Positions 1-64,000 of a stretch of 64,000 bases of DNA are shown here, one piece after another. Made by a program: the position numbers and the translations under genes. The stretch is from a virus (taxonomy: Duplodnaviria; Caudoviricetes). Below the pieces are notes generated by a model. It saw only the letters and a list, made by a program, of their open reading frames with translations, had not been told where the DNA came from and did no database searches. Every line of letters starts with the position of its first letter. The stretch's first letter is position 1. The stretch spans positions 95,904 through 159,903 of the IMG/VR virus record IMGVR_UViG_2920693923_000001; one strand, 5' to 3'.

Positions 1-1
1 T

Positions 2-190
2 AAGAAGATCAGGGAGAATAGAAGGAATAGACGACAGCTCAAGGATGAAATGATGATTATACATAATATTCTGCGAGAAATCGATGAAACCAAGATCAAT
101 CGTGAACGGACAGAAAAGGCGATTGAAGGACTGTTCGATCGTAAATACAGATACAGGATTGTGGAGGAAAATGAAGATGACAATATGTAG
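2..190 (+). CDS. 3' end of a hypothetical phage protein (starts before the window)
   Basis: Open frame from base 2 (KKIRENRRNRRQLKDEM...EDDNM*) overlapping the next RBS. Confidence 0.6.
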   Translation, partial: KKIRENRRNRRQLKDEMMIIHNILREIDETKINRERTEKAIEGLFDRKYRYRIVEENEDDNM

Positions 191-350
191 AACATGTAAT
201 GTTCCAATGACAGAAGTGAGAAGATTTACATCGGAACGTAATGAAAAATTCCAGCGTTGTCCGAAGTGCTATGGCGAAACGAAGCACTTAAAGATTTTTG
301 AGAGAGAATTATATATTGACAATTATTTACATAACAAAGGGGCAAAATGA
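177..350 (+). CDS. Small Zn-ribbon protein
   Basis: CRTC...CPKC pairs; GGAGG RBS upstream of ATG 177. Confidence 0.6.
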   Translation: MTICRTCNVPMTEVRRFTSERNEKFQRCPKCYGETKHLKIFERELYIDNYLHNKGAK

Positions 351-910
351 TGAACATTGATCAAATATTATTTATGTACTGTGACAACAATATGGCTAAG
401 TTAAAGCGTATATGTCAGCCAATGATTGTTAAAATTGGTGGTGTATCAAATAAAGATTATGATGATTTTTATTCTATCGCACTTGATGTATTAAATGATA
501 CGGCACTTAGATACGATGAAGATCAAGAATGTAATTTTGATGGGTTTTTGGCAAGTAATATTAAGCGTAAATTTAATACAGAGATTCGTGATCGAAATAG
601 AGAGAAGAGAATACCTGCAAAAATGGTGGATAGCATACATAATTTAATCACAGAAGATGGACTTACTCTTGAAGATATTATTCCATCTAATTTTGACACA
701 TACGAATCTGCGTGTGGAGATCATTTCGAAGGTACAAAAATTGAACGATATCTGAATAATTTGTCTAATATTCAAAGGGAAATAGTCAAATATCTTGTTC
801 AAGGGTATGATGAGAAGGAGATAAGAGAATCATTACATATGAGTAAAAAAGATTACTCAAATAATTTGTCTGTAATACAGGCTTATGAAAATGTGAAAAT
901 ATTAATGTAA
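347..910 (+). CDS. Phage sigma-70-like RNA polymerase sigma factor
   Basis: Region-2-like (YDDFYSIA...RYDEDQECNFDGF...RDRNREKR) and region-4-like C-terminus (LSNIQREIVKYLVQGYDEKEIRESL). Confidence 0.7.
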   Translation: MMNIDQILFMYCDNNMAKLKRICQPMIVKIGGVSNKDYDDFYSIALDVLNDTALRYDEDQECNFDGFLASNIKRKFNTEIRDRNREKRIPAKMVDSIHNLITEDGLTLEDIIPSNFDTYESACGDHFEGTKIERYLNNLSNIQREIVKYLVQGYDEKEIRESLHMSKKDYSNNLSVIQAYENVKILM

Positions 911-999
911 CTATATAAGGACTAATTGTTAAGTAATTAAAAACATAGAAATATGTATACAAACATAGGCAAAAGTGAACACATTAAATCTTTTGTTTT

Positions 1000-1230
1000 A
1001 TGGCTTAACAATAGGTTTCAAGTCTAAGTGACTGCTACTATTGAAAAATATGTTGCAGATATGAACTATGTTAAGTAGTAAGGTAAAAACACACCTTTAG
1101 ATGTAATCTTCAGTCTGAAGCTCTGTGAGTACAAACCAAGAAACAATGCTAATGTTCTGCATTGATAACAGGGAAATACATGTCCTCTACTCGACCTTGA
1201 CACGAAGAAAAATTCTCCGAAAGGAAGGTG
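1000..1230 (+). ncRNA. omegaRNA (IscB guide scaffold, HEARO-like); boundaries approximate
   Basis: Structured non-coding leader immediately upstream of iscB, with segments typical of omegaRNAs (ACACCTTTAGATGTAATCTTCAGTCTGAAGCTCTG; CCGAAAGG). Confidence 0.7.
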
Positions 1231-1236
1231 TCAGAA

Positions 1237-2475
1237 ATGACAAATTATGTTTTTGTATTGGATGCTGCCGGCAAACAGTTAGCCCCAACAAAAGAAACAA
1301 AAGCATGGTTTTTTATCCGTAAGGAACATGCAACATTGGTTAGTAAATATCCAATGGTAATACAACTGAATAAAGAAGTTTCAGATGACGAAATCTGTAA
1401 AGATGAGATTCGTTGTGGAATTGATGACGGTGGACTTCATGTGGGTATTGCTTTAGTTCAGAAATGTCAAACAAAAAACAAAGTGGTTTTTAAAGGAACG
1501 ATTGAACAACGCAATGATGTAAAACATCTTATGGATGTCAGACGTGGATGCAGACATTATCATCGTTATCATAAACGGTATAGACAATCAAGATTCAATA
1601 ATCGCTCTTCGTCAAAAAGAGGAAGAATTGCTCCAAGTATTTTACAAAAGCGTCAAGCCACAGTAAGAGTTATAAATCAGCTTAATAGATGGATACATAT
1701 AACAAATTATTGGTTGGAAGATGTTTCTATTGATATACGAGCATTAACCGATAGTTATAAATCTTATAGCTGGCAATATCAAAAATCTAATAGGCTGGAT
1801 GAAAACATCCGTAAAGCAGTGATTCTAAGAGATGAGTGTAAATGTATGGAATGTGGAAAATCTAATTGCAGATTAGAAGTTCATCATATAAGACCGAGAA
1901 GATTAAATGGCTCAAACACACTTAGTAATCTTATTACATTATGTGAAAAGTGTCTTCAGAAAACAGAAGGTAGTGAAGAACTATTTATGGATAAATATTT
2001 CTCTCTGTTAAAATCTTCTGATAATAAAAATCTTAATTATGCTCAACATGTAATGATTGGTAAGAAATGGCTTAGAGAACAATTGTCAAATTTAGGATTA
2101 TTATATCTGACAAATGGTGGAGATACAGCAAATAAACGTATTGACTGGAATATTGAGAAATCACATTCTAATGATGCTATATGTATCACTGATTTACAAC
2201 CTGATACATGTGATGTAAAAGAATGGACTATTAAACCTATGCGTAGACAGAGTAAAGCAAAAACAGATAATGTTTTAGGAATCAAGCATAGGGATTTAGT
2301 AGAATATACATTCAAAAATGGTGAAACTCATAAAGGGTATGTAACGGCGTTGTATCCAAAACAAAACGCAATAAATTTTCAAAGTCCTACAAAACATTGT
2401 AAGAAAGTTAATGCAAAGAAATGTAGGTTACTTTGGAAATTTAATAAAATATATTGGTTAGATAATGTGTCTTGA
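1237..2475 (+). CDS. iscB: RNA-guided endonuclease IscB
   Basis: PLMP-like N-terminus ([14 protein letters not shown]), RuvC-I GIDDG, Arg-rich bridge helix, CxxC-HNH ([12 protein letters not shown]), RuvC-III SHSNDA. Confidence 0.92.
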
Positions 2476-2533
2476 ACACATTTGTCTATATTTGAACACA
2501 ATTACTTATATTTAATCAAGGAGGAAGATATTT

Positions 2534-3991
2534 ATGATGGCAGTAGGAAAAATTAGAGAAGAAAATATTCCAGTAATCAATTACACAGAGGAAGTAAAAG
2601 AGGGTGATGTCAATGATAATCAGGACGTGCAGCGATACTTTTGTAGTGATGATCCATTTGTTAATGGAATTGGTGTTACTGTCTTAACAGGAGATTATCT
2701 TCCTCCATTGATTTTAGCAGAAGTTCCTATTAAAGATGGAATTGTTCAAAAATATATTGGTGACGGATTACAGCGCACCACTGCATTGATGCAGATTCGT
2801 TATGGAAATTACAAATTTACTAAAAACATTGAAGACAGCGAGATTGAGTATCAATCAAAAGTCTTCGATGAAAATGGCGTGGCAGTTAGAGACGAAGATG
2901 GGAATTTTGTATGGGAAAAGAAAATATTTGATATAAAAAATAAGACATATGATGATTTTCCAAAAGAACTAAAAAAGAGATTTGATAACTATCAGCTTCG
3001 GATTGTAACATATCAGAATTGTACTATGGAAAAGGTTAGTAAATTAGTTAGAAAACTAAATAACCACAAAGGAATGAATGCAAGTCAGAAAGCATTGACT
3101 TGGATTCCTACATATGCCAGACAAGCAAAAAGTATTGGAGAAGAAGGTTTCTTCAAAAATTCAATGACATACTCAGGTACAGATAGAAAAAATGGAAATT
3201 ATATTCAGCTGGTTTGCAATAGTGTAATGGCTCTTTTCCATATAGATGAATTTAAAAAAGATTCAAAATCGGCGAATGCTATGCTTGAAGAAAAAAGTAA
3301 TCATCAGGAATTTGAAACAGTAAGGAATATCCTTCAGAGAATGGAAAAATGTTGTAGATCATCTTGTAAAGATGTTTTTGTAAAGAAAGACATATCGACA
3401 TGGGTAGTTGTATTTGATAAGTTCAGCAGATTAAATCTTCCAGATGCTAAATTTGCTGAGTTTGTACAGGCGATTCCAACAAAATTACATAATGTCAAAG
3501 TAGGCGACTGGTCATACGATTTATTATATAAAGAACCAGGTACAACAGGTAAAAAACTTGTTGCTCAGAAAATTGATACATATACAGCATTAATGATGGA
3601 TTATTTACATATTACAGAAAATCAGACAGAGAATAATTCAATAGACAATGTTGAGTTGTCAGAAGAAATTACGCCATTGCAGTTCATTAGAGAGAATGTA
3701 TCAGAGAGAGTATCAGAAGATGATGTGGATGATTATTATACTTTAATGGATGACTTCAAAAATTTAGATGGAGTAAACAAAGAATCACCATTTTTTGACT
3801 ACCATAATGAATTGGCATTTTTAGGTATGATTGCATATTCATTTAAGAGTGACAAAGATCTGGATAATTGGTTAGTTACATATACTAACAAAGATATTTC
3901 TTATAGTAATGATCAGGTGGTAAATTTGGATAATATGTTGGCTGATTTTAAAGAATTTGATAAGAAATTAACTCAAAAATTATCAGCATAG
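2534..3991 (+). CDS. DUF262/ParB-like N-terminal domain protein
   Basis: QR...LPPLIL...IGDGLQR motif and a later KLNN, as in the DUF262/ParB-like fold. Confidence 0.6.
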   Translation: MMAVGKIREENIPVINYTEEVKEGDVNDNQDVQRYFCSDDPFVNGIGVTVLTGDYLPPLILAEVPIKDGIVQKYIGDGLQRTTALMQIRYGNYKFTKNIEDSEIEYQSKVFDENGVAVRDEDGNFVWEKKIFDIKNKTYDDFPKELKKRFDNYQLRIVTYQNCTMEKVSKLVRKLNNHKGMNASQKALTWIPTYARQAKSIGEEGFFKNSMTYSGTDRKNGNYIQLVCNSVMALFHIDEFKKDSKSANAMLEEKSNHQEFETVRNILQRMEKCCRSSCKDVFVKKDISTWVVVFDKFSRLNLPDAKFAEFVQAIPTKLHNVKVGDWSYDLLYKEPGTTGKKLVAQKIDTYTALMMDYLHITENQTENNSIDNVELSEEITPLQFIRENVSERVSEDDVDDYYTLMDDFKNLDGVNKESPFFDYHNELAFLGMIAYSFKSDKDLDNWLVTYTNKDISYSNDQVVNLDNMLADFKEFDKKLTQKLSA

Positions 3992-4004
3992 AAATGGAGA
4001 ATAC

Positions 4005-4493
4005 ATGAAAGTACAAACAGAACATAGTGGTACGATAACATTTCGCCCGGAGTATTGTTATATGAACCGAAAATTGCTTATACAGATGATCAATCATAAT
4101 AATAAGAAATCATTGGAAAGGGATAAGAATATGAATAAAAGGCAGCGTAAGAAATGGTTAAAGAAACATGGTGAATATGTTAATCCGAAGGAAACTTGGG
4201 ATTTGAGCTATACCATTGCAAAGTTTATCATTCCGAGATTAAAATATTTCAAAGAAGAATCATGTTGTTATCCTGGAACTGGTGATATGAATACACCTGA
4301 GAAATGGGATGCTGCCCTCGATAAAATGATTCATGCATTTGAACTAACACTGATGACCGATGATTATTATGGTGTTTGGGACATAAATACGCAACCATAT
4401 AAAGAAGTTAAGCACTTAATCGATCAGAAGCAAGCAGAAGTTGATGAAGGTTTGCAATTGTTTGGCAAATGGTTTCAAGCATTGTGGTGGTGA
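4005..4493 (+). CDS. Hypothetical phage protein (alternative start at 4130, MNKRQRKK)
   Basis: ORF with RBS; ends in GLQLFGKWFQALWW. Confidence 0.65.
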   Translation: MKVQTEHSGTITFRPEYCYMNRKLLIQMINHNNKKSLERDKNMNKRQRKKWLKKHGEYVNPKETWDLSYTIAKFIIPRLKYFKEESCCYPGTGDMNTPEKWDAALDKMIHAFELTLMTDDYYGVWDINTQPYKEVKHLIDQKQAEVDEGLQLFGKWFQALWW

Positions 4494-4643
4494 TATTAAC
4501 AGGGATTATACATATCATTACCTCACCTCTTATATCTAATACATATGCCAAATCTGGCAATTCTTTGTGTATGATTCCTGTTTAATATATATGAATAAGA
4601 GAGAATAAGTAAGTAGATGACTTGACTAAAGTTGTCTGCCTAA

Positions 4644-4715
4644 TGGGTTATAGCCAAGCGGTAAGGCACAGGACTTTGACTCCTGCATTCGCTGGTTCGA
4701 ATCCAGCTAGCCCAG
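4644..4715 (+). tRNA. tRNA-Gln (anticodon TTG), CCA not encoded
   Basis: Acceptor TGGGTTA/TAGCCCA, D arm GCC..GGC, anticodon arm CAGGA-CTTTGAC-TCCTG, T arm GCTGG-TTCGAAT-CCAGC. Confidence 0.95.
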
Positions 4716-4752
4716 CTATAGGTTTCAAGATTTGAAACTCTTAATCTGTTTT

Positions 4753-4826
4753 TGTTCATGAGTGCGATGGTAGCACGACAGAAATGACTGACACTATAAG
4801 ATGTGGTTCAATTTTACAATGAACAA
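4753..4826 (+). ncRNA. Degenerate tRNA or tRNA-like RNA
   Basis: Acceptor TGTTCAT/ATGAACA, D arm GTGC-GATGGTA-GCAC, T arm TGTGG-TTCAATT-TTACA; anticodon arm defective. Confidence 0.55.
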
Positions 4827-4858
4827 ACGATATATCCAAATAGAAAGGAGAACAAAAC

Positions 4859-4963
4859 ATGGGAATTACATGTAACCCAACTGGATCATTCAAGGGAGAT
4901 CTTGCCAAAGTAGATAACAAGATTGCTAAAGCAAAAGCAGAAAAGATTGCTAAGAAGAATTAA
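4859..4963 (+). CDS. 34-aa basic microprotein (MGITCNPTGSFKGDLAKVDNKIAKAKAEKIAKKN)
   Basis: Strong AAAGGAG RBS; below the ORF-track size cutoff. Confidence 0.6.
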   Translation: MGITCNPTGSFKGDLAKVDNKIAKAKAEKIAKKN

Positions 4964-4980
4964 TGGAGTAGGAGGTCATC

Positions 4981-5207
4981 ATGGATAAATTAGTTGGTAC
5001 ATACAAACCACAAAAATTGTATTGCTATTCAAAACCGAATGCCATGGAAGGACATAATATTCAGATGATGTGGCAATATGTTATGCAGATTCACTTAAAG
5101 ATGCGATGAGTAAATTTAATAGGCTTTACGATTTGAGTTTGTTAGTGGGTAATGTCAAAGAAGTCAGATTCAATGATTTTGGTATATATATTGCCACAGA
5201 TTACTAG
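4981..5207 (+). pseudogene. Frameshifted hypothetical gene
   Basis: RBS and ATG at 4981; coding-like sequence continues in another frame after ~5056 (YSDDVAICYADS...ATDY*). Confidence 0.5.
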
Positions 5208-5245
5208 AAAAAATTCTTTTCTTTGGAAAACTAGGAGGTTTACAG

Positions 5246-5578
5246 ATGGAAATGTTAAAAGAATATTCAGAAAAATACGGATTAAAAGAAGTGGTAAATG
5301 ATTATGGAGAGCATCGCCAGACACGAGAAAGAAGCATTGTATTTCCGAATGGATGGGTTGCTTCTATTGTAGAAAATAATGGTGTTGATACATATAAGCC
5401 AAACGGAGAACACATAAAAGAATTTAAGTCGGATAAGAACTATTCTGTTGCAATGTGTGATTACAATGGATACTTCGATTGGGATATTCTTAATAAATAT
5501 GGAGCAATTGATGGATGTATTTATTGTGACACAGAACTTGAACTACTGGTTGCTTGTGAGACAATCAGGAGATTATAG
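5246..5578 (+). CDS. Hypothetical phage protein
   Basis: AGGAGG RBS, 110 aa. Confidence 0.75.
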   Translation: MEMLKEYSEKYGLKEVVNDYGEHRQTRERSIVFPNGWVASIVENNGVDTYKPNGEHIKEFKSDKNYSVAMCDYNGYFDWDILNKYGAIDGCIYCDTELELLVACETIRRL

Positions 5579-5612
5579 AATGGTGTGCTTTTTTGGATTG
5601 TGAGGTGAAAAG

Positions 5613-5741
5613 ATGAGTATTGTGTTATTCGCAATGATTGGAGCTGCCATAAAAGCAGGTATAGACTATTGGATTTGTTATGGAGTGTATTGTACAATTG
5701 CAGTTTTGAAAATGATAATAAATTTGGTAGAGAATAATTAA
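5613..5741 (+). CDS. Small membrane protein (42 aa)
   Basis: GAGGTG RBS, hydrophobic sequence. Confidence 0.55.
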   Translation: MSIVLFAMIGAAIKAGIDYWICYGVYCTIAVLKMIINLVENN

Positions 5742-5784
5742 CAGTAAAGTTCGATTTCATATGGAAGCGAGGTGAAAGTAGATA

Positions 5785-6084
5785 GTGTCAAAAGGAAAGA
5801 AATTTAACGCTGCCGAAAAACATTTTGAGAAAAAATGTGTAGAGTGGCGAAAGAGGATAAAAGAATTAGAAGAAACGAATAAGCTTCTACACAAACGAAT
5901 AAGCGATAACTGTGATGAAATAGAAAAATTACAGATGAAAAATGAATGCTTAGAACAACAGAACCAAGTGCTTATGGAATTAAAAGATATGTCTGTTGAT
6001 GATGTTAAAACCTTGATTGCATCAAAAGAGTCAGTTAATAAATTGTCTGGATTGTTTGATGCAATGTCAAAGAGAATGTTTTAA
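5785..6084 (+). CDS. Hypothetical coiled-coil protein
   Basis: GAGGTG RBS, GTG start. Confidence 0.7.
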   Translation: MSKGKKFNAAEKHFEKKCVEWRKRIKELEETNKLLHKRISDNCDEIEKLQMKNECLEQQNQVLMELKDMSVDDVKTLIASKESVNKLSGLFDAMSKRMF

Positions 6085-6117
6085 CAAGAAAACTTCGTTT
6101 CATTGTAAAAAATTTCT

Positions 6118-6160
6118 GAGCGATTCAGCTCAATAAAATTCCCAAATTAAAAAGAGAATA
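6118..6160 (+). promoter_or_regulatory. Recurrent GAGC-loop-GCTC ... AGAGAATA element (putative phage promoter)
   Basis: Same layout recurs at 21224, 23546 and 46195, with variants at 13075 and 31413. Confidence 0.5.
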
Positions 6161-6220
6161 TAGATATGTAACCAATTAACATTCATATATAAAAATTATA
6201 GAAAAGGAGAGTACAAACAG

Positions 6221-8821
6221 ATGAATGGATTGAGTAGTAAAGAAGTTCTCAAAAGTAGAGAGCTTCATGGAAGTAATAAGCTTCCTGAACCAAAGTTGGA
6301 CAAGTGGTATGACTTCGCAAAGGAGGCATTAAGTGAGAAAATCACAATGATTCTTATTGCAATTGCGGTATTGCAGTTATTCCTTGGAGTCATGGGAGTA
6401 ATGGATTTGTCAGATCCAATTATGATTCTTGTCGTATTAGCAATTGTAACATGTATTGCTGTTAAGACTGGACTTGGTGTTCAGAAATCAGCAGCAGAGT
6501 TGAGAGCCAAAACATCAGTCAGGTATTGTGATGTAATTCGTGATGGTAAAGTTCAAACGATTAACAAGGATGAACTTGTAGTTGGTGATCTCGTTTGTAT
6601 AGGAATGGGACAAGAGATTTTTGCAGATGGTTATCTCATTGAAGGTAAGATTTCTGTAAACAATGCAGCTATTAACGGAGAAACAAAAGAGTGCAAGAAA
6701 ACACCAGTTGAAGGATACGTTCATAAGAAAACTACTTCAACAGATGCTTATACGAATCAGAATTGTTTATTCGCTGGCACAACAGTAATGTCAGGTGAAG
6801 GAAAGATGATTGTCACCGATGTAGGTGTGAATACAGTAAATGGTGATACACTCGTTAAAATGCAAACACTTGAAGCACCAAAGACAGCACTTGATATTGC
6901 ACTTGATAATCTGAGCGACTTCATTTCTAAGTGGGGAACAATCGCAGCCGTTATTACATTTGCAGTGCTTACAATTTCAGGAATTGCACAGGTTGGATTT
7001 GGAGAATATTTTAGCGGTGGCGTTCTGAATATTATTCAGAAGATCGCACAGAACTTCTCAGTAGCATTAACAATTATTGTAGCTGCTGTTCCCGAAGGAT
7101 TGCCTCTTATTGTAAAACTTGTAACAAAACAGAATGTAAAGACAATGGAGAAATTCAATATTCTTGCTAAGAATCCTGGTAAAATTCCAGAGTTAGCATA
7201 TGTTGATATTATCTGTACTGATAAGACAGGTACTCTTACGACAGGTATTATGACTCCAAAGAAGATTATTGATGGCTTTGGTAATGATGTAAATAAGGAT
7301 TCAGTTCTTTGGAATAATATCAAGGCAAACATTTCTTTAAATAATAGTGCAACATTTGATTCAGAAAACAATATTACAGGTGGTAATTCAATTGATAGAG
7401 CAGTTCTTAGCCTTGTAAATCCTGAAACATATGCTGACATTCAGAAAAAATATCCAGTTAAGTTAAAGCAGGTATTTAATAGTAGCAATAAGTATTCAGC
7501 TTTTACGACAAAGGATGGAGTTACATACTATAAAGGCGCACCTGAGAAACTGATTGAGCATTGCACAAAAGTAATGGATTCAAGTGGTGAAATTATAGAG
7601 AATAACGACAATGACACATTAAGTAATGCAATTACAGCGATGACAAGTAATGCGATGAGATGCATTGCAGTTACAATGGCAGATGGCGATTTAGTAGAGA
7701 ATGAAATACCAAATGACATGACATTCCTTGGAATTATCGGTGTTGTAGATCCTGTAAGAGATGAAGTACCGAGTGCAGTAAAAACAGCACATAAGGCTGG
7801 TATTCAAGTTGTTGAAATCACAGGCGATTGTATTGAGACAGCAGTTGCAGTTGCTACAGAGTGTGGAATTTACAAAGATGGAGATTTAGCACTTACAAAT
7901 GATGAATTTGAAGCGATGTCAGATGATGAAGTAAAGAGTATAATTCCTCGATTGAGAGTTATTTCAAGATGCTCACCAAACACAAAACTCAGACTTGTCA
8001 CATTAGCACAAGAGATTGGAAAGTCAGTTGCAATGACAGGTGATGGTGTAAATGATAGTCCTGCTTTAAAGAGAGCTGATGTTGGTTTTGGTATGCAAGG
8101 TGGATCAGATGTAGCAAAAGAAGCTTCAGACATTGTATTGACAGATGATAACTTTGCAAGCGTTGTAAAGGCAGTAGAACTTGGAAGAACATTTATGCAC
8201 AATATTATGATGTTCCTTGAATTTCAGTTACCTATCAATATTTCACTTCTGATTCTCAGTGTTATCTATCCAATGATTGCAACAGGTGCATTACTTGCAT
8301 CGGTTCAGATTCTGATTGTAAATATCATTATGGACTCTCTTAATTCATTATCATTTGGTGGCGAACCTCCAAAGGATGAATATATGACTGAGAAACCTAT
8401 TAAGAAAGGTTCTGGCTTATTCATCAGAGGTGCAAAGAAACGTATTGCATTAAGTACAGTAGCATTTATTGCACTTTATGGAATTATTACATTCAGTCCT
8501 ATTGCAAATATGTTTGCATCTGAAACAGAAGCTATGACAGCGAGATTCGCATTGTTATGCTTTATGGCAGTATTTAATGGATTTAACATTCGTACAGAGC
8601 ATATTAATTTGTTCAATGGTATTGGGAAGAACAAACTGTTCTCAGCCATTGCAATCGGAATTTTTGTAATGACTTTTGCTCTTTGCAACTTTGCAGAAAA
8701 TCTTATTAAGGTTACAGCTTTAGATTTCAAACATTGGGTAGTAGTTGTAATTCTAGCGTTTATGGTTATTCCAATTGATCTTATTAGAAAGATTATTAAG
8801 AAGAAAAGAGAGAATAAGTAA
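6221..8821 (+). CDS. Calcium-translocating P-type ATPase (PMCA-like)
   Basis: PEGL, DKTGT, KGAPE, TGD, GDGVNDSPAL and NIIMDS motifs; multiple transmembrane helices. Confidence 0.92.
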   Translation: MNGLSSKEVLKSRELHGSNKLPEPKLDKWYDFAKEALSEKITMILIAIAVLQLFLGVMGVMDLSDPIMILVVLAIVTCIAVKTGLGVQKSAAELRAKTSVRYCDVIRDGKVQTINKDELVVGDLVCIGMGQEIFADGYLIEGKISVNNAAINGETKECKKTPVEGYVHKKTTSTDAYTNQNCLFAGTTVMSGEGKMIVTDVGVNTVNGDTLVKMQTLEAPKTALDIALDNLSDFISKWGTIAAVITFAVLTISGIAQVGFGEYFSGGVLNIIQKIAQNFSVALTIIVAAVPEGLPLIVKLVTKQNVKTMEKFNILAKNPGKIPELAYVDIICTDKTGTLTTGIMTPKKIIDGFGNDVNKDSVLWNNIKANISLNNSATFDSENNITGGNSIDRAVLSLVNPETYADIQKKYPVKLKQVFNSSNKYSAFTTKDGVTYYKGAPEKLIEHCTKVMDSSGEIIENNDNDTLSNAITAMTSNAMRCIAVTMADGDLVENEIPNDMTFLGIIGVVDPVRDEVPSAVKTAHKAGIQVVEITGDCIETAVAVATECGIYKDGDLALTNDEFEAMSDDEVKSIIPRLRVISRCSPNTKLRLVTLAQEIGKSVAMTGDGVNDSPALKRADVGFGMQGGSDVAKEASDIVLTDDNFASVVKAVELGRTFMHNIMMFLEFQLPINISLLILSVIYPMIATGALLASVQILIVNIIMDSLNSLSFGGEPPKDEYMTEKPIKKGSGLFIRGAKKRIALSTVAFIALYGIITFSPIANMFASETEAMTARFALLCFMAVFNGFNIRTEHINLFNGIGKNKLFSAIAIGIFVMTFALCNFAENLIKVTALDFKHWVVVVILAFMVIPIDLIRKIIKKKRENK

Positions 8822-8837
8822 TTGAGGAGATGAGAAC

Positions 8838-9041
8838 ATGGTAATGAGAGATAAAAGTTATAAAACAGTAGAGATTATTACTCTTATATGTTTTTCAATT
8901 AGTGTTATTACAGTATGTATTACACGCTTTATTCCATTTATTTTTCTGATATTACTCACATTCCCAATTTCTTTTAAATTATTAAAAGGGAAGGTTGACA
9001 GCCTTCCCAAGAATAAGGAGGACAAAAAATATGTCAATTAG
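8838..9041 (+). CDS. Small two-TM membrane protein
   Basis: GAGGAG RBS, hydrophobic, inside the operon. Confidence 0.65.
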   Translation: MVMRDKSYKTVEIITLICFSISVITVCITRFIPFIFLILLTFPISFKLLKGKVDSLPKNKEDKKYVN

Positions 9042-9609
9042 TTTAGTTAAAGGTCAGAAGATTGACCTTACAAAAGGCAATGCAGGTTTAAACAAAGTCG
9101 TATTTGGTCTTGGATGGGATACAAATAGATACGATGGTAATGCAGATTTCGATTTGGATGTATCAGCATTTTTTACTGATGATTCAGGAAAGGTAACAGG
9201 CGAACAGGATTTTGTATTTTATGGTCAGCCACAGCACCCAAGCGGAGCATTGATTTATTCTGGCGATAATAGAACAGGTGTAGGTGATGGCGATGACGAG
9301 ACAATGATTGTTGAGTTAAATAAGATTCCATCTAATATTACAAAGATTAGTTTCTCAGCGACAATTTATGATGCAGAAAATCGTTTACAGAATTTCGGAA
9401 TGGTTGATAATTCGTACATTAGAGCATACAACGCTGATACAAATGAGGAACTTTTCAAATATGAACTTAATGAGGATTTCTCATTAGAGACAGGTGTTAT
9501 TGCAGGTGAGTTGTATCGTAAGAACGGTGAATGGAAGTTTAATGCAGTTGGTTCAGGTTACAATGGTGGTTTAGCTGCTATTGGTAGAAATTTTGGTTTG
9601 GATTTATAA
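9031..9609 (+). CDS. terD: TerD-family protein
   Basis: SLVKGQ, GLGWD, DLDVSA, GDNRTG-GDGDDE, GEWKFNAVG motifs. Confidence 0.92.
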   Translation: MSISLVKGQKIDLTKGNAGLNKVVFGLGWDTNRYDGNADFDLDVSAFFTDDSGKVTGEQDFVFYGQPQHPSGALIYSGDNRTGVGDGDDETMIVELNKIPSNITKISFSATIYDAENRLQNFGMVDNSYIRAYNADTNEELFKYELNEDFSLETGVIAGELYRKNGEWKFNAVGSGYNGGLAAIGRNFGLDL

Positions 9610-9627
9610 AATGGAAGGAGAATATAT

Positions 9628-10203
9628 ATGTCAGTAAATTTAGTCAAAGGACAGAAAATTAATTTATCTAAGGAAGTAGCAGGTGGTCTTACAAAGATTA
9701 TGGTAGGACTTGGATGGGATGCTGTTAAGAAAGGATTATTTGGCTCTAAGCCAAACATTGATTGCGATGCTTCGGCAATTATTTTGGGAAAAGATGATAA
9801 GTATCGTACATGTGTTTATTATGGTGACAGATCAGCGGAAGACAGATGTGTGTATCATCATGGCGACAACCTCACAGGAGATGGAGACGGTGATGATGAG
9901 CAGATTACAGTTGATCTTGCGAATATTACAAATAAGGTTGAGAAGATTGTATTTGTAGTAAATATCTATGATTGTATTTCAAGAAAGCAGGATTTTGGAC
10001 TTATCAAGAATGCGTACATTAGACTTGTTGATGAGTCAACTGGTAAGGAAATTTGTAAATACAATCTTTCAGATGATTATGCTGGCAAAACAGCAATGGT
10101 ATTTGCAGAGGTTTATAAGAAAGACGGAGAGTGGAAATTTAACGCTATCGGTCAGGGAACAAATGATTCAAGTATTAGCGAATTAACAAGAAGATACAAA
10201 TAG
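9628..10203 (+). CDS. TerD/TerZ-family protein
   Basis: GLGWD, GDNLTGDGDGDDE, WKFNAIGQG motifs. Confidence 0.9.
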   Translation: MSVNLVKGQKINLSKEVAGGLTKIMVGLGWDAVKKGLFGSKPNIDCDASAIILGKDDKYRTCVYYGDRSAEDRCVYHHGDNLTGDGDGDDEQITVDLANITNKVEKIVFVVNIYDCISRKQDFGLIKNAYIRLVDESTGKEICKYNLSDDYAGKTAMVFAEVYKKDGEWKFNAIGQGTNDSSISELTRRYK

Positions 10204-10215
10204 GAGGATTTAATT

Positions 10216-10797
10216 ATGTCAGTTTCGTTAAGTAAAGGACAGAGAGTAGATTTAACAAAGGGTAGACCGTCATTAAAAAACATTCTTGTTGGACTTGGAT
10301 GGGATATTAATCATTATGACGGAGAAGCAGATTTTGATCTCGATGCCTCAGTGTTTATGACAAAAGAGAATGGCAAGGTTGGCAAGGATGAGGATTTCAT
10401 TTTCTATGGTAATCTTGAACATAGTTCAAAGAGTGTAAAGCATATGGGAGACAACCGTACAGGTGAGGGAGATGGAGATGATGAGGTTATTAAGATTAAA
10501 CTTGATAAAATCCCATCAGACTATGAGACTCTTGCTGTGACGGTTACAATTTATGATGCTGAGAGCAGACTTCAGAATTTCGGTATGGTTGGAAATGCAT
10601 ATGTGCGTGTAGTAGACGAAGAGACAGGCGAGGAACTTATTCGTTTCGATTTAAGCGAAGACTTCTCTACGGAGACTGCGTTAGTCGTAGCTGAAATTTA
10701 TAAACATAATGGCGAATGGAAGTTTAAGGCTGTAGGAAGTGGCTATAATGGTGGATTAAAAGCATTATGTAATCAGTATGGAATTGATGCAGAGTAG
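10216..10797 (+). CDS. terD: TerD-family protein
   Basis: GLGWD, DLDAS, GDNRTGEGDGDDE, WKFKAVG motifs. Confidence 0.92.
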   Translation: MSVSLSKGQRVDLTKGRPSLKNILVGLGWDINHYDGEADFDLDASVFMTKENGKVGKDEDFIFYGNLEHSSKSVKHMGDNRTGEGDGDDEVIKIKLDKIPSDYETLAVTVTIYDAESRLQNFGMVGNAYVRVVDEETGEELIRFDLSEDFSTETALVVAEIYKHNGEWKFKAVGSGYNGGLKALCNQYGIDAE

Positions 10798-10806
10798 GAG
10801 GACTGT

Positions 10807-11556
10807 ATGACAAATTTTATGTTTATTGTAATTGTGGCGATTGTATTAATTGCACTGGTTCTTTTCTTTACTCCTTTTGGTAAACAGCTTCGAGTAAAGT
10901 TTAAAGGAAGAACGGATGAAGTAATGCGTCAGGATGCACAGACACCAGAAGGTGCTAGAGATTATTACAACGCAGCTATTAGAGAAAAGGAAGATTTTTA
11001 TAACAGGGCATCTGCTACATATGCTGAAATCTCAGGAAAACGTGATACAGCAGAAAAAGACTTGTATCAGGCGAATAAAGATATTATGCGTGTTACACAG
11101 CAGATTAACGCTTGTCTTGATGAAAACAAAGAGGATGAGGCAATGCAGTATGCAATGAAGAAGTCTACTTTGGAGAATAAGATTAATGTACTAAAAGATA
11201 CAATCGAAGAGATGAAAGAAGCACAGGCTCACCAGAAAGACATTCGTGATCAAGCAGCCGAAGAATTGCAGAAACTTAAAGAGGAAAAGGAACAGGTTCT
11301 TTTTCAGATGGAAGCCGATAGCCAGATTATTGAACTTCATCAGAGTATGGATAGTCTTAATACGAATAATGAGAGCGATAGAATGCTTGAAAGAGTTCGT
11401 GAAGGCGCAAGAAAGACAAGAGAACGTGCAGAAGGAAGTAGAATTGCATATGATTCTAGCGCACAGGCTAATGAGAGAAGACTTGCTAATTCTGAAAGAG
11501 AGCGTAATGCTCGTCAGATCCTTGATGATATGAAGAGACAGAGAGGTAATAAGTAA
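10807..11556 (+). CDS. PspA/IM30-like coiled-coil protein with N-terminal TM anchor
   Basis: N-terminal hydrophobic helix, then ~220 aa of coiled coil with a PspA-like pattern. Confidence 0.6.
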   Translation: MTNFMFIVIVAIVLIALVLFFTPFGKQLRVKFKGRTDEVMRQDAQTPEGARDYYNAAIREKEDFYNRASATYAEISGKRDTAEKDLYQANKDIMRVTQQINACLDENKEDEAMQYAMKKSTLENKINVLKDTIEEMKEAQAHQKDIRDQAAEELQKLKEEKEQVLFQMEADSQIIELHQSMDSLNTNNESDRMLERVREGARKTRERAEGSRIAYDSSAQANERRLANSERERNARQILDDMKRQRGNK

Positions 11557-11648
11557 TGATTGTATTAAACATTGGAGTTTTCGTAATCTGTCTCGGTGTA
11601 TGCTTTGGAGCAGGTTTTATTGTAGGAAAACGTAAGAAGAATAAATAA
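11556..11648 (+). CDS. 30-aa single-TM peptide (MIVLNIGVFVICLGVCFGAGFIVGKRKKNK)
   Basis: TAATG coupling to the PspA-like gene; GAGGT RBS. Confidence 0.6.
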   Translation: MIVLNIGVFVICLGVCFGAGFIVGKRKKNK

Positions 11649-11652
11649 TTCA

Positions 11653-11684
11653 AGAGTTGGTAGGTGTCATAGCCTACTGACTCT
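11653..11684 (+). terminator. Stem-loop closing the ATPase-ter operon
   Basis: AGAGTTGGTAGG / CCTACTGACTCT inverted repeat; no clear U-tract. Confidence 0.5.
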
Positions 11685-11690
11685 ATCAAT

Positions 11691-11738
11691 ACACCATATG
11701 TAGTGATTGCAAAACACAATACATACTATATATGGTGT
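11691..11738. promoter_or_regulatory. Tandem NrdR-box-like pair
   Basis: ACACCATATGTAGTGA and ATACTATATATGGTGT, starts 32 bp apart. Confidence 0.7.
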
Positions 11739-11794
11739 ATAAATTGTATTAGAAAGAAACGCACATTTCTTGCGGAATTTTGGAGGTGAAAAAC

Positions 11795-12193
11795 ATGAAG
11801 ATAATTGGCTGGGAAAGAAAAGGTAATGTAGTTAAATTTGCGTTGGGCGATAATCATTTAAAGGATTGGAGTGGCGATGATTGGAATGATGCTCCATATG
11901 AACATAATGCATGTACAACTCCTTTATTTGGCATTGAAAAATACTTAGAAGTTGCATTTACATATGAATCATCAATATTAGAACCATGTGATGATTATAA
12001 TTATCACGGTAATTCTCCGTTTTGTATGGATGATTTTAAGGAAAGAAAAGTGCCATTTATGATAATTGATACGACTGGAGAAGAGATGTATTATTCGAAA
12101 GCATTATTGAACAATAAAAATGCTTTTGTTTTTATGGGTGATAATATTGATAAAATTCAATGGGATAAACTCAATGGAACAATTATAGGATAA
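11795..12193 (+). CDS. Hypothetical phage protein (GDDWNDAPYEHNA motif)
   Basis: GGAGGTG RBS. Confidence 0.75.
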   Translation: MKIIGWERKGNVVKFALGDNHLKDWSGDDWNDAPYEHNACTTPLFGIEKYLEVAFTYESSILEPCDDYNYHGNSPFCMDDFKERKVPFMIIDTTGEEMYYSKALLNNKNAFVFMGDNIDKIQWDKLNGTIIG

Positions 12194-12204
12194 TGAGGTG
12201 AGCA

Positions 12205-12768
12205 ATGTCAAACTTATATGTATATTTAATATGTTCTCGCAACAAGGACAATAAGGATATTCCAAACTTTAAGGAACGAGCCAAGACAATTCTTGAGTAC
12301 AAAGAAAATGGAGATAAAGTAATTGAGGCTTTTAAGAGTTTTGCAGCTAAAGGACTTCCTGGTGAACAGACAAGACTATATAGATCAGTCAATTCAAGGA
12401 ACGAAGAAAAAATCAGAGAAGAATTTATTATCCGTCTGTTGAGAGACAAACCAAGTATGACACAGCTTAATCGTACATTGGCATCTGTTGCACAGCAGGT
12501 ACAAAATCGTGATGAGAGTAAATGGATGTTTGATTTTGATGTAGATGATGAGCTATTGATGAATGATTTTGTCCACGAGATAGCTATGTATTCGGAAATT
12601 CCATTGTTAGATATACAGGTATATAAAACTCCTCATGGTTATGCAATTATTGTCCCACATGGTTTTGATATAAGAGGGCTTATGGAAGAATGGAAAGATT
12701 ATGACATCACATTGAAAAAAGATGAGTTGTTGTTTTTGAACATGATAACGAATGAGGTGGAAGAGTGA
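12205..12768 (+). CDS. Hypothetical protein, possibly AEP/primase-polymerase-like fold
   Basis: WMFDFD and KTPHGYA motifs; the fold call is tentative. Confidence 0.6.
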   Translation: MSNLYVYLICSRNKDNKDIPNFKERAKTILEYKENGDKVIEAFKSFAAKGLPGEQTRLYRSVNSRNEEKIREEFIIRLLRDKPSMTQLNRTLASVAQQVQNRDESKWMFDFDVDDELLMNDFVHEIAMYSEIPLLDIQVYKTPHGYAIIVPHGFDIRGLMEEWKDYDITLKKDELLFLNMITNEVEE

Positions 12769-13058
12769 AATTAACAATTGATATTCCAAAAGGATATGAA
12801 AGAGATTTTATAGCTGATAAGTTTAAAGATTTCTTTTCAAGAGTAATTACAGATATAGACTATAGCGATCTGTGTGGTAATTATGAAAAAGAAATTGCAG
12901 AAATGTTTTTAGAAGCATTTGACAAAGCTATTATTGGTGATACTAATCTAAATGCTAATGTTATTCCAGTTGAAAATATATCTTTTGACAAAGAAGATAT
13001 GAAGAAGATGATTCAAGACGAATTAAAGAAGTTCCAAGTAGAGAATAATCTAATATAG
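12765..13058 (+). CDS. Hypothetical phage protein
   Basis: GTGA overlap with the upstream gene; GAGGTG RBS. Confidence 0.7.
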   Translation: MKLTIDIPKGYERDFIADKFKDFFSRVITDIDYSDLCGNYEKEIAEMFLEAFDKAIIGDTNLNANVIPVENISFDKEDMKKMIQDELKKFQVENNLI

Positions 13059-13244
13059 AAGTAATTCTATTCACGGCTGATCAGCCAAATTTCCCCAAAA
13101 AGTAACAAGAAATATTTTTTTCATTCGATTAGGCAAACGTGCCTATTTTCGGGTGATTTTACAACAAAATAATATTAAAAAGAAAGGATTTAACAGTAAA
13201 TTCTAGGTAATTATGGTTACGTAACCTCTGTAGATTAAAGGATT

Positions 13245-14681
13245 TTGACAGAGAATAAAGAAAAAAATAATTATTATGAGAAGAACTGGAAGTTAGTAAA
13301 CTTCTGTGAGTTCGATAAATATGCAACACGTTCTTATTGTGCTATTCACAATGAGAATGAAAGTAAAAATCTTGGCGATATTACTAAAGTTGATGAGACA
13401 AAACTTGAACCATTTAATATGATTTGTGGAGGGTCACCCTGCCAAGATTTTTCGGTCGCTGGTAAGCAGAAAGGTTCTATGTGGACTTGTAAAGATTGTG
13501 GACATGAGTATAATCCACTGACAGTTCATTGGTCAGAAAGAGATAAATGTCCATGCTGCGGAAGTAATAATATTGAGAAGACTCGATCTTCTTTACTTGT
13601 AGAATATCTGAGAGTTATCAGAGCAAATAAACCAAATTTCGGTATGTATGAGAATGTAAAGAATATTGTAGGGAAACAGTTCAAAGATACATTCAAAATG
13701 TTTACAGATGAGTTGGACGAGTATGGTTACAATGTGTACTGGAAAGTTCTCAACGCAAAAGACTATGGTATTCCACAGAATCGAGAGCGTGTGTATCTGA
13801 TTTTTATTAAAAAAGAATTGGATAACGGTAAGTTTACATATCCTGAACCATTTGATAATGGAATGAGATTAAAAGATATTCTTGAAGAGAATGTTGATGA
13901 AAAATTCTATATTTCAGAAGATAAAGTGCAGAAAATTCTCAATAGTAATTTTATGCAAGAAAAATTAAGAATTCAGGATGTGAATTCATCTTGCAGTTGT
14001 TTGCTTGCGAGAGATTACAAAGATCCAAAATGTGTACCAATGAATAATTCAGATACAAATCATCCTATGAGGATTGGTAATATTTATGGAGAACAATTTG
14101 GTACTGGATATGCGGGCAACGTATGGGATGAAAACGGTGTATCACCAACTCTAATGACTTGTACAGATGGCGGTAGACAACCGCATATTACAGAAATAAT
14201 GAATAATAAAGTGGCAATTAAACAAGCTACGAAGAAAGGTTACATTGAATGTGAGGTAGGTGGTGTAGCAGATTTATCATATCCTGAATCTAAGACTAGA
14301 AGAGGAAGAGTTCAAGAAGATGGTAATATTTGTCCAACGATTACTGCAACAGAGACAGGTGTTTGCAGGATTGAATCACCTATTCGTGTCAGAAAGCTTA
14401 CTCCGAAGGAATGTTTCAGACTTATGGGACTCTCAGATGAAAATTTTGATGCTGCTGAAAAGATGGTTAGTAATAGTCAGTTGTACAAGCAAGCAGGTAA
14501 TTCCATCGTAGTAGATGTTTTGTATTACATATTAGTTGAGTTATATAAGGTTATGCCATATTTATTTGATGATTTAAAACTAAGTAGTTTCTTCTCAGGA
14601 ATTGGTGCTTTTGAGATTGCATTGAATAGATTATATGAGAGCATTAATACTGGAAATTTTCGTCAGCCACAAGTGGATTAA
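13245..14681 (+). CDS. DNA (cytosine-5) methyltransferase, circularly permuted, with Zn-ribbon insertion
   Basis: Motifs II (CEFD), III (GDI), IV (GSPCQDFS), VI (ENV), VIII (QNRERV), IX, X (QAGNS), then motif I (FFSGIGAFE) at the C-terminus. Confidence 0.9.
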   Translation: MTENKEKNNYYEKNWKLVNFCEFDKYATRSYCAIHNENESKNLGDITKVDETKLEPFNMICGGSPCQDFSVAGKQKGSMWTCKDCGHEYNPLTVHWSERDKCPCCGSNNIEKTRSSLLVEYLRVIRANKPNFGMYENVKNIVGKQFKDTFKMFTDELDEYGYNVYWKVLNAKDYGIPQNRERVYLIFIKKELDNGKFTYPEPFDNGMRLKDILEENVDEKFYISEDKVQKILNSNFMQEKLRIQDVNSSCSCLLARDYKDPKCVPMNNSDTNHPMRIGNIYGEQFGTGYAGNVWDENGVSPTLMTCTDGGRQPHITEIMNNKVAIKQATKKGYIECEVGGVADLSYPESKTRRGRVQEDGNICPTITATETGVCRIESPIRVRKLTPKECFRLMGLSDENFDAAEKMVSNSQLYKQAGNSIVVDVLYYILVELYKVMPYLFDDLKLSSFFSGIGAFEIALNRLYESINTGNFRQPQVD

Positions 14682-14950
14682 GTTCTGCTTGTGGTGATTT
14701 AGATAAGAAAATTTATGTATATGATGACTATAATAGCAGGTTTATAAAAGATTAAGAACGAATGGGAACTATCACAACAAACATCGGAGCAAGTGCATTA
14801 CGAAATGGAATAAAACTTATTGAAATATCAAATGTTTGTATTGATGATACACAAGGTTTTGATGGAGTAAGATTTTATAATGGCTACACGCCAACTTTAA
14901 GAAGCCAACGAAGCGGATTAAAAGTTTTTGAAGATACAAGTAGAGAATAA
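14654..14950 (+). pseudogene. -1 frame extension of the methyltransferase (variable-region-like modules), interrupted by TAA at 14753
   Basis: A_AAT_TTT slippery heptamer plus 11-bp hairpin; -1 frame reads ...IYVYDDYNSRFIKD*ERMGTITT...YTPTLRSQ. Confidence 0.6.
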
Positions 14951-14973
14951 TACAATAAGTAGTTGAAAAAACA

Positions 14974-15021
14974 AAACAATATATAGTGTGGAAATATTGT
15001 AATACATCCTATATATTGCAT
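14974..15021. promoter_or_regulatory. Tandem NrdR-box-like pair
   Basis: AAACAATATATAGTGT and ATCCTATATATTGCAT, starts 32 bp apart. Confidence 0.65.
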
Positions 15022-15074
15022 AAAAATTAAGACCGATTGAAAGCGGAACTTCTTTTTTAACGAAAGGAGAGAAT

Positions 15075-15308
15075 ATGGAAGGAATAACTAGGAATATAAA
15101 AGACGAAAAACAGTCTATCCGTAATGAACTTATTCAGAGAATTAAATATTGTGGACAATATATAGTAGACAACGCTGAAATAATCCTTGGAGAAGATAAA
15201 TATCTTGCCGATTTATATTTGACATGTAACTTTTTTGATAGAAGTGAAGCTCCATATGTAACTGTCAATAAAGATATAATCCCAGATGGTTTTATTGAAG
15301 AAAGATAA
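15075..15308 (+). CDS. Hypothetical phage protein
   Basis: AAAGGAG RBS. Confidence 0.7.
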   Translation: MEGITRNIKDEKQSIRNELIQRIKYCGQYIVDNAEIILGEDKYLADLYLTCNFFDRSEAPYVTVNKDIIPDGFIEER

Positions 15309-15334
15309 CTTGTGAAGACGATAGGAGAATAAGT

Positions 15335-16057
15335 ATGTATCCAGAATACGATGATTTTTATGAGCCAAGTGAAGGTGAAATGTTTTTTGATGAAATGAAA
15401 GAAAAGTTCAGAGAGATTTTACGTGAAGATGTAAACTCTGAAATTAACAGATTAACAAAAGAAAATGCAGAATTAAGACAGAAAGTTAAAGAGTACAATG
15501 ATAAAAATTGGGATCTGTCTCGTAGAGAAAATGATTTACAGTACAAGATAGACAATTACAAACGAGAGGTAGAAAACGATTTTTACAATAAAACAATGGA
15601 AGAAGTTTTTGAAAAATTATTAGAAGACTCAGAAGTGTGGTATGCAGAACATGTTCCTCATGAGAAACCAAAATGTAATTTATGTAACGAGGAAAGAAAA
15701 CTTATTGCAGTATATCCAAATGGTGAAACTGTAACCAAGGATTGTGAATGTTCTCGACCAGTATATATTTATGAGCCAGCTATTTCATTGAATAAAGAGA
15801 TTAAATTTCATAAAGCATATAAGCCAAGATACAGTGATAAAAAGAAAATCTATTTTACTAAAAATCACGAACCAAACAAGGATTATGCAGATGTATACGA
15901 TTATTATAGTGAATTTAGGATAGAGAGTATTTTTGATGATTTTAACGATGATGTAATTCTATGTCACAATGGTAAAAGATATGGAGAAAAAATTGCATTC
16001 AGAAGTAAAGAGGCTTGTCAGAAATATTGTGATTGGCTTAATAAGGAGAATAAGTAA
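15335..16057 (+). CDS. Hypothetical phage protein (coiled coil plus CxxC)
   Basis: AGGAG RBS, 240 aa. Confidence 0.75.
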   Translation: MYPEYDDFYEPSEGEMFFDEMKEKFREILREDVNSEINRLTKENAELRQKVKEYNDKNWDLSRRENDLQYKIDNYKREVENDFYNKTMEEVFEKLLEDSEVWYAEHVPHEKPKCNLCNEERKLIAVYPNGETVTKDCECSRPVYIYEPAISLNKEIKFHKAYKPRYSDKKKIYFTKNHEPNKDYADVYDYYSEFRIESIFDDFNDDVILCHNGKRYGEKIAFRSKEACQKYCDWLNKENK

Positions 16058-16327
16058 ATGAATAAAGCTGTTTTAGTGTTAGATATGCCAAGTAGTTGTG
16101 ATAAATGTCCATGTTTTTGTGGTCATTATTCTGATATGTGCTGCATGGCTTTAAATAACCGTACAATTGATTATCCATATCCGAAAGATTTTAGACAAAG
16201 ATGGTGTCCATTGAAAGAATTATCAGATGAAAAACACAATGATGAATATATGGATGAATATTGTGATGGCTATGATGATGGATGGAACTCATTAAGAAAG
16301 AAAATTTTAGGTGAAGATAATGAATAA
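16058..16327 (+). CDS. Cys-rich hypothetical phage protein
   Basis: MPSSCDKCP...WCPL pattern. Confidence 0.7.
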   Translation: MNKAVLVLDMPSSCDKCPCFCGHYSDMCCMALNNRTIDYPYPKDFRQRWCPLKELSDEKHNDEYMDEYCDGYDDGWNSLRKKILGEDNE

Positions 16328-16673
16328 ACTATGTGAAATTTGTGATACAAGAAATAGACTTGGGATGTGTAAAGGCAGAGACGGAGATTTTCAATATTGT
16401 TTTAGAAGAGTTGGTTCTACGAACGGATTGGAAGAAACAATTACTCCATTTAATACGTTACATGAATTATATGAGAAGTGTAGTTGGCTTAAATGGATTG
16501 TTCCTGAAACACTTGTACTGGAAAATGAACCATATGGTAGAGGAAACGATATGGTGTTGCTTTGGGGACAATCCGAAAGACAATTAGGAACAAATGAAGG
16601 TCAGCCAGTAGGTTATGTTATAGCTAATGTAACAGAAGATATGGAGGGAATTTTGTATTCGGAAGAATCATAG
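16320..16673 (+). CDS. Hypothetical phage protein
   Basis: AGGTG RBS; overlaps the upstream stop. Confidence 0.65.
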   Translation: MNKLCEICDTRNRLGMCKGRDGDFQYCFRRVGSTNGLEETITPFNTLHELYEKCSWLKWIVPETLVLENEPYGRGNDMVLLWGQSERQLGTNEGQPVGYVIANVTEDMEGILYSEES

Positions 16674-16700
16674 ATTTCATAGGAAGAAAAGGAGACAACA

Positions 16701-18527
16701 ATGGCGGTTGAATTAAAAGTAAACGTTATCAATCAATTAAAACTATTAAGGCAAAGCACGTTTAAGGACATATATTGCTTTCTTGACGAAGATGTGCAAA
16801 ATGCCCAAAGAGCAAAAGCAACAGAAGTTAAAGTTACAATTGATAGATATGAAAATAAAGTGGTTATAGAGAACAATGGAAATATTTTAACAAATCCGCA
16901 AGCATTATTTTCTATTGCAGAAAGTGGTTGGGATGAGAGTGTGAGAAGTTCTGAAAATCCTTTTGGCATGGGGTTCTTTAGTAATATTACAGTCAGTAAT
17001 TTAATCAATGTTCATTCTGGAAACACATATATTACATTTGATGTAGAAAAAATGATTGCAACCAGTAACACAGAAATTGAAGTTGAAGAATTAGATGATT
17101 ACTATAATGGTTTCAAGCTTGTTTTGAACAATTTTGATTTTGAAACAGCAAATAGTTGGGATATTGAAGAAAGAGTAAAAATACTTGGAAAATATGTTCA
17201 TGAATTGGATATTTATTATAATGGAGAATTAGTTGAAAAGAAAGATTTAACTGAAGGAGATGATAGTGAATACCAATTTTCAATAGAAGATAATGATTGT
17301 AGTGGATGGATTGCTCTTGCAGGTAACTATAGTTGGGGAGAGAATGTTAATATTTTCTATAAGGGTAGGTTAGTCTCAAAATTAGAAAACTTGCCATATT
17401 TAAAAGGAGACTTACATGTAAGTGATAAAACATTAAACCTTACTTCACCTGATAGAAAAAATATTATAAAAGATGAAAAATTGAATGCGTTTCGAGATTT
17501 GGTTAAATTGTATGTAGAAGAATATTGTAATTCCTTGTTAATGAAAGGAATTGAAGATATAAACAACTATTCATCATGTATTGGATATTATGTGAATAAA
17601 AAGAATGTAAAAAATCTTATAAAATTTATGACTTTTAAAAGTAATAATGAGGAAGATATAAAATATTTAAAAGGGGTAGCGATTGCAAGAAGAAAAGATA
17701 AAAATATTGATAGTTTCAAAGGATATGAATTGTTTTTAAGAAAAGAAGCAGCCTCACAAAATGAACAGATTGTGCAAGAAGTAACAATAATCCCTGAATT
17801 GCAGAATAGACCTAGTGAGGCAAGAGGACGTATATATCATGAAGGATCTTATTCAAGTAGAGATGGATATGTAGAAATTCCAGAAATTAAAGAGCAAGAT
17901 TTGATTGAGCAGAAAGGTTCAGTAATTTTAAAAGAAAAAGAACCAGTATTTTTCATAGCCTTTAATGAAGTAGAACAGTATGAATACAAATTGAATATAG
18001 CAAAACATTATGATTTAAAAATTATTGTGAGCAGGAATGATGTTGAAACTTCAATCTTAAAAATAATGAAGGAATCAGATAATGTTTTACATATTTCTGA
18101 ATTAAAGGAAGATGTCATAGTAAAGGGTTGTTTATCTAATACAGAACTCTCTGTTCAGGAAAACAGAGCAATGATGTTATTTGATATGATTAGCAGGATA
18201 CTTGGATTTGATCATAATGTGTTTTCCATTGGAGATTTAATGGTAACAAAATCCATAACAATTGAAACACTTAATGTAGACGAGGAATTAGTGGAGTCTG
18301 ATATTGTTGCGCTGAAAGATAGTTTAAATAAAAAGGTATATATTGACAGAAGTATTCTTAATAAGAATCACTTGAGAGAAGATATAAACGAAAACTTAGA
18401 TGTCAGAGATTATCAATTTATTATGGCAAATTTTAAGCAATTAATGAAGGAAGTATCTTTGATTGCAGATATGAACGAAGATGATTGCGAAGAAAAGGTA
18501 CTTAATATTTTGGGTAACTGCGCATAA
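16701..18527 (+). CDS. GHKL (HATPase_c, MORC/Hsp90-like) ATPase domain protein
   Basis: EDVQNAQRAKA, ENNG and PFGMGF motifs in the N-terminal domain. Confidence 0.75.
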   Translation: MAVELKVNVINQLKLLRQSTFKDIYCFLDEDVQNAQRAKATEVKVTIDRYENKVVIENNGNILTNPQALFSIAESGWDESVRSSENPFGMGFFSNITVSNLINVHSGNTYITFDVEKMIATSNTEIEVEELDDYYNGFKLVLNNFDFETANSWDIEERVKILGKYVHELDIYYNGELVEKKDLTEGDDSEYQFSIEDNDCSGWIALAGNYSWGENVNIFYKGRLVSKLENLPYLKGDLHVSDKTLNLTSPDRKNIIKDEKLNAFRDLVKLYVEEYCNSLLMKGIEDINNYSSCIGYYVNKKNVKNLIKFMTFKSNNEEDIKYLKGVAIARRKDKNIDSFKGYELFLRKEAASQNEQIVQEVTIIPELQNRPSEARGRIYHEGSYSSRDGYVEIPEIKEQDLIEQKGSVILKEKEPVFFIAFNEVEQYEYKLNIAKHYDLKIIVSRNDVETSILKIMKESDNVLHISELKEDVIVKGCLSNTELSVQENRAMMLFDMISRILGFDHNVFSIGDLMVTKSITIETLNVDEELVESDIVALKDSLNKKVYIDRSILNKNHLREDINENLDVRDYQFIMANFKQLMKEVSLIADMNEDDCEEKVLNILGNCA

Positions 18528-18554
18528 GAAATTGGATTTCTTTTGGAGGTTTAA

Positions 18555-18743
18555 ATGGGATTAATTGAAAAATATGAAAAAAGAAAACTAAGATATGAGA
18601 AGCAACTTTCTCAAATGTCAGATGATAGTGAACTATCAGAGTATGGATTTTGGGATAAAGGGTATCTGCGTGGGAAAATTGCAATATGTGATGATATTAT
18701 AGACGATTTGAATAATATCTTAATTAAGTACAATGAAAAGTAA
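18555..18743 (+). CDS. Hypothetical phage protein
   Basis: GGAGG RBS. Confidence 0.65.
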   Translation: MGLIEKYEKRKLRYEKQLSQMSDDSELSEYGFWDKGYLRGKIAICDDIIDDLNNILIKYNEK

Positions 18744-18788
18744 TGACATCAAGTTTAAAGGAGAATAAAACAACAGGAGGTAAGCAAC

Positions 18789-19322
18789 ATGGAATATAGA
18801 GAGATTGATTTTGTTCATGGTTGGACTATTGAACGAGCCGTAAAGGAATTACATGAAAGAGCAAATGATGGTAATAAATATTGTGGTAAATTCAATGAGA
18901 ATAAACTAACATCTGATATGTCTTTAGATGATGCTTATATGCTTTGCACCGGAAAAACTTTAGAGCAATTTAATAAAGAACAAGAAGAGAGTCGTCAAAG
19001 ATTAATTCAAGAAGAGGAAGAACATAAAAGAAAAATTCCTGAATTATCAAAGTATTGGATAGAAGAAGGTCATAAGGTTTTATCTAAAGATAAATGGGAG
19101 ATGTGGGATAAATGCGTTCCTGTTCGACTTGGTGATCTATATAGGGGAATGGAGCTTGGTCAGTGCTTAGATATTATTAAAACTGTTAAAGAAAAATCTA
19201 TCCAAGACGGAATTGATGTTATGAATAATCTGCATTCTGGCATCTCATGGGGATTAATGAAGTCTATGATTAGAGAATTTTGTGATCGTGGTAATGAGTT
19301 CTTAGAACAGTTAGGAGAATAA
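18789..19322 (+). CDS. Hypothetical phage protein
   Basis: AGGAGG RBS. Confidence 0.75.
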   Translation: MEYREIDFVHGWTIERAVKELHERANDGNKYCGKFNENKLTSDMSLDDAYMLCTGKTLEQFNKEQEESRQRLIQEEEEHKRKIPELSKYWIEEGHKVLSKDKWEMWDKCVPVRLGDLYRGMELGQCLDIIKTVKEKSIQDGIDVMNNLHSGISWGLMKSMIREFCDRGNEFLEQLGE

Positions 19323-19323
19323 T

Positions 19324-19584
19324 ATGGCAGGATTTGTCTCAAAACAACCAAATGGATTATATTGTAGATTTTCGACTGTCACAGATTGTCCTACGACATG
19401 GAATATGACAAGAGAAGATTATATCAATATGAAAATGCAGGAAGCAAAAGAAGACGCTGAAGATGTGTTGGATAATTATTTGAAGCCGTTTGATATGGTG
19501 ATGGATATGTATTATCCAAACAATATGACAAAAGAGGAATTTGATAAATTCCTTGAAGAGACTGGATATAGTAAAGGAGAATAA
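19324..19584 (+). CDS. Hypothetical phage protein
   Basis: AGGAG RBS. Confidence 0.7.
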   Translation: MAGFVSKQPNGLYCRFSTVTDCPTTWNMTREDYINMKMQEAKEDAEDVLDNYLKPFDMVMDMYYPNNMTKEEFDKFLEETGYSKGE

Positions 19585-19589
19585 ATCAT

Positions 19590-19862
19590 ATGAAGAAGAA
19601 AATTTTAGTAGTTGCATTAGGCTTAACATTATGTTTTGGAATGACAGGATGTCAGTCTGTTACAAAAGATTTTGGTGGATCAACAACAATCGAGCTTGAA
19701 CCAAACCAGAAACTTGAAGAGATTACATGGAAAGATGATTCATTATGGTATCTTACAAGACCTATGACAGATGACGACATTGCAGAGACACATACATTTC
19801 AACAGTCATCAAATTTTGGAGTGTTTGAGGGTACTGTAACAGTTATTGAGAAGAAGGAATAA
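19590..19862 (+). CDS. Putative lipoprotein
   Basis: MKKK, hydrophobic core and MTGC lipobox. Confidence 0.7.
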   Translation: MKKKILVVALGLTLCFGMTGCQSVTKDFGGSTTIELEPNQKLEEITWKDDSLWYLTRPMTDDDIAETHTFQQSSNFGVFEGTVTVIEKKE

Positions 19863-20005
19863 CATGATAGACAACGAATTACGTCAGCAATATAGACAAG
19901 CTGTTGATGATTTGAGAGTAGCATTTAAGAAGACTTGTTTGTACAGATTTTGCGAAGAAGTTGTAAAGAGATTAAGTAAGATTTTGAGATAGTAAAGGAG
20001 AAGAA

Positions 20006-20416
20006 TTGAATATGAAATTTAAAGGAATTGAATTAAAGGATAATACAGAAGCGGAATTATTAATCGCAATTGAAATAGTAAATATTAGCGATGAAGACGA
20101 ATTAGACGAATATGGTGAAGAACTGGAAGAAACATTATATGATGAGGTTTTTGATTATGATAACTGCGATGTTTATACTGAATTTTTAGATGGTGATCTT
20201 TTAAATGTGCGTTGTGATGATATTACATTTGATGAGAAAGGTGTTGAGCTTATTACAACAATTTACAAAGATATTATAGAAGCAAACTTAGATAATATTA
20301 ATGTAATGATAGGTGTTCATGTTGATGGCGGTGAATGGTTTAAAAGAGAAGATGGTTCTGAATATAATGAAGATGTTGTTACTTTGGAAGAGTTTTTAAG
20401 TAATATTGAATATTAA
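20006..20416 (+). CDS. Highly acidic hypothetical protein
   Basis: AAGGAG RBS; very D/E-rich. Confidence 0.7.
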   Translation: MNMKFKGIELKDNTEAELLIAIEIVNISDEDELDEYGEELEETLYDEVFDYDNCDVYTEFLDGDLLNVRCDDITFDEKGVELITTIYKDIIEANLDNINVMIGVHVDGGEWFKREDGSEYNEDVVTLEEFLSNIEY

Positions 20417-20458
20417 AAAGTAACAGTAAAACCACGTTTCATTCGAGGAGGTGATTGA

Positions 20459-20620
20459 GTGGATACATCATGTGAAACTTGTAAATGTAATACCTGTAAG
20501 ATGAATGAAAATGGTGGCATTTATGGTGGATGCTTTGATTGTGAAGATTGTAAAGAGCAAAATCTGTACTGTGAAGATTGTTCAATGTATGAATACGACA
20601 AATACAGATTGAGTAATTAG
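20459..20620 (+). CDS. Small Cys-rich protein (53 aa)
   Basis: GGAGGTG RBS, GTG start, repeated CxxC. Confidence 0.6.
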   Translation: MDTSCETCKCNTCKMNENGGIYGGCFDCEDCKEQNLYCEDCSMYEYDKYRLSN

Positions 20621-20632
20621 GAGAACAACAGT

Positions 20633-20914
20633 ATGAATAAGAGACAGAAAGAGAAATTCATTAAAAAGAATATGACGAAACTAAGGAAGATACATCCAAA
20701 TGAAGGCGATGTTGTAGTTCTTCAGTGGAATCCAGATAGTGAATATATAGATTTTGATACCATTGTTGAGTTTTATAAAGCATGGGAGAACGCAGGAACT
20801 TTTGATAAATGTGGTGCTGCTATTGTTCCATGTGATTTTAAGATTTTCAACAAGGAAGAAGCTCAGATATTTATTGATAAGTTACAGAGCATTGTAGATC
20901 GGATGGGAGAATAA
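20633..20914 (+). CDS. Hypothetical phage protein
   Basis: AGGAG RBS. Confidence 0.7.
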   Translation: MNKRQKEKFIKKNMTKLRKIHPNEGDVVVLQWNPDSEYIDFDTIVEFYKAWENAGTFDKCGAAIVPCDFKIFNKEEAQIFIDKLQSIVDRMGE

Positions 20915-21196
20915 ATGAATATACAAACAATTGAAGGTTTAGGTTATAAAATCCTCATAACTGAGTATATCACTAAAGATGTTCAAAGAAGAACTCACAA
21001 GAAAAAGCGTATTAACAAGAAGTGGTTGAAAAGATACGGCATAAAAATTATACCAGATAACACGAAAATACTTCTAGTGAATAATACACTTATGATGACA
21101 GGAAAATGTTATGAAAAACTAAGAAAATTCGCAGATAAAGATGCTGATAGTATGGAAAAATTTTTGAAAGAAGCTACTAAGAAACAATCTCAATAA
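20915..21196 (+). CDS. Basic hypothetical phage protein
   Basis: GGAG RBS; RRTHKKKRINKKW segment. Confidence 0.7.
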   Translation: MNIQTIEGLGYKILITEYITKDVQRRTHKKKRINKKWLKRYGIKIIPDNTKILLVNNTLMMTGKCYEKLRKFADKDADSMEKFLKEATKKQSQ

Positions 21197-21287
21197 AGAA
21201 GCATTTCAAATGATTTTATCTAAGAGCGTTTCTGCTCACAATTTCCAAATAAAAGAGAGAATAATTAAATATAAGGAGGTATAAAAC

Positions 21288-21550
21288 TTGCAGATAAGAA
21301 TTGTTGGTTTTAGTGACAGATATGATGATTATAAGCTTCTTGGATACACAGAAGCAGAGAATATATCAGAAGTTTTTAAGACACTAGATTACATGAGAAA
21401 GAATGAAATTCCGCTAATAATCAACACAAACGATATGATATCATTGATACAGATGGAGAAGAATATTACATAGATAGTATTACAATGGTATTTCCAAAAG
21501 TGAGTGGTGAGATTGGAAGTTGTATTACTGTTTATGTAGAAGATGTTTAG
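21288..21550 (+). pseudogene. Hypothetical gene frameshifted by a 5-bp duplication
   Basis: GATATGATAT at 21432-21441; removing one copy gives a continuous ORF to TAG 21550. Confidence 0.65.
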
Positions 21551-21560
21551 GAGAATAAAT

Positions 21561-21737
21561 ATGTGTAACCGTTGTAATTATGACTCGCCTGACAATCGGA
21601 TATATTTAGATCCACTGACGAATGAATATTATTTAGACATAGAAACTTCTGAATGGGATGAATATGATGACGGATTTGTTCATCAGCGAGAATATATTGC
21701 ATATTGTCCTTGGTGTGGAAGAAAATTAGAAGAATAA
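21561..21737 (+). CDS. Small Zn-ribbon protein
   Basis: CNRC...CPWCG. Confidence 0.7.
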   Translation: MCNRCNYDSPDNRIYLDPLTNEYYLDIETSEWDEYDDGFVHQREYIAYCPWCGRKLEE

Positions 21738-21755
21738 AATACAAGAGGTGATTCG

Positions 21756-22265
21756 ATGAGATGCAGAGATTGTCCTTATGGGATTGAAGATTTTACATTA
21801 AGAACAGAAATGTATAAATCTGTATATGGTGAATATCCAGATGAAGATAGAGCCAATCAATCAGAACAGTTTGTTTGGTGTGATAAAGTTGGTGGTAAAG
21901 TATATTCTTTTGGTCATTGTAGTGATTGGTATGAACAAGACGAAGAAAATTATAAGAATCATTCTAAGAAAAAGAGAATAAATAAACGTGAGAGATATTT
22001 GAAACATCAGAATCACCTCAGATATTTATATGAAACTGTTGGTGGTTATTATCCAACGCCTGTTAGATATGTGGATGAAATATGGATTAAGGGTATTGGT
22101 TATATTAAAAATCCAAAGCCATATTATCAGAGATTGTATCGTGGCAAGAAAAGTAAATATTTAAAACAGTTATCTAATAGGAAAATACGTAAATATAAAG
22201 GTGAGTTGCATAATGGCTATCAGCACATCCATAAAATTTTTGATTGGTGGAATGAATTTTGTTAG
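21756..22265 (+). CDS. Hypothetical phage protein
   Basis: GAGGTG RBS. Confidence 0.7.
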   Translation: MRCRDCPYGIEDFTLRTEMYKSVYGEYPDEDRANQSEQFVWCDKVGGKVYSFGHCSDWYEQDEENYKNHSKKKRINKRERYLKHQNHLRYLYETVGGYYPTPVRYVDEIWIKGIGYIKNPKPYYQRLYRGKKSKYLKQLSNRKIRKYKGELHNGYQHIHKIFDWWNEFC

Positions 22266-22277
22266 GAGAATAAATAT

Positions 22278-22757
22278 ATGAAGATAGAGTTAATCAAATT
22301 AAAATTCAATGATACTTGTGCATATAAGTATAAGCCATTTAAGTATTGTTGTGATGAAATTCAAAATGATAAAGCTATTGTATTTACAGGTGAAGATTTG
22401 GTATGTAACGATACTTTTGGATTAGTAGTAAGAGATTCAGATGACACTATAATTCCTCAATTTTGCAATTCATACACCGAAACATTTAACTCTTGGGGTG
22501 ATGAGTATGAGCAGACAGACAATTATCCAATTCAGTTCTGTCCTCATTGCGGAGAGAAGATTGAAATTTCAGTCGTAGAAGAGATTGATGTATCTGATAA
22601 ATATGAAGAATTAACTAAGCAGCGTGATGAATTATGGAAGAAGTGTCGGAGAACAGATAGCAAAAAGAAAGAATCTGAGCTAAGAGAGCAAGTCAGAAAG
22701 CTGGATGACCAGATTAACGGTTTTTATTGGTTAGATGAGTGGAAAGGAGAATATTAA
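22278..22757 (+). CDS. Hypothetical protein with FCPHCG Zn knuckle
   Basis: AGGAG RBS. Confidence 0.7.
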   Translation: MKIELIKLKFNDTCAYKYKPFKYCCDEIQNDKAIVFTGEDLVCNDTFGLVVRDSDDTIIPQFCNSYTETFNSWGDEYEQTDNYPIQFCPHCGEKIEISVVEEIDVSDKYEELTKQRDELWKKCRRTDSKKKESELREQVRKLDDQINGFYWLDEWKGEY

Positions 22758-22758
22758 A

Positions 22759-23097
22759 ATGGAAAACAGATTATTATGGGAAAATGACGTAATTAAAGCA
22801 ATTAGAAATCATACCAATATCATTGGACAGTTAGAGGATGATATAACTCATGTTCTTGATGATGTGCAATCAGTAACAATAGTTGGCTCAAAACAAGCAT
22901 TAGATAACTTACAAGTAGAGTATAAGCAAGTACAGAAACAGAAGCGAGTTGAACTATTCGAGAATAAAGATGTCGTTTTAGAGCAGAGAGGAAATAAATA
23001 TTACTTATCTCTGTACGATAAGAAGGGAAATTTCCAGAGAGAAGTCACTATTTAGGTCAAGGATAATTACAAGGTTGGACTTGGAAATTGTAAGTAA
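22759..23097 (+). pseudogene. Hypothetical gene with a probable premature TAG at 23053
   Basis: The frame continues VKDNYKVGLGNCK to a TAA overlapping a junction site. Confidence 0.45.
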
Positions 23098-23183
23098 ATT
23101 CAGGATTCCTTTGACTTTAAGTAACTTCACAGTAAAGCAACATATCATTTGAAAAATAAAAATTATAAAGGAGAATATTAAAC

Positions 23184-23495
23184 ATGGAAACAATTTTAAA
23201 ATTATTAGCAGAGAACCCAGAAAGTTTAGGAGAGGTAGTAAAGACATATATTACAAAATATAAAAAGCCTGTATATGATGTTCTGAAGGAACTCATGATT
23301 ATTGCAAAGGATTATTCTGAGAATACTGAGTATCCTGCAATTCAGGCTAGAACTAAGAAGAATATGTTTGATGCATATGTAAGTGTTGGTTTTACAGAGG
23401 ATCAGGCATTAGCACTTATGATTAACGACAATATTCAGCTTATGAAGAATATTCAGAAGTCAGTTAATAATACTTCTGTAAAGAAGAGCAAGTAG
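23184..23495 (+). CDS. Hypothetical phage protein
   Basis: AAGGAG RBS. Confidence 0.7.
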   Translation: METILKLLAENPESLGEVVKTYITKYKKPVYDVLKELMIIAKDYSENTEYPAIQARTKKNMFDAYVSVGFTEDQALALMINDNIQLMKNIQKSVNNTSVKKSK

Positions 23496-23630
23496 TGGTT
23501 TCGCAGTAAACCAATCTTTCTTGTGAAAATTTTTAATCATATCTAAGCCATTCGGCTATGGGAATCCCGACAAATAAGAGAATATTACAGTGTAACTAAT
23601 AAAAATATTACATATAAAGGAGATTTTTAA

Positions 23631-24182
23631 ATGAAGAACACAAATTGGAAAGTGCCAGTAATTATTGGCGTAGGAGTATTAGCAGTTATTTTGATGATTG
23701 TATTTGGTGTACAGAGTTCACAGAATAAGGCTATTGCACTTGAGGAGCAGGTAAACACAGCATCATCAGATATTAAGGTACAGGAAAAGCGAAGAGTTGA
23801 CCTTGTATATAACCTTGCTGATTGCGTAAAACAGTATGACAAACATGAAGCTGATACATTAACAGCAGTTGCAGATGGTCGTGGATCAACAGGAGATATT
23901 GAGAATGTAACAACAGCTATTACAGCAGTTGCAGAAGCATATCCTGAATTGAAGTCCAATGAGAACTACAAGACTCTTATGAATGAGTTATCTATGACAG
24001 AGAATATGATTGCAGAGTATCGCAGCAATTACAATAAGCAGATTAAGGAATACAAGAGATATATAAGAAAGTTCCCTACAAAACAGTTTCTTGGATTACT
24101 TGGATATGAAGTGCAGGAATATGAGTATCTGGATTACAATGCACCAGTTGATGCTCCACAGTCGTTGTTCAAAGAGGATTAG
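23631..24182 (+). CDS. lemA: LemA-family protein
   Basis: N-terminal TM helix, KRRVDLVYNL, AEAYPELKSNENY, FP motifs. Confidence 0.88.
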   Translation: MKNTNWKVPVIIGVGVLAVILMIVFGVQSSQNKAIALEEQVNTASSDIKVQEKRRVDLVYNLADCVKQYDKHEADTLTAVADGRGSTGDIENVTTAITAVAEAYPELKSNENYKTLMNELSMTENMIAEYRSNYNKQIKEYKRYIRKFPTKQFLGLLGYEVQEYEYLDYNAPVDAPQSLFKED

Positions 24183-24185
24183 TAT

Positions 24186-24938
24186 ATGAAATATGGTTTT
24201 GATTTTGGCAATTTTGAAATAACAAAACGTGAAATCTTGGCTAGTATTTCTATCATTGCAGTTATGATTCTGTTTGGTATTCTGATTTCTTCTAAGATTT
24301 CAGAATATCAAATGGATAAAAATGAAATTTATAACAAAGCTGTTAAGATAGAAAGTCAAGAAATGTTCCAATATGGAATGGATACAAATGTTGGTAATGC
24401 GTTTGTATATGGTGATTTGAAAGCAGTTGATACAGTTACATATCCTGAAATTGGTGGAGAATATATGTATGTAGAAAAAGTCAAAGAGCGATACACAATG
24501 CATACAAGACAAGTAGCTCATACAAGAACTGTTAATGGCAAATCACAAACTTATTATACAACAGAAACATATTGGACTTGGGATAGAGTCGGGAGTGAAG
24601 ATATTAAGTGTAAAGAAATATCATTTTGTGGAGTAAATTTCACAAGTAATAAAATTGATTTACCTGGTACTGATTATATTGACACTATCAAGGAATCAAG
24701 TAATGTGAGATATAAGTATTATGGTGTTGGAACTGAATATAAAGGAACAATTTTTACAGATTTAAGAGATAAAACTATTCCAGATAATACATCCTTTTAT
24801 AATAATTCAACTATTGATGAGACGATAGAAAGGCTAGAATCTGATTTTCCAATTATTATTTTCTGGATCTTTTGGGTTATTTTAATCGGTGGAATAGTGT
24901 TTGGTTTCTATTATTTAGATAATAGATGGTTGGATTAG
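24186..24938 (+). CDS. Membrane protein (N- and C-terminal TM helices) coupled to lemA
   Basis: Hydrophobic termini around a soluble core. Confidence 0.75.
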   Translation: MKYGFDFGNFEITKREILASISIIAVMILFGILISSKISEYQMDKNEIYNKAVKIESQEMFQYGMDTNVGNAFVYGDLKAVDTVTYPEIGGEYMYVEKVKERYTMHTRQVAHTRTVNGKSQTYYTTETYWTWDRVGSEDIKCKEISFCGVNFTSNKIDLPGTDYIDTIKESSNVRYKYYGVGTEYKGTIFTDLRDKTIPDNTSFYNNSTIDETIERLESDFPIIIFWIFWVILIGGIVFGFYYLDNRWLD

Positions 24939-24966
24939 GATTTTTTCAAGTGAGGTTAGAGGATAA

Positions 24967-25180
24967 ATGGACAAAAAAAATTAAAAATAAATTAATTGAA
25001 TGGGTAAAGAACAATTATAGTCCAAAGGCATGTGGATATACAGAAATGAGATCTTCTGGAAATGAATCCGATGTATTTTGTGACGGATATGATTGTGGCA
25101 TATCAAACGCTGCATATGAAATTGGTTGTATTCTTGGTATGAAATTAAAAGAACCTGAAGAGCAGGACTATGGCTTCTAA
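24967..25180 (+). pseudogene. Small gene frameshifted in an A8 run
   Basis: RBS, then ATG GAC AAA AAA AAT TAA; an A7 run restores the frame to 25180. Confidence 0.6.
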
Positions 25181-25227
25181 AATTTAAATGAAATTTTTCT
25201 TTCCCTTGGACAGATTGGAGGTGTGAA

Positions 25228-25383
25228 ATGAAAAAGTATTATAGACAAGTAATCGCATTTCTTTTGGTATGGTTTTGTAGTGGTATAACGATGTATTCAT
25301 ATCAAGTAGAAAATAAAATACTTGGAATTACTTTTACATTTTTAAGTTTTTTATATTGGTTCATTATAGATAAAGATGATTAG
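25228..25383 (+). CDS. Small membrane protein (51 aa)
   Basis: GGAGGTG RBS, two hydrophobic segments. Confidence 0.6.
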   Translation: MKKYYRQVIAFLLVWFCSGITMYSYQVENKILGITFTFLSFLYWFIIDKDD

Positions 25384-25395
25384 GAGAATAAGTAC

Positions 25396-25611
25396 ATGAC
25401 ACAATTACCAAAAACAAGTTGTAGTATTCCGATGCCAGAAGTTATAGCTATTCGTGACACTAGAATTATTGCAAAAATTAAGTTATGTGGTGGTGCTGTA
25501 ACGATTAATGTTAATGAAACAATGGCATGGAAAAAACCAACTGATGAGCAGATTAAAAATTTACACGATTTATTCTGTATTGATGTTGAAATATTAGACA
25601 GGGGAGAATAA
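25396..25611 (+). CDS. Hypothetical phage protein
   Basis: AGGAG RBS. Confidence 0.65.
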   Translation: MTQLPKTSCSIPMPEVIAIRDTRIIAKIKLCGGAVTINVNETMAWKKPTDEQIKNLHDLFCIDVEILDRGE

Positions 25612-25615
25612 CATT

Positions 25616-25816
25616 ATGAAAGCATATTTAGTAGAGCGACCTGCAAGTGGTTGGTGTCAAGATTATGTAATGGTAATTATCGCACAAGATGAAAGACACG
25701 CTGAAAGAAAAGCAAGAGTAAGTTCAGATGACTTCAAGAAGTGTCAAGAGATTACCATTACAGAAATTGATATGAATGAAGAACAGTGTGTTTTGACAGC
25801 AAATACAGGTGCATAG
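25616..25816 (+). CDS. Hypothetical phage protein
   Basis: GGAG RBS. Confidence 0.65.
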   Translation: MKAYLVERPASGWCQDYVMVIIAQDERHAERKARVSSDDFKKCQEITITEIDMNEEQCVLTANTGA

Positions 25817-25828
25817 GAGGATAGTAAC

Positions 25829-26152
25829 ATGAGAACAGAGAATATAGAAGTAACATTTAAAATTCCAATTCCAGTTGATAAACCTGATTTGAACGGTGTC
25901 ATATATTCCAAAGAAGCAATTAGAAATGCTTATAAAAATGTAAAGGATGTTCCGATTGAAATGTCATGTAGTGATGGTCAGTTTCTTCCTATTGGAGTAG
26001 CACAGGAAGTTGAGTTAATTGAAGACGAAGATGGTATGTATATTACAGGCGTTGGTCTTGTTTGGCATGGTGGTACAGAAGAAAGTGTTGAAATTAAGGA
26101 TAGTAAGGTAACTAGCTTTAAAGTGAATGGCATTGGAATTGTAAAAGAGTAG
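25829..26152 (+). CDS. Hypothetical phage protein
   Basis: AGGAGG RBS; PDLNGVIYS motif. Confidence 0.7.
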   Translation: MRTENIEVTFKIPIPVDKPDLNGVIYSKEAIRNAYKNVKDVPIEMSCSDGQFLPIGVAQEVELIEDEDGMYITGVGLVWHGGTEESVEIKDSKVTSFKVNGIGIVKE

Positions 26153-26163
26153 GAGATAAAGAT

Positions 26164-26904
26164 ATGGATAATTTAACACACAGAGAAGAAGTAAATCTTT
26201 ATGAAGCAATTCAAAAATCGTTTCCTAAAATTCTAATCAAAGATCTTACAGAGCATGAAAGAATTTGTCCTGTATGTAATGGTCTTGGAATGAGAATTGA
26301 AGACAATGTTTATGGGATTAAAGGTGACAACTCTGAAGCTGGTAGAAAATACCATTTTCCATATAAGCATCAAGCACTTTCGTTTTGTCAGAGTTGTTAT
26401 AACGGAGTGCAGCGATTGTGTCCTTATTGCGGAGAGCCTTATAAAAATCAGGCTTATTTACATTGCGACTGTGAAGGACAGAAGAAAGTTGACGAAGAAG
26501 AGAGAATAAAGAAGTGGAATGATAAAGTATCTAAAGCAGTTCCAGTTGATGAAAAAGATGTAAGCACAATGCTTTACTGTGAGGAATTTGACGAGTATTA
26601 CGCCACTGTTGATGATTTCTTTGATGATTATGCATGTAATCATGAAGAAGATAGTGAAGAAGATAGCGATGAAAGACCCGTAAGATTATGGGTAACTTCT
26701 GTTGAGACGATTTCTATTGATGCAACCAATGTCATTGAAAATGCTTGTAGCGATTTACATGAAAATGCATATGAACGGTGTGATGAGGGTTCTTTACAGA
26801 AATTATTGGATGATTGGTGTAAGGAACAGACAGGAACAACTACATATTATCCTTGTTTTAAGCAGTATGTAGAGATCGATTGGAGTAAATATTCAGAGGA
26901 ATAA
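26164..26904 (+). CDS. Zn-finger (DnaJ-CRD-like CxxCxGxG) hypothetical protein
   Basis: CPVCNGLG, CQSC, CPYCG. Confidence 0.7.
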   Translation: MDNLTHREEVNLYEAIQKSFPKILIKDLTEHERICPVCNGLGMRIEDNVYGIKGDNSEAGRKYHFPYKHQALSFCQSCYNGVQRLCPYCGEPYKNQAYLHCDCEGQKKVDEEERIKKWNDKVSKAVPVDEKDVSTMLYCEEFDEYYATVDDFFDDYACNHEEDSEEDSDERPVRLWVTSVETISIDATNVIENACSDLHENAYERCDEGSLQKLLDDWCKEQTGTTTYYPCFKQYVEIDWSKYSEE

Positions 26905-26933
26905 CAGAAAATAAATATCTGTGAGGTGATGAA

Positions 26934-27830
26934 GTGAAATATATAGAACGAAAAAATTATAACAAGGTGATAACAGTTAAACTTGTAATTCCAGGTGGTT
27001 GTAATGCGAAATGTCCGTTTTGTTACAATAAAGACAAAGATATGTCGTGTGATAAACAACAGTTTTTAGATAATTTCATCGAATCACTTGATGATATTAT
27101 AACAAGAATAGGTGGTAAAAATCCTATATCAGTTGATATAACTGGCGGTGAACCTACTTTAGATCCTGAATATTTATCAAAAATATTTATCAAACTGAAA
27201 GAGTTCAATATTAAATCAAAGGTTCTTAGAGTAACTATGACAACAAATGGTTCTCATCTAAAAGAAGTAATCCCATATATGAAAGATGTTGTTGATTATG
27301 TAAATATTTCAATTCACGATTGGCAACCAATAAGGAGAGAAGAAATACTTGGATTTTGTTTCAATAGAATTGACTACAAGGATATGATTCAGCAGCTCAA
27401 CGATATTGGAATTACAGTATCAGCATGTGCAGTTATATTTAAGAAAATTCCAAACTTTGTAAAGTGGAGAGATTTCTTCATTGATTGGGCGAAAGATGTA
27501 GGGTTTATTGCAGTAAGATTTAGATGTGATGTTTTCTGGAATGATGCTGATGTGTTTGATTCCTATTTAACAGAGTCAATGAGTGAGACTGATAAATTTG
27601 ATGTTATAGATTATGAAAACACAACGGATTCTCATTGGTGTAGACTTCGCAGAAAAGATAAGATGAGAGTATTTTTCTTGCATGGTGTTTTAGACACCTC
27701 AATCAAGACAAAAGGTATTGAATATGTAATAGATACTGATGGTCGCTGTTATTGTGATTATTACAGAAGGACAAAAGTAGAAGATTATCAATATGAAGTT
27801 GGAAAGATTTATGATGCAGTGAGTGATTAA
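26934..27830 (+). CDS. Radical SAM protein
   Basis: CNAKCPFC (CxxxCxxC), TGGEPT, TTNG, NISIH. Confidence 0.88.
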   Translation: MKYIERKNYNKVITVKLVIPGGCNAKCPFCYNKDKDMSCDKQQFLDNFIESLDDIITRIGGKNPISVDITGGEPTLDPEYLSKIFIKLKEFNIKSKVLRVTMTTNGSHLKEVIPYMKDVVDYVNISIHDWQPIRREEILGFCFNRIDYKDMIQQLNDIGITVSACAVIFKKIPNFVKWRDFFIDWAKDVGFIAVRFRCDVFWNDADVFDSYLTESMSETDKFDVIDYENTTDSHWCRLRRKDKMRVFFLHGVLDTSIKTKGIEYVIDTDGRCYCDYYRRTKVEDYQYEVGKIYDAVSD

Positions 27831-27864
27831 ATAGAGAATAAATATTTGTGAGGTAGTATTTAAA

Positions 27865-28149
27865 ATGGGTTATTGTTTTAATTTATATACACCAGATATG
27901 AAAGAACAGGATAGTGGAAAATTTGTAGCTTGTGAGAGATTGTTGTTTTCTAATAATGTACCATTTACTGTTAATACAATTGGATATTACGAACAGTATA
28001 TTGGTGGTAAATATTTGGATATTTATAACAGTGTTTGTATTTTAAATGAGCAACAATGTGAAATTGCAGATGAATATACAGGAACGACATTCTTTACAGA
28101 TTTTATTAAAAAACATGACTGTAATGGAATGTTCATACAGATAACATGA
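27865..28149 (+). CDS. Hypothetical phage protein
   Basis: GAGGT RBS. Confidence 0.65.
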   Translation: MGYCFNLYTPDMKEQDSGKFVACERLLFSNNVPFTVNTIGYYEQYIGGKYLDIYNSVCILNEQQCEIADEYTGTTFFTDFIKKHDCNGMFIQIT

Positions 28150-28197
28150 AAAAAGATTCATTTCTTTAGGAAGTTTTAACAGATAGGAGTGATATAA

Positions 28198-29328
28198 ACG
28201 AGAGTATATAAAGATAAACAGTATCTCATTTTTGATTATGAAGATGGACGTACTGTAAAATATGATTTCGCAACAAAGACTGCTATTGGAATTAAGGGTA
28301 AGCCAGTAAAGAACTTATGTAGTCAGTTAAGTGGATTTACCTTAAATGAGTTATTTGATTGTTGTGATGATGAGAAATATGCAAAGTTTTTACGATTTAT
28401 TAGAAATTCAGAAACATACTCATATTCAATAAGTAACATAGGAACAATTCTTGATAGAGTTCCAAGATATGATAGATTTGAACAAATCTTCTCAGCAGGA
28501 TTTGATGACATTATCAAAGATGGTTATCGGTTTAAATATTCTATAAATGAGATTCCAAAATCTCTAATCAAATTATGTCGTAAATATCCCATTAAATTAT
28601 CCAACAATACTGTTAAGTATTATAAAGAAAACCAAGATGCTCATTACATAGCATACAATCTTGATTATCTTAGTTTATCTCTTAATGACATTTACACTGT
28701 TTGGAACACAGAGATATATTGTAGGGTGAATGATATTTATACTTATTATTCATTTTTCAATAAATTAGTAAATGAATATGACTACAATGCCAAAGATTTA
28801 TGGCTGTATTTGGATAGAATTAAGACATTTGAGGCAGTTGAAGATATGAGTTTCTTGATTCGTGAATTGTGCGATTATGCTAATATGATGAATCAACTTA
28901 GTTCAAAATATGATAAATATCCACGACATTTCCTTACTACACATAAGATTGCCTGTAGAAATTACAATCGAATGAAGAAAGAGTTCTCAGAAGAATTATT
29001 TAAAAAGAGAATAAATAAGCAGTATGAATGCTCTTTTGGTGATTACATATTCATTTATCCAGATTCTACACAGGATATAAAGGATGAGGCGACTATGCAA
29101 AACAACTGCGTAGCTTCATACATAGATAAGGTTATTGACGGTGAGTGCCACATTCTTTTCTTGAGAAAGAGGAACAAACCAGACGAGAGTTTGGTAACGA
29201 TTGAAGTAAGAAATAATCATATCGTACAGGCTAGACGAAGATTTAATGATGATGTAACAGCAGAGGATCAGAAAACTATTGATGCATTTAATAAAAAGTT
29301 TGCGAATAAGGAGGATAAAGCAGCATGA
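28198..29328 (+). CDS. PcfJ-like domain protein; probable ACG start
   Basis: Frame open for 176 codons upstream of GTG 28726, back to an ACG behind AGGAGTGA; C-terminal EATMQNNCVASY...ILFLR...TIEV. Confidence 0.7.
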   Translation, partial: TRVYKDKQYLIFDYEDGRTVKYDFATKTAIGIKGKPVKNLCSQLSGFTLNELFDCCDDEKYAKFLRFIRNSETYSYSISNIGTILDRVPRYDRFEQIFSAGFDDIIKDGYRFKYSINEIPKSLIKLCRKYPIKLSNNTVKYYKENQDAHYIAYNLDYLSLSLNDIYTVWNTEIYCRVNDIYTYYSFFNKLVNEYDYNAKDLWLYLDRIKTFEAVEDMSFLIRELCDYANMMNQLSSKYDKYPRHFLTTHKIACRNYNRMKKEFSEELFKKRINKQYECSFGDYIFIYPDSTQDIKDEATMQNNCVASYIDKVIDGECHILFLRKRNKPDESLVTIEVRNNHIVQARRRFNDDVTAEDQKTIDAFNKKFANKEDKAA

Positions 29329-29762
29329 TTAAAGGTGATAAAATTAAACTCGTTCATAAGATGGGCGTGTTTGATAACATTGGTGAGATTTGTGAAGTAA
29401 CTGATATTCAGGAAGGTGGAGTAATTTGCTTTAAGTTTGGTGGTTGCCATCTTGGTTGTATGTCATATGACGAGTACGAGAAGTATTTTGAGAAAGTTGA
29501 GATATCTACAAAGAGGACTTGGAGTAAATGGTACTTAAATGAAATTAGGTTTACAGATATTAATGGCAAAGATGTAAGATGTAACTATCTTTATCGAACT
29601 AATGGGAAGAAAGTTCAGGTTAGAAGTGGATCATTTAAAGCAGAAGCTACCTGTTGTAAAGATGATGAATTTGAAATTGAAAAAGGTTTGAATCTTGCTA
29701 AGAAACGTCTGGTCGTAAAATACCTTGATAACCAGGTTAAGTCGATTGCAAAGGCGATGTAA
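29325..29762 (+). CDS. Hypothetical phage protein
   Basis: GGAGG RBS, ATGA overlap. Confidence 0.7.
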   Translation: MIKGDKIKLVHKMGVFDNIGEICEVTDIQEGGVICFKFGGCHLGCMSYDEYEKYFEKVEISTKRTWSKWYLNEIRFTDINGKDVRCNYLYRTNGKKVQVRSGSFKAEATCCKDDEFEIEKGLNLAKKRLVVKYLDNQVKSIAKAM

Positions 29763-29777
29763 GAGGAGAATAAATAT

Positions 29778-30107
29778 ATGAAAGTATTTGATAAAATTTT
29801 TGATGCAATTAGCAGTCTTAATAACAACATTATACATTTAATTGATTGCTATAAGAGAGAACATGATGATGTGATTGGAACATATAACAGCTACAGAGAT
29901 ATTATTCAGGAACAGGATAGAATCATACAGTCGTTACTGAAATCACAGACAACCAATAAAGATATGGAATGTATGGTGTTTGTTCCATATAGAGGTAAGC
30001 CAGTTGTAATTAAAAATGGCGAAGTAGTCAGTACAGATAATATGACTTCATTTGATGTTGATTGGGCTTACGATAGACGAACTGATGTAACTGTGAGAGG
30101 AGAATAA
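29778..30107 (+). CDS. Hypothetical phage protein
   Basis: AGGAG RBS. Confidence 0.7.
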   Translation: MKVFDKIFDAISSLNNNIIHLIDCYKREHDDVIGTYNSYRDIIQEQDRIIQSLLKSQTTNKDMECMVFVPYRGKPVVIKNGEVVSTDNMTSFDVDWAYDRRTDVTVRGE

Positions 30108-30111
30108 ATAT

Positions 30112-30444
30112 ATGGTTGGTAAAGAATTATGCAAAGTACAGTTCATGAAAGCTTTTGAAGATAGTTGTTATGATCTTGAACAGAAAAACATTATCTTAGA
30201 TTCAATCAGGGTAGCAACATTAGATGATGATAAGCATTTTAAAAAAATTATCCCATTTGATATTCAAGTAGCAGGTGAAAATGGATTTCGTATTAGACCA
30301 TGTTTTTCAAAAGGAAAGTTTCTTGTAATGTATGAATGTATGATGAAAGCATATAAGGTTACAATTCCAGCTAATGCGTTTCCTTATCATATGAATGAGA
30401 ATGGAGATTTTGAAATCTGCATTCCGAGTGAAGAGAATAAATAA
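30112..30444 (+). CDS. Hypothetical phage protein
   Basis: AGGAG RBS. Confidence 0.7.
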   Translation: MVGKELCKVQFMKAFEDSCYDLEQKNIILDSIRVATLDDDKHFKKIIPFDIQVAGENGFRIRPCFSKGKFLVMYECMMKAYKVTIPANAFPYHMNENGDFEICIPSEENK

Positions 30445-30479
30445 GTAGGAATTATCGGTTTACTTGGGAGGTGAAATAA

Positions 30480-30854
30480 ATGAGTTGTAAATATCCAGTC
30501 AATAGTAGAAGTTATAAGTTTTGTTTAGGCTGTAGCGATATAGGTTGTTGTGAAGATGCAGTTACTTCTAATATACCTATGCCAGAAGTTCAGCCACCAA
30601 AGAATGTTATTCCGTCTGCATCAGAAGCAAATAAGATGACAAATAACGCAATTGATAACCGCACTACGCAACAATTAGCAGAATTATCTAAATTAATTAG
30701 AGATGCGATTGCAGATGGCAAATTTTCAATCAGTGAAGATGGTTGTTTAAAACCTGAAACACGGACGAAATTAGAGGGACTTGGTTATAAAGTCGAGACT
30801 GGCACTCGGTACAATGAGCCATATTACAGTATTAGTTGGAGAAAAACAAAGTAA
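30480..30854 (+). CDS. Hypothetical phage protein
   Basis: GGAGGTG RBS. Confidence 0.7.
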   Translation: MSCKYPVNSRSYKFCLGCSDIGCCEDAVTSNIPMPEVQPPKNVIPSASEANKMTNNAIDNRTTQQLAELSKLIRDAIADGKFSISEDGCLKPETRTKLEGLGYKVETGTRYNEPYYSISWRKTK

Positions 30855-31093
30855 ATTTCGATTTCATTGGCTTCGCAAACCCAGTATTTACAAGGGTTTC
30901 AGAGATTAAAAAAATCAAAAATGCTCAAATCGAGTGAAAATCCATAATTTTCAATGATTTTTAGAGAATAACAAAAATGAGGTGCTGAAAACCCTTATAA
31001 ATCAAGGGTTTTGCAGTATCAATATCAAGAAACAGAGAATATAAGAATAACAAGAAATCACTGTTTCCTGTGGATTTCGAGGAGGTGAGAAAG

Positions 31094-31393
31094 ATAGAGA
31101 ATCTTATAAACTTATCAGATATTATTCTTGATAAATTAGAGAATATACATATAGATGCAAAAGGTACTATTAAAGACAAATCAGAAAGTACAAATATCGG
31201 AATTGATATTTCAAATTTAAATGATGCAAAGATAGAAATTACTTGTTGGGATGAATGGAATTCTATAACTGGAAAAATTGAGCATAAGAAAAAGGCAACA
31301 ATTAGTTTTACAGATTATGAAATGGACTATAAATTCCAAGATAAAAACAAAACTAATATATTAGAATGTTTATGGAAAGCAAGTAAAAAGTAA
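31094..31393 (+). CDS. Hypothetical phage protein, probable ATA start
   Basis: GGAGGTGA directly upstream of ATA 31094. Confidence 0.6.
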   Translation: MENLINLSDIILDKLENIHIDAKGTIKDKSESTNIGIDISNLNDAKIEITCWDEWNSITGKIEHKKKATISFTDYEMDYKFQDKNKTNILECLWKASKK

Positions 31394-31682
31394 TTAAAAT
31401 ATCTAATCAGTCTTGAACAATTCAGTTCAAAAAATTCCAAAACAAGATGTCTCGAAAATTATATAAAAATCGAGACAAAGCAAGAGAACAAATAAATGCG
31501 GAAAACATTTGTGAGGGTGGAAGAACAGCATACCCTTGGGTTTTTATACTCAAAAATCACTGTTGAAGATAGATTTTTACATAAATTTATTTTCTGTGTT
31601 CCGTCCTTTTTGGGCGTTTAGATAGATTGTTTTATTAACAATATTTACATAAATTTTTAAATTTTAAGGAGGATAAGTAATT

Positions 31683-32876
31683 TTGGCAAAGACAAAGGAA
31701 AGAAAGGCATTAAAAAAAGGTAAGGCAACATTCAATCTTATTGGTCGTGTAAAAGTAACAGATAAGACATTCAATCTTGACAATAGTTATGATTCTGGTT
31801 GGACAGATAATAGTATGTATGTAGGTGTTGATTGTGGAAACGGCAACACAGTATATGCAGAGATGAGAAGTGGTTTCTTCCCTGATAAGGATAATGTAAT
31901 TCGTGCTTACAGTAAGGATGAGAAGGACGATGCAGGAAAGAGTAAGTCAGTAGAGATTGCGTGGGAGGATCGTCTTGATGAATCCCTGTATGATAGCATT
32001 TCAGATTCTTCATTCTTAACAGTTGGTGTTGAGAAAGATGTAAAGGATAAGACTGTATATAAGAAGTTCCTCACAGCTTATGATGCAGTAGAGTATCTGA
32101 ATGAGCATCTTGAGGACGGAATGATTGTAAATGTAAAGGGTACAATCGGTTACAGTGAGTATGAAGGCAATGTTTCTACAAAGAAAGAGATTACATCTAT
32201 TGTACTTTCAAAAATTGACGATGAGGCAGATTTCAAGGCTACATTCTCACAGACAATTCTTGTTGATTCAAAGAGCATCGGAAAGAAAAATGATGATAAG
32301 GGTACTATAGAATTGGCGGCATATGTTGTTGACTATGTTGGAAAACCTAAGATTGACGGAGAGAAGATTGAAGTTAAGAAGAATGTTACATACCCTAAGA
32401 CATTTGAAATTGCTATCAATGAGAATCCAGAGATTACAGCTAAGATGCTTCAGAGATTTTTCAAACCTAAGAAGGGTAAAATTACTGAGATTACAGTTAC
32501 AGGTAATTTAGTAGAGGGTGGATCTACTGTAAATATTACAGAAGATGATATTCCTGATGATATTAAAGAACTTATTGAAATGGGACTGTATTCAGAAGAG
32601 GAAGCAGAGAAGAAGATTGCAGTAGGTAATGGCAATCGTGAGAGAAGAATGATTATTGTAAAGCCTGACATTACATATGTGGGAACTGGTGACGATAGAA
32701 AGCCTACTGTAGCATTTGAAGATGGTAAATATGATGAGGATGATCTTTATTTCTATGAGCAGGCATTACTTGATGCTGGTGCAGAACCAAGTTCAGATAA
32801 TGATACAGATTCAGAGAGTGAGGAAACTTCATCAGAAGATGATGACCTTCTTGCAATGCTTGAAGGTATGAACTAA
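31683..32876 (+). CDS. Putative phage single-stranded DNA-binding protein
   Basis: Beta-rich, very acidic C-terminal tail, first gene of the replication operon next to a Sak4-like ATPase. Confidence 0.55.
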   Translation: MAKTKERKALKKGKATFNLIGRVKVTDKTFNLDNSYDSGWTDNSMYVGVDCGNGNTVYAEMRSGFFPDKDNVIRAYSKDEKDDAGKSKSVEIAWEDRLDESLYDSISDSSFLTVGVEKDVKDKTVYKKFLTAYDAVEYLNEHLEDGMIVNVKGTIGYSEYEGNVSTKKEITSIVLSKIDDEADFKATFSQTILVDSKSIGKKNDDKGTIELAAYVVDYVGKPKIDGEKIEVKKNVTYPKTFEIAINENPEITAKMLQRFFKPKKGKITEITVTGNLVEGGSTVNITEDDIPDDIKELIEMGLYSEEEAEKKIAVGNGNRERRMIIVKPDITYVGTGDDRKPTVAFEDGKYDEDDLYFYEQALLDAGAEPSSDNDTDSESEETSSEDDDLLAMLEGMN

Positions 32877-32884
32877 AAAAATAC

Positions 32885-32917
32885 GCTTGCCCTGTTTAAT
32901 ACAGGGTGAGCATTTTA
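32885..32917 (+). terminator. Intrinsic terminator-like hairpin
   Basis: GCTTGCCCTGT / ACAGGGTGAGC followed by ATTTT. Confidence 0.6.
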
Positions 32918-32952
32918 TCAAAAGAATATATACATTTTAGGAGGACAAAAAA

Positions 32953-33933
32953 TTGGCATTTAGAAAAGCAAGAGAAGCAAAGATTGGTGGAAAATTTTTA
33001 GCATATGGTTATGAGGGTTCTGGTAAGTCATGGTTTGCTCTTACATTCCCAAAGGTTGCATGTATCGACTCAGAGACAGGTATTGCTCACTATGAAGGTA
33101 AGGATATTACATTAGCAAATGGTAAGACTTACAACAATCTTATTTTAGTAGACGACACATCAGATCTTGATGATTTAGAGGATGATATTGACGAAGCAGT
33201 AGATTCGGATGAGATTCAGACACTTGATATCGACTCAGAGACTAAGTTTTATGCAACAATGCAGGTTGGAGCTACAGAAGTTGAAGAGAAGAAAGCTCGT
33301 AGAAAGGGTGGAGATGTTGACGATACAGTAGTTTCTCAGAGACAGTGGGGACGTATCAAGATTATTAACATGAAGCTTCAGCAGGCTAAGATTGATCTCT
33401 CTGCAAAGGGTAAGCATGTTGTATCAGTTGCACAGGCAACAGAAGTGTATGAAGGAACAGGCGACAACCGTAAGTTAGTTGGCATTAAACCTGATATGCA
33501 TAAGTCAGTTAAATTTGATTATGATACAATCCTTGAGTTCTATAAGGAAGAGAATGGTGAGGATGTTCGTTATTTTGCAAAGGTCAAGAAGGACAGAACA
33601 AATGTAACTAAGGTTGGACAGATTATTGAGAATCCATCTTATGATATTTGGAAGGATTATTTTGAATCAATGCATGATCTTGAGACAAATGAGACATCAT
33701 ACAAGAATGACTTAAAGACTTCTACAGATTCTATGGTTGACAAAGCTGAGAAAGCAGAAGAGTTGGCTGCTGAATTTAAAGATGTATTAAAGTCGCTCAA
33801 GGATAATAAAGATGCTTTGCTCAAAGTAAACAAGCAGATGAAGGATAAGGATGTTTCATTAAAGAATCTTGAAATGCAGTCACCAGATACTCTTACAGAG
33901 TTAATTGATTTTGCCAAGTTACAGTTAGCCTAA
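32953..33933 (+). CDS. AAA_24/Sak4-like ATPase (recombinase)
   Basis: Walker A GYEGSGKS and IDSE motifs. Confidence 0.75.
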   Translation: MAFRKAREAKIGGKFLAYGYEGSGKSWFALTFPKVACIDSETGIAHYEGKDITLANGKTYNNLILVDDTSDLDDLEDDIDEAVDSDEIQTLDIDSETKFYATMQVGATEVEEKKARRKGGDVDDTVVSQRQWGRIKIINMKLQQAKIDLSAKGKHVVSVAQATEVYEGTGDNRKLVGIKPDMHKSVKFDYDTILEFYKEENGEDVRYFAKVKKDRTNVTKVGQIIENPSYDIWKDYFESMHDLETNETSYKNDLKTSTDSMVDKAEKAEELAAEFKDVLKSLKDNKDALLKVNKQMKDKDVSLKNLEMQSPDTLTELIDFAKLQLA

Positions 33934-33944
33934 TTAAAATTATG

Positions 33945-33976
33945 CTCCGACAGGTTAATTGCCTGTTGGAGTTTTT
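33945..33976 (+). terminator. Intrinsic terminator
   Basis: CTCCGACAGG / CCTGTTGGAG followed by TTTTT. Confidence 0.7.
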
Positions 33977-33996
33977 AAGAAAGGATGATTTGGTAA

Positions 33997-34455
33997 ATGA
34001 GAAATGTAAAAAAGAAAGATAACGAGCAGTGGATTGAACTATGTGAGTATGTAAAGAAAGAAATTCTTGAATACGATGATAATATGAAATTTCCACAGTA
34101 TCTCGCATTAAAGCTACAAGGTATTAAACGTGGCGAACATATAGCGAATAATAATCATGAAGCAAAAGCTAATTATGATGATTACACAATTTTATGTACT
34201 TTTAAGTTATGTAAGAGAAAAATTGTTACATATTTACATGAAAATGAAAAGAAAATCAAAGATGAAAAACATAAAATCAATCTTATTATGAAAATGATTG
34301 AACCTGAAATCAACGATGTATATTTGAGATTGCAGAGAGCAGAAAAAGCAAAAACAAAAGCTGAAAATGTAGAATATGAAAATCAGAACCATGATAGTGC
34401 AAGCTATGTGAAAAAGACGAAAGAAACAAGCGATAGAATGAAAAAACTTTTCTGA
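33997..34455 (+). CDS. Phage replication-associated protein (possible helicase loader)
   Basis: Position immediately upstream of the helicase. Confidence 0.55.
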   Translation: MRNVKKKDNEQWIELCEYVKKEILEYDDNMKFPQYLALKLQGIKRGEHIANNNHEAKANYDDYTILCTFKLCKRKIVTYLHENEKKIKDEKHKINLIMKMIEPEINDVYLRLQRAEKAKTKAENVEYENQNHDSASYVKKTKETSDRMKKLF

Positions 34456-34466
34456 GGAGGTATTAA

Positions 34467-35972
34467 TTGGCTACTACAAAAACAGAGAATAAAAAATTAA
34501 CGCCTTATCAAGAAGAAGTATTAAAAGCAGCAAAGCAAATCAAAGAATATAAAGTAATAGCAGAGGCTAATATAGTAGCGATTCTATATAAACAGCCTGA
34601 ATTATTTTTTGATTATACACTGGAATTAGAAGATTTTAGTGAAAATACGTGGCGTGTTTATTGGCAAATCGCTAGTGATTTACTGGTTGTTGAGAAAAAG
34701 TCTGTTTTAGATGATATGACTGTTGGTTTATATCTTGAAAAACATCCAAAACTAAAGAAGGAATATGACGACTACGGTGGTTATGAGACAATTGACAAAG
34801 CAAAAGAATATGTCAATGTCAGTAATATGGATGGGTATGTAAAAGAGCTTTACAAATGGAAAACTGTCCTGGTTATGTTAAAAAACAACTTCCCTGTATG
34901 CAATCGTATTAATGAATTTTGTGATATGTCATTGGATGAAATTTATGAAGAATATGAAGCAATGATAAATCACATTTTTGTAAATGCTGCAAGAGACGTT
35001 GAATCCTACAATGCTTGCGAAGGAATCAATCAGTTTATTGACGATTTGAATTCTGGCAAAAGCGTTGGATTGCCATTACATAATTGTGACATTCTCAATA
35101 AGGAAATAGGTGGATTCAATTGTGATGGGAATATTTATGGTCTTGGTGCTAACTCAGGTGTTGGTAAATCTACAACTGCTATGAATTATATTATTCCATC
35201 AATTCTTCATTATGATGAAAAGGTTGTATTTTTTATCAATGAGGAAGATCAGACAAAAGTTCAAAGAGAATTAGTTATATGGGTTGCTAATAATGTCTTT
35301 AAATTCGATTTACCAAAGTACAAATTGCGTGATGGTAAATTTGACGAAGAAACAATGGGACAGCTCAGAAAAGTTGCTGAATGGATTGAAGACAAAAAAG
35401 AGAAACAAAATATTACAATAGTTCCTCTTGAGAGATATTCAGTAAATATTGTAATTAAATTGATAAAAAAATATGCAAGTCTAGGTGTTAGATATTTTGT
35501 TCTTGATACTTTAAAAGAAAGTTTTGATGCAAAGACTGATGAGATATATAAGTCGATGACACGAGATATGGTTAAACTATATGACGTTGTAAAGCCAACA
35601 GCAAAAAATGTTGGGCTATTCGTAACTTATCAGCTTGGTAAGGCTAGTATCAAAATGAGATATTTAACAAATAATGAAATTGGTCTTGGTAAAAGTATTG
35701 TAGATGTTATGAGTGTAAATCTGATGATCCGTAGACCTTTTGAAGATGAATTCGAGGGTGGCAAACATGAGATTGTGGGTTATAGATTTGATGGAGTTAA
35801 TGGTAAAAGTAAAATTCCATTTAAGTTAAAACCAGATAAACATTATATGATTACTTTTATTCCTAAAAATAGGTTTGGTCAAACCGATGCTTTCCAAATT
35901 ATAAGTGAATTTGATTTTAGTACAAATACAAATAAAGATCTTGGTATTTGCAATATTGTACAGGATTGGTGA
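34467..35972 (+). CDS. dnaB: Replicative DNA helicase, DnaB-like
   Basis: GANSGVGKS Walker A, INEE, VLDTLK, KNRFG motifs. Confidence 0.85.
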   Translation: MATTKTENKKLTPYQEEVLKAAKQIKEYKVIAEANIVAILYKQPELFFDYTLELEDFSENTWRVYWQIASDLLVVEKKSVLDDMTVGLYLEKHPKLKKEYDDYGGYETIDKAKEYVNVSNMDGYVKELYKWKTVLVMLKNNFPVCNRINEFCDMSLDEIYEEYEAMINHIFVNAARDVESYNACEGINQFIDDLNSGKSVGLPLHNCDILNKEIGGFNCDGNIYGLGANSGVGKSTTAMNYIIPSILHYDEKVVFFINEEDQTKVQRELVIWVANNVFKFDLPKYKLRDGKFDEETMGQLRKVAEWIEDKKEKQNITIVPLERYSVNIVIKLIKKYASLGVRYFVLDTLKESFDAKTDEIYKSMTRDMVKLYDVVKPTAKNVGLFVTYQLGKASIKMRYLTNNEIGLGKSIVDVMSVNLMIRRPFEDEFEGGKHEIVGYRFDGVNGKSKIPFKLKPDKHYMITFIPKNRFGQTDAFQIISEFDFSTNTNKDLGICNIVQDW

Positions 35973-35977
35973 TTAAT

Positions 35978-36697
35978 ATGGCATGGAGCGTTTATATACA
36001 TATTACACCAAACAACAAATATTATGTTGGAATTACAAGTAAAGAACCTTGTGAAAGATGGAGAAATGGATTTGGATATTATTCTCAGAAATATTTCTAT
36101 AATGCAATTCAGAAATATGGATGGGATAACATCTATCATGAAATTGTTGCAAGTAATTTAACAAAAGAAGAAGCTAATAATTTTGAAAAGTTATTGATAC
36201 AAAAATTGAAATCTAACAATAGAGAATTTGGATACAATATTACAATTGGTGGCGATGGTGTTGCAGGTGTAAAGCATACGAAAGAATGGTGTGAACAACA
36301 TTCGAAAGACATTCAAGGAGAGAATAACCCTATGTATGGTAAAAAACATACAGAAGAAACATTACAGAAAATTAGTGCTTCAAGGGCAGGAAAATGCGTA
36401 GGAAAAGATAATCCTTTTTATGGGAAACATCATACACAAGAAAGCATTAAAAAACTTCTTGATAGTAGAAGTTGGTATAAACCATCAATGGATTCAATAA
36501 TAAAAACAGCGGAAAAGAATAAGAAACCTATTATTCAAATCAATAAAGATACAAATGAAATTATAAAAATATTCCCATCAACAAAAGATGCAGCAATAGA
36601 ACTTGGCTTGGATCGTGGAAGTATTACTAAGTGTTGTCAACATAAAAGAAAGACTGTTGGTGGTTATATATGGGAATATAAGAAGAATGTTTCATAA
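35978..36697 (+). CDS. Free-standing GIY-YIG homing endonuclease with NUMOD3/NUMOD1 motifs
   Basis: VYIH...YYVGIT, GYNITIGG, NPMYGKKHTEE repeats, C-terminal SITKCC...TVGGYIW. Confidence 0.88.
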   Translation: MAWSVYIHITPNNKYYVGITSKEPCERWRNGFGYYSQKYFYNAIQKYGWDNIYHEIVASNLTKEEANNFEKLLIQKLKSNNREFGYNITIGGDGVAGVKHTKEWCEQHSKDIQGENNPMYGKKHTEETLQKISASRAGKCVGKDNPFYGKHHTQESIKKLLDSRSWYKPSMDSIIKTAEKNKKPIIQINKDTNEIIKIFPSTKDAAIELGLDRGSITKCCQHKRKTVGGYIWEYKKNVS

Positions 36698-36723
36698 TTT
36701 TGTAATGGAGGCGGTGAGCGTGT

Positions 36724-37800
36724 ATTAATGCAGATGAACTAAAAGAATACATTATAGAGAATAATTGTATAGAACAGATTTTATTATCGTTGGAATGTCA
36801 TGGACTACACGAATATCCTACTGAATGGAGAGCCGCCTTACCACAAGGCAATAATAAAACTGCTATATGTGTAAAGAAAGATACATTATCAGTGGCGATT
36901 AGAAGTTCGGAAGAAAATAGGCGTGGAGATATTTTTACATTGGTTATGACAATAAAGGGTATATCTTTTGGGAAAGCTAATAAATATCTCCACAATATTT
37001 TAGGTTTGAAATATTCATATAGCAAGAGTGACAACAAAGATAATAAGAAAGATCCATTAGCAATCTTCAAAAAGGTGAAACGCCAAAGATACACAATTGA
37101 TAAAGATGTTCCAGTGTATGATGATTCATGTATGAAAGAATATACTGATTTACCATATATTGATTGGGTTCGTGAAGGCGTTATGCCTTTTGCATGTAAA
37201 AGATTTAACATTGGATATTCATATGATAGAAAACGAATTGTTATTCCTGAACGAAAGTGGGATGGAGATGACAATGAATATATAGGTATCAGTGGGAGAA
37301 CTACTGTACCGAATTATGAGATGTTTGATATTCCGAAGTTTTTTAAATTATCAAAAACATATCCAAAAGGAATAAATGTATATGGGTTAAATGAGAATTA
37401 TCAAACAATTCAAGAGGCTGGTTATGCAGTCGTTTTGGAAGCGCAGAAATCGGTGCTTAAAAGGTATTCACGAAAAGATGGTACGGCTGTTGCAATAGGA
37501 AATTGTGAGCTTACAGAAGAACAAGTTAGGATACTGATTAGTTTAAATGTAGAAATTGTAGTGGCTTTAGATGAAGGAATTGATATAAACCATATTAGGC
37601 AGGAATGTGATAAATTTTATCCTATTAGAAAAGTAAGTTACATATATGATCGTTGGGATTTGATTAAGAAAGGTAGCAAAGACAGTCCTGCTGATATGCC
37701 AAATAAAGTATACAACTTCCTTCTCAAGCATCGTGTTTTATATGATGAGTCAGAAAGGAGAAAGTTAAGAGATTGGCAAGAAAGACAAGTAAAGAATTAA
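36724..37800 (+). CDS. Phage DNA primase (TOPRIM), probable ATT start
   Basis: GISGR, YGLNEN, VLEAQKS, VALDEG, KDSPAD; frame open back to ATT 36724 behind GGAGGCGGTGA. Confidence 0.8.
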   Translation: MNADELKEYIIENNCIEQILLSLECHGLHEYPTEWRAALPQGNNKTAICVKKDTLSVAIRSSEENRRGDIFTLVMTIKGISFGKANKYLHNILGLKYSYSKSDNKDNKKDPLAIFKKVKRQRYTIDKDVPVYDDSCMKEYTDLPYIDWVREGVMPFACKRFNIGYSYDRKRIVIPERKWDGDDNEYIGISGRTTVPNYEMFDIPKFFKLSKTYPKGINVYGLNENYQTIQEAGYAVVLEAQKSVLKRYSRKDGTAVAIGNCELTEEQVRILISLNVEIVVALDEGIDINHIRQECDKFYPIRKVSYIYDRWDLIKKGSKDSPADMPNKVYNFLLKHRVLYDESERRKLRDWQERQVKN

Positions 37801-38942
37801 CAGAAATTTGTAACAAATTTGGTGTTGATACATTATGGTCATGGTCAAGGTATCATTGTTACAAACAAGATAGATGGGAATATTTTTTGAAATACATCCT
37901 ACACAAGAAAGAAGATAGAACAAATAGTATTTATTGTGTATCTGGTGGTAATGTACATGATATTATTGAGCAGCTATATACTGGCAAAATTAAATATGAG
38001 GATATGCCAGATTTATATGAAGATAGCTTATTTACAATGAATTGTGCAGAACTCAAATACAATCGCAGTGATTCTGATAAAAATGATGCAATAGCAAATA
38101 GATATGAAAATTGCATTAGACATTTCTTTAAAAATCATAATCTGATTACTTTTCCACATAAAGTTGAGCATTTTATTACGATTAAAATTTCTGATGATAT
38201 TTATATGCAAGGATATATTGATATGCTTTATGTCGAGTCATATAAAGACGAAAATGGCAATGAGAAAAAACGTGTACATATTGTAGATTGGAAGACATCT
38301 ACACGTTATCAAGGCGCAAAAATTGACGCTGAATGTGGTCAGTTGGTTATTTATGCTGAAGGTATTAGACAAGCATTAAATATTCCATTGGAAGATATTG
38401 TATGCGAATGGAATTTCTTAAAATATGTCACAGTTACTATTGAACAGAAAAATGGTAAGAAAAAAGATAGATATATAGAAAGAAATTCTATAGGGGGAAG
38501 CCTTATTAATACGGCAAAGATGTGGCTGAAAAATTTCGGATATGAAGATGATATTGATAAATATGTTGATGAGATGGTGTTAAACAACAATATTGATTGC
38601 TTACCAGATGAGGTTAGAGAAAAATTTGAAATCCATGATTGTTATGTACAAGTACCTCTAACAGAAGAAAAGATTAACGATTTAAAAGAAGACATTATCA
38701 ATACAGTCGAAGAAATTAATTCTAAAGAGAGAGAATATAAGAATAGTGAAGATGAAAATGTCTTTTGGCAAGAAGTGACAAATGCCGATGAATTTAGATT
38801 AGCAACCCTCTCAGGATATTCTAGGGTATTACATAAACCGTATGACCAGTATTTAAAAGAGAAGGAATTGTTCAAAGAAGAAGCTGAATCTGATTCCGAT
38901 ACAGAAGAAGATGATTTATTAGCATTTGTGAATAGTTTATAG
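37773..38942 (+). CDS. PD-(D/E)XK nuclease (RecB/Cas4-like)
   Basis: SWSR, GGNVH, GYID, VDWKTS, QLVIYA motifs. Confidence 0.8.
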   Translation: MARKTSKELTEICNKFGVDTLWSWSRYHCYKQDRWEYFLKYILHKKEDRTNSIYCVSGGNVHDIIEQLYTGKIKYEDMPDLYEDSLFTMNCAELKYNRSDSDKNDAIANRYENCIRHFFKNHNLITFPHKVEHFITIKISDDIYMQGYIDMLYVESYKDENGNEKKRVHIVDWKTSTRYQGAKIDAECGQLVIYAEGIRQALNIPLEDIVCEWNFLKYVTVTIEQKNGKKKDRYIERNSIGGSLINTAKMWLKNFGYEDDIDKYVDEMVLNNNIDCLPDEVREKFEIHDCYVQVPLTEEKINDLKEDIINTVEEINSKEREYKNSEDENVFWQEVTNADEFRLATLSGYSRVLHKPYDQYLKEKELFKEEAESDSDTEEDDLLAFVNSL

Positions 38943-38960
38943 ATATAGGTAGGTGAGAAG

Positions 38961-41900
38961 TTGAGCAATTTAACAGTATTACATTTACATAGTATGGATT
39001 CTAACCCATATAGCGGTCTTGAAGTTGACTCAATCACCCCTTTTCAAGCTTATATTGACAAAGCAAAATCAGAAGGAATGAAAGCCATTGCTTTTACAGA
39101 GCATGGCGCAGTCCTTCATAATGTTGCAAAAAGACAGGCATGTGAAAAGGCTGGGTTGAAATATATTAATGCAGAAGAATTCTATGTAACAGAAAAAATT
39201 GATATGGATAATCTGCAAAGAGACAATTATCATTGTTGCTTATACGCAAAGAATTATGATGGGGTATTAGAACTTAACAAGCTTTCTTCTGATTCATTTA
39301 ATCGTAATGATGGTCATTTTTATTATAATCCACGAATTACCTTAGAGGAACTTGAGAATACATCAGATAATATTTTAGTATTAACAGCTTGTGTTGCAGG
39401 CATGTTATGTAAAGGAACGAAAGAAGTACAGGAAAGATTTCTGAAATTCCTTATTAAAAATAAGCATAGATGTTGGTTGGAAATACAGCCACACAATTTT
39501 GACGTTCAGATTTATTACAATCAGTATTTGTATAGAATTGCTCAGAAATATGGAATGAAGCTTATTGCTACAAGCGATGTACACGCTATTGATAAGGATC
39601 ATATGATGGGTAGAGCAGTGATGCAGAAATCAAAAAATGTTAATTTCCATGACGAGGATGCGTGTGATTTATCATGGAAATCTTATGATGATATGGTTAC
39701 TGCCTTTGAATTACAGAATGCATTACCAAAATCAATTTATCTTGATGCAATCGAAGAAACAAATAGATTTGCAGATAATATTGAATCATATGAATTAGAT
39801 TATAGTAATAAATATCCAAGATTATATCCTGATGCTGAGAAAGAATTTAAGGCACGAATAGTTCAAGGTGTAAAAGAACGTGGAATAAGCAAACTCCCAA
39901 ATTATAAAACAGAGTATATTCCAAGGATACAGGAAGAGTTAGAAACATATAAACATAATGATGCTATTGATTTTATGTTACTCGATTCAGATTACAAGAA
40001 TTGGCTGCTAAAAAATAATATGCACTATGGATGTTCAAGAGGTTCTGTATCTGGTAGTGAGATTGCATATTTGATTAAATGTACTGATGTTGATTCAGTT
40101 AAATATAAGCTTAACTTCTCACGATTTATGAATCCTGAAAGAATGTCATTGGCGGATGTAGATACTGATATTTACGCAGAAGATAGATATAAAGTGCGAG
40201 AGTATCTATTTAATAAGGAAGGTTTGTATTGTTGCAACATTATTACTTTTAATACAATTCAGTTAAAAGCAGCGATAAAAGATGTCGGTAGAGCATATGG
40301 GATGACTCCTGATCAAACACAAGAATTATCAAATATGGTAGAAACTGATGATAAAGGCAAGGATTATATGCCAGAAGAAATCAGAGAACAATATCCAGAA
40401 ATGTTTAAATATATTGATATGGTAATTGGAACAATTACATCACTTGGTAGACATGCAGCAGGAATTGTTTGTAGTCCTACAGATATAAGATATGATTTTG
40501 GAACATTGTCTATTACATCAGATCCACGTCCTGTAAGCCAAATAGATATGCACGAAATTGATTCTTTAAATTATGTAAAGTTAGATTTGTTAGGATTAAA
40601 TGCTGTTGGACTAATTGATGGTGCTTGCAAACTTGCAGGTATAGACTATTTAACACCTGATAAAGTTAATTTCTCGGATGAAAATGTTATTAACTCAATA
40701 GCAAAAGATACTACATTGATATTCCAGTTTGAAAGTGGTTTTGCAAGTGATTCATTAAAAAGAACACTTAGTAAGGAAACTTTGGAGAATATTAAAGCAC
40801 AGAATGATAATATCTCATATCTTGATGTAATGGCTATGGTCAGTGGTGCTATTAGACCAGCAGGTGAATCTTATAGAGAACAGTTATTCAATGGTATTTA
40901 CAAAGATAATGGCAACGAAGCACTTAATAATTTCTTGAAACCTACGCTTGGTTATTTAGTATATCAGGAACAGATTATTGATTTCTTACATGATTTCTGT
41001 GGCTTTACTATGGGGCAGGCAGATATTGTCCGTAGACATTTTGCTAAAAAAACAGGTACTGAAGCAGATATACCTATCATTGAAAATGGTGGATATATGG
41101 TAGATATTCACGGTAATAAAGATGATAGATATATTCCAGGATTTATTGCAATTGCACAAGAGAAGTATGGAATGACCGAAGCTGAAGCAAGAGAGGCTAT
41201 AAAGTCATTCTTGGTAGTAATCGAAGATGCATCTAATTATTTGTTTTCACGAAATCATTCCGTTTCATATAGTATGATAGGTCTATTTATTGGATGGTTA
41301 AGATATTATCATAAGATTGAGCTATTAACATCAGCGTTGAATGTTTATGTAGACAATAATGAAAAAATGTCAAACATCAAAGAATATATCAAATCGCAGG
41401 GAATAGAAATCAAAGGAATAAAATTTGGCAAATCTAAAGCACAGTATTTCATGGATAAAGACGAAAATGCCATTTATCAAGGAATCTCTTCTATAAAATA
41501 TTGTAATGATCAGATTGCAGATGAATTATATGAATTATCTAAAAATCATTATGATAATTTTGTCGATTTACTTTCTGATATTATTTCAAAAACATCTGTG
41601 GATGATAGACAATTACATATTCTTACGACACTAAATTTCTTTTCTGAGTTTGGCAAGAATAAATATTTGTTGTCAATTATTGATATGTATAATTTGTTAG
41701 GAAAATGTAAGACATTGAAAAAAGATAAAATTGCATCACTGAACATTAGAGAAGAAGATGTAAGAAAATGTGCAGAGAAAGAGACACCTAAACAGTATAG
41801 CAATGTTGATAAAGACAAACTTATTAAACTTATGATAAGCGGTTTAGAGAATAAGCCATTATCAATAAAAGAACAGATTGTATATGAGCAAGAATATCTT

Positions 41901-42194
41901 GGAAATATAATGTACAAAAATCCAAAAGCACCAAAAGACATGTATTATGTTCTTGAGTGTAAGTTCTATAAGGATAAAACAAAACCGTATCTTATGCTTT
42001 ATAACATGAGAGATGGTGAATATCTTAAAACAAAAATCACTTCTGGAAAGTCATTCATTGAATCCCCATTTATAGCAGGAAATGTCATCAATGTAAAAGA
42101 ATTTGGTGAGAGAAATAAAATGAAAAGGGTTGGTGGCGATTGGATTAAAACAGATGAAAAAGAGAGAATAGTAAAGAAGTGGGACGTATATTAG
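38961..42194 (+). CDS. dnaE: DNA polymerase III alpha subunit (phage DnaE)
   Basis: PHP domain (HLHS, TEHG, SDVH), RGSVSGS, DVDTD, HAAG, KLDLLGL, YQEQ. Confidence 0.93.
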   Translation: MSNLTVLHLHSMDSNPYSGLEVDSITPFQAYIDKAKSEGMKAIAFTEHGAVLHNVAKRQACEKAGLKYINAEEFYVTEKIDMDNLQRDNYHCCLYAKNYDGVLELNKLSSDSFNRNDGHFYYNPRITLEELENTSDNILVLTACVAGMLCKGTKEVQERFLKFLIKNKHRCWLEIQPHNFDVQIYYNQYLYRIAQKYGMKLIATSDVHAIDKDHMMGRAVMQKSKNVNFHDEDACDLSWKSYDDMVTAFELQNALPKSIYLDAIEETNRFADNIESYELDYSNKYPRLYPDAEKEFKARIVQGVKERGISKLPNYKTEYIPRIQEELETYKHNDAIDFMLLDSDYKNWLLKNNMHYGCSRGSVSGSEIAYLIKCTDVDSVKYKLNFSRFMNPERMSLADVDTDIYAEDRYKVREYLFNKEGLYCCNIITFNTIQLKAAIKDVGRAYGMTPDQTQELSNMVETDDKGKDYMPEEIREQYPEMFKYIDMVIGTITSLGRHAAGIVCSPTDIRYDFGTLSITSDPRPVSQIDMHEIDSLNYVKLDLLGLNAVGLIDGACKLAGIDYLTPDKVNFSDENVINSIAKDTTLIFQFESGFASDSLKRTLSKETLENIKAQNDNISYLDVMAMVSGAIRPAGESYREQLFNGIYKDNGNEALNNFLKPTLGYLVYQEQIIDFLHDFCGFTMGQADIVRRHFAKKTGTEADIPIIENGGYMVDIHGNKDDRYIPGFIAIAQEKYGMTEAEAREAIKSFLVVIEDASNYLFSRNHSVSYSMIGLFIGWLRYYHKIELLTSALNVYVDNNEKMSNIKEYIKSQGIEIKGIKFGKSKAQYFMDKDENAIYQGISSIKYCNDQIADELYELSKNHYDNFVDLLSDIISKTSVDDRQLHILTTLNFFSEFGKNKYLLSIIDMYNLLGKCKTLKKDKIASLNIREEDVRKCAEKETPKQYSNVDKDKLIKLMISGLENKPLSIKEQIVYEQEYLGNIMYKNPKAPKDMYYVLECKFYKDKTKPYLMLYNMRDGEYLKTKITSGKSFIESPFIAGNVINVKEFGERNKMKRVGGDWIKTDEKERIVKKWDVY

Positions 42195-42208
42195 AAGGAG
42201 ATGTAAAG

Positions 42209-44452
42209 TTGGATAAAATAATTGAGTTTAAATGTGTACCTGAAAGACTTGTATATAATTCTACTGACTTCAAAATATATGGCGTTTCTGTTAATTCATT
42301 TGAATATCCTGATGTATTGATTGGCAAATATGGCACAGCAACTATTAAAGGTAATATTTCAGAACTCAATCTTGGAGTTGATTACATTGTAAAAGCAAAG
42401 GAGGTATCCGATTCTCATGGAGTCGGATACGATGTAATCAATATTAAAAGAGAGAAACCTACTACATTAGCTGCGACACGAAATTTCTTATATGAAATTC
42501 TTACACCAAATCAGACAGATGTGTTATTAGAAGCATATCCAGACATCGTAGATAGAATAATGAATAACAGATTAGATGGCATTGATTTATCAAGAACAAA
42601 AGGTATTAAAGATTATACATTCAATGTTATTAAGAATAAAGTCATAGAGAATTTCAAATTAGCTGAGATTGTAGAAGAATTCAGAGGATTATTTAATCTT
42701 TCAACAGTAAAAAAACTGTATGACAAATATACTTCTGTTGACAAAATCAAGGAAGTTATTAGAGAAGAACCATATCAGTGTCTTTGTAGGTTAGGAGGGA
42801 TTGGTTTTAAAACTGCTGATTCCCTATTGTTGACATTAGACAAGGATGGCAAAGAATGTCAGAAGAAAGGGAAAAAGCCAGTTTTGTTCTTTGGATTTGA
42901 TCTTATAACATCATATCAGAGAGCGAAAGCTTGTGTAGATTATCTACTTGATGAGAATGAAAATAATGGTAATACATATATACATGTTGGTGATTTGAAA
43001 AAACAGTTTGATGTATTAGTGCCAGAAGCAAAAAGCAACTTGCCACTTATTCTTAAAGGTGATAATGATGTAATATTCGATAGAGAATTATTAAGTGTAT
43101 GTAAGAAAGAAACATATGAAACAGAGAAATATATAGCAGAGAGAATAAAAGAGGGATTGCAGATACATACAAAATGGGAGTGTGATTGTTCAAAGTTTCA
43201 GGAACTTGATGGTTTTAAATTAACTGAGAATCAGTGTAAAACATCACAATATATGTGTGAAAATAACATTGTTCTTCTTGTTGGATATGGTGGTAGTGGT
43301 AAATCTTCAAGTACACAGGCATTTGTAAATATGTTAAATGCTTATAACAAAAGGCATTTACTTTTAGCACCAACTGGTAGAGCTGCAAAGGTACTGTCAG
43401 GTTTTACAAATGAAAATGCTATGACAATTCATAGAGGTCTTATGTATATGCCACCTGCTGATTGGGGATTTAATGAAGAGAATAAATTACCATATGATGT
43501 AGTAATTGTGGATGAGTTTTCAATGGTAGACATTTTCTTATTTAGAAAATTGCTTGAAGCTATAGATTTTGAAAAAACAAAACTACTTCTTATTGGTGAT
43601 GATGCACAGATTCCTTCTGTTGGTGCTGGTAATGTACTTTATGATTTGTTGAAATGCGATGACATTCCTACTATCACGCTTGATAAGGTATTCCGTTATG
43701 GCAAAGGTGGTTTATCTACTGTTGCTACAGATACACGAACTGGTACTGAATATTTAGATAAGACCAAAACAGGTATGCAAGTGTTTGGCGAAGATCAGTC
43801 ATATATATTTATGCCGATTCTTCAAGATAAACTTGTTGGATATACTGTAAAACTTTATCAGACATTATTATCCAAAGGATATTCTGTTGATGATATTGCA
43901 GTATTGTCTTGCTATAACGTAGGTGATTATGGAACAGTAGCATTAAATAAGAAGATACAAAACGCAGTTAATTCTAATCCAAAAGCGAAAATTACATTTG
44001 GAGATACAGAATTTAGATTGAATGACATTGTAATGAACTATGCTAATGATTACAAAGCAATCATCTATAACGAGGAATATATTGATGATAAAAATACAAC
44101 ATTTATTGCTAATGGTGAATCTGGTAGAGTTGTAAAAATTCTAAAAGATGCAATGGTTGTTGATTATGATGGAACGCTTATTTATATCCCAAAAAGTTCT
44201 ATGAAAAATATTCGATTGGCTTATGCTATCAGCACACACAAATCTCAGGGTGGTCAGTTTAAGGTGGTTGTTTTAATTACACCTAAAGCCCACACATTCA
44301 TGTTGAATTCCAATTTGTTATATGTAGGAGAAAGTAGAGCAAAAGAAAAATGTTATCACCTTGGAGAGATTCGTACAGTAAATAATGCACTTAAAAAGAA
44401 GGAAAATTTTGATAGAAAAACAATGCTTCAGATATTTATGAAAGCAGAATAG
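42209..44452 (+). CDS. RecD2-like SF1 helicase
   Basis: GIGFKTAD, GYGGSGKS, APTGRAA, DEFSM, GDDAQIPSVG, HKSQG. Confidence 0.9.
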   Translation: MDKIIEFKCVPERLVYNSTDFKIYGVSVNSFEYPDVLIGKYGTATIKGNISELNLGVDYIVKAKEVSDSHGVGYDVINIKREKPTTLAATRNFLYEILTPNQTDVLLEAYPDIVDRIMNNRLDGIDLSRTKGIKDYTFNVIKNKVIENFKLAEIVEEFRGLFNLSTVKKLYDKYTSVDKIKEVIREEPYQCLCRLGGIGFKTADSLLLTLDKDGKECQKKGKKPVLFFGFDLITSYQRAKACVDYLLDENENNGNTYIHVGDLKKQFDVLVPEAKSNLPLILKGDNDVIFDRELLSVCKKETYETEKYIAERIKEGLQIHTKWECDCSKFQELDGFKLTENQCKTSQYMCENNIVLLVGYGGSGKSSSTQAFVNMLNAYNKRHLLLAPTGRAAKVLSGFTNENAMTIHRGLMYMPPADWGFNEENKLPYDVVIVDEFSMVDIFLFRKLLEAIDFEKTKLLLIGDDAQIPSVGAGNVLYDLLKCDDIPTITLDKVFRYGKGGLSTVATDTRTGTEYLDKTKTGMQVFGEDQSYIFMPILQDKLVGYTVKLYQTLLSKGYSVDDIAVLSCYNVGDYGTVALNKKIQNAVNSNPKAKITFGDTEFRLNDIVMNYANDYKAIIYNEEYIDDKNTTFIANGESGRVVKILKDAMVVDYDGTLIYIPKSSMKNIRLAYAISTHKSQGGQFKVVVLITPKAHTFMLNSNLLYVGESRAKEKCYHLGEIRTVNNALKKKENFDRKTMLQIFMKAE

Positions 44453-44460
44453 GAGAATAT

Positions 44461-45204
44461 ATGAATAGTAAGTCAAACATTTTTGATTCGATTTTAAACA
44501 CAATTGAGTCAGAAGATATTAGAAAATTTGCAGAAAGATGTATTGAAACAATCCCAGATTATTTTTGGAATGTGGGTGCGTCAAGTACGGGAAAATACCA
44601 TCCTCAATATGCTCTTGGTGATTTAGGATTAGCAAGACATACATGTGCTTTGGTAAGATTCTTAAATCATATTTTTGCGGTTGATTGTTTTGGTAAGAAT
44701 TTTACTCAAAGAGAGAAAGATTTAATGAGAGTTGCAGGAATGATGCATGATTCACGAAAAAGCGGAAATGATGATGACTTCACAAAAAATAAATATACAA
44801 AGTTTGATCATCCTCTTTTAGCAGCCAATGTTATTCGTGGGTTAAAAGGCAATGAACTCCCTGATAAAGAAATCGAAATGATTGCAACTACAATCGAGAG
44901 CCATATGGGTGCATGGAATGCTGATAAAAGAAGTTCAATGGTATTGCCATTGCCTAAAAACAAATATCAGACAATTTTACATTTAGCAGACTACCTTGCA
45001 AGTCGTAAAGATATTGAAGTTCTGTTTGATGGATTTGAAGTACCAAAAAAGGAAGTCGTTAAGTTAGAGGATTATGTTTTGAACTTTGGAAAACACAGTG
45101 GCGAGAAGCTTGTTGATGTTGCTCAGTCAGATCCAAGTTATATCTCATGGGCAAAAGAAAATATGAGTAGAGAGCCAGTAAGAAGTTTATTGGCTCAACT
45201 GTAG
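44461..45204 (+). CDS. HD-domain phosphohydrolase with C-terminal FGKH motif domain
   Basis: ASSTGKYH, HT, MHD, SHMG, LAD motifs. Confidence 0.8.
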   Translation: MNSKSNIFDSILNTIESEDIRKFAERCIETIPDYFWNVGASSTGKYHPQYALGDLGLARHTCALVRFLNHIFAVDCFGKNFTQREKDLMRVAGMMHDSRKSGNDDDFTKNKYTKFDHPLLAANVIRGLKGNELPDKEIEMIATTIESHMGAWNADKRSSMVLPLPKNKYQTILHLADYLASRKDIEVLFDGFEVPKKEVVKLEDYVLNFGKHSGEKLVDVAQSDPSYISWAKENMSREPVRSLLAQL

Positions 45205-45320
45205 AGAATAATACAGTGGAGGATTTCTGGAATGCCCATAAATAGGGCGTTTCAGAGACTTAAAAAGCCAGGGAAAGACGGATTTATTGTCCGTCATTTA
45301 TATGAAAGAGAGGTACAAAT

Positions 45321-45887
45321 ATGGTTTATGGAGTATTTAGTGGTTGTTATAGTGATTGGTATATAGTCGGTTATTTTAATAATCATCAAGACGCAGAAAA
45401 ATATTGCTGTTTATGTGGAAATGGTGATTACTATGTAAAACCATTAAAAGATTTAACTGATAAAAAAGATTTATCGAAAGTCTCCTTAAAATATTGCCAT
45501 GAAGTTACGTTTGATCGTGGTGATTATACAAACAAATGGAACTGGATTATGAGAGAAGAACCTGAGAGATATACTTGTTATATTGACGATTATTTACATC
45601 GTAATAGCGTAAGACAAGGCATATATGCTATGAATGACTGGTTATGTTTTACTATTAATATAGATCGTGATAACAGAAAATTAGCAGAAAAAATAGCTCA
45701 AGATTATTTAGCTGAATTGCGTTCTTATGTCGATGGGGAAATTACAGATGATAGTATTCAATTAATGAATTATAAACTTGCTGCACCATGTAAAGAACTA
45801 GAACGAATAAAAAAAGAAGAAGAAGAAATTAAACAAAAAGAACTTGCAGAATTAGAAAGATTAAAAGCTAAATACGAAACAAAATAA
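45321..45887 (+). CDS. Hypothetical phage protein
   Basis: GAGGT RBS. Confidence 0.7.
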   Translation: MVYGVFSGCYSDWYIVGYFNNHQDAEKYCCLCGNGDYYVKPLKDLTDKKDLSKVSLKYCHEVTFDRGDYTNKWNWIMREEPERYTCYIDDYLHRNSVRQGIYAMNDWLCFTINIDRDNRKLAEKIAQDYLAELRSYVDGEITDDSIQLMNYKLAAPCKELERIKKEEEEIKQKELAELERLKAKYETK

Positions 45888-45919
45888 ACGACAGTTTCTT
45901 TGGAAGATTGGAGGTAATT

Positions 45920-46141
45920 ATGCATTGTTATGAATGCCCATATACATCAAAAGTACAGAGAAAATATGGAGTGACGACACACTGCAATCTTGAACCAACA
46001 AATATGGATGTCACATTTCATGTGATGAAGAAAGACAATAATAAATTATGCCCATTTGTATGCAAAAGCACAAGATTTCTAGGAGTTAATTACGAGAAAT
46101 ATATTGACGATAAAATGGCACTGTGGATAAAAGAAAAATAA
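45920..46141 (+). CDS. Small Cys-rich phage protein
   Basis: GGAGGT RBS, CYECP. Confidence 0.65.
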   Translation: MHCYECPYTSKVQRKYGVTTHCNLEPTNMDVTFHVMKKDNNKLCPFVCKSTRFLGVNYEKYIDDKMALWIKEK

Positions 46142-46254
46142 CAAGACTCCATTATTTCATTGCTGCGATTTCATAATTTTCGTTGCATTTCTTAGAGCAA
46201 TTCGCTCATCATTTCACAAATAAAAAGAGAATAAATAGCCAGGAGGTGATTCTT

Positions 46255-46551
46255 ATAGAATGGTATGTTTATTATCATGACTCTAATGCACAAAAAATTA
46301 TTAAATGGAACGTATTTAATCATGGTACTTTTGCAGAAAAAGTTAATAAGTTATTACAAGAAAATTTGTCAAGAGATGAATTTGCAGATTGTTTAAAAAA
46401 ATATCTTATGTATTATATGTGGTCTAAATGTGAATATGAAATAATTTTATCATCTTGGACTGGACGAGCAGATGACATTAAGATTGATGTTTATGACCAA
46501 ATAATGATGAATTTTGACAGGTTTGTTGATTATTGCTGGTCATTCAAGTAA
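46255..46551 (+). CDS. Hypothetical phage protein, probable ATA start
   Basis: AGGAGGTGAT upstream of ATA 46255. Confidence 0.65.
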   Translation: MEWYVYYHDSNAQKIIKWNVFNHGTFAEKVNKLLQENLSRDEFADCLKKYLMYYMWSKCEYEIILSSWTGRADDIKIDVYDQIMMNFDRFVDYCWSFK

Positions 46552-46636
46552 GAAAAGCCTTGAAAATAAGGCGAAATTCGAGATGAAATTTCCAAGTAAA
46601 TTGGACTTTCATTGGATTTGAAAAGGAGGAATAAAA

Positions 46637-47362
46637 TTGAAAGCAACAGTAACAAGTATTACAGGATTTTATGGGGCATTCGTTTCAATGTTTATGAGTA
46701 AAAGAACTTGGACACCTGAATTAGACAAAGAGATCAAAGAAGTTTGTGATTCTGTATTGGATAACAATGGAAGACTGCGTGAAGAGCAGGATAGTGAGAA
46801 TCTCGAAAGGTTTAATAAATGGCTTGGTATGCTACTTCGTATGGGTAAAAGACATATTACAGTTCTTAGATTTTTAGATATTGAAATTATGACAGAGGGG
46901 ATGCATAGGGCTGGGCAGGACGATCTTGATAGCCACGCACGTAGATTTGAGAATCGAATTATTAGAAGTAGTACAAGATTAGCAACTTTCGCAGATGGTG
47001 AAGTGTCTGATTTTTATAAAGATAAAGTCCTTACAGATGGACAGGTATGCAAGAGTTTAGGATATGAACTGCCAAATGAGATTGAATATGAAGGAAAAAC
47101 ATATGTTAAATCCACAAATGGTTATGTATTAAAAGAATACGAGAATAACAAGGACGTAAAACGTGGTCTATATATGTTAGGAATTCCAAGTAATTTTATC
47201 TCTAAGATTAATCTATGTGAATGGGGACATGTATTTAGAGAACGTTGCGCTGATGGCGGTGCTAATCCAGAGGTAAAAGAGTGGGCAGAACAGGTTATGA
47301 AACAGATTACAGAATTTCACAAAGAGATCACAAGAGATTATGTTTTGTCGATTCAGAACTAA
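46637..47362 (+). CDS. Divergent ThyX-like (flavin-dependent thymidylate synthase fold) protein
   Basis: RHITVLRF, DLDSHARR...SSTR and RC...ANPEV loosely match ThyX motifs; nucleotide-metabolism context. Confidence 0.45.
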   Translation: MKATVTSITGFYGAFVSMFMSKRTWTPELDKEIKEVCDSVLDNNGRLREEQDSENLERFNKWLGMLLRMGKRHITVLRFLDIEIMTEGMHRAGQDDLDSHARRFENRIIRSSTRLATFADGEVSDFYKDKVLTDGQVCKSLGYELPNEIEYEGKTYVKSTNGYVLKEYENNKDVKRGLYMLGIPSNFISKINLCEWGHVFRERCADGGANPEVKEWAEQVMKQITEFHKEITRDYVLSIQN

Positions 47363-47393
47363 ATAAATGTTCATTTCATAGGAGGCGATCATA

Positions 47394-47612
47394 ATTAGAA
47401 ATCTAGCACGTATAGATAAATTTACAGCAGAATTAAATAGAATATGGAAGAAATATTTTCCTGATTGGAGATACGGACAACTTATGATGAATTTTCTTGG
47501 ATGGGTATCTTGCGACAAGAAAATTGATCCGTTTTTCATTGAGGAAAATAAGATGCTTACATATTTAAAAGAATATTGTGGAGAGGAGGTGGACGATGGA
47601 AACAGTAATTAG
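47394..47612 (+). CDS. Hypothetical phage protein, probable ATT start (missed by the ORF track)
   Basis: AGGAGGCGAT RBS; RNLARIDKF...PDWRYGQL...DPFFIEE. Confidence 0.65.
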   Translation: MRNLARIDKFTAELNRIWKKYFPDWRYGQLMMNFLGWVSCDKKIDPFFIEENKMLTYLKEYCGEEVDDGNSN

Positions 47613-48873
47613 TTTATTTAAACAGATACAATCTACGAGCAGTTTAAATGAGAAGAAAGTGATTATCAATGACAATAAAGATAATGAATTATTCAAGAAA
47701 TGTTTAAAATTTCTATGTGATTCTAATATACAAACTGGTTTGTCTACCAAGAAAATTTCTAAGAAAGTTCATCCATCAAATTATATTTTGGCAGAATTTG
47801 AAGATGTTATACAATATTTGAAAACTAATAATACAGGAACAGATTATGATATTTCAATGATACAAAGTTTTATCAATGAGCAACCTAAAGAATATCGTAG
47901 TTTTTACATAGACTTAATTACAAAGAAATTCCGTCTTGGATGTGATAAGAAAGTCGTCAATAATGTTATTCCTGGCTTAATCCCATCTTGGGACGTACAG
48001 CAAGCTTATCCTATCTCTGAAAAGAACGAGCCTAAAGATGGTGAGTGGTTTGCTCTATCTCAAAAACTTAACGGATCTAATGCCGGATGGAAACACGGAC
48101 AATTGATAAGTAGACAAGGTAAGCCATTTACAGGACTTGATCATATAATCAAAGACCTTAAAAGACTTCCTAATATAGATAATTTCTTTCTTAATGGAGA
48201 ATTAATTCGTAAAAATTATGATAACCTTTCTGATAATGATAATTTCCAGTTAGGAACTGGCATTATCAATTCTGATGATTCTGATAAATCTTGTATTAAA
48301 TTTGTAATTTATGAAATACTCCCAGTCGAAGAGTTTATACATGGTGAAAGTCAATTGACGTATCGGCAACGCAGAACTCAGTTAATTAACCCTCTTACTG
48401 TAGCCATTTCGAGACTGAATACCGACAATCTTGAAGTTGTACCTATTATATATGAAGGAACTGATAAATCAGTTATTCCATTATTACTTGATAAAGCAGA
48501 TAAAGACGGTTGGGAAGGTCTTATGCTTAATAAAGATACTAAATGGAAGAATAAACGCAACAACGGGATTCTTAAAATCAAGTCATTTAAGCATTCCGAT
48601 ATTCGTTGTACTGAAATTATTGAGGGCGATGGTAAATATAAAGGTACATTGGGATTAATTAAATGTGATTATAAAGGGCATGAGCTTGGTGTAGGATCTG
48701 GATTTACAGATAAGCAGCGAGATTATTATTGGAATAATCCTGATGAGATTATAGGGAAAATTGTGCAAATTAAATTCAAAGCAGAAACTAAAAATAAAGA
48801 TGGTGGAATTTCAGTTCAGTTCCCTATTTTCGAAATTGTGAGAACCGATAAAACAGAACCATCTTACAACTAA
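47596..48873 (+). CDS. ATP-dependent DNA ligase
   Basis: QKLNG adenylation motif, NGEL, EGLML, VGSG, FPIF. Confidence 0.88.
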   Translation: METVISLFKQIQSTSSLNEKKVIINDNKDNELFKKCLKFLCDSNIQTGLSTKKISKKVHPSNYILAEFEDVIQYLKTNNTGTDYDISMIQSFINEQPKEYRSFYIDLITKKFRLGCDKKVVNNVIPGLIPSWDVQQAYPISEKNEPKDGEWFALSQKLNGSNAGWKHGQLISRQGKPFTGLDHIIKDLKRLPNIDNFFLNGELIRKNYDNLSDNDNFQLGTGIINSDDSDKSCIKFVIYEILPVEEFIHGESQLTYRQRRTQLINPLTVAISRLNTDNLEVVPIIYEGTDKSVIPLLLDKADKDGWEGLMLNKDTKWKNKRNNGILKIKSFKHSDIRCTEIIEGDGKYKGTLGLIKCDYKGHELGVGSGFTDKQRDYYWNNPDEIIGKIVQIKFKAETKNKDGGISVQFPIFEIVRTDKTEPSYN

Positions 48874-49062
48874 TTAAAAGTGGTTATTATCATTATAATA
48901 CTTGCGTATGCTATAAGTTGGATTGTGACTTGTGGCATCATCAAACTTGTTACATTATGTTTTGGGTGGACATTTAGATGGTCTGTGTCCACAGGCATTT
49001 GGTTAACGTTTATTTTGGCAAGAACAGTTTTCAAACAATCGAGCAAGTAAAGGAGGAATTTT

Positions 49063-49734
49063 ATTTTTATACGAAAGTTAAAAGAAATATTAAAACGAGA
49101 CACATTGTATTGTGTGATGTTAATGGTTGTAATTATTCTATTGATTGTAAATATTATTGTTTTACATCATGTGAATAAAGCAGCAGATCAGACATATAAC
49201 AAATCGTCAAAAGAAGTCGATCTTATCATTGAAGATCCAAATAATGACATTCAACCAATTCTTATTTATTCTAATCCAGTATCGGATTATGAAGTATCTA
49301 ATGAGCCAAGAATTATCGAAATAGAAGATTATGGCATTTCTGAAATTAAAATTGAAGAAACAATTGAAACAGAAATCATAAATGATATTCCAACAACAAT
49401 TGAAAAAGAGAATATAGAAATAACATATAACTCAGATAGTGTGCTGACAGCTTCCAAGGGAGTAAATTACTACAATGGTAATAAAGAAACATATTACAAC
49501 TTAGATATGTCAGGCTGTGTATCTATTATGAGAAATATGGGGAACACTGATGAATATTGGGTGAGAGAAGATGGCTGTAAAATGCTTGGGAATTATATTA
49601 TGTGTGCAGCAAATCTTGATATTCATCCACGAGGATCATTAGTAGAAACAAGTTTAGGAACTGCAATTGTCGTTGATACTGGTGGATTTGCTGACAGCAA
49701 TCCAAATCAAATTGACATTGCGGTTAACTGGTAA
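49063..49734 (+). CDS. Membrane-anchored 3D-domain (lytic-transglycosylase-like) protein; probable ATT start
   Basis: TM helix, acidic linker, CAAN...PRGS...VVDTGG...IDI. Confidence 0.65.
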   Translation: MFIRKLKEILKRDTLYCVMLMVVIILLIVNIIVLHHVNKAADQTYNKSSKEVDLIIEDPNNDIQPILIYSNPVSDYEVSNEPRIIEIEDYGISEIKIEETIETEIINDIPTTIEKENIEITYNSDSVLTASKGVNYYNGNKETYYNLDMSGCVSIMRNMGNTDEYWVREDGCKMLGNYIMCAANLDIHPRGSLVETSLGTAIVVDTGGFADSNPNQIDIAVNW

Positions 49735-49748
49735 GGAGGTATACACAT

Positions 49749-50309
49749 ATGCATAAAGTGTTTTGTATTATTGGACGAACTGCATCTGGTAAATCAACAA
49801 TTGTGAGTGCAGTTGCAAAAGATATGAAGTTAAAAGTCTTGAAATCTTATACGACAAGAGCAAGACGTAAGAATGAAGTTGGGAAACATTGTGATCACAC
49901 ATTTATTTCTGCTGACGATGTAAATAAATATATGAATGACATGGTTGCTTACACAGAAAGATCAGGCTATTGTTCTTTCGCAACAGAGTCGCAGTTAATG
50001 AATTCTGACTTATATATCATTAATCCCAGTGGTTATTCAGACTTAATTAACACGACAAGAAATATTCCGAATCTACAGTTGATTGACATTTGGATTGACT
50101 GTGATACTGACCAGTTACAGCTTCGATCGAAGAAAAGGTCTACAGCAGATAATTGGCAAGCTAATTACATAAAAGAAGAGGAAGAGTTTAATAAGATTTA
50201 TTCTAATATTGATCCAAAACATTCATATCATGTAGACAACAATGGAGATATATCAGAAGCAATTGGAAAAGTCGAAAGTATTATATTATATGAGCAGCAT
50301 TTAGCTTAG
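49749..50309 (+). CDS. Guanylate-kinase-like nucleotide kinase
   Basis: GRTASGKS and SYTTRARR motifs. Confidence 0.8.
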   Translation: MHKVFCIIGRTASGKSTIVSAVAKDMKLKVLKSYTTRARRKNEVGKHCDHTFISADDVNKYMNDMVAYTERSGYCSFATESQLMNSDLYIINPSGYSDLINTTRNIPNLQLIDIWIDCDTDQLQLRSKKRSTADNWQANYIKEEEEFNKIYSNIDPKHSYHVDNNGDISEAIGKVESIILYEQHLA

Positions 50310-50325
50310 AGGTGGTGAGAGAAAG

Positions 50326-50487
50326 ATGTTTGAGAGTTTCTGTAAGCATAAATCTTACAAAATAATCAGATGTGAAAAGAGTGAACATAAATATACATGT
50401 CAGTGCATGAAATGTGGTAAGCAGTTTGAACTGCCAAAAGCACCTGATGAGATGTATACCATTGGACAGGTTGTAAAACTATGGTAA
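50326..50487 (+). CDS. Small Zn-binding protein (53 aa)
   Basis: GAGGTGG RBS; CKH...CMKCG. Confidence 0.55.
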   Translation: MFESFCKHKSYKIIRCEKSEHKYTCQCMKCGKQFELPKAPDEMYTIGQVVKLW

Positions 50488-50497
50488 GGAGGTAAAT

Positions 50498-50737
50498 ATG
50501 TTTAAAGAGTATTGGATTGAATTAGATACCATTGATGGAGCAAAGCAATTAAATGCAATTGCGCTCAGTTATGAAGAAGATATAGATATTATTAAGGGTA
50601 GGTATGTCATTGATGCAAAATCAATTCTTGGTATCTTCAGCTTGGATATTTCGAAGCCAGTGAAAATAAAGATTCATTCTGATGATCTATCCGTATTGGA
50701 TAAGTTCTATCAAGATATTAAAGATTTTGTTTTGTAA
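50498..50737 (+). CDS. HPr-like phosphocarrier protein lacking His15
   Basis: IDAKSILGI (Ser46 motif); no GLHARP motif. Confidence 0.8.
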   Translation: MFKEYWIELDTIDGAKQLNAIALSYEEDIDIIKGRYVIDAKSILGIFSLDISKPVKIKIHSDDLSVLDKFYQDIKDFVL

Positions 50738-50767
50738 AATATTATATATAAAGAAGAGGTGATTTTA

Positions 50768-51341
50768 GTGAGTCGAATACGTGATTTGTATATCGATTAT
50801 GACTGATGGGTGCATAGTTAATACGATTAAAGCCATATGTGAGATGTATAATGAAGATTTTAAATACTATAAAAATTTTAGGCATATTGATTGGTGGGAA
50901 ATTAATACATGGAATTTTGAAGAGTGTAATTGTGCTAAACCATCGTATATTGATTCATATTTTAATCAGCCAAGATTTTTCCGATATATTACTTATATGG
51001 ATTGGGCGAAGGAGATATTAGATGAACTGAAAGAAACTTATAAGATAAGTATTGTTTCTGCTGGTTATAGTCCAAATCTATATGGTAAATCAATTTGGAT
51101 TAAGGAGAATTTACCTTATTGTGATTTTATAGGAGTTAATTTGAAACAATATAAAAATAAAGGACATATAGATATGAGTAATGGTATTTTCATTGATGAT
51201 TCTTACAATAATTTAATCGCATCAAATGCAATGATTAATATATGTTTTGGAGATATATATACATGGAACAAAGATTGGCAAGGTATAAGATGTAAAAATT
51301 GGCATGATGTTAATGATTTTTTAGGAGGTTTAGTTAAGTAG
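50768..51341 (+). pseudogene. 5'(3')-deoxyribonucleotidase (NT5C/HAD), frameshifted in motif I
   Basis: GTG AGT...YIDYD then TGA; removing 4 nt at ~50801 gives DYDGCIVNT; downstream FIDDS. Confidence 0.7.
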
Positions 51342-51526
51342 TGAAATATATGACAAGCCATGAGTTAGCGAAAGAACTATTGAGTAGACCTGATCATATG
51401 ATAACCGCAACACATGGAAACAGAGAATACAGTATTAGAGATTATCAGATGGCAGTAGATTACCGCAACTATGATGACTCAACAACTTATTGGACTCTGA
51501 ATTTGTGCTCAGAGAGAATTATATAA
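51341..51526 (+). CDS. Hypothetical phage protein
   Basis: GGAGG RBS. Confidence 0.6.
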   Translation: MKYMTSHELAKELLSRPDHMITATHGNREYSIRDYQMAVDYRNYDDSTTYWTLNLCSERII

Positions 51527-51533
51527 GAAAGGA

Positions 51534-52073
51534 ATGTATATGAGCATTGCATTAATAGGGCAAGAATGTAGTGGTAGACATACTGTGTTAAATGAATTAT
51601 TGACTATGGGATACGATACCATTAGATATTATACGACAACTCCTGATTACGGATACGATAATAACTATCATATTAGCGACAAAGAATTTTGTGAAATGAT
51701 TGATAGTGAGCAGTTCCTATATTGGGAGGCTTTTGAAACAAATGATGGCATTAATTATATCGGAACTAAATATTCTGATTATGCTGGTGGAAATAAAGTT
51801 GTTATAGTAGAAGATATGGCAAAGTTACATACATTAGTTTCGTACTTCCCAGAGTTTAAGTCTATTTATTTAAAGGTAGATAAACATGAAATTAATAATC
51901 GAATAATGTCTATATATACTACGAAAGATGCCGTTAAAAAGGTAAAAAAGCGTAACAAGAAGTTAAAGGCGAGAAATCAAGGGATGGAAACACTTGCTGA
52001 TTGTATAGTTGATAATTATGGCAGATTACCTTATCAAACAGCAGTGATATGCAAGTGGTTTGATCAAGAGTAG
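51534..52073 (+). CDS. Second, degenerate guanylate-kinase-like protein
   Basis: GQECSGRH (P-loop Lys replaced), YTTTP, YIGT. Confidence 0.65.
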   Translation: MYMSIALIGQECSGRHTVLNELLTMGYDTIRYYTTTPDYGYDNNYHISDKEFCEMIDSEQFLYWEAFETNDGINYIGTKYSDYAGGNKVVIVEDMAKLHTLVSYFPEFKSIYLKVDKHEINNRIMSIYTTKDAVKKVKKRNKKLKARNQGMETLADCIVDNYGRLPYQTAVICKWFDQE

Positions 52074-52114
52074 GTGAAAAGGTTGATTTCTTATGGAATC
52101 GAGAAAGGAGATAA

Positions 52115-52402
52115 ATGAACGTTAGTAAAGCAGAATATGAAGTAAAAACAGCAATGGCAAACGATTTATTAAAAGCAGAAGAGTATATCAATTCACTTGG
52201 TGTTGAAACAAGAAAACCATGTGATGATGACAAATTTAGAAGTATATACGATGTGTTGAGTGACATTGTGACAGTATGGAACAATAATCCAACCATCGGC
52301 AAAGATGTAGAAGAGTTCTTAGCTGGTAATCCTGAGACTTCTGATGAATTAGATGAATTTCTAAGCCACTATAATTTGGATGGAATTATGAGAAACAGAT
52401 AG
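52115..52402 (+). CDS. Hypothetical phage protein
   Basis: AAAGGAG RBS. Confidence 0.7.
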   Translation: MNVSKAEYEVKTAMANDLLKAEEYINSLGVETRKPCDDDKFRSIYDVLSDIVTVWNNNPTIGKDVEEFLAGNPETSDELDEFLSHYNLDGIMRNR

Positions 52403-52413
52403 GAGGATATATA

Positions 52414-55400
52414 TTGACAAAAGTAATTAAAAGAGATTGTACAGAAGTTAATTTTGATAAATCAAAAATCTCAGTAGCAATTCTTAAAGCAATGAAAAAT
52501 GGTTCAGGTATTGTAAAACAAAAGATTGCAGAAGATATTGCAGACGAGATTGAAGAGGAATGTAAAAACAAAGAAGAAGTAAGCATCTCTGATATTGAAT
52601 CAATGGTTTATGATAAATTGATTACTAAGAAGCAGAGACTTACTGCAAAAGCATACGAGGGATATAGAAGTATTCGTGAGTTTCAGAGAGAAAATGAGAA
52701 TACAACAGATTCCGAGATTGATGAACTGTTAGATGGTGAAAGCGAATATTGGAATACTGAAAATTCCAATAAGAACTCAAAAATATTAAATACTCAGCGT
52801 GATTATATGGCAGGGATTGTTAGCAAAGATATTTCTCGTAGATTTTTACTTCCACCAGAAGTTGTACAAGCACACGATGAAGGAATTATTCATTTCCATG
52901 ATATTGACTATTTTGGTATGAAGGCGATGAGTAACTGCTCACTTATTAATCTCGAAGATATGTTACAGAATGGTACTTGTATTAACAAAGTAATGATTGA
53001 AAAACCACATAGATTTATTACTGCTTGTACAATCGCCACTCAGATTATTCTTGGTGTTACGTCACTTCAGTATGGAGGGGCTACAATTACTCTTACACAT
53101 TTAGCACCATTTGTAAGAGATAGTTACAACAGATACTATGAGAAATATAAGTCATGGGGTTTTTCTGATGAAGATTGTAAGAAGTATGCAGAAGTTGATA
53201 CCAAAAAAGAAGTAGCAGATGGCGTTCAGACATTTAACTATCAGTGCAATTCTATGTCTAATTCAAATGGGCAGTCTCCTTTTTTGAGTGTATTCATGTA
53301 TCTTGGAGAGACTACAGAGTATAAAAAAGAACTTGCAATGATTATTGAGGAATTCCTTAATCAGAGATTGCTTGGTCTTAAAAATGAAGTAGGTGTTTAT
53401 GTCACACAGGCATTTCCAAAACTTCTTTATGTCTTAGAAGAAGATAATATTCATGAAAATTCCCCTTATTGGTATTTAACAAAACTTGCGGCTAAGTGTA
53501 CTGCAAAGAGAATGAACCCTGATTATATTTCAGAGAAAATTATGAAGAAATATAAAGAAGGTAACTGTTTCCCATGCATGGGCTGTGTTGACGGAAAAGA
53601 ACTCGTTACATATAAGATTAAGGATAATTTATATGTAGAATCATTTGAAAGAATGTGGAGGAGATTGTCTGATTCATTTGAAATTAAACATCAGTATTCC
53701 GAAGATAATCCTAATTTATATATGGATTTATCAGAAGTAACAATTTATGATACAGAAAAAGGATTTGTTAATACAAAAAGAATTATTCGTAATGTATCAA
53801 GCGAATGGTTAGATGTTGATTTTTCAAATGGTAGAAGGTTGTTATGTACAACAGATCACCCATTAACATTGAGAAATGGTAGAAATGTACGTGCATCAGA
53901 GTTAAAACTTGGAGATAAAATTTTAATCAATTCAAATCAGTATAACGAAGAATCAACTCTATTCAATATTGATAAAGCATGGCTACTTGGATTTATGCTA
54001 TGTGATGGATGTTATCAAAATAATCATGTATTCGCTTCTATTGCTGCAACAGGAGAAGATGAAATTGAAGAAAAATTTAGTAATACATTTACTAAGTATT
54101 TCGGTCTGAATGTTAAAACAATTCTACAAGAACGTGGTAAAAAAGGAACATACAAAGATTTATGTGCAATTTCAGATAATAACGGTGGAATTCAATATGT
54201 GACAAATTATTTTACATCAAAATTTGGCGGCATTAATAAAGTAAATAGACAAATTCCAAATGAAGTATTCTCATGGAATTATGAAGCGAAGCTTGCCTTT
54301 TTTGCAGGAATGATTGATGCAGACGGATATGTCAATTCACATCAAAATGAAAATAACTTTTCTACTGTTCAAATCGGCTCTACTAATAAAGAATTAGCAC
54401 TTCAGCAAATGGCGTTAGCACAATCTATTGGAATCCCAGCTAAAATTTATCATAATCATTACACAAAGAAAAATCCAGAATTGATTAGATATAGGGTTGA
54501 ATTTTACCCAACTGATGAATTAGTTAATTACATTGTATGCAAAAAGAAATGTGATAACTATATTGAATCAAATGTATCAGGATATGCTATTGAATCAGAG
54601 GTTATCAAAATTAATCCGATTCATAAAGAAATGTATAGTTATGATGTGACAACATCTAGTGAGCATTTTGAAGTTAGTGGTATTTATAGTCACAATTGCC
54701 GCAGTTTCCTTTCACCTTATAAAGACGAAAATGGTAATTACAAATTTTATGGAAGATTAAACCAAGGCGTTGTTACCTTAAACCTTGTAGATGTAGCATT
54801 ATCATCTGAAGGAGATTATGAAAAGTTTTGGAATTTAATGGAACAGAGAACAGAATTATGTCATAAAGCATTACTTTGCAGACATAAACGATTAGAAGGA
54901 ATATTATCTGATGTCGCACCTTTATTGTGGCAGTATGGAGCATTTGCGAGACTTAAAAAGGGTGAGAAGATTGATAAATTACTTCATAATGGATATGCAA
55001 GTATTTCTCTTGGATATGCAGGGTTATATGAATGTGTAAAATATATGACTGGTAAATCACATATTGATTCACAGGAAGGTCATGATTTTGGTATTAAAGT
55101 AATGCAGTTTATGAATGATAAGTGTGACCAGTGGAATAAAGAGCATTATATTGGATTTTCAATTTACGGATCTCCAATCGAAAACACAACGTATAAATTT
55201 GCGAAGTGTCTACAGAAACGCTTTGGAATTATTAAAGGCATTACAGATAGAAACTATATTACAAACAGTTATCATACATTTGTAAAAGAACCAATTAATG
55301 CATTTGATAAACTTGCTAAAGAATCAGAATTTCAGGCGTTATCACTTGGAGGTGCGATATCTTATGTTGAGACAGATGGATTGGTAAATAATGTAGATGC

Positions 55401-55686
55401 TATTTTGGAAATGAATAAATTCATCTATGACCATATTATGTATGCAGAAGAAAATACAAAGTCTGATTACTGTCAGATTTGTGGTTATGACGGTGAAATC
55501 AAAATTATTGATGAGGGTGGTGAACTTATTTGGGAATGCCCAAATTGCCACAATAGAGATAAAGACAAGATGAATGTAGCAAGAAGGACTTGCGGATATA
55601 TTGGAACTAATTACTGGGGAAAAGGACGTACTCAGGAAATTAAAGAGAGATATGTTCATATGACAGATATTGCGGAGGATTTATAA
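52414..55686 (+). CDS. nrdD: Anaerobic (class III) ribonucleotide reductase with ATP cone and intein
   Basis: VIKRD ATP cone, HFHD, SNC, MG/CRSFL split by an intein, CxxC pairs, RRTCGY glycyl-radical loop. Confidence 0.95.
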   Translation: MTKVIKRDCTEVNFDKSKISVAILKAMKNGSGIVKQKIAEDIADEIEEECKNKEEVSISDIESMVYDKLITKKQRLTAKAYEGYRSIREFQRENENTTDSEIDELLDGESEYWNTENSNKNSKILNTQRDYMAGIVSKDISRRFLLPPEVVQAHDEGIIHFHDIDYFGMKAMSNCSLINLEDMLQNGTCINKVMIEKPHRFITACTIATQIILGVTSLQYGGATITLTHLAPFVRDSYNRYYEKYKSWGFSDEDCKKYAEVDTKKEVADGVQTFNYQCNSMSNSNGQSPFLSVFMYLGETTEYKKELAMIIEEFLNQRLLGLKNEVGVYVTQAFPKLLYVLEEDNIHENSPYWYLTKLAAKCTAKRMNPDYISEKIMKKYKEGNCFPCMGCVDGKELVTYKIKDNLYVESFERMWRRLSDSFEIKHQYSEDNPNLYMDLSEVTIYDTEKGFVNTKRIIRNVSSEWLDVDFSNGRRLLCTTDHPLTLRNGRNVRASELKLGDKILINSNQYNEESTLFNIDKAWLLGFMLCDGCYQNNHVFASIAATGEDEIEEKFSNTFTKYFGLNVKTILQERGKKGTYKDLCAISDNNGGIQYVTNYFTSKFGGINKVNRQIPNEVFSWNYEAKLAFFAGMIDADGYVNSHQNENNFSTVQIGSTNKELALQQMALAQSIGIPAKIYHNHYTKKNPELIRYRVEFYPTDELVNYIVCKKKCDNYIESNVSGYAIESEVIKINPIHKEMYSYDVTTSSEHFEVSGIYSHNCRSFLSPYKDENGNYKFYGRLNQGVVTLNLVDVALSSEGDYEKFWNLMEQRTELCHKALLCRHKRLEGILSDVAPLLWQYGAFARLKKGEKIDKLLHNGYASISLGYAGLYECVKYMTGKSHIDSQEGHDFGIKVMQFMNDKCDQWNKEHYIGFSIYGSPIENTTYKFAKCLQKRFGIIKGITDRNYITNSYHTFVKEPINAFDKLAKESEFQALSLGGAISYVETDGLVNNVDAILEMNKFIYDHIMYAEENTKSDYCQICGYDGEIKIIDEGGELIWECPNCHNRDKDKMNVARRTCGYIGTNYWGKGRTQEIKERYVHMTDIAEDL
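53584..54696 (+). mobile_element. Intein (371 aa) with LAGLIDADG homing endonuclease in nrdD
   Basis: Starts CVDG, block B TTDHP, LLGFMLCDG / FAGMIDADG, ends SHN followed by extein Cys. Confidence 0.93.
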
Positions 55687-56144
55687 TGGCACAGATTTTT
55701 AGAATAAGTGGATATTTAGTTGATCCATCTGATGACTGCAATAAGGAAGAAATTAAAGTATCTATTACAGATAGATTAGATATGTTTTGCCAGCAGTTAC
55801 ATATTGAATCTGCTGATATTGGAGAATGGGAAGACGATAACCCATTAAATTATGAAAATTGTGATTTAGCATATTGTACTCAATATTTTAAACAGACCAA
55901 TAATTATTTTAAGTTTGATAGACCATTACCAGCAGTAGGACAAAAATACAAACACTTTAAAATTGGTAAAATTGTTACGATTATTGGAATTTCAAGACAT
56001 ACAGAAACTGAAGAGGTGACGGTTGTTTATGACTATGAAGGACATATTTGGAATCGTCCTCTTGAAATGTTTATGAGTGAGGTTGATAAAGAAAAATATC
56101 CTAACACTACACAAAAATATAGATTTGAACTTGTGGAGGATTGA
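55686..56144 (+). CDS. DUF1653-domain protein
   Basis: YKHFK...HTET...WNRPLEMFMSEVD...QKYRF. Confidence 0.8.
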   Translation: MAQIFRISGYLVDPSDDCNKEEIKVSITDRLDMFCQQLHIESADIGEWEDDNPLNYENCDLAYCTQYFKQTNNYFKFDRPLPAVGQKYKHFKIGKIVTIIGISRHTETEEVTVVYDYEGHIWNRPLEMFMSEVDKEKYPNTTQKYRFELVED

Positions 56145-56146
56145 TT

Positions 56147-56719
56147 ATGAGGTATGCACAAATTCGGTCTATGGACATTTCTAATGGAGAGGGAGTTGGA
56201 GTCTCCCTCTTCGTTCAAGGATGTCCGTTCCATTGTTTCAATTGTTTCAATTCTGAAACATGGGATTTTAATGGTGGTAAAGAATGGACAGAAGAAATAA
56301 AAGATAAATTTATGAAAATAATTGATAGACCATATATTAAACGAGTATCATTCCTTGGTGGTGAGTGCCTAGCTGAACAGAATTTAGATGGGATTTTAGA
56401 TTTAATTAAGGAAATCCGTATTTCCTTCCCTGAGAAAACTATCTGGTTGTATACAGGTTTTCGATGGAATTACATAATGAATTATCAACCTGTAGAAACA
56501 GATGGTTTTGATTATTTTGATTATATTGAAGAATCTTATAATGACGGATTGATGGAAAAACGCAAGCAGATAATTTCTTTATGCGATGTCGTGATAGACG
56601 GAGAATATATAGATGAGCAAAAAGATCTCACACTCAAGTGGAGAGGTTCAAAAAACCAAAACTGCATTGATGTGAAGCAATCTCTCACTCAGAACAAAGT
56701 AGTTTTATATTGTGATTAG
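56147..56719 (+). CDS. nrdG: Anaerobic RNR activating enzyme (radical SAM)
   Basis: NGEG, GCPFHCFNCFN, GGEC, WLYTG, WRGSKNQ. Confidence 0.93.
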   Translation: MRYAQIRSMDISNGEGVGVSLFVQGCPFHCFNCFNSETWDFNGGKEWTEEIKDKFMKIIDRPYIKRVSFLGGECLAEQNLDGILDLIKEIRISFPEKTIWLYTGFRWNYIMNYQPVETDGFDYFDYIEESYNDGLMEKRKQIISLCDVVIDGEYIDEQKDLTLKWRGSKNQNCIDVKQSLTQNKVVLYCD

Positions 56720-56740
56720 ATGAAAAGGAGGTATACCCTT

Positions 56741-56878
56741 ATGGCAGTAGCAATTATAACATTTTTTCTTGGTTGCGTTCTCGGTATAACCGTTGCATCG
56801 TTATGTAGTGCAGCCAAAACAGGTGATGATCTTATATCATCATGCACAGAAGAAGGTGAAGAACAATATCATATCTAA
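56741..56878 (+). CDS. Small membrane protein (45 aa)
   Basis: AAGGAGG RBS; FFLGCVLG TM segment. Confidence 0.6.
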   Translation: MAVAIITFFLGCVLGITVASLCSAAKTGDDLISSCTEEGEEQYHI

Positions 56879-57504
56879 TAGAGAAGTTTAAAGGCATTTA
56901 TCGGATCAAAGCACCAATAGATACAAATACAAATGATTTTCCACGAAAGATTAATGGTCAATATGAAGACATAGATTTATACATTGACTGTCAATTTGGC
57001 AATAAAGTATTCTACCAAGGTAATAGCACTTTGTTGGCATATATTCCATCGATCGGACGAGGCAGAAATATTATTCAAAAGATTCAAGAAACAAATCCAT
57101 CAATTATATATAATATAGAAGAAACAGATGAAGAAATTCTATTTGAATTCAAATATGTCAATTCTGACAAAATTATTCCATTGTTAAAACCTAGAACCAA
57201 TGGCGCAAATATATCACCATTCTCAAGCAAGAATTTACCACGAAATGATGAATATAGAATACCAGATGAAGCCTTGGGTGAATACAAGGGAATAATCCAA
57301 AATATACCCCAAAACAAGCTTCTCAGTATTAATGTTATACAGAATTCTTTTATTAAGTCGTTGGCATCAAAGAAACATCCACTATCCGAAATAAAAGCTG
57401 ATATGAGATTAAAAGGATTGCGTGGCAAGGAATACATACATTCTATTGGCAAGTGGGATAAGTATATTAAATATTTAAAGGAGAACTTATATGGAAACAA
57501 TTAA
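56866..57504 (+). CDS. Hypothetical phage protein, probable ATA start
   Basis: Frame open 55 codons upstream of TTG 57031, back to an ATA behind GAAGGTGA. Confidence 0.65.
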
Positions 57505-57922
57505 GATAAAGTATTTTGACAATGAGATAGATAAAATTGAAAAGATTAGCAAAGGAGATTTAATTGATCTTCGTGCAGCAGAAACAGTAAAAATGAAGGC
57601 AGGAGATTTTAAGTTGATTAAACTTGGAGTTGGTATGAAATTGCCTAACGGATATAAAGCTAATATATATCCACGTAGTAGTACATATAAGAATTTTGGT
57701 ATTATGCTTGCAAATAGCGTAGGACAGATTGATAACAGTTATAGTGGTGATAATGATGAATGGAGATTCCCAGCTATTGCTATGAGAGATACCATAATTC
57801 GTAAGAACGATCGAATTTGTCAGTTTGAGATTCAGAAGATTCAGCCTGAGATCGAATTCGTAGAAGTTGATCACTTGGATGATGAATCAAGAGGTGGAAT
57901 TGGATCTACTGGAACAAATTAA
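57491..57922 (+). CDS. dut: dUTPase (trimeric)
   Basis: [30 protein letters not shown]. Confidence 0.92.
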
Positions 57923-57936
57923 AGAGGTGAGCATAT

Positions 57937-58134
57937 ATAGAACAAACAGTGGAAATTAAGGATAAGATTAATCTTACCATTAAAGAAGCATCGATATACT
58001 CTAATATTGGAGAAACTACAATTAGAAAACTACTATCTGCAACGGCATGTCCTTTCTTATTAAAAGTGGGTAATAAACAGTTAATTAAAAGAAATGAATT
58101 CGAGAAATATTTAAATAGTAAGCATTTTATATGA
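57937..58134 (+). CDS. xis: Excisionase (HTH)
   Basis: LTIKEASIYSNIGETTIRKL...VGNKQLIK; immediately upstream of the integrase. Confidence 0.82.
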   Translation: MEQTVEIKDKINLTIKEASIYSNIGETTIRKLLSATACPFLLKVGNKQLIKRNEFEKYLNSKHFI

Positions 58135-58149
58135 GATTGATATAACAAT

Positions 58150-58191
58150 AAGAATCTTTGTGTGGTATAATACATACACGCAGAGATTCTT
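58150..58191 (+). promoter_or_regulatory. Extended -10 promoter (TGGTATAAT) inside an inverted repeat upstream of int
   Basis: AAGAATCTTTGTGTG / CACGCAGAGATTCTT flanking TATAAT at 58166. Confidence 0.6.
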
Positions 58192-58217
58192 TGCCTTATA
58201 TAAAGGAGGAATTACGA

Positions 58218-59501
58218 TTGGGCAAAGATCTAAAAGGAAAAGAATTAGGGCAAGGTATCGTCCAAAAAAAGAGTGGTAGATATGAAGCAAGATATGTTGA
58301 TCGTTTTGGCAAAAGAATATCGATTTCAGGCAACGATTTAAAAGATGTCAAAAAGCGATACAATGAAGCATTGTATGAAAATGATAAACAAATCAACATC
58401 AGAGAGAATATCACACTCGATGAGTGGTATAAAGAATGGATGGATGTTTATAAGTTTGATGTTATACGAGAAAATACAAAAAAATATTACAACACAGTAT
58501 ACAAAAAGCATATATCACCTTATCTTGGAATGTTCAATTTAGCAGATATCACTCAATATCAAATTAAAAAGAGGCTCAAAGAGTTAAAAGAGAATGGGTA
58601 CAAATTTGAAACTTGTAATAAAGTAAAAATCTTATTGGTTGATATTTTTAATAAAGCTCTCATCAACGAATATGTGCGAAGAAATCCAGCAAAAGGGATC
58701 ACATTAAAAAGAGATGAGAAAAAAGATATTAGAGTATTAACCAGGGAAGAACAAGTAACCTTCTTCGATTGCTGTAAAGGCACATTCTACGACAATCTAT
58801 TCGTGACTGCTGTATCAACAGGAATGCGAATTGGAGAACTTGCAGCGTTAAAATGGGAAGATATTGATTGGGATCATATGGTTATCAATGTCAGAAAAAC
58901 GCTTGTATACCAAAAATATGAAAGTGATCCAAAAAAGGATTTTCATTTTGAAGACCCTAAGACAAGTACAAGTACAAGAAAAATACCAATTAATAGACAA
59001 TGTGAATTAGCCTTAAAGAAGCAGTTCATGCAAAAAAGAGCTGTAGCATCCAAACAGCCAATCACAAAAAATGTCAGGGAAGATTGTGCAGATTTGTTAT
59101 TCACAACAAGATTTAATACACCTTTAAATTCTCAAATTGTATGTGATGCAATCAACAAAATCATTGAAGAGATTAATCTAACAAAAGACTGTTTAGATGA
59201 AATGGAATCATTTTCTGCACATTGTTTTCGCCACACATTTGCCACACGTTGCTTTGAAGCTGGCATTGCACCAAAGACAGTACAAAAATATCTAGGACAT
59301 GCTACATTACAAATGACGATGGATTTATACACCTCTGTTATGCCACAGCATATGGAGACAGAGATGAATAAATTTGCAGATGTACTTGACACCATCTCTC
59401 AATCGGGTGATAATCTTGTCGAAAAACAATACAAAAATACCGTCCATAATGCTAAAATAACTGTTTTTCGTGGAGACTCAATGGGATATAACTGGTGTTA
59501 G
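58218..59501 (+). CDS. int: Tyrosine integrase with N-terminal arm-binding domain
   Basis: TGMRIGE, HCFRHTF, LGH, catalytic Y (MDLY); N-terminal GRYEARY. Confidence 0.93.
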   Translation: MGKDLKGKELGQGIVQKKSGRYEARYVDRFGKRISISGNDLKDVKKRYNEALYENDKQINIRENITLDEWYKEWMDVYKFDVIRENTKKYYNTVYKKHISPYLGMFNLADITQYQIKKRLKELKENGYKFETCNKVKILLVDIFNKALINEYVRRNPAKGITLKRDEKKDIRVLTREEQVTFFDCCKGTFYDNLFVTAVSTGMRIGELAALKWEDIDWDHMVINVRKTLVYQKYESDPKKDFHFEDPKTSTSTRKIPINRQCELALKKQFMQKRAVASKQPITKNVREDCADLLFTTRFNTPLNSQIVCDAINKIIEEINLTKDCLDEMESFSAHCFRHTFATRCFEAGIAPKTVQKYLGHATLQMTMDLYTSVMPQHMETEMNKFADVLDTISQSGDNLVEKQYKNTVHNAKITVFRGDSMGYNWC

Positions 59502-59520
59502 TGGAGACAAATATTCAAAG

Positions 59521-59600
59521 AATGGCTTAAAATAAGCATTTGTGAAGTACCAATTTTAACAACAAGAATATCTTATTACGTCTACCAGATAACCCCTTAT
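59521..59600. other. Putative attR region (prophage/host junction)
   Basis: Directly downstream of int; composition change; the exact core cannot be fixed without attL. Confidence 0.5.
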
Positions 59601-59631
59601 CTGTGGACAGAAAAGGCGGATAAAAAGAAAG

Positions 59632-61980
59632 ATGAAACAGCAGAATAAACGATTAATACTTCTATGTATAGCAGCTTTGTTGATATTGTTTATGGGAGCC
59701 GGGAAAAATACCGGAAATGTGCAGGCTGCGGAATCAGTAAAGAAACAGGAATTATCACAGGACGAGAACACACATACATTTTCAAATGCCAGTGACGGTT
59801 CCTTCCAATATGATTATGCAGTAAAGTCAGATTACTATAAAGGTATGGGTGTAGATGAGAGCACCGGACTGAAATATGCACTTGTAAGCTATGATGAGAA
59901 GCTGTGGGCGGTTGTAGTAACTAAGAAAAGTGAGTTTAATGGTTCCTATGATACCAGCTCTTATACAGGCAAGATGTCATTGAAATTTAAGCCGGCAACG
60001 ACAAAGACCGTGCTTCGGTTTTCAAAAAATAAAACCGGAAACACAGCTCTTGAAAAATGCTTTTACTATAGTGACGATTATTCCATTCTGACAACCGGTT
60101 TTTCAAAGGATATATATTACATTGACGGAACACCGGTAAAAGGAATCAAGAAGGTAGCGGGAACGTATTATTTCTTCCGGAAAGGAAAGCGGGTGGATGA
60201 AACCGGCTGGTATCCATATGGAAGATCACAGGTATATGTAAAGGATGGAAAGGCAATATTCCGCTTTTCAGGAGATGCCTGTTATTCATTTACAAATGGC
60301 AAGAAACAGCGTGTAACGGATCGTTACATCAGCGTTAAAGGCACAGTGTACTGGTTTGATGCAGCGGGTGCACTGGCACAGGGAATGAAACAGGCCGGCG
60401 GAGAATATTATTATCTGCGGGATGGTGTAAGCCGTCGGAACTATTATAAAAAGGTTGATCGTTATGGCTATTATTTTGGCGAAGATGGCAAAGCAGTAAG
60501 AGATACATGGGTAAATGTAAAAAATGCCATGATGTATTTTAATGCAAATGCACGTAATACAAAGACCTATTATCTGGATGGATATAAGGACAGCGAGCGG
60601 ATCGGAATGTATAAGATCTACAGTAAAAACAAATGGAATTTTGTAACAGATGGCATTTATAAGATCGATGGCTCATTTGTATATTTTAAAAATGGAAGAC
60701 ATTATACATCAACCAGATGGTACAGCTCAAATGATACGACCATGTATTATATCCGAAAGGGAGAAGTGCTCTATAAACGAAAACAGTCCGGAAACGGATA
60801 TGTGCTGTATCAGGCAAATGGAGTCAGATGGAAGAAAGTTTCCAGTATGTGGGCGCCATATAATAAAGGAAAAACCTTTTACTATGATAAAAATGGAACA
60901 AGTCTGTACCGGTATTTTAATGCCAGCTATTCAAAGAGCAAATACAGGAACACAGTATGGATCTATGATGCAGGAAGTTCCGGATGGCAGCAGGTAACAG
61001 ATAAATTATTAAATATTCATTCGGATTATTATTATATACCGGAAGATGGCGTGATAAAGGCAGAAGAGGGCTGGCAGACCATTGACAAAAAAACTGCAGT
61101 CTATACGGATGCTTCCGGAAAAGTATCAAAATACATATATTATGACAAGACCGGAAAATATTCCATATACAGAGAAGGACAGAAGCTGGATCAGATCGTT
61201 CCGGGGATTGTTACTGTCCAGATCAATGGCAAGACGGTATATTACCTGATGAATGAACAGGGACAGAGTGTATCTGGAAGTCAGTCCGTGGATGGATATC
61301 TATATGACTTTGATAAATATGGACGTGCATATAGCAGACGACTGGAAGGTTCTGTTTACTGGGATACGGATGCATGGATGAAGCGCGTGATCCTGGCATA
61401 TCTGGGTAAGACAAATATATATTGCAATGTATTTGTCGATCAGGCATTTGCACTTGCTGGTGGAGATGTTCCATCGCAGAAACTTGCGGTTCAGTATACA
61501 AGTCCGGAAAAAGGCGGTATCCTGTTAGATCGGATGTATACCGGAACGGAATGGGGCGGTGCCGGAACTGTGACCGGAAAAGTTGTTCTGTCAGATGGGA
61601 AAAGCTGGATGAAACAGGATTCGATTCAGTTGAATTCAGATATTGTAGATTTCTCATATGATGCATTAACTCCGGGAGACGTGATCGTATATTATAAAAA
61701 CGGAGAGACAGAGGCAAGCCATGTTTCCCTGTTTCTTGGTAAGTTTAAAAATGCGGCAGCGGTTAAGAAATATCTGATCCGGATGGGTGTTCCCAAACAG
61801 TTGGCGGAAGCCTGTGTCAAGGACTGGGGCGCTTATTATGATAATGATGGAACTTACTGGTGTATTCACGGTGGAATGGGAAGCAGTAGTCAGGTCTATA
61901 TCAGTAACAGTACTTATTGTATTCCGGCATCCGGCAATACATATACATATGGAAGAAAGATCATAAATGTGATCGACTGA
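59632..61980 (+). CDS. Host secreted protein with cell-wall-binding repeats and C-terminal Cys-His (NlpC/P60/CHAP-like) domain
   Basis: Signal peptide, aromatic YYF repeats, YCNVFV...PGDVIVY...HVSLF. Confidence 0.72.
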   Translation: MKQQNKRLILLCIAALLILFMGAGKNTGNVQAAESVKKQELSQDENTHTFSNASDGSFQYDYAVKSDYYKGMGVDESTGLKYALVSYDEKLWAVVVTKKSEFNGSYDTSSYTGKMSLKFKPATTKTVLRFSKNKTGNTALEKCFYYSDDYSILTTGFSKDIYYIDGTPVKGIKKVAGTYYFFRKGKRVDETGWYPYGRSQVYVKDGKAIFRFSGDACYSFTNGKKQRVTDRYISVKGTVYWFDAAGALAQGMKQAGGEYYYLRDGVSRRNYYKKVDRYGYYFGEDGKAVRDTWVNVKNAMMYFNANARNTKTYYLDGYKDSERIGMYKIYSKNKWNFVTDGIYKIDGSFVYFKNGRHYTSTRWYSSNDTTMYYIRKGEVLYKRKQSGNGYVLYQANGVRWKKVSSMWAPYNKGKTFYYDKNGTSLYRYFNASYSKSKYRNTVWIYDAGSSGWQQVTDKLLNIHSDYYYIPEDGVIKAEEGWQTIDKKTAVYTDASGKVSKYIYYDKTGKYSIYREGQKLDQIVPGIVTVQINGKTVYYLMNEQGQSVSGSQSVDGYLYDFDKYGRAYSRRLEGSVYWDTDAWMKRVILAYLGKTNIYCNVFVDQAFALAGGDVPSQKLAVQYTSPEKGGILLDRMYTGTEWGGAGTVTGKVVLSDGKSWMKQDSIQLNSDIVDFSYDALTPGDVIVYYKNGETEASHVSLFLGKFKNAAAVKKYLIRMGVPKQLAEACVKDWGAYYDNDGTYWCIHGGMGSSSQVYISNSTYCIPASGNTYTYGRKIINVID

Positions 61981-61987
61981 TAATACA

Positions 61988-62062
61988 AAAGCATTAGAAT
62001 GCGGATATTGCATGGTTGTATGTAACTTACAACAGCAAATTGTCCGTATCTAATGCTTTTTT
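61988..62062. terminator. Long inverted repeat between convergent host genes (bidirectional terminator)
   Basis: AAAAGCATTAGA...TCTAATGCTTTT with nested pairing. Confidence 0.65.
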
Positions 62063-62068
62063 AGATGT

Positions 62069-64000
62069 TTATTCCTCAGAAGATAATTCTTCCCACTGTT
62101 CATACATCGTGTTCAATTCTTCTTCTACAGAATTTCGTTCTTTTGTCAGATCATTTAACAGTGCAACATTTGTTGCATTTTCAGGAACCAGAAATTCTTC
62201 ATCAATTTCAGCCAGACGGTTTTCAAGCTGTTCGATCTTGTCTTCCAGCTTTTTCAGATCATTTGCTTTTTTCCGAAGTCTTGCCTGTTCGGCTTTGTTT
62301 TCCTTCCAAGAGAGCTTTGCCTGGGATTCTGCCTGTTTTTCCTGAGAGACAGTATCAGATACTGGTGCAAATGCCTGCTTTCCGGTGGAAGCCGGCTGGG
62401 CTCTGTGGCTTTCGTAGTAATCATAGTTTCCAATATAATTGGTTAACTGCTTATCCTTTAATTCGATGATCCTTGTTGCTGTCTGATTGATAAAATATCG
62501 ATCATGGGATACATAAAGGACTGTTCCGGTATAGTTCCGTATCGCTTCTTCAAGGATCTCCTTGGATGTGATATCCAGATGGTTGGTCGGCTCATCGAGA
62601 ATCAGGAAGTTTGCAGATGAGAGCATCATTTTGGCAAGGGATACACGCCCTTTTTCGCCCCCACTCAAGTCTGCGATCCGTTTGAACACATCCTCTCCGG
62701 TAAACAGAAAGGCGGCAAGAACGTTTCGGATCCTGGTATTGGTCAGGTCGGGATAGGCGTTGCTGATCTCGTCAAATACCGTATTGTTCATATTCAGGAC
62801 CTGATGCTCCTGATCGTAGTAACCGATCTTGACACGGGAGCCTAAGATGACAGTTCCGTCATCCTTTGGAACAAGCTTGTTGATGATCTTTAAGATCGTA
62901 GTCTTACCGGTTCCGTTTCCGCCGATCAGGGCGACATGCTCACCACGTTTGATCTCCATATTCAGATCGGAAAACAGATTATACTGTTCAAAGGCTTTGG
63001 ACAGCCCTTCGATCGTAAGTACATCTTCACCGCTGATAACGGATGGTTCCAGCGTCAGCCGCATTTCACTGTTTAATTCGGTTGGCTTGTCCAGACGTTC
63101 CACACGGTCTAACATTTTTTCACGGCTTTCTGCCCGTTTGATCGATTTTTCACGATTGAACTGCTTTAATTTTGTGATAACTTCTTCCTGATGCTTGATA
63201 TCTGCCTGCTGGTTTAAGTAGGCTTTCATCATATTTGTCCGGATCTCGGCGCGCTTTTGAGAGAAGTAGGTGTAGTTTCCGTTATATACGGTGCTGTGTC
63301 CACGATCAAGTTCTACGACCTTTGTTACGATCTTATCCAGAAAGTAACGGTCATGGGAGACAAGAATCACACTTCCCTGATATCCGGTTAGAAAGGTTTC
63401 AAGCCAACTGATCGAATCCATATCCAGATGGTTGGTCGGCTCATCCAAGATGATGATATCCGGTTTTGTAAGAAGAAGTCTGCCGAGTGAAAGACGGGTT
63501 TTTTGTCCGCCCGATAAGGTATCGGTATGACGGTCGAAATCTTCTTTGGAGAAGCCGAGACCTTTTAATACTCCGGTGATCTCACTTTCGTAGGCATATC
63601 CGTTTTTATATTCAAATTCATGTGTATAGCGGTTATAGGTTGAGAGGGCGGCTTTCAGTTCGTCGCCAGTCAGTGTTGTCATATCCTGTTCCAGTTTGCG
63701 GATCTTATCCTGAAGCTCGATCAAAGGCTTCATGGCATCCTCCATCACGCCGTATACCGTATCGTCATAGAAAATATCCTGATGCTGGGAAAGGTAACCG
63801 ATTGTACGGTCTTTTGATAAAACAATCTGTCCGGAATCTGCTTCTTCTTCCTGCATAATGATCTTTAATAATGTTGTTTTGCCTGCACCATTGATACCAA
63901 CGATCGCCATTTTTTCCTTATCTTCAAGATGAAAGGATACATTGTCGAGAATTACGTTGGTTCCGAATGCTTTACTTATATTTTGACAATCGAGAATCAT
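62069..64000 (-). CDS. Host ABC-F family ATP-binding protein
   Basis: Two ABC domains (GINGAGKT / GGNGTGKT, LSGGQ / LSGGE, LDEPTNHLD), no TM segments, C-terminal coiled coil. Confidence 0.93.
   Translation of the reverse strand: MILDCQNISKAFGTNVILDNVSFHLEDKEKMAIVGINGAGKTTLLKIIMQEEEADSGQIVLSKDRTIGYLSQHQDIFYDDTVYGVMEDAMKPLIELQDKIRKLEQDMTTLTGDELKAALSTYNRYTHEFEYKNGYAYESEITGVLKGLGFSKEDFDRHTDTLSGGQKTRLSLGRLLLTKPDIIILDEPTNHLDMDSISWLETFLTGYQGSVILVSHDRYFLDKIVTKVVELDRGHSTVYNGNYTYFSQKRAEIRTNMMKAYLNQQADIKHQEEVITKLKQFNREKSIKRAESREKMLDRVERLDKPTELNSEMRLTLEPSVISGEDVLTIEGLSKAFEQYNLFSDLNMEIKRGEHVALIGGNGTGKTTILKIINKLVPKDDGTVILGSRVKIGYYDQEHQVLNMNNTVFDEISNAYPDLTNTRIRNVLAAFLFTGEDVFKRIADLSGGEKGRVSLAKMMLSSANFLILDEPTNHLDITSKEILEEAIRNYTGTVLYVSHDRYFINQTATRIIELKDKQLTNYIGNYDYYESHRAQPASTGKQAFAPVSDTVSQEKQAESQAKLSWKENKAEQARLRKKANDLKKLEDKIEQLENRLAEIDEEFLVPENATNVALLNDLTKERNSVEEELNTMYEQWEELSSEE

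Follow-up and report, generated by a model that had tools for sequence, protein, structure and literature searches.

The 160-kb gut prophage studied here is SPbeta-like, and a short, nearly palindromic element recurs at the junctions of its accessory genes. The question raised by this locus is what such an element does. The original prediction had interpreted these elements as recombination sites of an integron-like cassette system, through which the phage would gain, lose and reorder gene modules. We analyzed a window of 64,000 nt of this provirus together with related phage loci. A megablast search of the window against known phages found no close relative, and the best protein match of the DNA polymerase was 45%.

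Identification of a dyad motif at early gene junctions

A de novo search of the intergenic DNA recovered the pattern A-n-(G/T)AAA-N6-TTTC-W-T-nn-G(G/A)AA. The provirus contains 42 copies in all, and about 20 gene boundaries in the window carry one. The fixed pattern AAANNNNNNTTTCNTNNG matched 13 times in the window, each time on the + strand (13/13, the single polarity originally predicted), compared with 1.47 ± 1.28 matches in shuffled sequences; none of 100 shuffles reached 13 matches. Unseeded ZOOPS-EM, applied to 82 intergenic regions of the + strand block, arrived from random seeds at the same motif, with 35 sites having a posterior >0.9. At 14 bits, a PWM gave 34 intergenic + strand matches in the early block, compared with ~1.3 per shuffled genome. 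Because the PWM was trained on these same sites, the independent checks are the fixed-pattern shuffle count and the count of dyads at each spacing, in which the N6 spacing exceeded other spacings in the phage studied (22 versus 5.0). The bare AAA-N6-TTTC core was weakly enriched (51 versus 35). These results confirm that the motif is a real, polar and junction-specific family of sites, and that its intergenic enrichment is, as predicted, far above chance.

Among the 23 sites originally listed, 18 were confirmed (5208, 5741, 6084, 11756, 16665, 18527, 20423, 21194, 23503, 25190, 28151, 30449, 30852, 31050, 45885, 46597, 47364 and 52077). The sequences at 23095 and 46141 were weak, and those at 5578, 15039 and 45273 are not copies of the motif. 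The sites in the window are as follows.

5204..5231, + strand: junction dyad, spacer AATTCT; 14 nt ahead of the start codon at 5246 (EM posterior 0.93, PWM site)
5741..5768, + strand: junction dyad ACAGTAAA-GTTCGA-TTTC; adjoins the upstream stop codon, next start 16 nt on
6084..6111, + strand: junction dyad ACAAGAAA-ACTTCG-TTTC; adjoins a stop codon, followed by a hairpin; 5' of the ATPase-TerD module
11752..11779, + strand: junction dyad, spacer CGCACA; start codon at 11795, 15 nt on; 3' of the ATPase-TerD-PspA module
13105..13132, + strand: junction dyad ACAAGAAA-TATTTT-TTTC; terminator-like hairpin downstream; absent from the original list
16661..16688, + strand: junction dyad, GAAT variant, spacer CATAGA; 5' of a 608-aa gene
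18523..18550, + strand: junction dyad, spacer ATTGGA; overlaps the stop codon of the 608-aa gene, start codon 4 nt on (posterior 0.99)
20423..20450, + strand: junction dyad ACAGTAAA-ACCACG-TTTC; start codon 8 nt on
21190..21217, + strand: junction dyad with weaker right side, spacer GAAGCA; overlaps a stop codon, followed by a hairpin (posterior 0.97)
23129..23156, + strand: junction dyad ACAGTAAA-GCAACA-TATC; absent from the original list
23503..23530, + strand: junction dyad GCAGTAAA-CCAATC-TTTC; 5' of the LemA module
25186..25213, + strand: junction dyad, spacer TTTTTC; 3' of the LemA module
28147..28174, + strand: junction dyad, spacer GATTCA; overlaps a TGA stop codon
30445..30472, + strand: junction dyad, GAAT/TTTA variant, spacer TATCGG; start codon at 30480, 7 nt on
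30848..30875, + strand: junction dyad AAAGTAAA-TTTCGA-TTTC; left arm contains a stop codon
31050..31077, + strand: most symmetric copy, ACAAGAAA-TCACTG-TTTCCTGT; final site 5' of the replication block
45881..45908, + strand: junction dyad, spacer CGACAG; left arm holds a stop codon, start codon 11 nt on
46593..46620, + strand: junction dyad, spacer TTGGAC; 5' of the ThyX-like gene
47360..47387, + strand: junction dyad, spacer TGTTCA; overlaps the stop codon of the ThyX-like gene
52073..52100, + strand: junction dyad, spacer GGTTGA; final copy of the provirus

The conserved bases form a dyad (A-n-G-AAA / TTT-C-n-T), in which inverted arms of 9 bp surround a free, unconserved centre of strictly 6 bp; the whole element measures 24–28 bp. 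In its fuller form, (C)-a-c-A-n-(G/T)AAA is followed by six free bases and TTTC-W-T-n-n-G, with a further GRAA 4 bases past the TTTC, and TTTC-W-T is the best-conserved part. We found no covariation between the arms at their variable positions, where Watson–Crick counts were close to expectation, and no stable RNA fold at the 10 sites folded (z from –1.9 to +1.5 relative to shuffles). An AAA/UUU hairpin appeared in the minimum-energy fold of 1 of these 10 sites, and there partially. A hairpin or cruciform was accordingly dropped as an interpretation, and the combination of a conserved dyad with neither covariation nor an RNA fold points to a site that a symmetric protein would recognise in double-stranded DNA. 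As the original prediction stated, all spacers differ (42/42 in the provirus); by our estimate, this is close to chance for 42 random 6-mers, and spacer uniqueness was therefore dropped as a sign of design.

Placement of the motif in the genome

The sites were expected to overlap the upstream stop codon and to lie just before the next gene, and this is where most of them were found: the start of the site was located –7 to +11 nt from the upstream stop codon in 26 of 35 copies, and its end 4–17 nt ahead of the next start codon in 24 of 35. About a third of the copies are far from start codons and have hairpins downstream; in several, a terminator-like hairpin comes next instead of a gene, and these copies are unexplained by a simple operator model. 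The polarity of the motif can be attributed to its left arm, on which the overlap with a stop codon and with coding sequence imposes a constraint. Among the modules said to be bracketed by sites, those of the P-type ATPase with three TerD and a PspA-like gene, of LemA and of the ThyX-like gene were recovered, whereas the proposed 'GHKL ATPase' had no Pfam match.

The motif is restricted to the early block. In the 70-kb late block we found ~3 copies, and late-gene junctions lack the motif despite having the same grammar of stop codon and ribosome site. No site occurs between 31050 and 45881, as had been noted for the replication block. The control region (genome 70–75 kb) contains no copy, the first site being at genome 75282. 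This region is where the operator of a master repressor would be expected, which speaks against an operator role; the only Cro/C1-type HTH gene seen there has no link to the motif. Consensus scans for sigma-70 promoters and terminators showed no enrichment and no association with the sites, and placed none inside the motif. A second motif, AGAGAATAT, was considered as a candidate promoter and dropped, as it is mostly the ribosome site GGAGAATA(A)AT-ATG.

The position and strict coding-strand polarity of the sites, which in 24 of 35 copies end so close to a start codon, could also indicate an RNA-level signal in polycistronic early mRNAs, namely a processing site, a site for a translational regulator directly ahead of the ribosome-binding site, or a small switch with alternative pairing of UUUC to the upstream GAAA or the downstream GRAA. 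Indeed, pairing of UUUC with the GGAA 4 bases downstream does occur in several minimum-energy folds. However, the folding energies were no better than those of shuffled sequences and the arms do not covary, a dyad symmetry would be meaningless for single-stranded recognition, about a third of the copies lie away from start codons, before hairpins, and the polarity is already accounted for by the overlap of the left arm with stop codon and coding sequence. We therefore regard a signal in the RNA as improbable.

A separate version of the dyad in SPbeta

The PWM of the phage studied showed no enrichment when run on Bacillus phage SPbeta. An unbiased dyad count nevertheless revealed that SPbeta has its own variant, TAAAA-N6-TTTTA, with 34 copies compared with 1.6 at other spacings (16 versus 0.64 in the comparison with shuffles); the TAA of 10 copies is the stop codon of an open frame of ≥40 codons. 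The arms are thus lineage-specific, GAAA/TTTC in the phage studied and TAAAA/TTTTA in SPbeta.

These counts bear on the possibility that the motif has no function and is a by-product of a stop codon (TAA/TGA followed by A), an AT-rich spacer and a purine-rich ribosome site, maintained by recent common descent. The stop codon is often found within the left arm, and the weak enrichment of the bare core would be in line with this explanation. However, the most conserved part, TTTC-W-T, belongs to neither the stop codon nor the ribosome site, the N6 spacing is itself enriched in both phages, and junctions of late genes with the same grammar are devoid of the motif. Furthermore, 548 + strand matches in 3.4 Mb of relatives carried 145 different, independent spacers between conserved arms. 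The spacing test and the block specificity contradict a lack of function, which we consider very improbable.

Spacers, gene order and joints in related phages

In ~170 related gut-phage loci, each copy retains its own 6-bp centre at the orthologous position. The order of the spacers was collinear in 59 loci and never permuted, and the DNA between the sites was mostly unrelated. Spacers that are invariant at orthologous positions and follow one collinear order indicate that the modules have not been reordered; rather, each spacer behaves as an 'address' on the phage map. Across relatives, one and the same spacer has a wide variety of genes upstream of it, and likewise downstream. For example, the spacer of the site at 23503 is unchanged in relatives whose upstream genes differ, the neighbours of the site at 30848 change in relatives on either side of the core, and the site at 6084 is the point where homology begins in many relatives.

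When relatives share only one flank of a site, the point at which they diverge lies at a border of the AAA-N6-TTTC core. The switch occurred at index 14–21, and never in the left arm or spacer, in 57 'new downstream' events, and at index 0–7 in 61 of ~89 'new upstream' events. The joints thus avoid the spacer, a pattern that short-homology exchange also predicts. The original prediction had suggested checking whether breakpoints of gene gain and loss fall within the N6 spacer; where breakpoints coincide with sites, they lie at the edges of the core. Judged by the refutation proposed there, the outcome is mixed: the invariance of the spacers points to operators, and the breakpoints point to joints. 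The core shared at these joints is ~13 bp, which is short for ordinary homologous recombination and counts against the docking-site explanation discussed below.

We found a few clean one-cassette indels in which the two bounding sites had different spacers and a hybrid site was left. In an unselected survey, simple indels had a site at both ends in 4 of 172 cases, and ~15% of 1371 replacement boundaries fell at a site, which is about the share of junctions with a site; many breakpoints were also located at motif-less junctions. Mosaicism is therefore not driven by the site, given that the majority of indels and replacements end elsewhere. At least three alternative downstream neighbours were observed for 63% of motif-followed gene ends and 20% of motif-less ones, a comparison confounded by core genes.

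Tyrosine recombinases and a possible site-specific exchange

The provirus contains three tyrosine-recombinase genes, none of which is located at the head of the array. Of the two nearest to the array, the Tn916-type Int, which has a Tn916-type arm-binding domain, has close relatives in 13 contigs, and the accessory tyrosine recombinase P0001 (genome 92999–94030), with apparently intact catalytic residues, in 7, compared with 59 to >150 contigs for neighbouring phage genes. Both were rejected as drivers of the system because their distribution is too sparse. The att core is a ~45-bp repeat unrelated to the motif, and the 'half-site' that had been proposed at attR lies just outside this repeat and is not a motif copy. 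The window also contains a gene for an AAA_24/Sak4-like, annealing-type protein (32953–33933).

Integron attC sites are 57–141 nt long, are recognised in single-stranded form, folded through pairing of their arms, and travel with their cassettes, the order of which is shuffled. Like attC sites, the junction dyads are imperfect palindromes in one orientation at the boundaries of single-gene units. Their inverted arms, 6-bp spacer, single polarity and position at accessory junctions, the few two-site indels that leave a hybrid site and the arm-binding domain of Int had suggested cassettes excised and inserted as circles by a Tn916-type or other spacer-tolerant integrase, with gain, loss and reordering of genes. 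Unlike attC sites, however, the junction dyads have neither covarying paired arms nor a fold, and their order is collinear. Sites at both ends are the exception among indels, the spacer order was never permuted in 59 loci, Int and P0001 are sparse, and the att core is unrelated. We found no IntI-type recombinase with attI and a cassette promoter beside the array. What stands of the proposed recombination sites is that module joints coincide with them; the integron-like system is largely refuted, and we consider it scarcely credible.

A YomM-like tyrosine recombinase is encoded outside the window (genome 57181–58215, – strand). Its gene is a core gene, for which ≥177 close relatives were found; the protein shares 29% identity with SPbeta YomM and has apparently intact R-K-H-R-W-Y residues. 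The gene was present in diverged form in all 5 records with variant-arm loci, and was missing or hardly detectable in all 5 records with motif-less loci, in a small sample confounded by phylogeny. No activity data for YomM-like proteins were found in the literature searched. This protein is the only candidate seen in the phage studied for an exchange in which a conserved phage recombinase would bind the arms and cut at the spacer edges, acting only or mainly on sites with the same spacer. Such a mechanism seems unlikely to us, and it is equally doubtful that co-infecting relatives swap the gene or genes of one 'slot' in this way, with the YomM-like recombinase as the candidate enzyme.

Several observations would nevertheless fit such an exchange. 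Inverted arms around a 6-bp spacer are the architecture of a tyrosine-recombinase core site, joints lie exactly at both spacer-proximal arm edges, and one spacer is linked to many upstream and many downstream genes. The one-cassette indels between sites with different spacers leave hybrid sites although only 3–4 bp are common, and because some exchanges join sites that share only AAA or TTTC, a site-specific enzyme would fit them better. In the small sample of records, the presence of the YomM-like gene also tracks that of the motif. However, sites are involved in only 4 of 172 indels and ~15% of replacement boundaries, motif-less junctions break equally readily, and short-homology exchange accounts equally well for the joints. 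Moreover, five additional, distant records that contain a few sites of the TAAAA type yielded no YomM-like homologue, the completeness of these records being 58–87%.

Cassette exchange between heterospecific lox or FRT sites is an engineered system, and in the dif/pdif modules of Acinetobacter plasmids, the orientation of pdif alternates and its sequence resembles dif. The junction dyads share with these sites inverted arms and a 6-bp spacer, which acts as an address for the same slot in relatives. However, they do not resemble dif, and most structural differences between the relatives studied do not involve them. It is rather unlikely that SPbeta-like phages would possess a natural 'addressed cassette exchange' with ~40 heterospecific sites per genome, private 6-bp overlaps and a conserved recombinase.

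Comparison with repeated regulatory elements of phages

In the promoter-early stem-loop (PeSL) of T4-type phages, a strong sigma-70 promoter is combined with a terminator stem-loop, and recombination between PeSLs is regarded as a by-product of their regulatory function (Arbiol et al. 2010, PMC2839356; Comeau et al. 2014, PMC4122927). Both the PeSL and the junction dyad are short conserved intergenic elements among non-essential or accessory early genes, at which module differences between relatives end. In contrast to the PeSL, the junction dyad lacks promoter and terminator features and a stable stem, has private 6-bp centres in map order, and does not bound most indels.

The stoperators of Cluster A mycobacteriophages are asymmetric sites bound by a monomeric immunity repressor, are identical to the operator of the early lytic promoter and occur in both genome arms (PMC9283540; PMC6550527). 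They resemble the junction sites in that dozens of copies, in one orientation to transcription, are spread across operons in short intergenic gaps. However, the junction site has dyad symmetry, does not occur in the control region and has ~3 copies in the late block.

In SPbeta, the master repressor MrpR acts on the operator SPBRE, and its ChAP-seq peaks occur only at SPBRE promoters; MrpR has a tyrosine-recombinase fold in which catalysis has been lost, and it is a precedent for recombinase-like regulators (PMC10516654). SPBRE (~CAAATACAAATAATATGTAT), derived from ten MrpR-bound SPbeta promoters, recurs between the genes of an SPbeta-type phage as the junction dyad does, and is embedded in about ten promoters. 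However, its sequence and placement are unrelated to those of the junction dyad, and the TAAAA-N6-TTTTA dyad of SPbeta is likewise distinct from it. A search for long direct repeats in the window revealed nothing SPBRE-like, and a protein search found no MrpR homologue in the provirus; the identity of the motif as an MrpR operator was accordingly rejected.

A possible docking site for a symmetric phage protein

The explanation that we prefer, with a probability that we place slightly below even, is that the junction dyad is a double-stranded docking site for a symmetric, probably dimeric protein of this phage family, and that its job is probably regulatory while it doubles as a short-homology joint. 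From the motif and its distribution, we infer that a protein binds the site, that the primary role is regulatory and that exchange is homology-based. The dyad lies in the narrow interval that separates the stop codon of an early or accessory gene from the next ribosome-binding site, and its primary job would probably be to mark or block early accessory transcription units, more than to recombine them. The restriction of the MrpR peaks to SPBRE promoters, the hairpins downstream of several copies and a control region free of sites count against this explanation.

Equivalent copies in co-resident relatives may in addition act as short-homology joints, because the core is the sole sequence common to otherwise unrelated neighbours and each copy has its own centre at a fixed map position. 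Exchange inside the conserved AAA or TTTC arms would replace the gene of one flank without loss of the stop codon or ribosome site.

Implications for SPbeta-like phages

Gut Firmicutes and Bacillus commonly harbour large SPbeta-like prophages with dense sets of defence, toxin-antitoxin and other accessory genes. In the literature searched, we found no description of such a dyad, which has a strict spacing and occupies ~40 gene junctions in each genome. If the dyad is the site of a regulator, it would represent a new layer of control over early accessory genes, and if it is the target of a recombinase, it would represent a new natural mechanism of ordered module exchange. Were addressed exchange to prove true, accessory slots could be swapped with gene order, stop codons and ribosome sites undisturbed. 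Because the laboratory phage SPbeta carries 34 copies of its own version, the question is directly testable in Bacillus subtilis.

A conserved dyad at gene junctions of the early block

The window corresponds to positions 95904–159903 of the 159,903-bp provirus, which comprises a late block with genes on the – strand (1–70 kb) and an early, accessory and replication block with genes on the + strand (70–155.4 kb). In the original prediction, 23 copies of an AAA-N6-TTTC dyad were reported in the window. The bare core was weakly enriched (51 vs 35), and the extended pattern AAANNNNNNTTTCNTNNG yielded 13 matches, every one on the + strand, compared with 1.47 expected. Run from random starting points over the 82 intergenic regions in the + block, a ZOOPS-EM motif search recovered the same motif and assigned 35 sites. 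At 14 bits, 34 intergenic + strand matches were found in the early block, compared with approximately 1.3 per shuffled genome, and 2–3 in the whole late block. These counts confirm the enrichment over background. Eighteen of the 23 predicted copies were retained, but three were not copies of the motif and two were weak; two good copies had been overlooked.

The placement at gene junctions, often on the upstream stop codon, was also borne out: sites started within –7 to +11 nt of this codon in 26 of 35 cases, with TGA or TAA often incorporated into the left arm. Site ends lay 4–17 nt ahead of the next start codon in 24 of 35, and the remaining sites directly followed a stop codon, ahead of a terminator-like hairpin or a long gap. 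As predicted, the replication block lacked sites (none between 31.1 and 45.9 kb of the window).

The 365-bp gap that precedes the window's first dyad contains a tRNA-Gln (UUG) gene (window 4644–4716). Two dyads bracket a module (window 6221–11556) in which three TerD proteins and a PspA/IM30-like protein accompany a P-type cation ATPase; such a set, of the tellurite-resistance or stress type, is uncommon in phages. Profiles of anaerobic ribonucleotide reductase matched two segments of an NrdD-like ORF (1090 aa, window 52414–55686), with residues 749–1084 giving the best match; this pattern suggests an insertion (an intein or additional domain) or an N-terminal fusion.

The dyad takes the form A-n-G-AAA / TTT-C-n-T, in full CACAAGAAA-N6-TTTCTTGTG. 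Conserved positions, counted within the site, were A2, G/T4, A5–7, six free bases (the spacer), T14–16, C17, T19 and G22, with a weak enrichment of C at position –1 and an extra GRAA four bases 3′ of TTTC. The sites have an apparent polarity because the left half, which shares its bases with stop codons and coding sequence, is less conserved than the right. A role of the motif at the RNA level is quite unlikely: among the minimum-energy folds of ten sites, a hairpin between AAA and UUU appeared once, and only partially, the stability of these ten was no greater than that of shuffles, and no excess of complementary pairing was found at the variable arm positions (pairs 0/21, 1/20, 3/18 and 4/17; observed approximately equal to expected). 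A dyad conserved without pairing would be characteristic of double-stranded DNA recognized by a symmetric protein.

Distribution among relatives and in SPbeta

The junction dyad is real and family-wide, and we regard a motif without function as very unlikely. Among approximately 170 related gut-virome loci retrieved with three anchor proteins (3.4 Mb), the motif occurred 548 times on the + strand with 145 different spacers. Its density was lower in more distant relatives, and one subgroup was dominated by the variant TGAAA-N6-TTTCA. The claim that every spacer differs held for all 42 in the provirus, but this is near chance. The same spacers appeared in the same order across 59 loci (31<32<33<35<36<37) without exception, despite the mostly unrelated DNA between them, which makes every copy a marker of position.

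An unbiased dyad count across spacings revealed an SPbeta version. In SPbeta (NC_001884; loci L003–L005), TAAAA-N6-TTTTA has 34 exact copies, compared with 1.6 at other spacings, and 16 copies in the last 39 kb, compared with 0.64 in shuffles. Most copies sit where two early genes meet, and in 10 of them a long ORF terminates at the TAA. The phages phi3T, Goe11, Goe13 and Goe14 carry 10–14 exact copies (15–20 with one mismatch) in the homologous 22–31 kb. This dyad differs from SPBRE, the promoter-embedded operator of the master repressor MrpR, for which ChAP-seq gave ten peaks only, all in promoter regions of SPBRE-bearing genes (PMC10516654). The searchable literature yielded no account of the junction dyad.

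The provirus layout resembles that of SPbeta, and the provirus encodes a YonO-like ORF, a YomM-like recombinase, a multispecific methyltransferase, PolIII-alpha and a Sak4-like AAA_24 protein. Similarity between the YonO-like ORF (876 aa, provirus ~64.7–65.3 kb, – strand) and YonO, the single-subunit RNA polymerase of SPbeta, was weak (26% over 170 residues, E 2e-9). No close DNA-level relative of the provirus was found among the phages of the reference collection, all of which were far.

Joints at sites and the survey of mosaicism

Where a site is present, it behaves as a joint. Between 2 and 10 different downstream contexts were joined to each of 64 upstream contexts, and between 2 and 15 different upstream contexts to each of 67 downstream contexts, most of these involving a single spacer. 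Counting one event per context pair, joints with a new downstream context had their first mismatch at site positions 14–21 (right side; n = 57), 22–27 (n = 13) or 28 and beyond (n = 39), with none in the spacer or left arm; those with a new upstream context fell at positions 0–7 (left arm) in 61 of ~89 and in the spacer in 11. A few joints linked sites with unlike spacers, the switch lying precisely at the AAA|spacer or spacer|TTTC border. As a clean example, one small gene at locus L069 is flanked by sites with the spacers GTTCGA and ACTTCG, whereas locus L074 shows just one site, the hybrid ACAGTAAA-ACTTCG-TTTC.

The sites are nevertheless not the engine of mosaicism. In a survey of unselected collinear BLAST gaps among relatives, 4 of 172 unique indels of 100–6000 nt were bounded by sites on both sides and 36 on one side. 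Among 1371 replacements, the left boundary lay at a site (in both alleles) in 15%, a lower bound because the '--' class is inflated by diverged orthologues, and the right boundary in 14%. With 1.1% of positions inside site windows, these figures exceed what random positions would give, but they do not clearly exceed the proportion of junctions bearing a site (roughly between a fifth and a quarter). Breakpoints between the window and relatives also piled up at many motif-less junctions (8.8, 10.8, 24.9, 26.15, 26.9 and 29.8 kb). Three or more alternative neighbors were found for 63% of gene ends with a site and 20% without, a comparison confounded by core genes. In five SPbeta-group phages, the same survey placed TAAAA-type sites at 0 of 11 indels and 8–17 of 57 replacement boundaries. 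The prediction that gain and loss breakpoints lie at sites thus held for joints at core edges where a site was involved, but not for most indels and replacements. The integron-like cassette system originally proposed is hardly credible, given so few indels bounded by two sites and a single spacer order in 59 loci.

Candidate recombinases

A dedicated, spacer-addressed recombination system acting on the sites is a less likely possibility. The provirus has three tyrosine-recombinase genes, listed here with the att repeat:

Window 58158–59501: Tn916-type tyrosine integrase (Int)
Window 59569–59615 and L191:1439–1485: att repeat shared by attR and attL, ~45 bp, TTATTACGT.TACCAGATAACCCC.TAT.T.TGGACAGAAAAG
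Provirus 92999–94030 (L067:889–1920), ~1.9 kb before the window: P0001, accessory tyrosine recombinase, 343 aa
Provirus 57181–58215 (L066:1423–2457), – strand, outside the window: P0002, YomM-like tyrosine recombinase

The att repeat lies 3′ of Int and is followed by host DNA of Coprococcus ammoniilyticus; the 'half-site' ACAAGAAT previously assigned to attR falls on the phage side, just beyond this repeat. At this att site, the representative genome of the host species (NZ_JAOQJS010000004.1; L186) carries a related prophage. There, the match to provirus 63–70.4 kb joins the match to 153.7 kb onward within ~800 bp, and the whole 83-kb early block (provirus 70.4–153.7 kb, window up to ~57.8 kb), together with all junction dyads, is missing.

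P0001 has apparently intact catalytic residues and a long insert but no N-terminal core-binding domain; a PemK/MazF toxin gene adjoins it. Because close relatives of Int and P0001 occur in 13 and only 7 contigs, respectively, compared with 59 to over 150 for neighboring early proteins, neither is a partner across the family. P0002 is a core gene of the phage family (at least 177 relatives at 96–100% identity) with 29% identity to SPbeta YomM, and its catalytic residues (R, K, H-x-x-R, W and Y) appear intact. It was diverged (24–52% identity) but present in five records whose loci have the variant arm, and absent or marginal in five with motif-less loci; no homologue was found in five further distant, incomplete records with a few TAAAA-type sites. 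This distribution makes P0002 a candidate that might act on the sites, a lead and not evidence.

We tentatively favor, at somewhat less than even confidence, the reading that the junction dyad is a docking site on DNA for a protein, whose main role would be other than recombination, and that it may double as a short-homology joint when relatives exchange neighboring genes.

Follow-up and report, generated by a model that had tools for sequence, protein, structure and literature searches.

The 3′ end of a cytosine C5 DNA methyltransferase (MTase) gene from a phage very probably carries a programmed −1 ribosomal frameshift cassette. In the window, the whole stretch of 64,000 nucleotides that was analysed, the last codons of the gene contain a slippery heptamer followed by a hairpin. 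Comparison with about a hundred related loci of gut phages suggests that these elements would give a fraction of the ribosomes access to a reading frame that lacks its own start and encodes additional target recognition domain (TRD) modules.

The MTase gene and the motif closest to the junction are located as follows.

13245–14681, plus strand: ORF of the C5 cytosine DNA methyltransferase, 0-frame short isoform of 478 aa (ORF list; Pfam).
14589–14612, plus strand: motif I (FxGxG, SAM-binding loop), at the C-terminal end of the MTase ORF (translation).

The ORF begins with a TTG codon and, in a Pfam search, residues 107–433 of its product matched PF00145 with an E value of 8.2e-61. The C5-MTase motifs PCQ (IV), ENV (VI), QxRxR (VIII), IX, X and FxGxG (I) are all visible in the translation, which is circularly permuted, with motif II at the beginning and motif I at the end. 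The complete order is motif II, PCQ, a zinc-ribbon insert, ENV, QxRxR, the variable region, IX, X and motif I. Motif I is separated from the heptamer by 14 codons and is conserved across all relatives, and in the AF2 model of one of them (P0180, 112-row alignment) the equivalent strand is placed within a core of pLDDT >90. More than 100 homologues with 69–95% identity were present among the matches listed. Those that were read share the same stop position, and the variable region is a mosaic among them, with repeated units of the Pro-Thr-Leu/Ile type. No cultured-phage relative was found among GenBank phages, where the only matches were short ones to the MTase. The record that contains the window is a provirus of 159.9 kb.

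The elements of the predicted signal follow motif I in close succession.

14654–14660, plus strand: slippery heptamer A_AAT_TTT, in register with the 0 frame (codons GGA AAT TTT).
14661–14666, plus strand: spacer of 6 nt between heptamer and hairpin (length constant and sequence varying in 36 aligned junctions).
14667–14694, plus strand: predicted stimulatory hairpin with an 11-bp stem and a 6-nt loop (folding, covariation).
14679–14681, plus strand: 0-frame stop codon TAA, within the hairpin loop (sequence; every hairpin variant keeps the stop in its loop).

The heptamer in frame, the spacer, the hairpin and the 0-frame stop are each found where the first-pass annotation had placed them, and the signal of the window copy is intact. 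The arms of the hairpin (14667–14677 and 14684–14694, with two G-U among the 11 pairs) enclose the loop at 14678–14683. RNA folding gave a free energy of −20.4 kcal/mol (z = −5.1), and none of 200 shuffled sequences was as stable. The hairpin is not terminator-like, an Rfam search of positions 12900–15200 returned no match and no upstream Shine-Dalgarno-like stimulator was seen near the heptamer. The sequence A_AAU_UUU belongs to the H_HH.U_UU.Y class, one that Sharma et al. (PMC4066793) rank with the most efficient −1 heptamers of E. coli.

Conservation of the signal was analysed in 8 loci retrieved by identity look-up and 80 from IMG/VR, all of them on gut-phage contigs, mostly of 80–160 kb, which together provided 76 distinct junction regions. 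The full signal was defined as an in-register heptamer, a hairpin that encloses the stop with a free energy of −8 kcal/mol or lower, and at least 45 open codons in the −1 frame. All three features were present in 58 of the 76 distinct loci, far more often than chance would produce. Loci without an extension have either lost the hairpin by deletion or acquired a different C-terminus. Intermediate situations also occur: one locus (L052) still has the hairpin and an open frame although its heptamer is disrupted (AAACTTT), and two others (L047, L057) have a −1 extension without the canonical heptamer.

Codon usage at the heptamer is almost fixed. Among 46 distinct C-terminal regions, the first codon is GGA in 43/43, the second AAT in 45/46 and the third TTT in 46/46, and the three variants that replace the glycine use GAA or AGA (Gly-to-Glu or Gly-to-Arg), keeping the A with which the heptamer begins. 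Synonymous codons alternate at most invariant columns of the preceding 100 codons, with AAT/AAC ratios of 21/25, 31/15 and 18/28 for Asn and TTT/TTC ratios of 19/27 and 16/30 for Phe, two other Phe columns being mostly TTT (42/4 and 43/3) and the Gly columns showing mixed GGN codons. Judged by these counts, the heptamer is selected as nucleotides, beyond what the protein requires. The hairpin is conserved in a different manner, through its pairing. Over 36 distinct junctions, 97.2% of the cells in the alignment are paired, against 37–49% in slid controls. Changes on both sides of the pair affect 5 of the 11 pairs (16 cells), and the covariation score of 0.266 (0.186 in shuffles) was not reached by any of 500 shuffles. 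Further, a C-G to G-C swap occurs in L094 at a pair that is invariant in the main set, three loci (L032, L037, L040) have at this position a hairpin whose sequence is unrelated and whose loop likewise encloses the stop, and two more (L038, L039) carry another variant. The signal that the first-pass annotation had recognised in the window is therefore kept among homologues, as a heptamer with frozen synonymous sites and as a hairpin with compensatory double changes.

The reading frame behind the signal is open far beyond what is usual for these genes. The median open run of the −1 frame, counted from the heptamer, is 76 codons, and 59 of 65 loci have 53 codons or more; elsewhere within these genes, runs in the −1 frame have a median of 4 codons, a 99th percentile of 25 and a maximum of 39. 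The longest extension has 222 codons. Upstream, the −1 frame closes 0–8 codons before the heptamer in the 65 loci, and in three of them (L058, L069, L085) a TGA abuts it. An important conclusion of this arrangement is that entry into the frame must take place within a stretch of eight codons that runs from the heptamer to the 0-frame stop. In 57 of the 65 loci, no start codon (ATG, GTG or TTG) exists between the upstream −1 stop and 60 nt past the heptamer. A start of its own for the downstream frame, which the first-pass annotation had set against its frameshift proposal, is thus absent near the junction in these loci. Gene callers leave the extensions uncalled or call orphan ORFs of 40–140 aa.

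The sequence 3′ of the hairpin is non-homologous between lineages. The −1 frame contains modules of at least eight different kinds, each with the Thr-Leu/Ile/Val core that is typical of C5-MTase TRDs. Summed pairwise pN/pS values for six module groups were 0.18, 0.20, 0.51, 0.16, 0.22 and 0.28, and on this measure the modules are under purifying selection in the −1 frame. The assignment as TRDs is most direct for the module designated B2, which is the internal TRD located just before motif IX in two C5-MTases of canonical motif order (P0152, from the Bacillus cereus group, and P0157) and is also found in the variable region of two others (P0161, P0129). These matches show, at the level of sequence, that B2 is a TRD. 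Module E aligns weakly (E = 0.02) to residues 237–270 of M.HhaI, its recognition region, and its eleven best PDB matches are all M.HhaI; module A had no PDB sequence match. When the extension modules were compared by local BLAST with the internal variable regions of the same gene family, mostly no match was found, which suggests that they are not simple copies of the internal TRDs.

Nature also provides enzymes in which a module of this kind is joined to the MTase without any change of frame. In L066 and P0121, an extension of the type seen in the window is fused in frame through a deletion inside the hairpin, and in L033 the fusion has arisen through a changed C-run. Two permuted MTases (P0180, P0225) have no TRD between motifs VIII and IX, and their sole TRD-like module is fused after motif I. 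AF2 modelling was uninformative about how such modules dock: the C-terminal module of P0180 had a pLDDT <50, and the in-frame fusion L066 (34-row alignment) was modelled with a pLDDT of only 33.9.

The extension in the window is interrupted by a nonsense codon.

14654–14755, plus strand: −1 extension, part one, 33 codons comprising the linker and the first half of the TRD-like module B1 (ends at TAA).
14753–14755, plus strand: private nonsense codon TAA, CAA (Gln) in relatives (module B alignment, 10 loci).
14756–14950, plus strand: remainder of the −1 extension, with the second half of B1 and the whole TRD module B2 (same −1 frame).

In the window, the −1 frame is closed by a stop two codons ahead of the heptamer and lacks a start codon. 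It was read in the first-pass annotation as TRD-like coding sequence interrupted by the TAA at 14753, and this reading holds. After that codon the frame runs for 64 further codons to the TAA at 14948–14950, and an ORF of 62 codons can be called from the ATG at 14762, 6 nt past the TAA, with no clear Shine-Dalgarno sequence upstream. Position 14753 has a sense codon, CAA (Gln), in all the relatives compared, namely the other nine loci of the module B alignment as well as L089/L090, which share 95% MTase identity with the window; the in-frame fusion L066 likewise has Gln at the equivalent position. Module B has a pN/pS of 0.18 over the 10 loci. Because of this private change from CAA to TAA, the product of a shift in the window would gain 33 codons and no intact TRD. 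The proposal of two isoforms with two specificities must consequently be divided: it should hold in the relatives, where the frame is open, and it probably fails in the window copy, which, with its −1 frame cut at 14753, may make no functional long form. The 62-codon ORF would be either a fresh relic or the low-level product of reinitiation at ATG 14762.

A different explanation for the downstream modules is that they are separate small genes, translated by internal initiation or by termination-reinitiation to give free specificity subunits, with the heptamer and hairpin serving some other purpose such as mRNA stability or translational coupling. Some loci do have the appropriate structure. 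In L063, the ORF of a module termed D has its own ATG and a good Shine-Dalgarno sequence (GGAGGA), in L094 a module ORF has an ATG that overlaps the end of the preceding extension, and a 62-aa ORF starting with ATG is called in the window and in L089/L090. The first two cases suggest that some modules may be free polypeptides. As a general account, however, this is very unlikely. In the 57 start-less loci the frame nevertheless continues through the hairpin without a stop and under constraint, module B1 encloses the ATG at 14762, which is not preceded by a Shine-Dalgarno sequence, the natural in-frame fusions link the extension covalently to the MTase, and both loci with free ORFs also have frameshift-linked modules upstream.

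Slightly less probable still is a translational bypass of the type known from T4 gene 60, in which the ribosome would hop over the 3′ arm of the hairpin to a matching codon beyond it. In the window, a hop from GAT 14676 to GAT 14696, across a gap of 17 nt, would also lead into the −1 frame, and in all hairpin variants the stop in the loop comes directly after the candidate take-off codon. A codon for the same amino acid is found within about 8 codons in 27 of 36 junctions, the codon being identical in 19 of the 36, but in this sequence Asp and Glu codons occur often by chance alone, the matching codon is absent from the remaining 9 junctions and its position elsewhere varies from 0 to 7 codons. 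A hop would, moreover, leave unexplained why the synonymous sites of a heptamer 25 nt upstream are frozen and why the −1 frame opens right at the heptamer, as is evident in the three loci with the abutting TGA.

The arrangement extends beyond the permuted enzymes. Among representatives at 50% identity, a second MTase family with canonical motif order was found, whose members end with motif X, a conserved tail and then the same Asn-Phe-x-x-Pro-Gln signature. In the DNA of L093–L095, the heptamer is again separated by 6 nt from a hairpin whose loop holds TAA, and the −1 frames contain TRD modules. A scan of IMG/VR with the pattern alone retrieved 104 stretches. In 77 of the 81 matches that were read, the pattern comes directly after a C5-MTase element, motif I in 44 cases and the motif X tail in 33; the remaining 4 are second cassettes or cut contexts, also in MTase or TRD sequence. 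In L138, which is on the contig of L069, and in L107, two cassettes are chained, so that a second heptamer and hairpin close the first extension and lead to a further module. Modules have been shuffled among loci and between the two MTase families.

Such shuffling, together with the nonsense codon of the window copy, could suggest that the TRD-like sequence is untranslated, consisting of silent cassettes that recombine into the MTase variable region or of relics from an ancestral tandem MTase, with the hairpin as a site of recombination or transcript processing; this is the least probable of the three alternatives, since five of the six module groups have a pN/pS of 0.16–0.28, the frames stay open for 53–222 codons in an AT-rich genome where the −1 median elsewhere is 4, the extension modules are mostly unlike the internal TRDs of the same genes and the open frame always begins at the heptamer. 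Three further candidates were rejected: transcriptional slippage because the A3T4 run is too short, sequencing error because the arrangement recurs in dozens of independent assemblies, and an intron or intein because Rfam gave no match and inteins in relatives are located in the PCQ motif instead.

Programmed −1 frameshifting would operate at these loci as follows. Most ribosomes would decode GGA AAT TTT and six more codons and stop at the TAA in the loop, releasing the 478-aa enzyme. The hairpin, located 6 nt downstream, would make ribosomes pause with tRNA-Asn and tRNA-Phe on AAU UUU, and in a fraction of them the tRNAs would re-pair one base back on AAA UUU, thereby entering the start-less frame. 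In relatives, this frame would supply one to about five TRD modules behind a short linker. A shift into the module frame would allow one gene to yield both a short enzyme and a long enzyme with further TRD modules, and the two loci with chained cassettes would produce three nested products. What the analysis shows is the signal with its conservation, the constraint on the −1 frame as coding sequence and the TRD identity of module B2; the shift of ribosomes at the heptamer, its rate and the new specificities of the long form are inferred. The added modules most likely add methylation specificities, which would protect the phage DNA from more of the restriction systems of its hosts.

A broader interpretation can be put forward more tentatively, and it is somewhat less probable than an even chance. 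The heptamer and hairpin might constitute a portable and chainable socket for TRDs that recombines between unrelated C5-MTase families, generating from one gene a graded series of nested enzymes in which the efficiency of frameshifting sets the range of targets and the TRDs are loosely tethered or even free instead of being integral to the fold. In the permuted family the socket follows motif I, and in the canonical family it follows motif X. The idea of loosely held or free TRDs draws on P0180 and P0225, in which the only TRD comes after motif I, and on the stand-alone ORFs of L063 and L094. If this interpretation is true, C5-MTases would have something like a detachable specificity subunit.

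Several known systems resemble the proposed cassette in part. The dnaX gene of E. coli (tau/gamma) likewise combines an in-register heptamer of the form X_XXY_YYZ with a stable hairpin a few nucleotides further on (PMC5009743), and it makes two products from one gene, in a set ratio, as is proposed for the MTase gene. The heptamer of dnaX is A_AAA_AAG and that of the MTase A_AAU_UUU. In contrast to dnaX, where the shifted product meets a stop at once and is the shorter one, the shifted product of the MTase would be longer and gain whole domains. In the tail-assembly chaperone G/GT of phage lambda and in OrfAB of the mobile elements IS3/IS911, a −1 shift near the 3′ end appends a functional domain encoded in an overlapping start-less frame (PMC5009743; PMC4066793). 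Unlike these, the MTase cassette would serve the recognition of DNA targets, and the appended part is swappable, with at least eight kinds per socket, and chainable. The resemblance to T4 gene 60 lies in the stop within a hairpin right after the last 0-frame sense codon and in the resumption of decoding downstream; the difference is that matched take-off and landing codons are not conserved at the MTase loci, which have instead a conserved slippery heptamer upstream.

With regard to the enzymes themselves, the multispecific phage MTases, and an enzyme described as having TRDs 'at separated locations', are known cases in which one core is equipped with several TRDs. The multispecific enzymes would share with those described here a single core with several TRDs of ~40–70 residues and a Thr-Leu/Ile/Val core, the phage setting and a likely role in protection against several host restriction systems. 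They encode all their TRDs in one frame, whereas here some are located behind a recoding signal, and the TRDs of the extensions lie outside the variable region that separates motif VIII from motif IX, after motif I or X. Phase-variable hsdS genes of Type I systems and mod genes of Type III systems also vary MTase specificity from one locus (PMC7383803; bioRxiv 10.1101/2020.06.18.137471). They do so at the DNA level, by slippage in repeat tracts or by recombination, and create states that differ within a population. Contrary to this, the MTase cassette would act at translation, with the forms present together in each cell.

It is rare for a programmed frameshift to add a new folded domain. Among 18,672 sites predicted to be of high efficiency in Gammaproteobacteria in a 2025 survey, only five were domain-adding (bioRxiv 10.1101/2025.10.02.679949). 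No frameshift in a DNA methyltransferase was found in that study, in a review of recoding (PMC5009743) or in full-text literature searches. If the proposed mechanism is true, C5-MTase TRDs work outside the classic variable region, which would bear on how alternative TRDs dock in multispecific enzymes and on the engineering of targeted methyltransferases. For the biology of these phages, the finding would mean that gut phages of ~150 kb use swappable recognition modules to broaden and adjust, during translation, the methylation with which they counter restriction.

The C5 cytosine DNA methyltransferase encoded in the window (13245-14681) is circularly permuted, with motifs running in the order II-X and then I, so that motif I comes last. 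This topology is common to many methyltransferase clusters at 50% identity or less. The natural permuted C5-methyltransferases recorded in a 2018 survey of REBASE are broken solely in the variable region (IX-X-I...VIII), and permutants engineered to open near motifs I-III showed activity (PMC5944983). In the relative P0180, the core is predicted by AF2 to fold at pLDDT above 90, including the strand of the C-terminal motif I.

The catalytic region of the enzyme carries an insert of its own.

Window 13485-13565 (residues about 81-107): zinc-ribbon-like insert (CxxC...CxxC), just past the catalytic PCQ motif.

This insert matches Zn_ribbon_8 and HypA of Pfam weakly, both under the cut-off, and it is kept in relatives. 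Some relatives (P0006, P0166 and P0186) contain an intein inside the catalytic Pro-Cys-Gln motif, following the Cys; that of P0006 has matches to Pfam Hint/Intein_splicing.

Two stretches of DNA flank the gene and its −1 frame extension, which consists of modules resembling target-recognition domains (TRDs).

Window 13059-13244: non-coding sequence of about 190 nt, upstream of the methyltransferase.
Window 14960-15060: AT-rich intergenic element, directly 3′ of the extension ORF.

A gap of similar size lies 5′ of the methyltransferase in all fetched loci. The start context in the window is unusually tight, as the reading frame is open for just two codons ahead of the TTG start and AAAGGA lies 2 nt 5′ of it. 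In the alignment, the AT-rich element is kept across loci that are otherwise divergent. In one relative, a gene for an IS605 OrfB/Cas12f-like TnpB (L003:6355-7584) has been inserted 3′ of the extension.

The junction takes a different form in one clade of related loci.

L047:3973-4160, L057:4021-4210 and L033:3881-4120: members of the C-run clade.

These loci are without the canonical heptamer, and a run of C precedes a weaker hairpin. The module lies in the −1 frame in L047 and L057 and in frame in L033; the homopolymer could be phase-variable, or the shift could take place at another site.

TRD-like modules are also encoded on their own, in both cases directly 3′ of a frameshift-linked extension.

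L063:about 4290-4510: ORF of ~70 codons with only a TRD-like module, type D.
L094:about 3925-4125: ORF of ~70 codons with only a TRD-like module, type D.

The ORF in L063 is equipped with GGAGGA and an ATG, and in L094 the ATG and the end of the frame before it overlap. Both may be free specificity polypeptides.

Another arrangement was found in two permuted methyltransferases.

L097:1501-2652: P0180, permuted methyltransferase, 383 aa.
L098:324-1478: P0225, permuted methyltransferase, 384 aa.

In both proteins the interval between motifs VIII and IX is without a TRD, and the sole TRD-like module is joined in frame after motif I. Four C5-methyltransferase genes stand in tandem in L097. Because the contig from which P0225 derives has a GC content of 65%, the layout with a single module after motif I extends beyond the AT-rich phage group.
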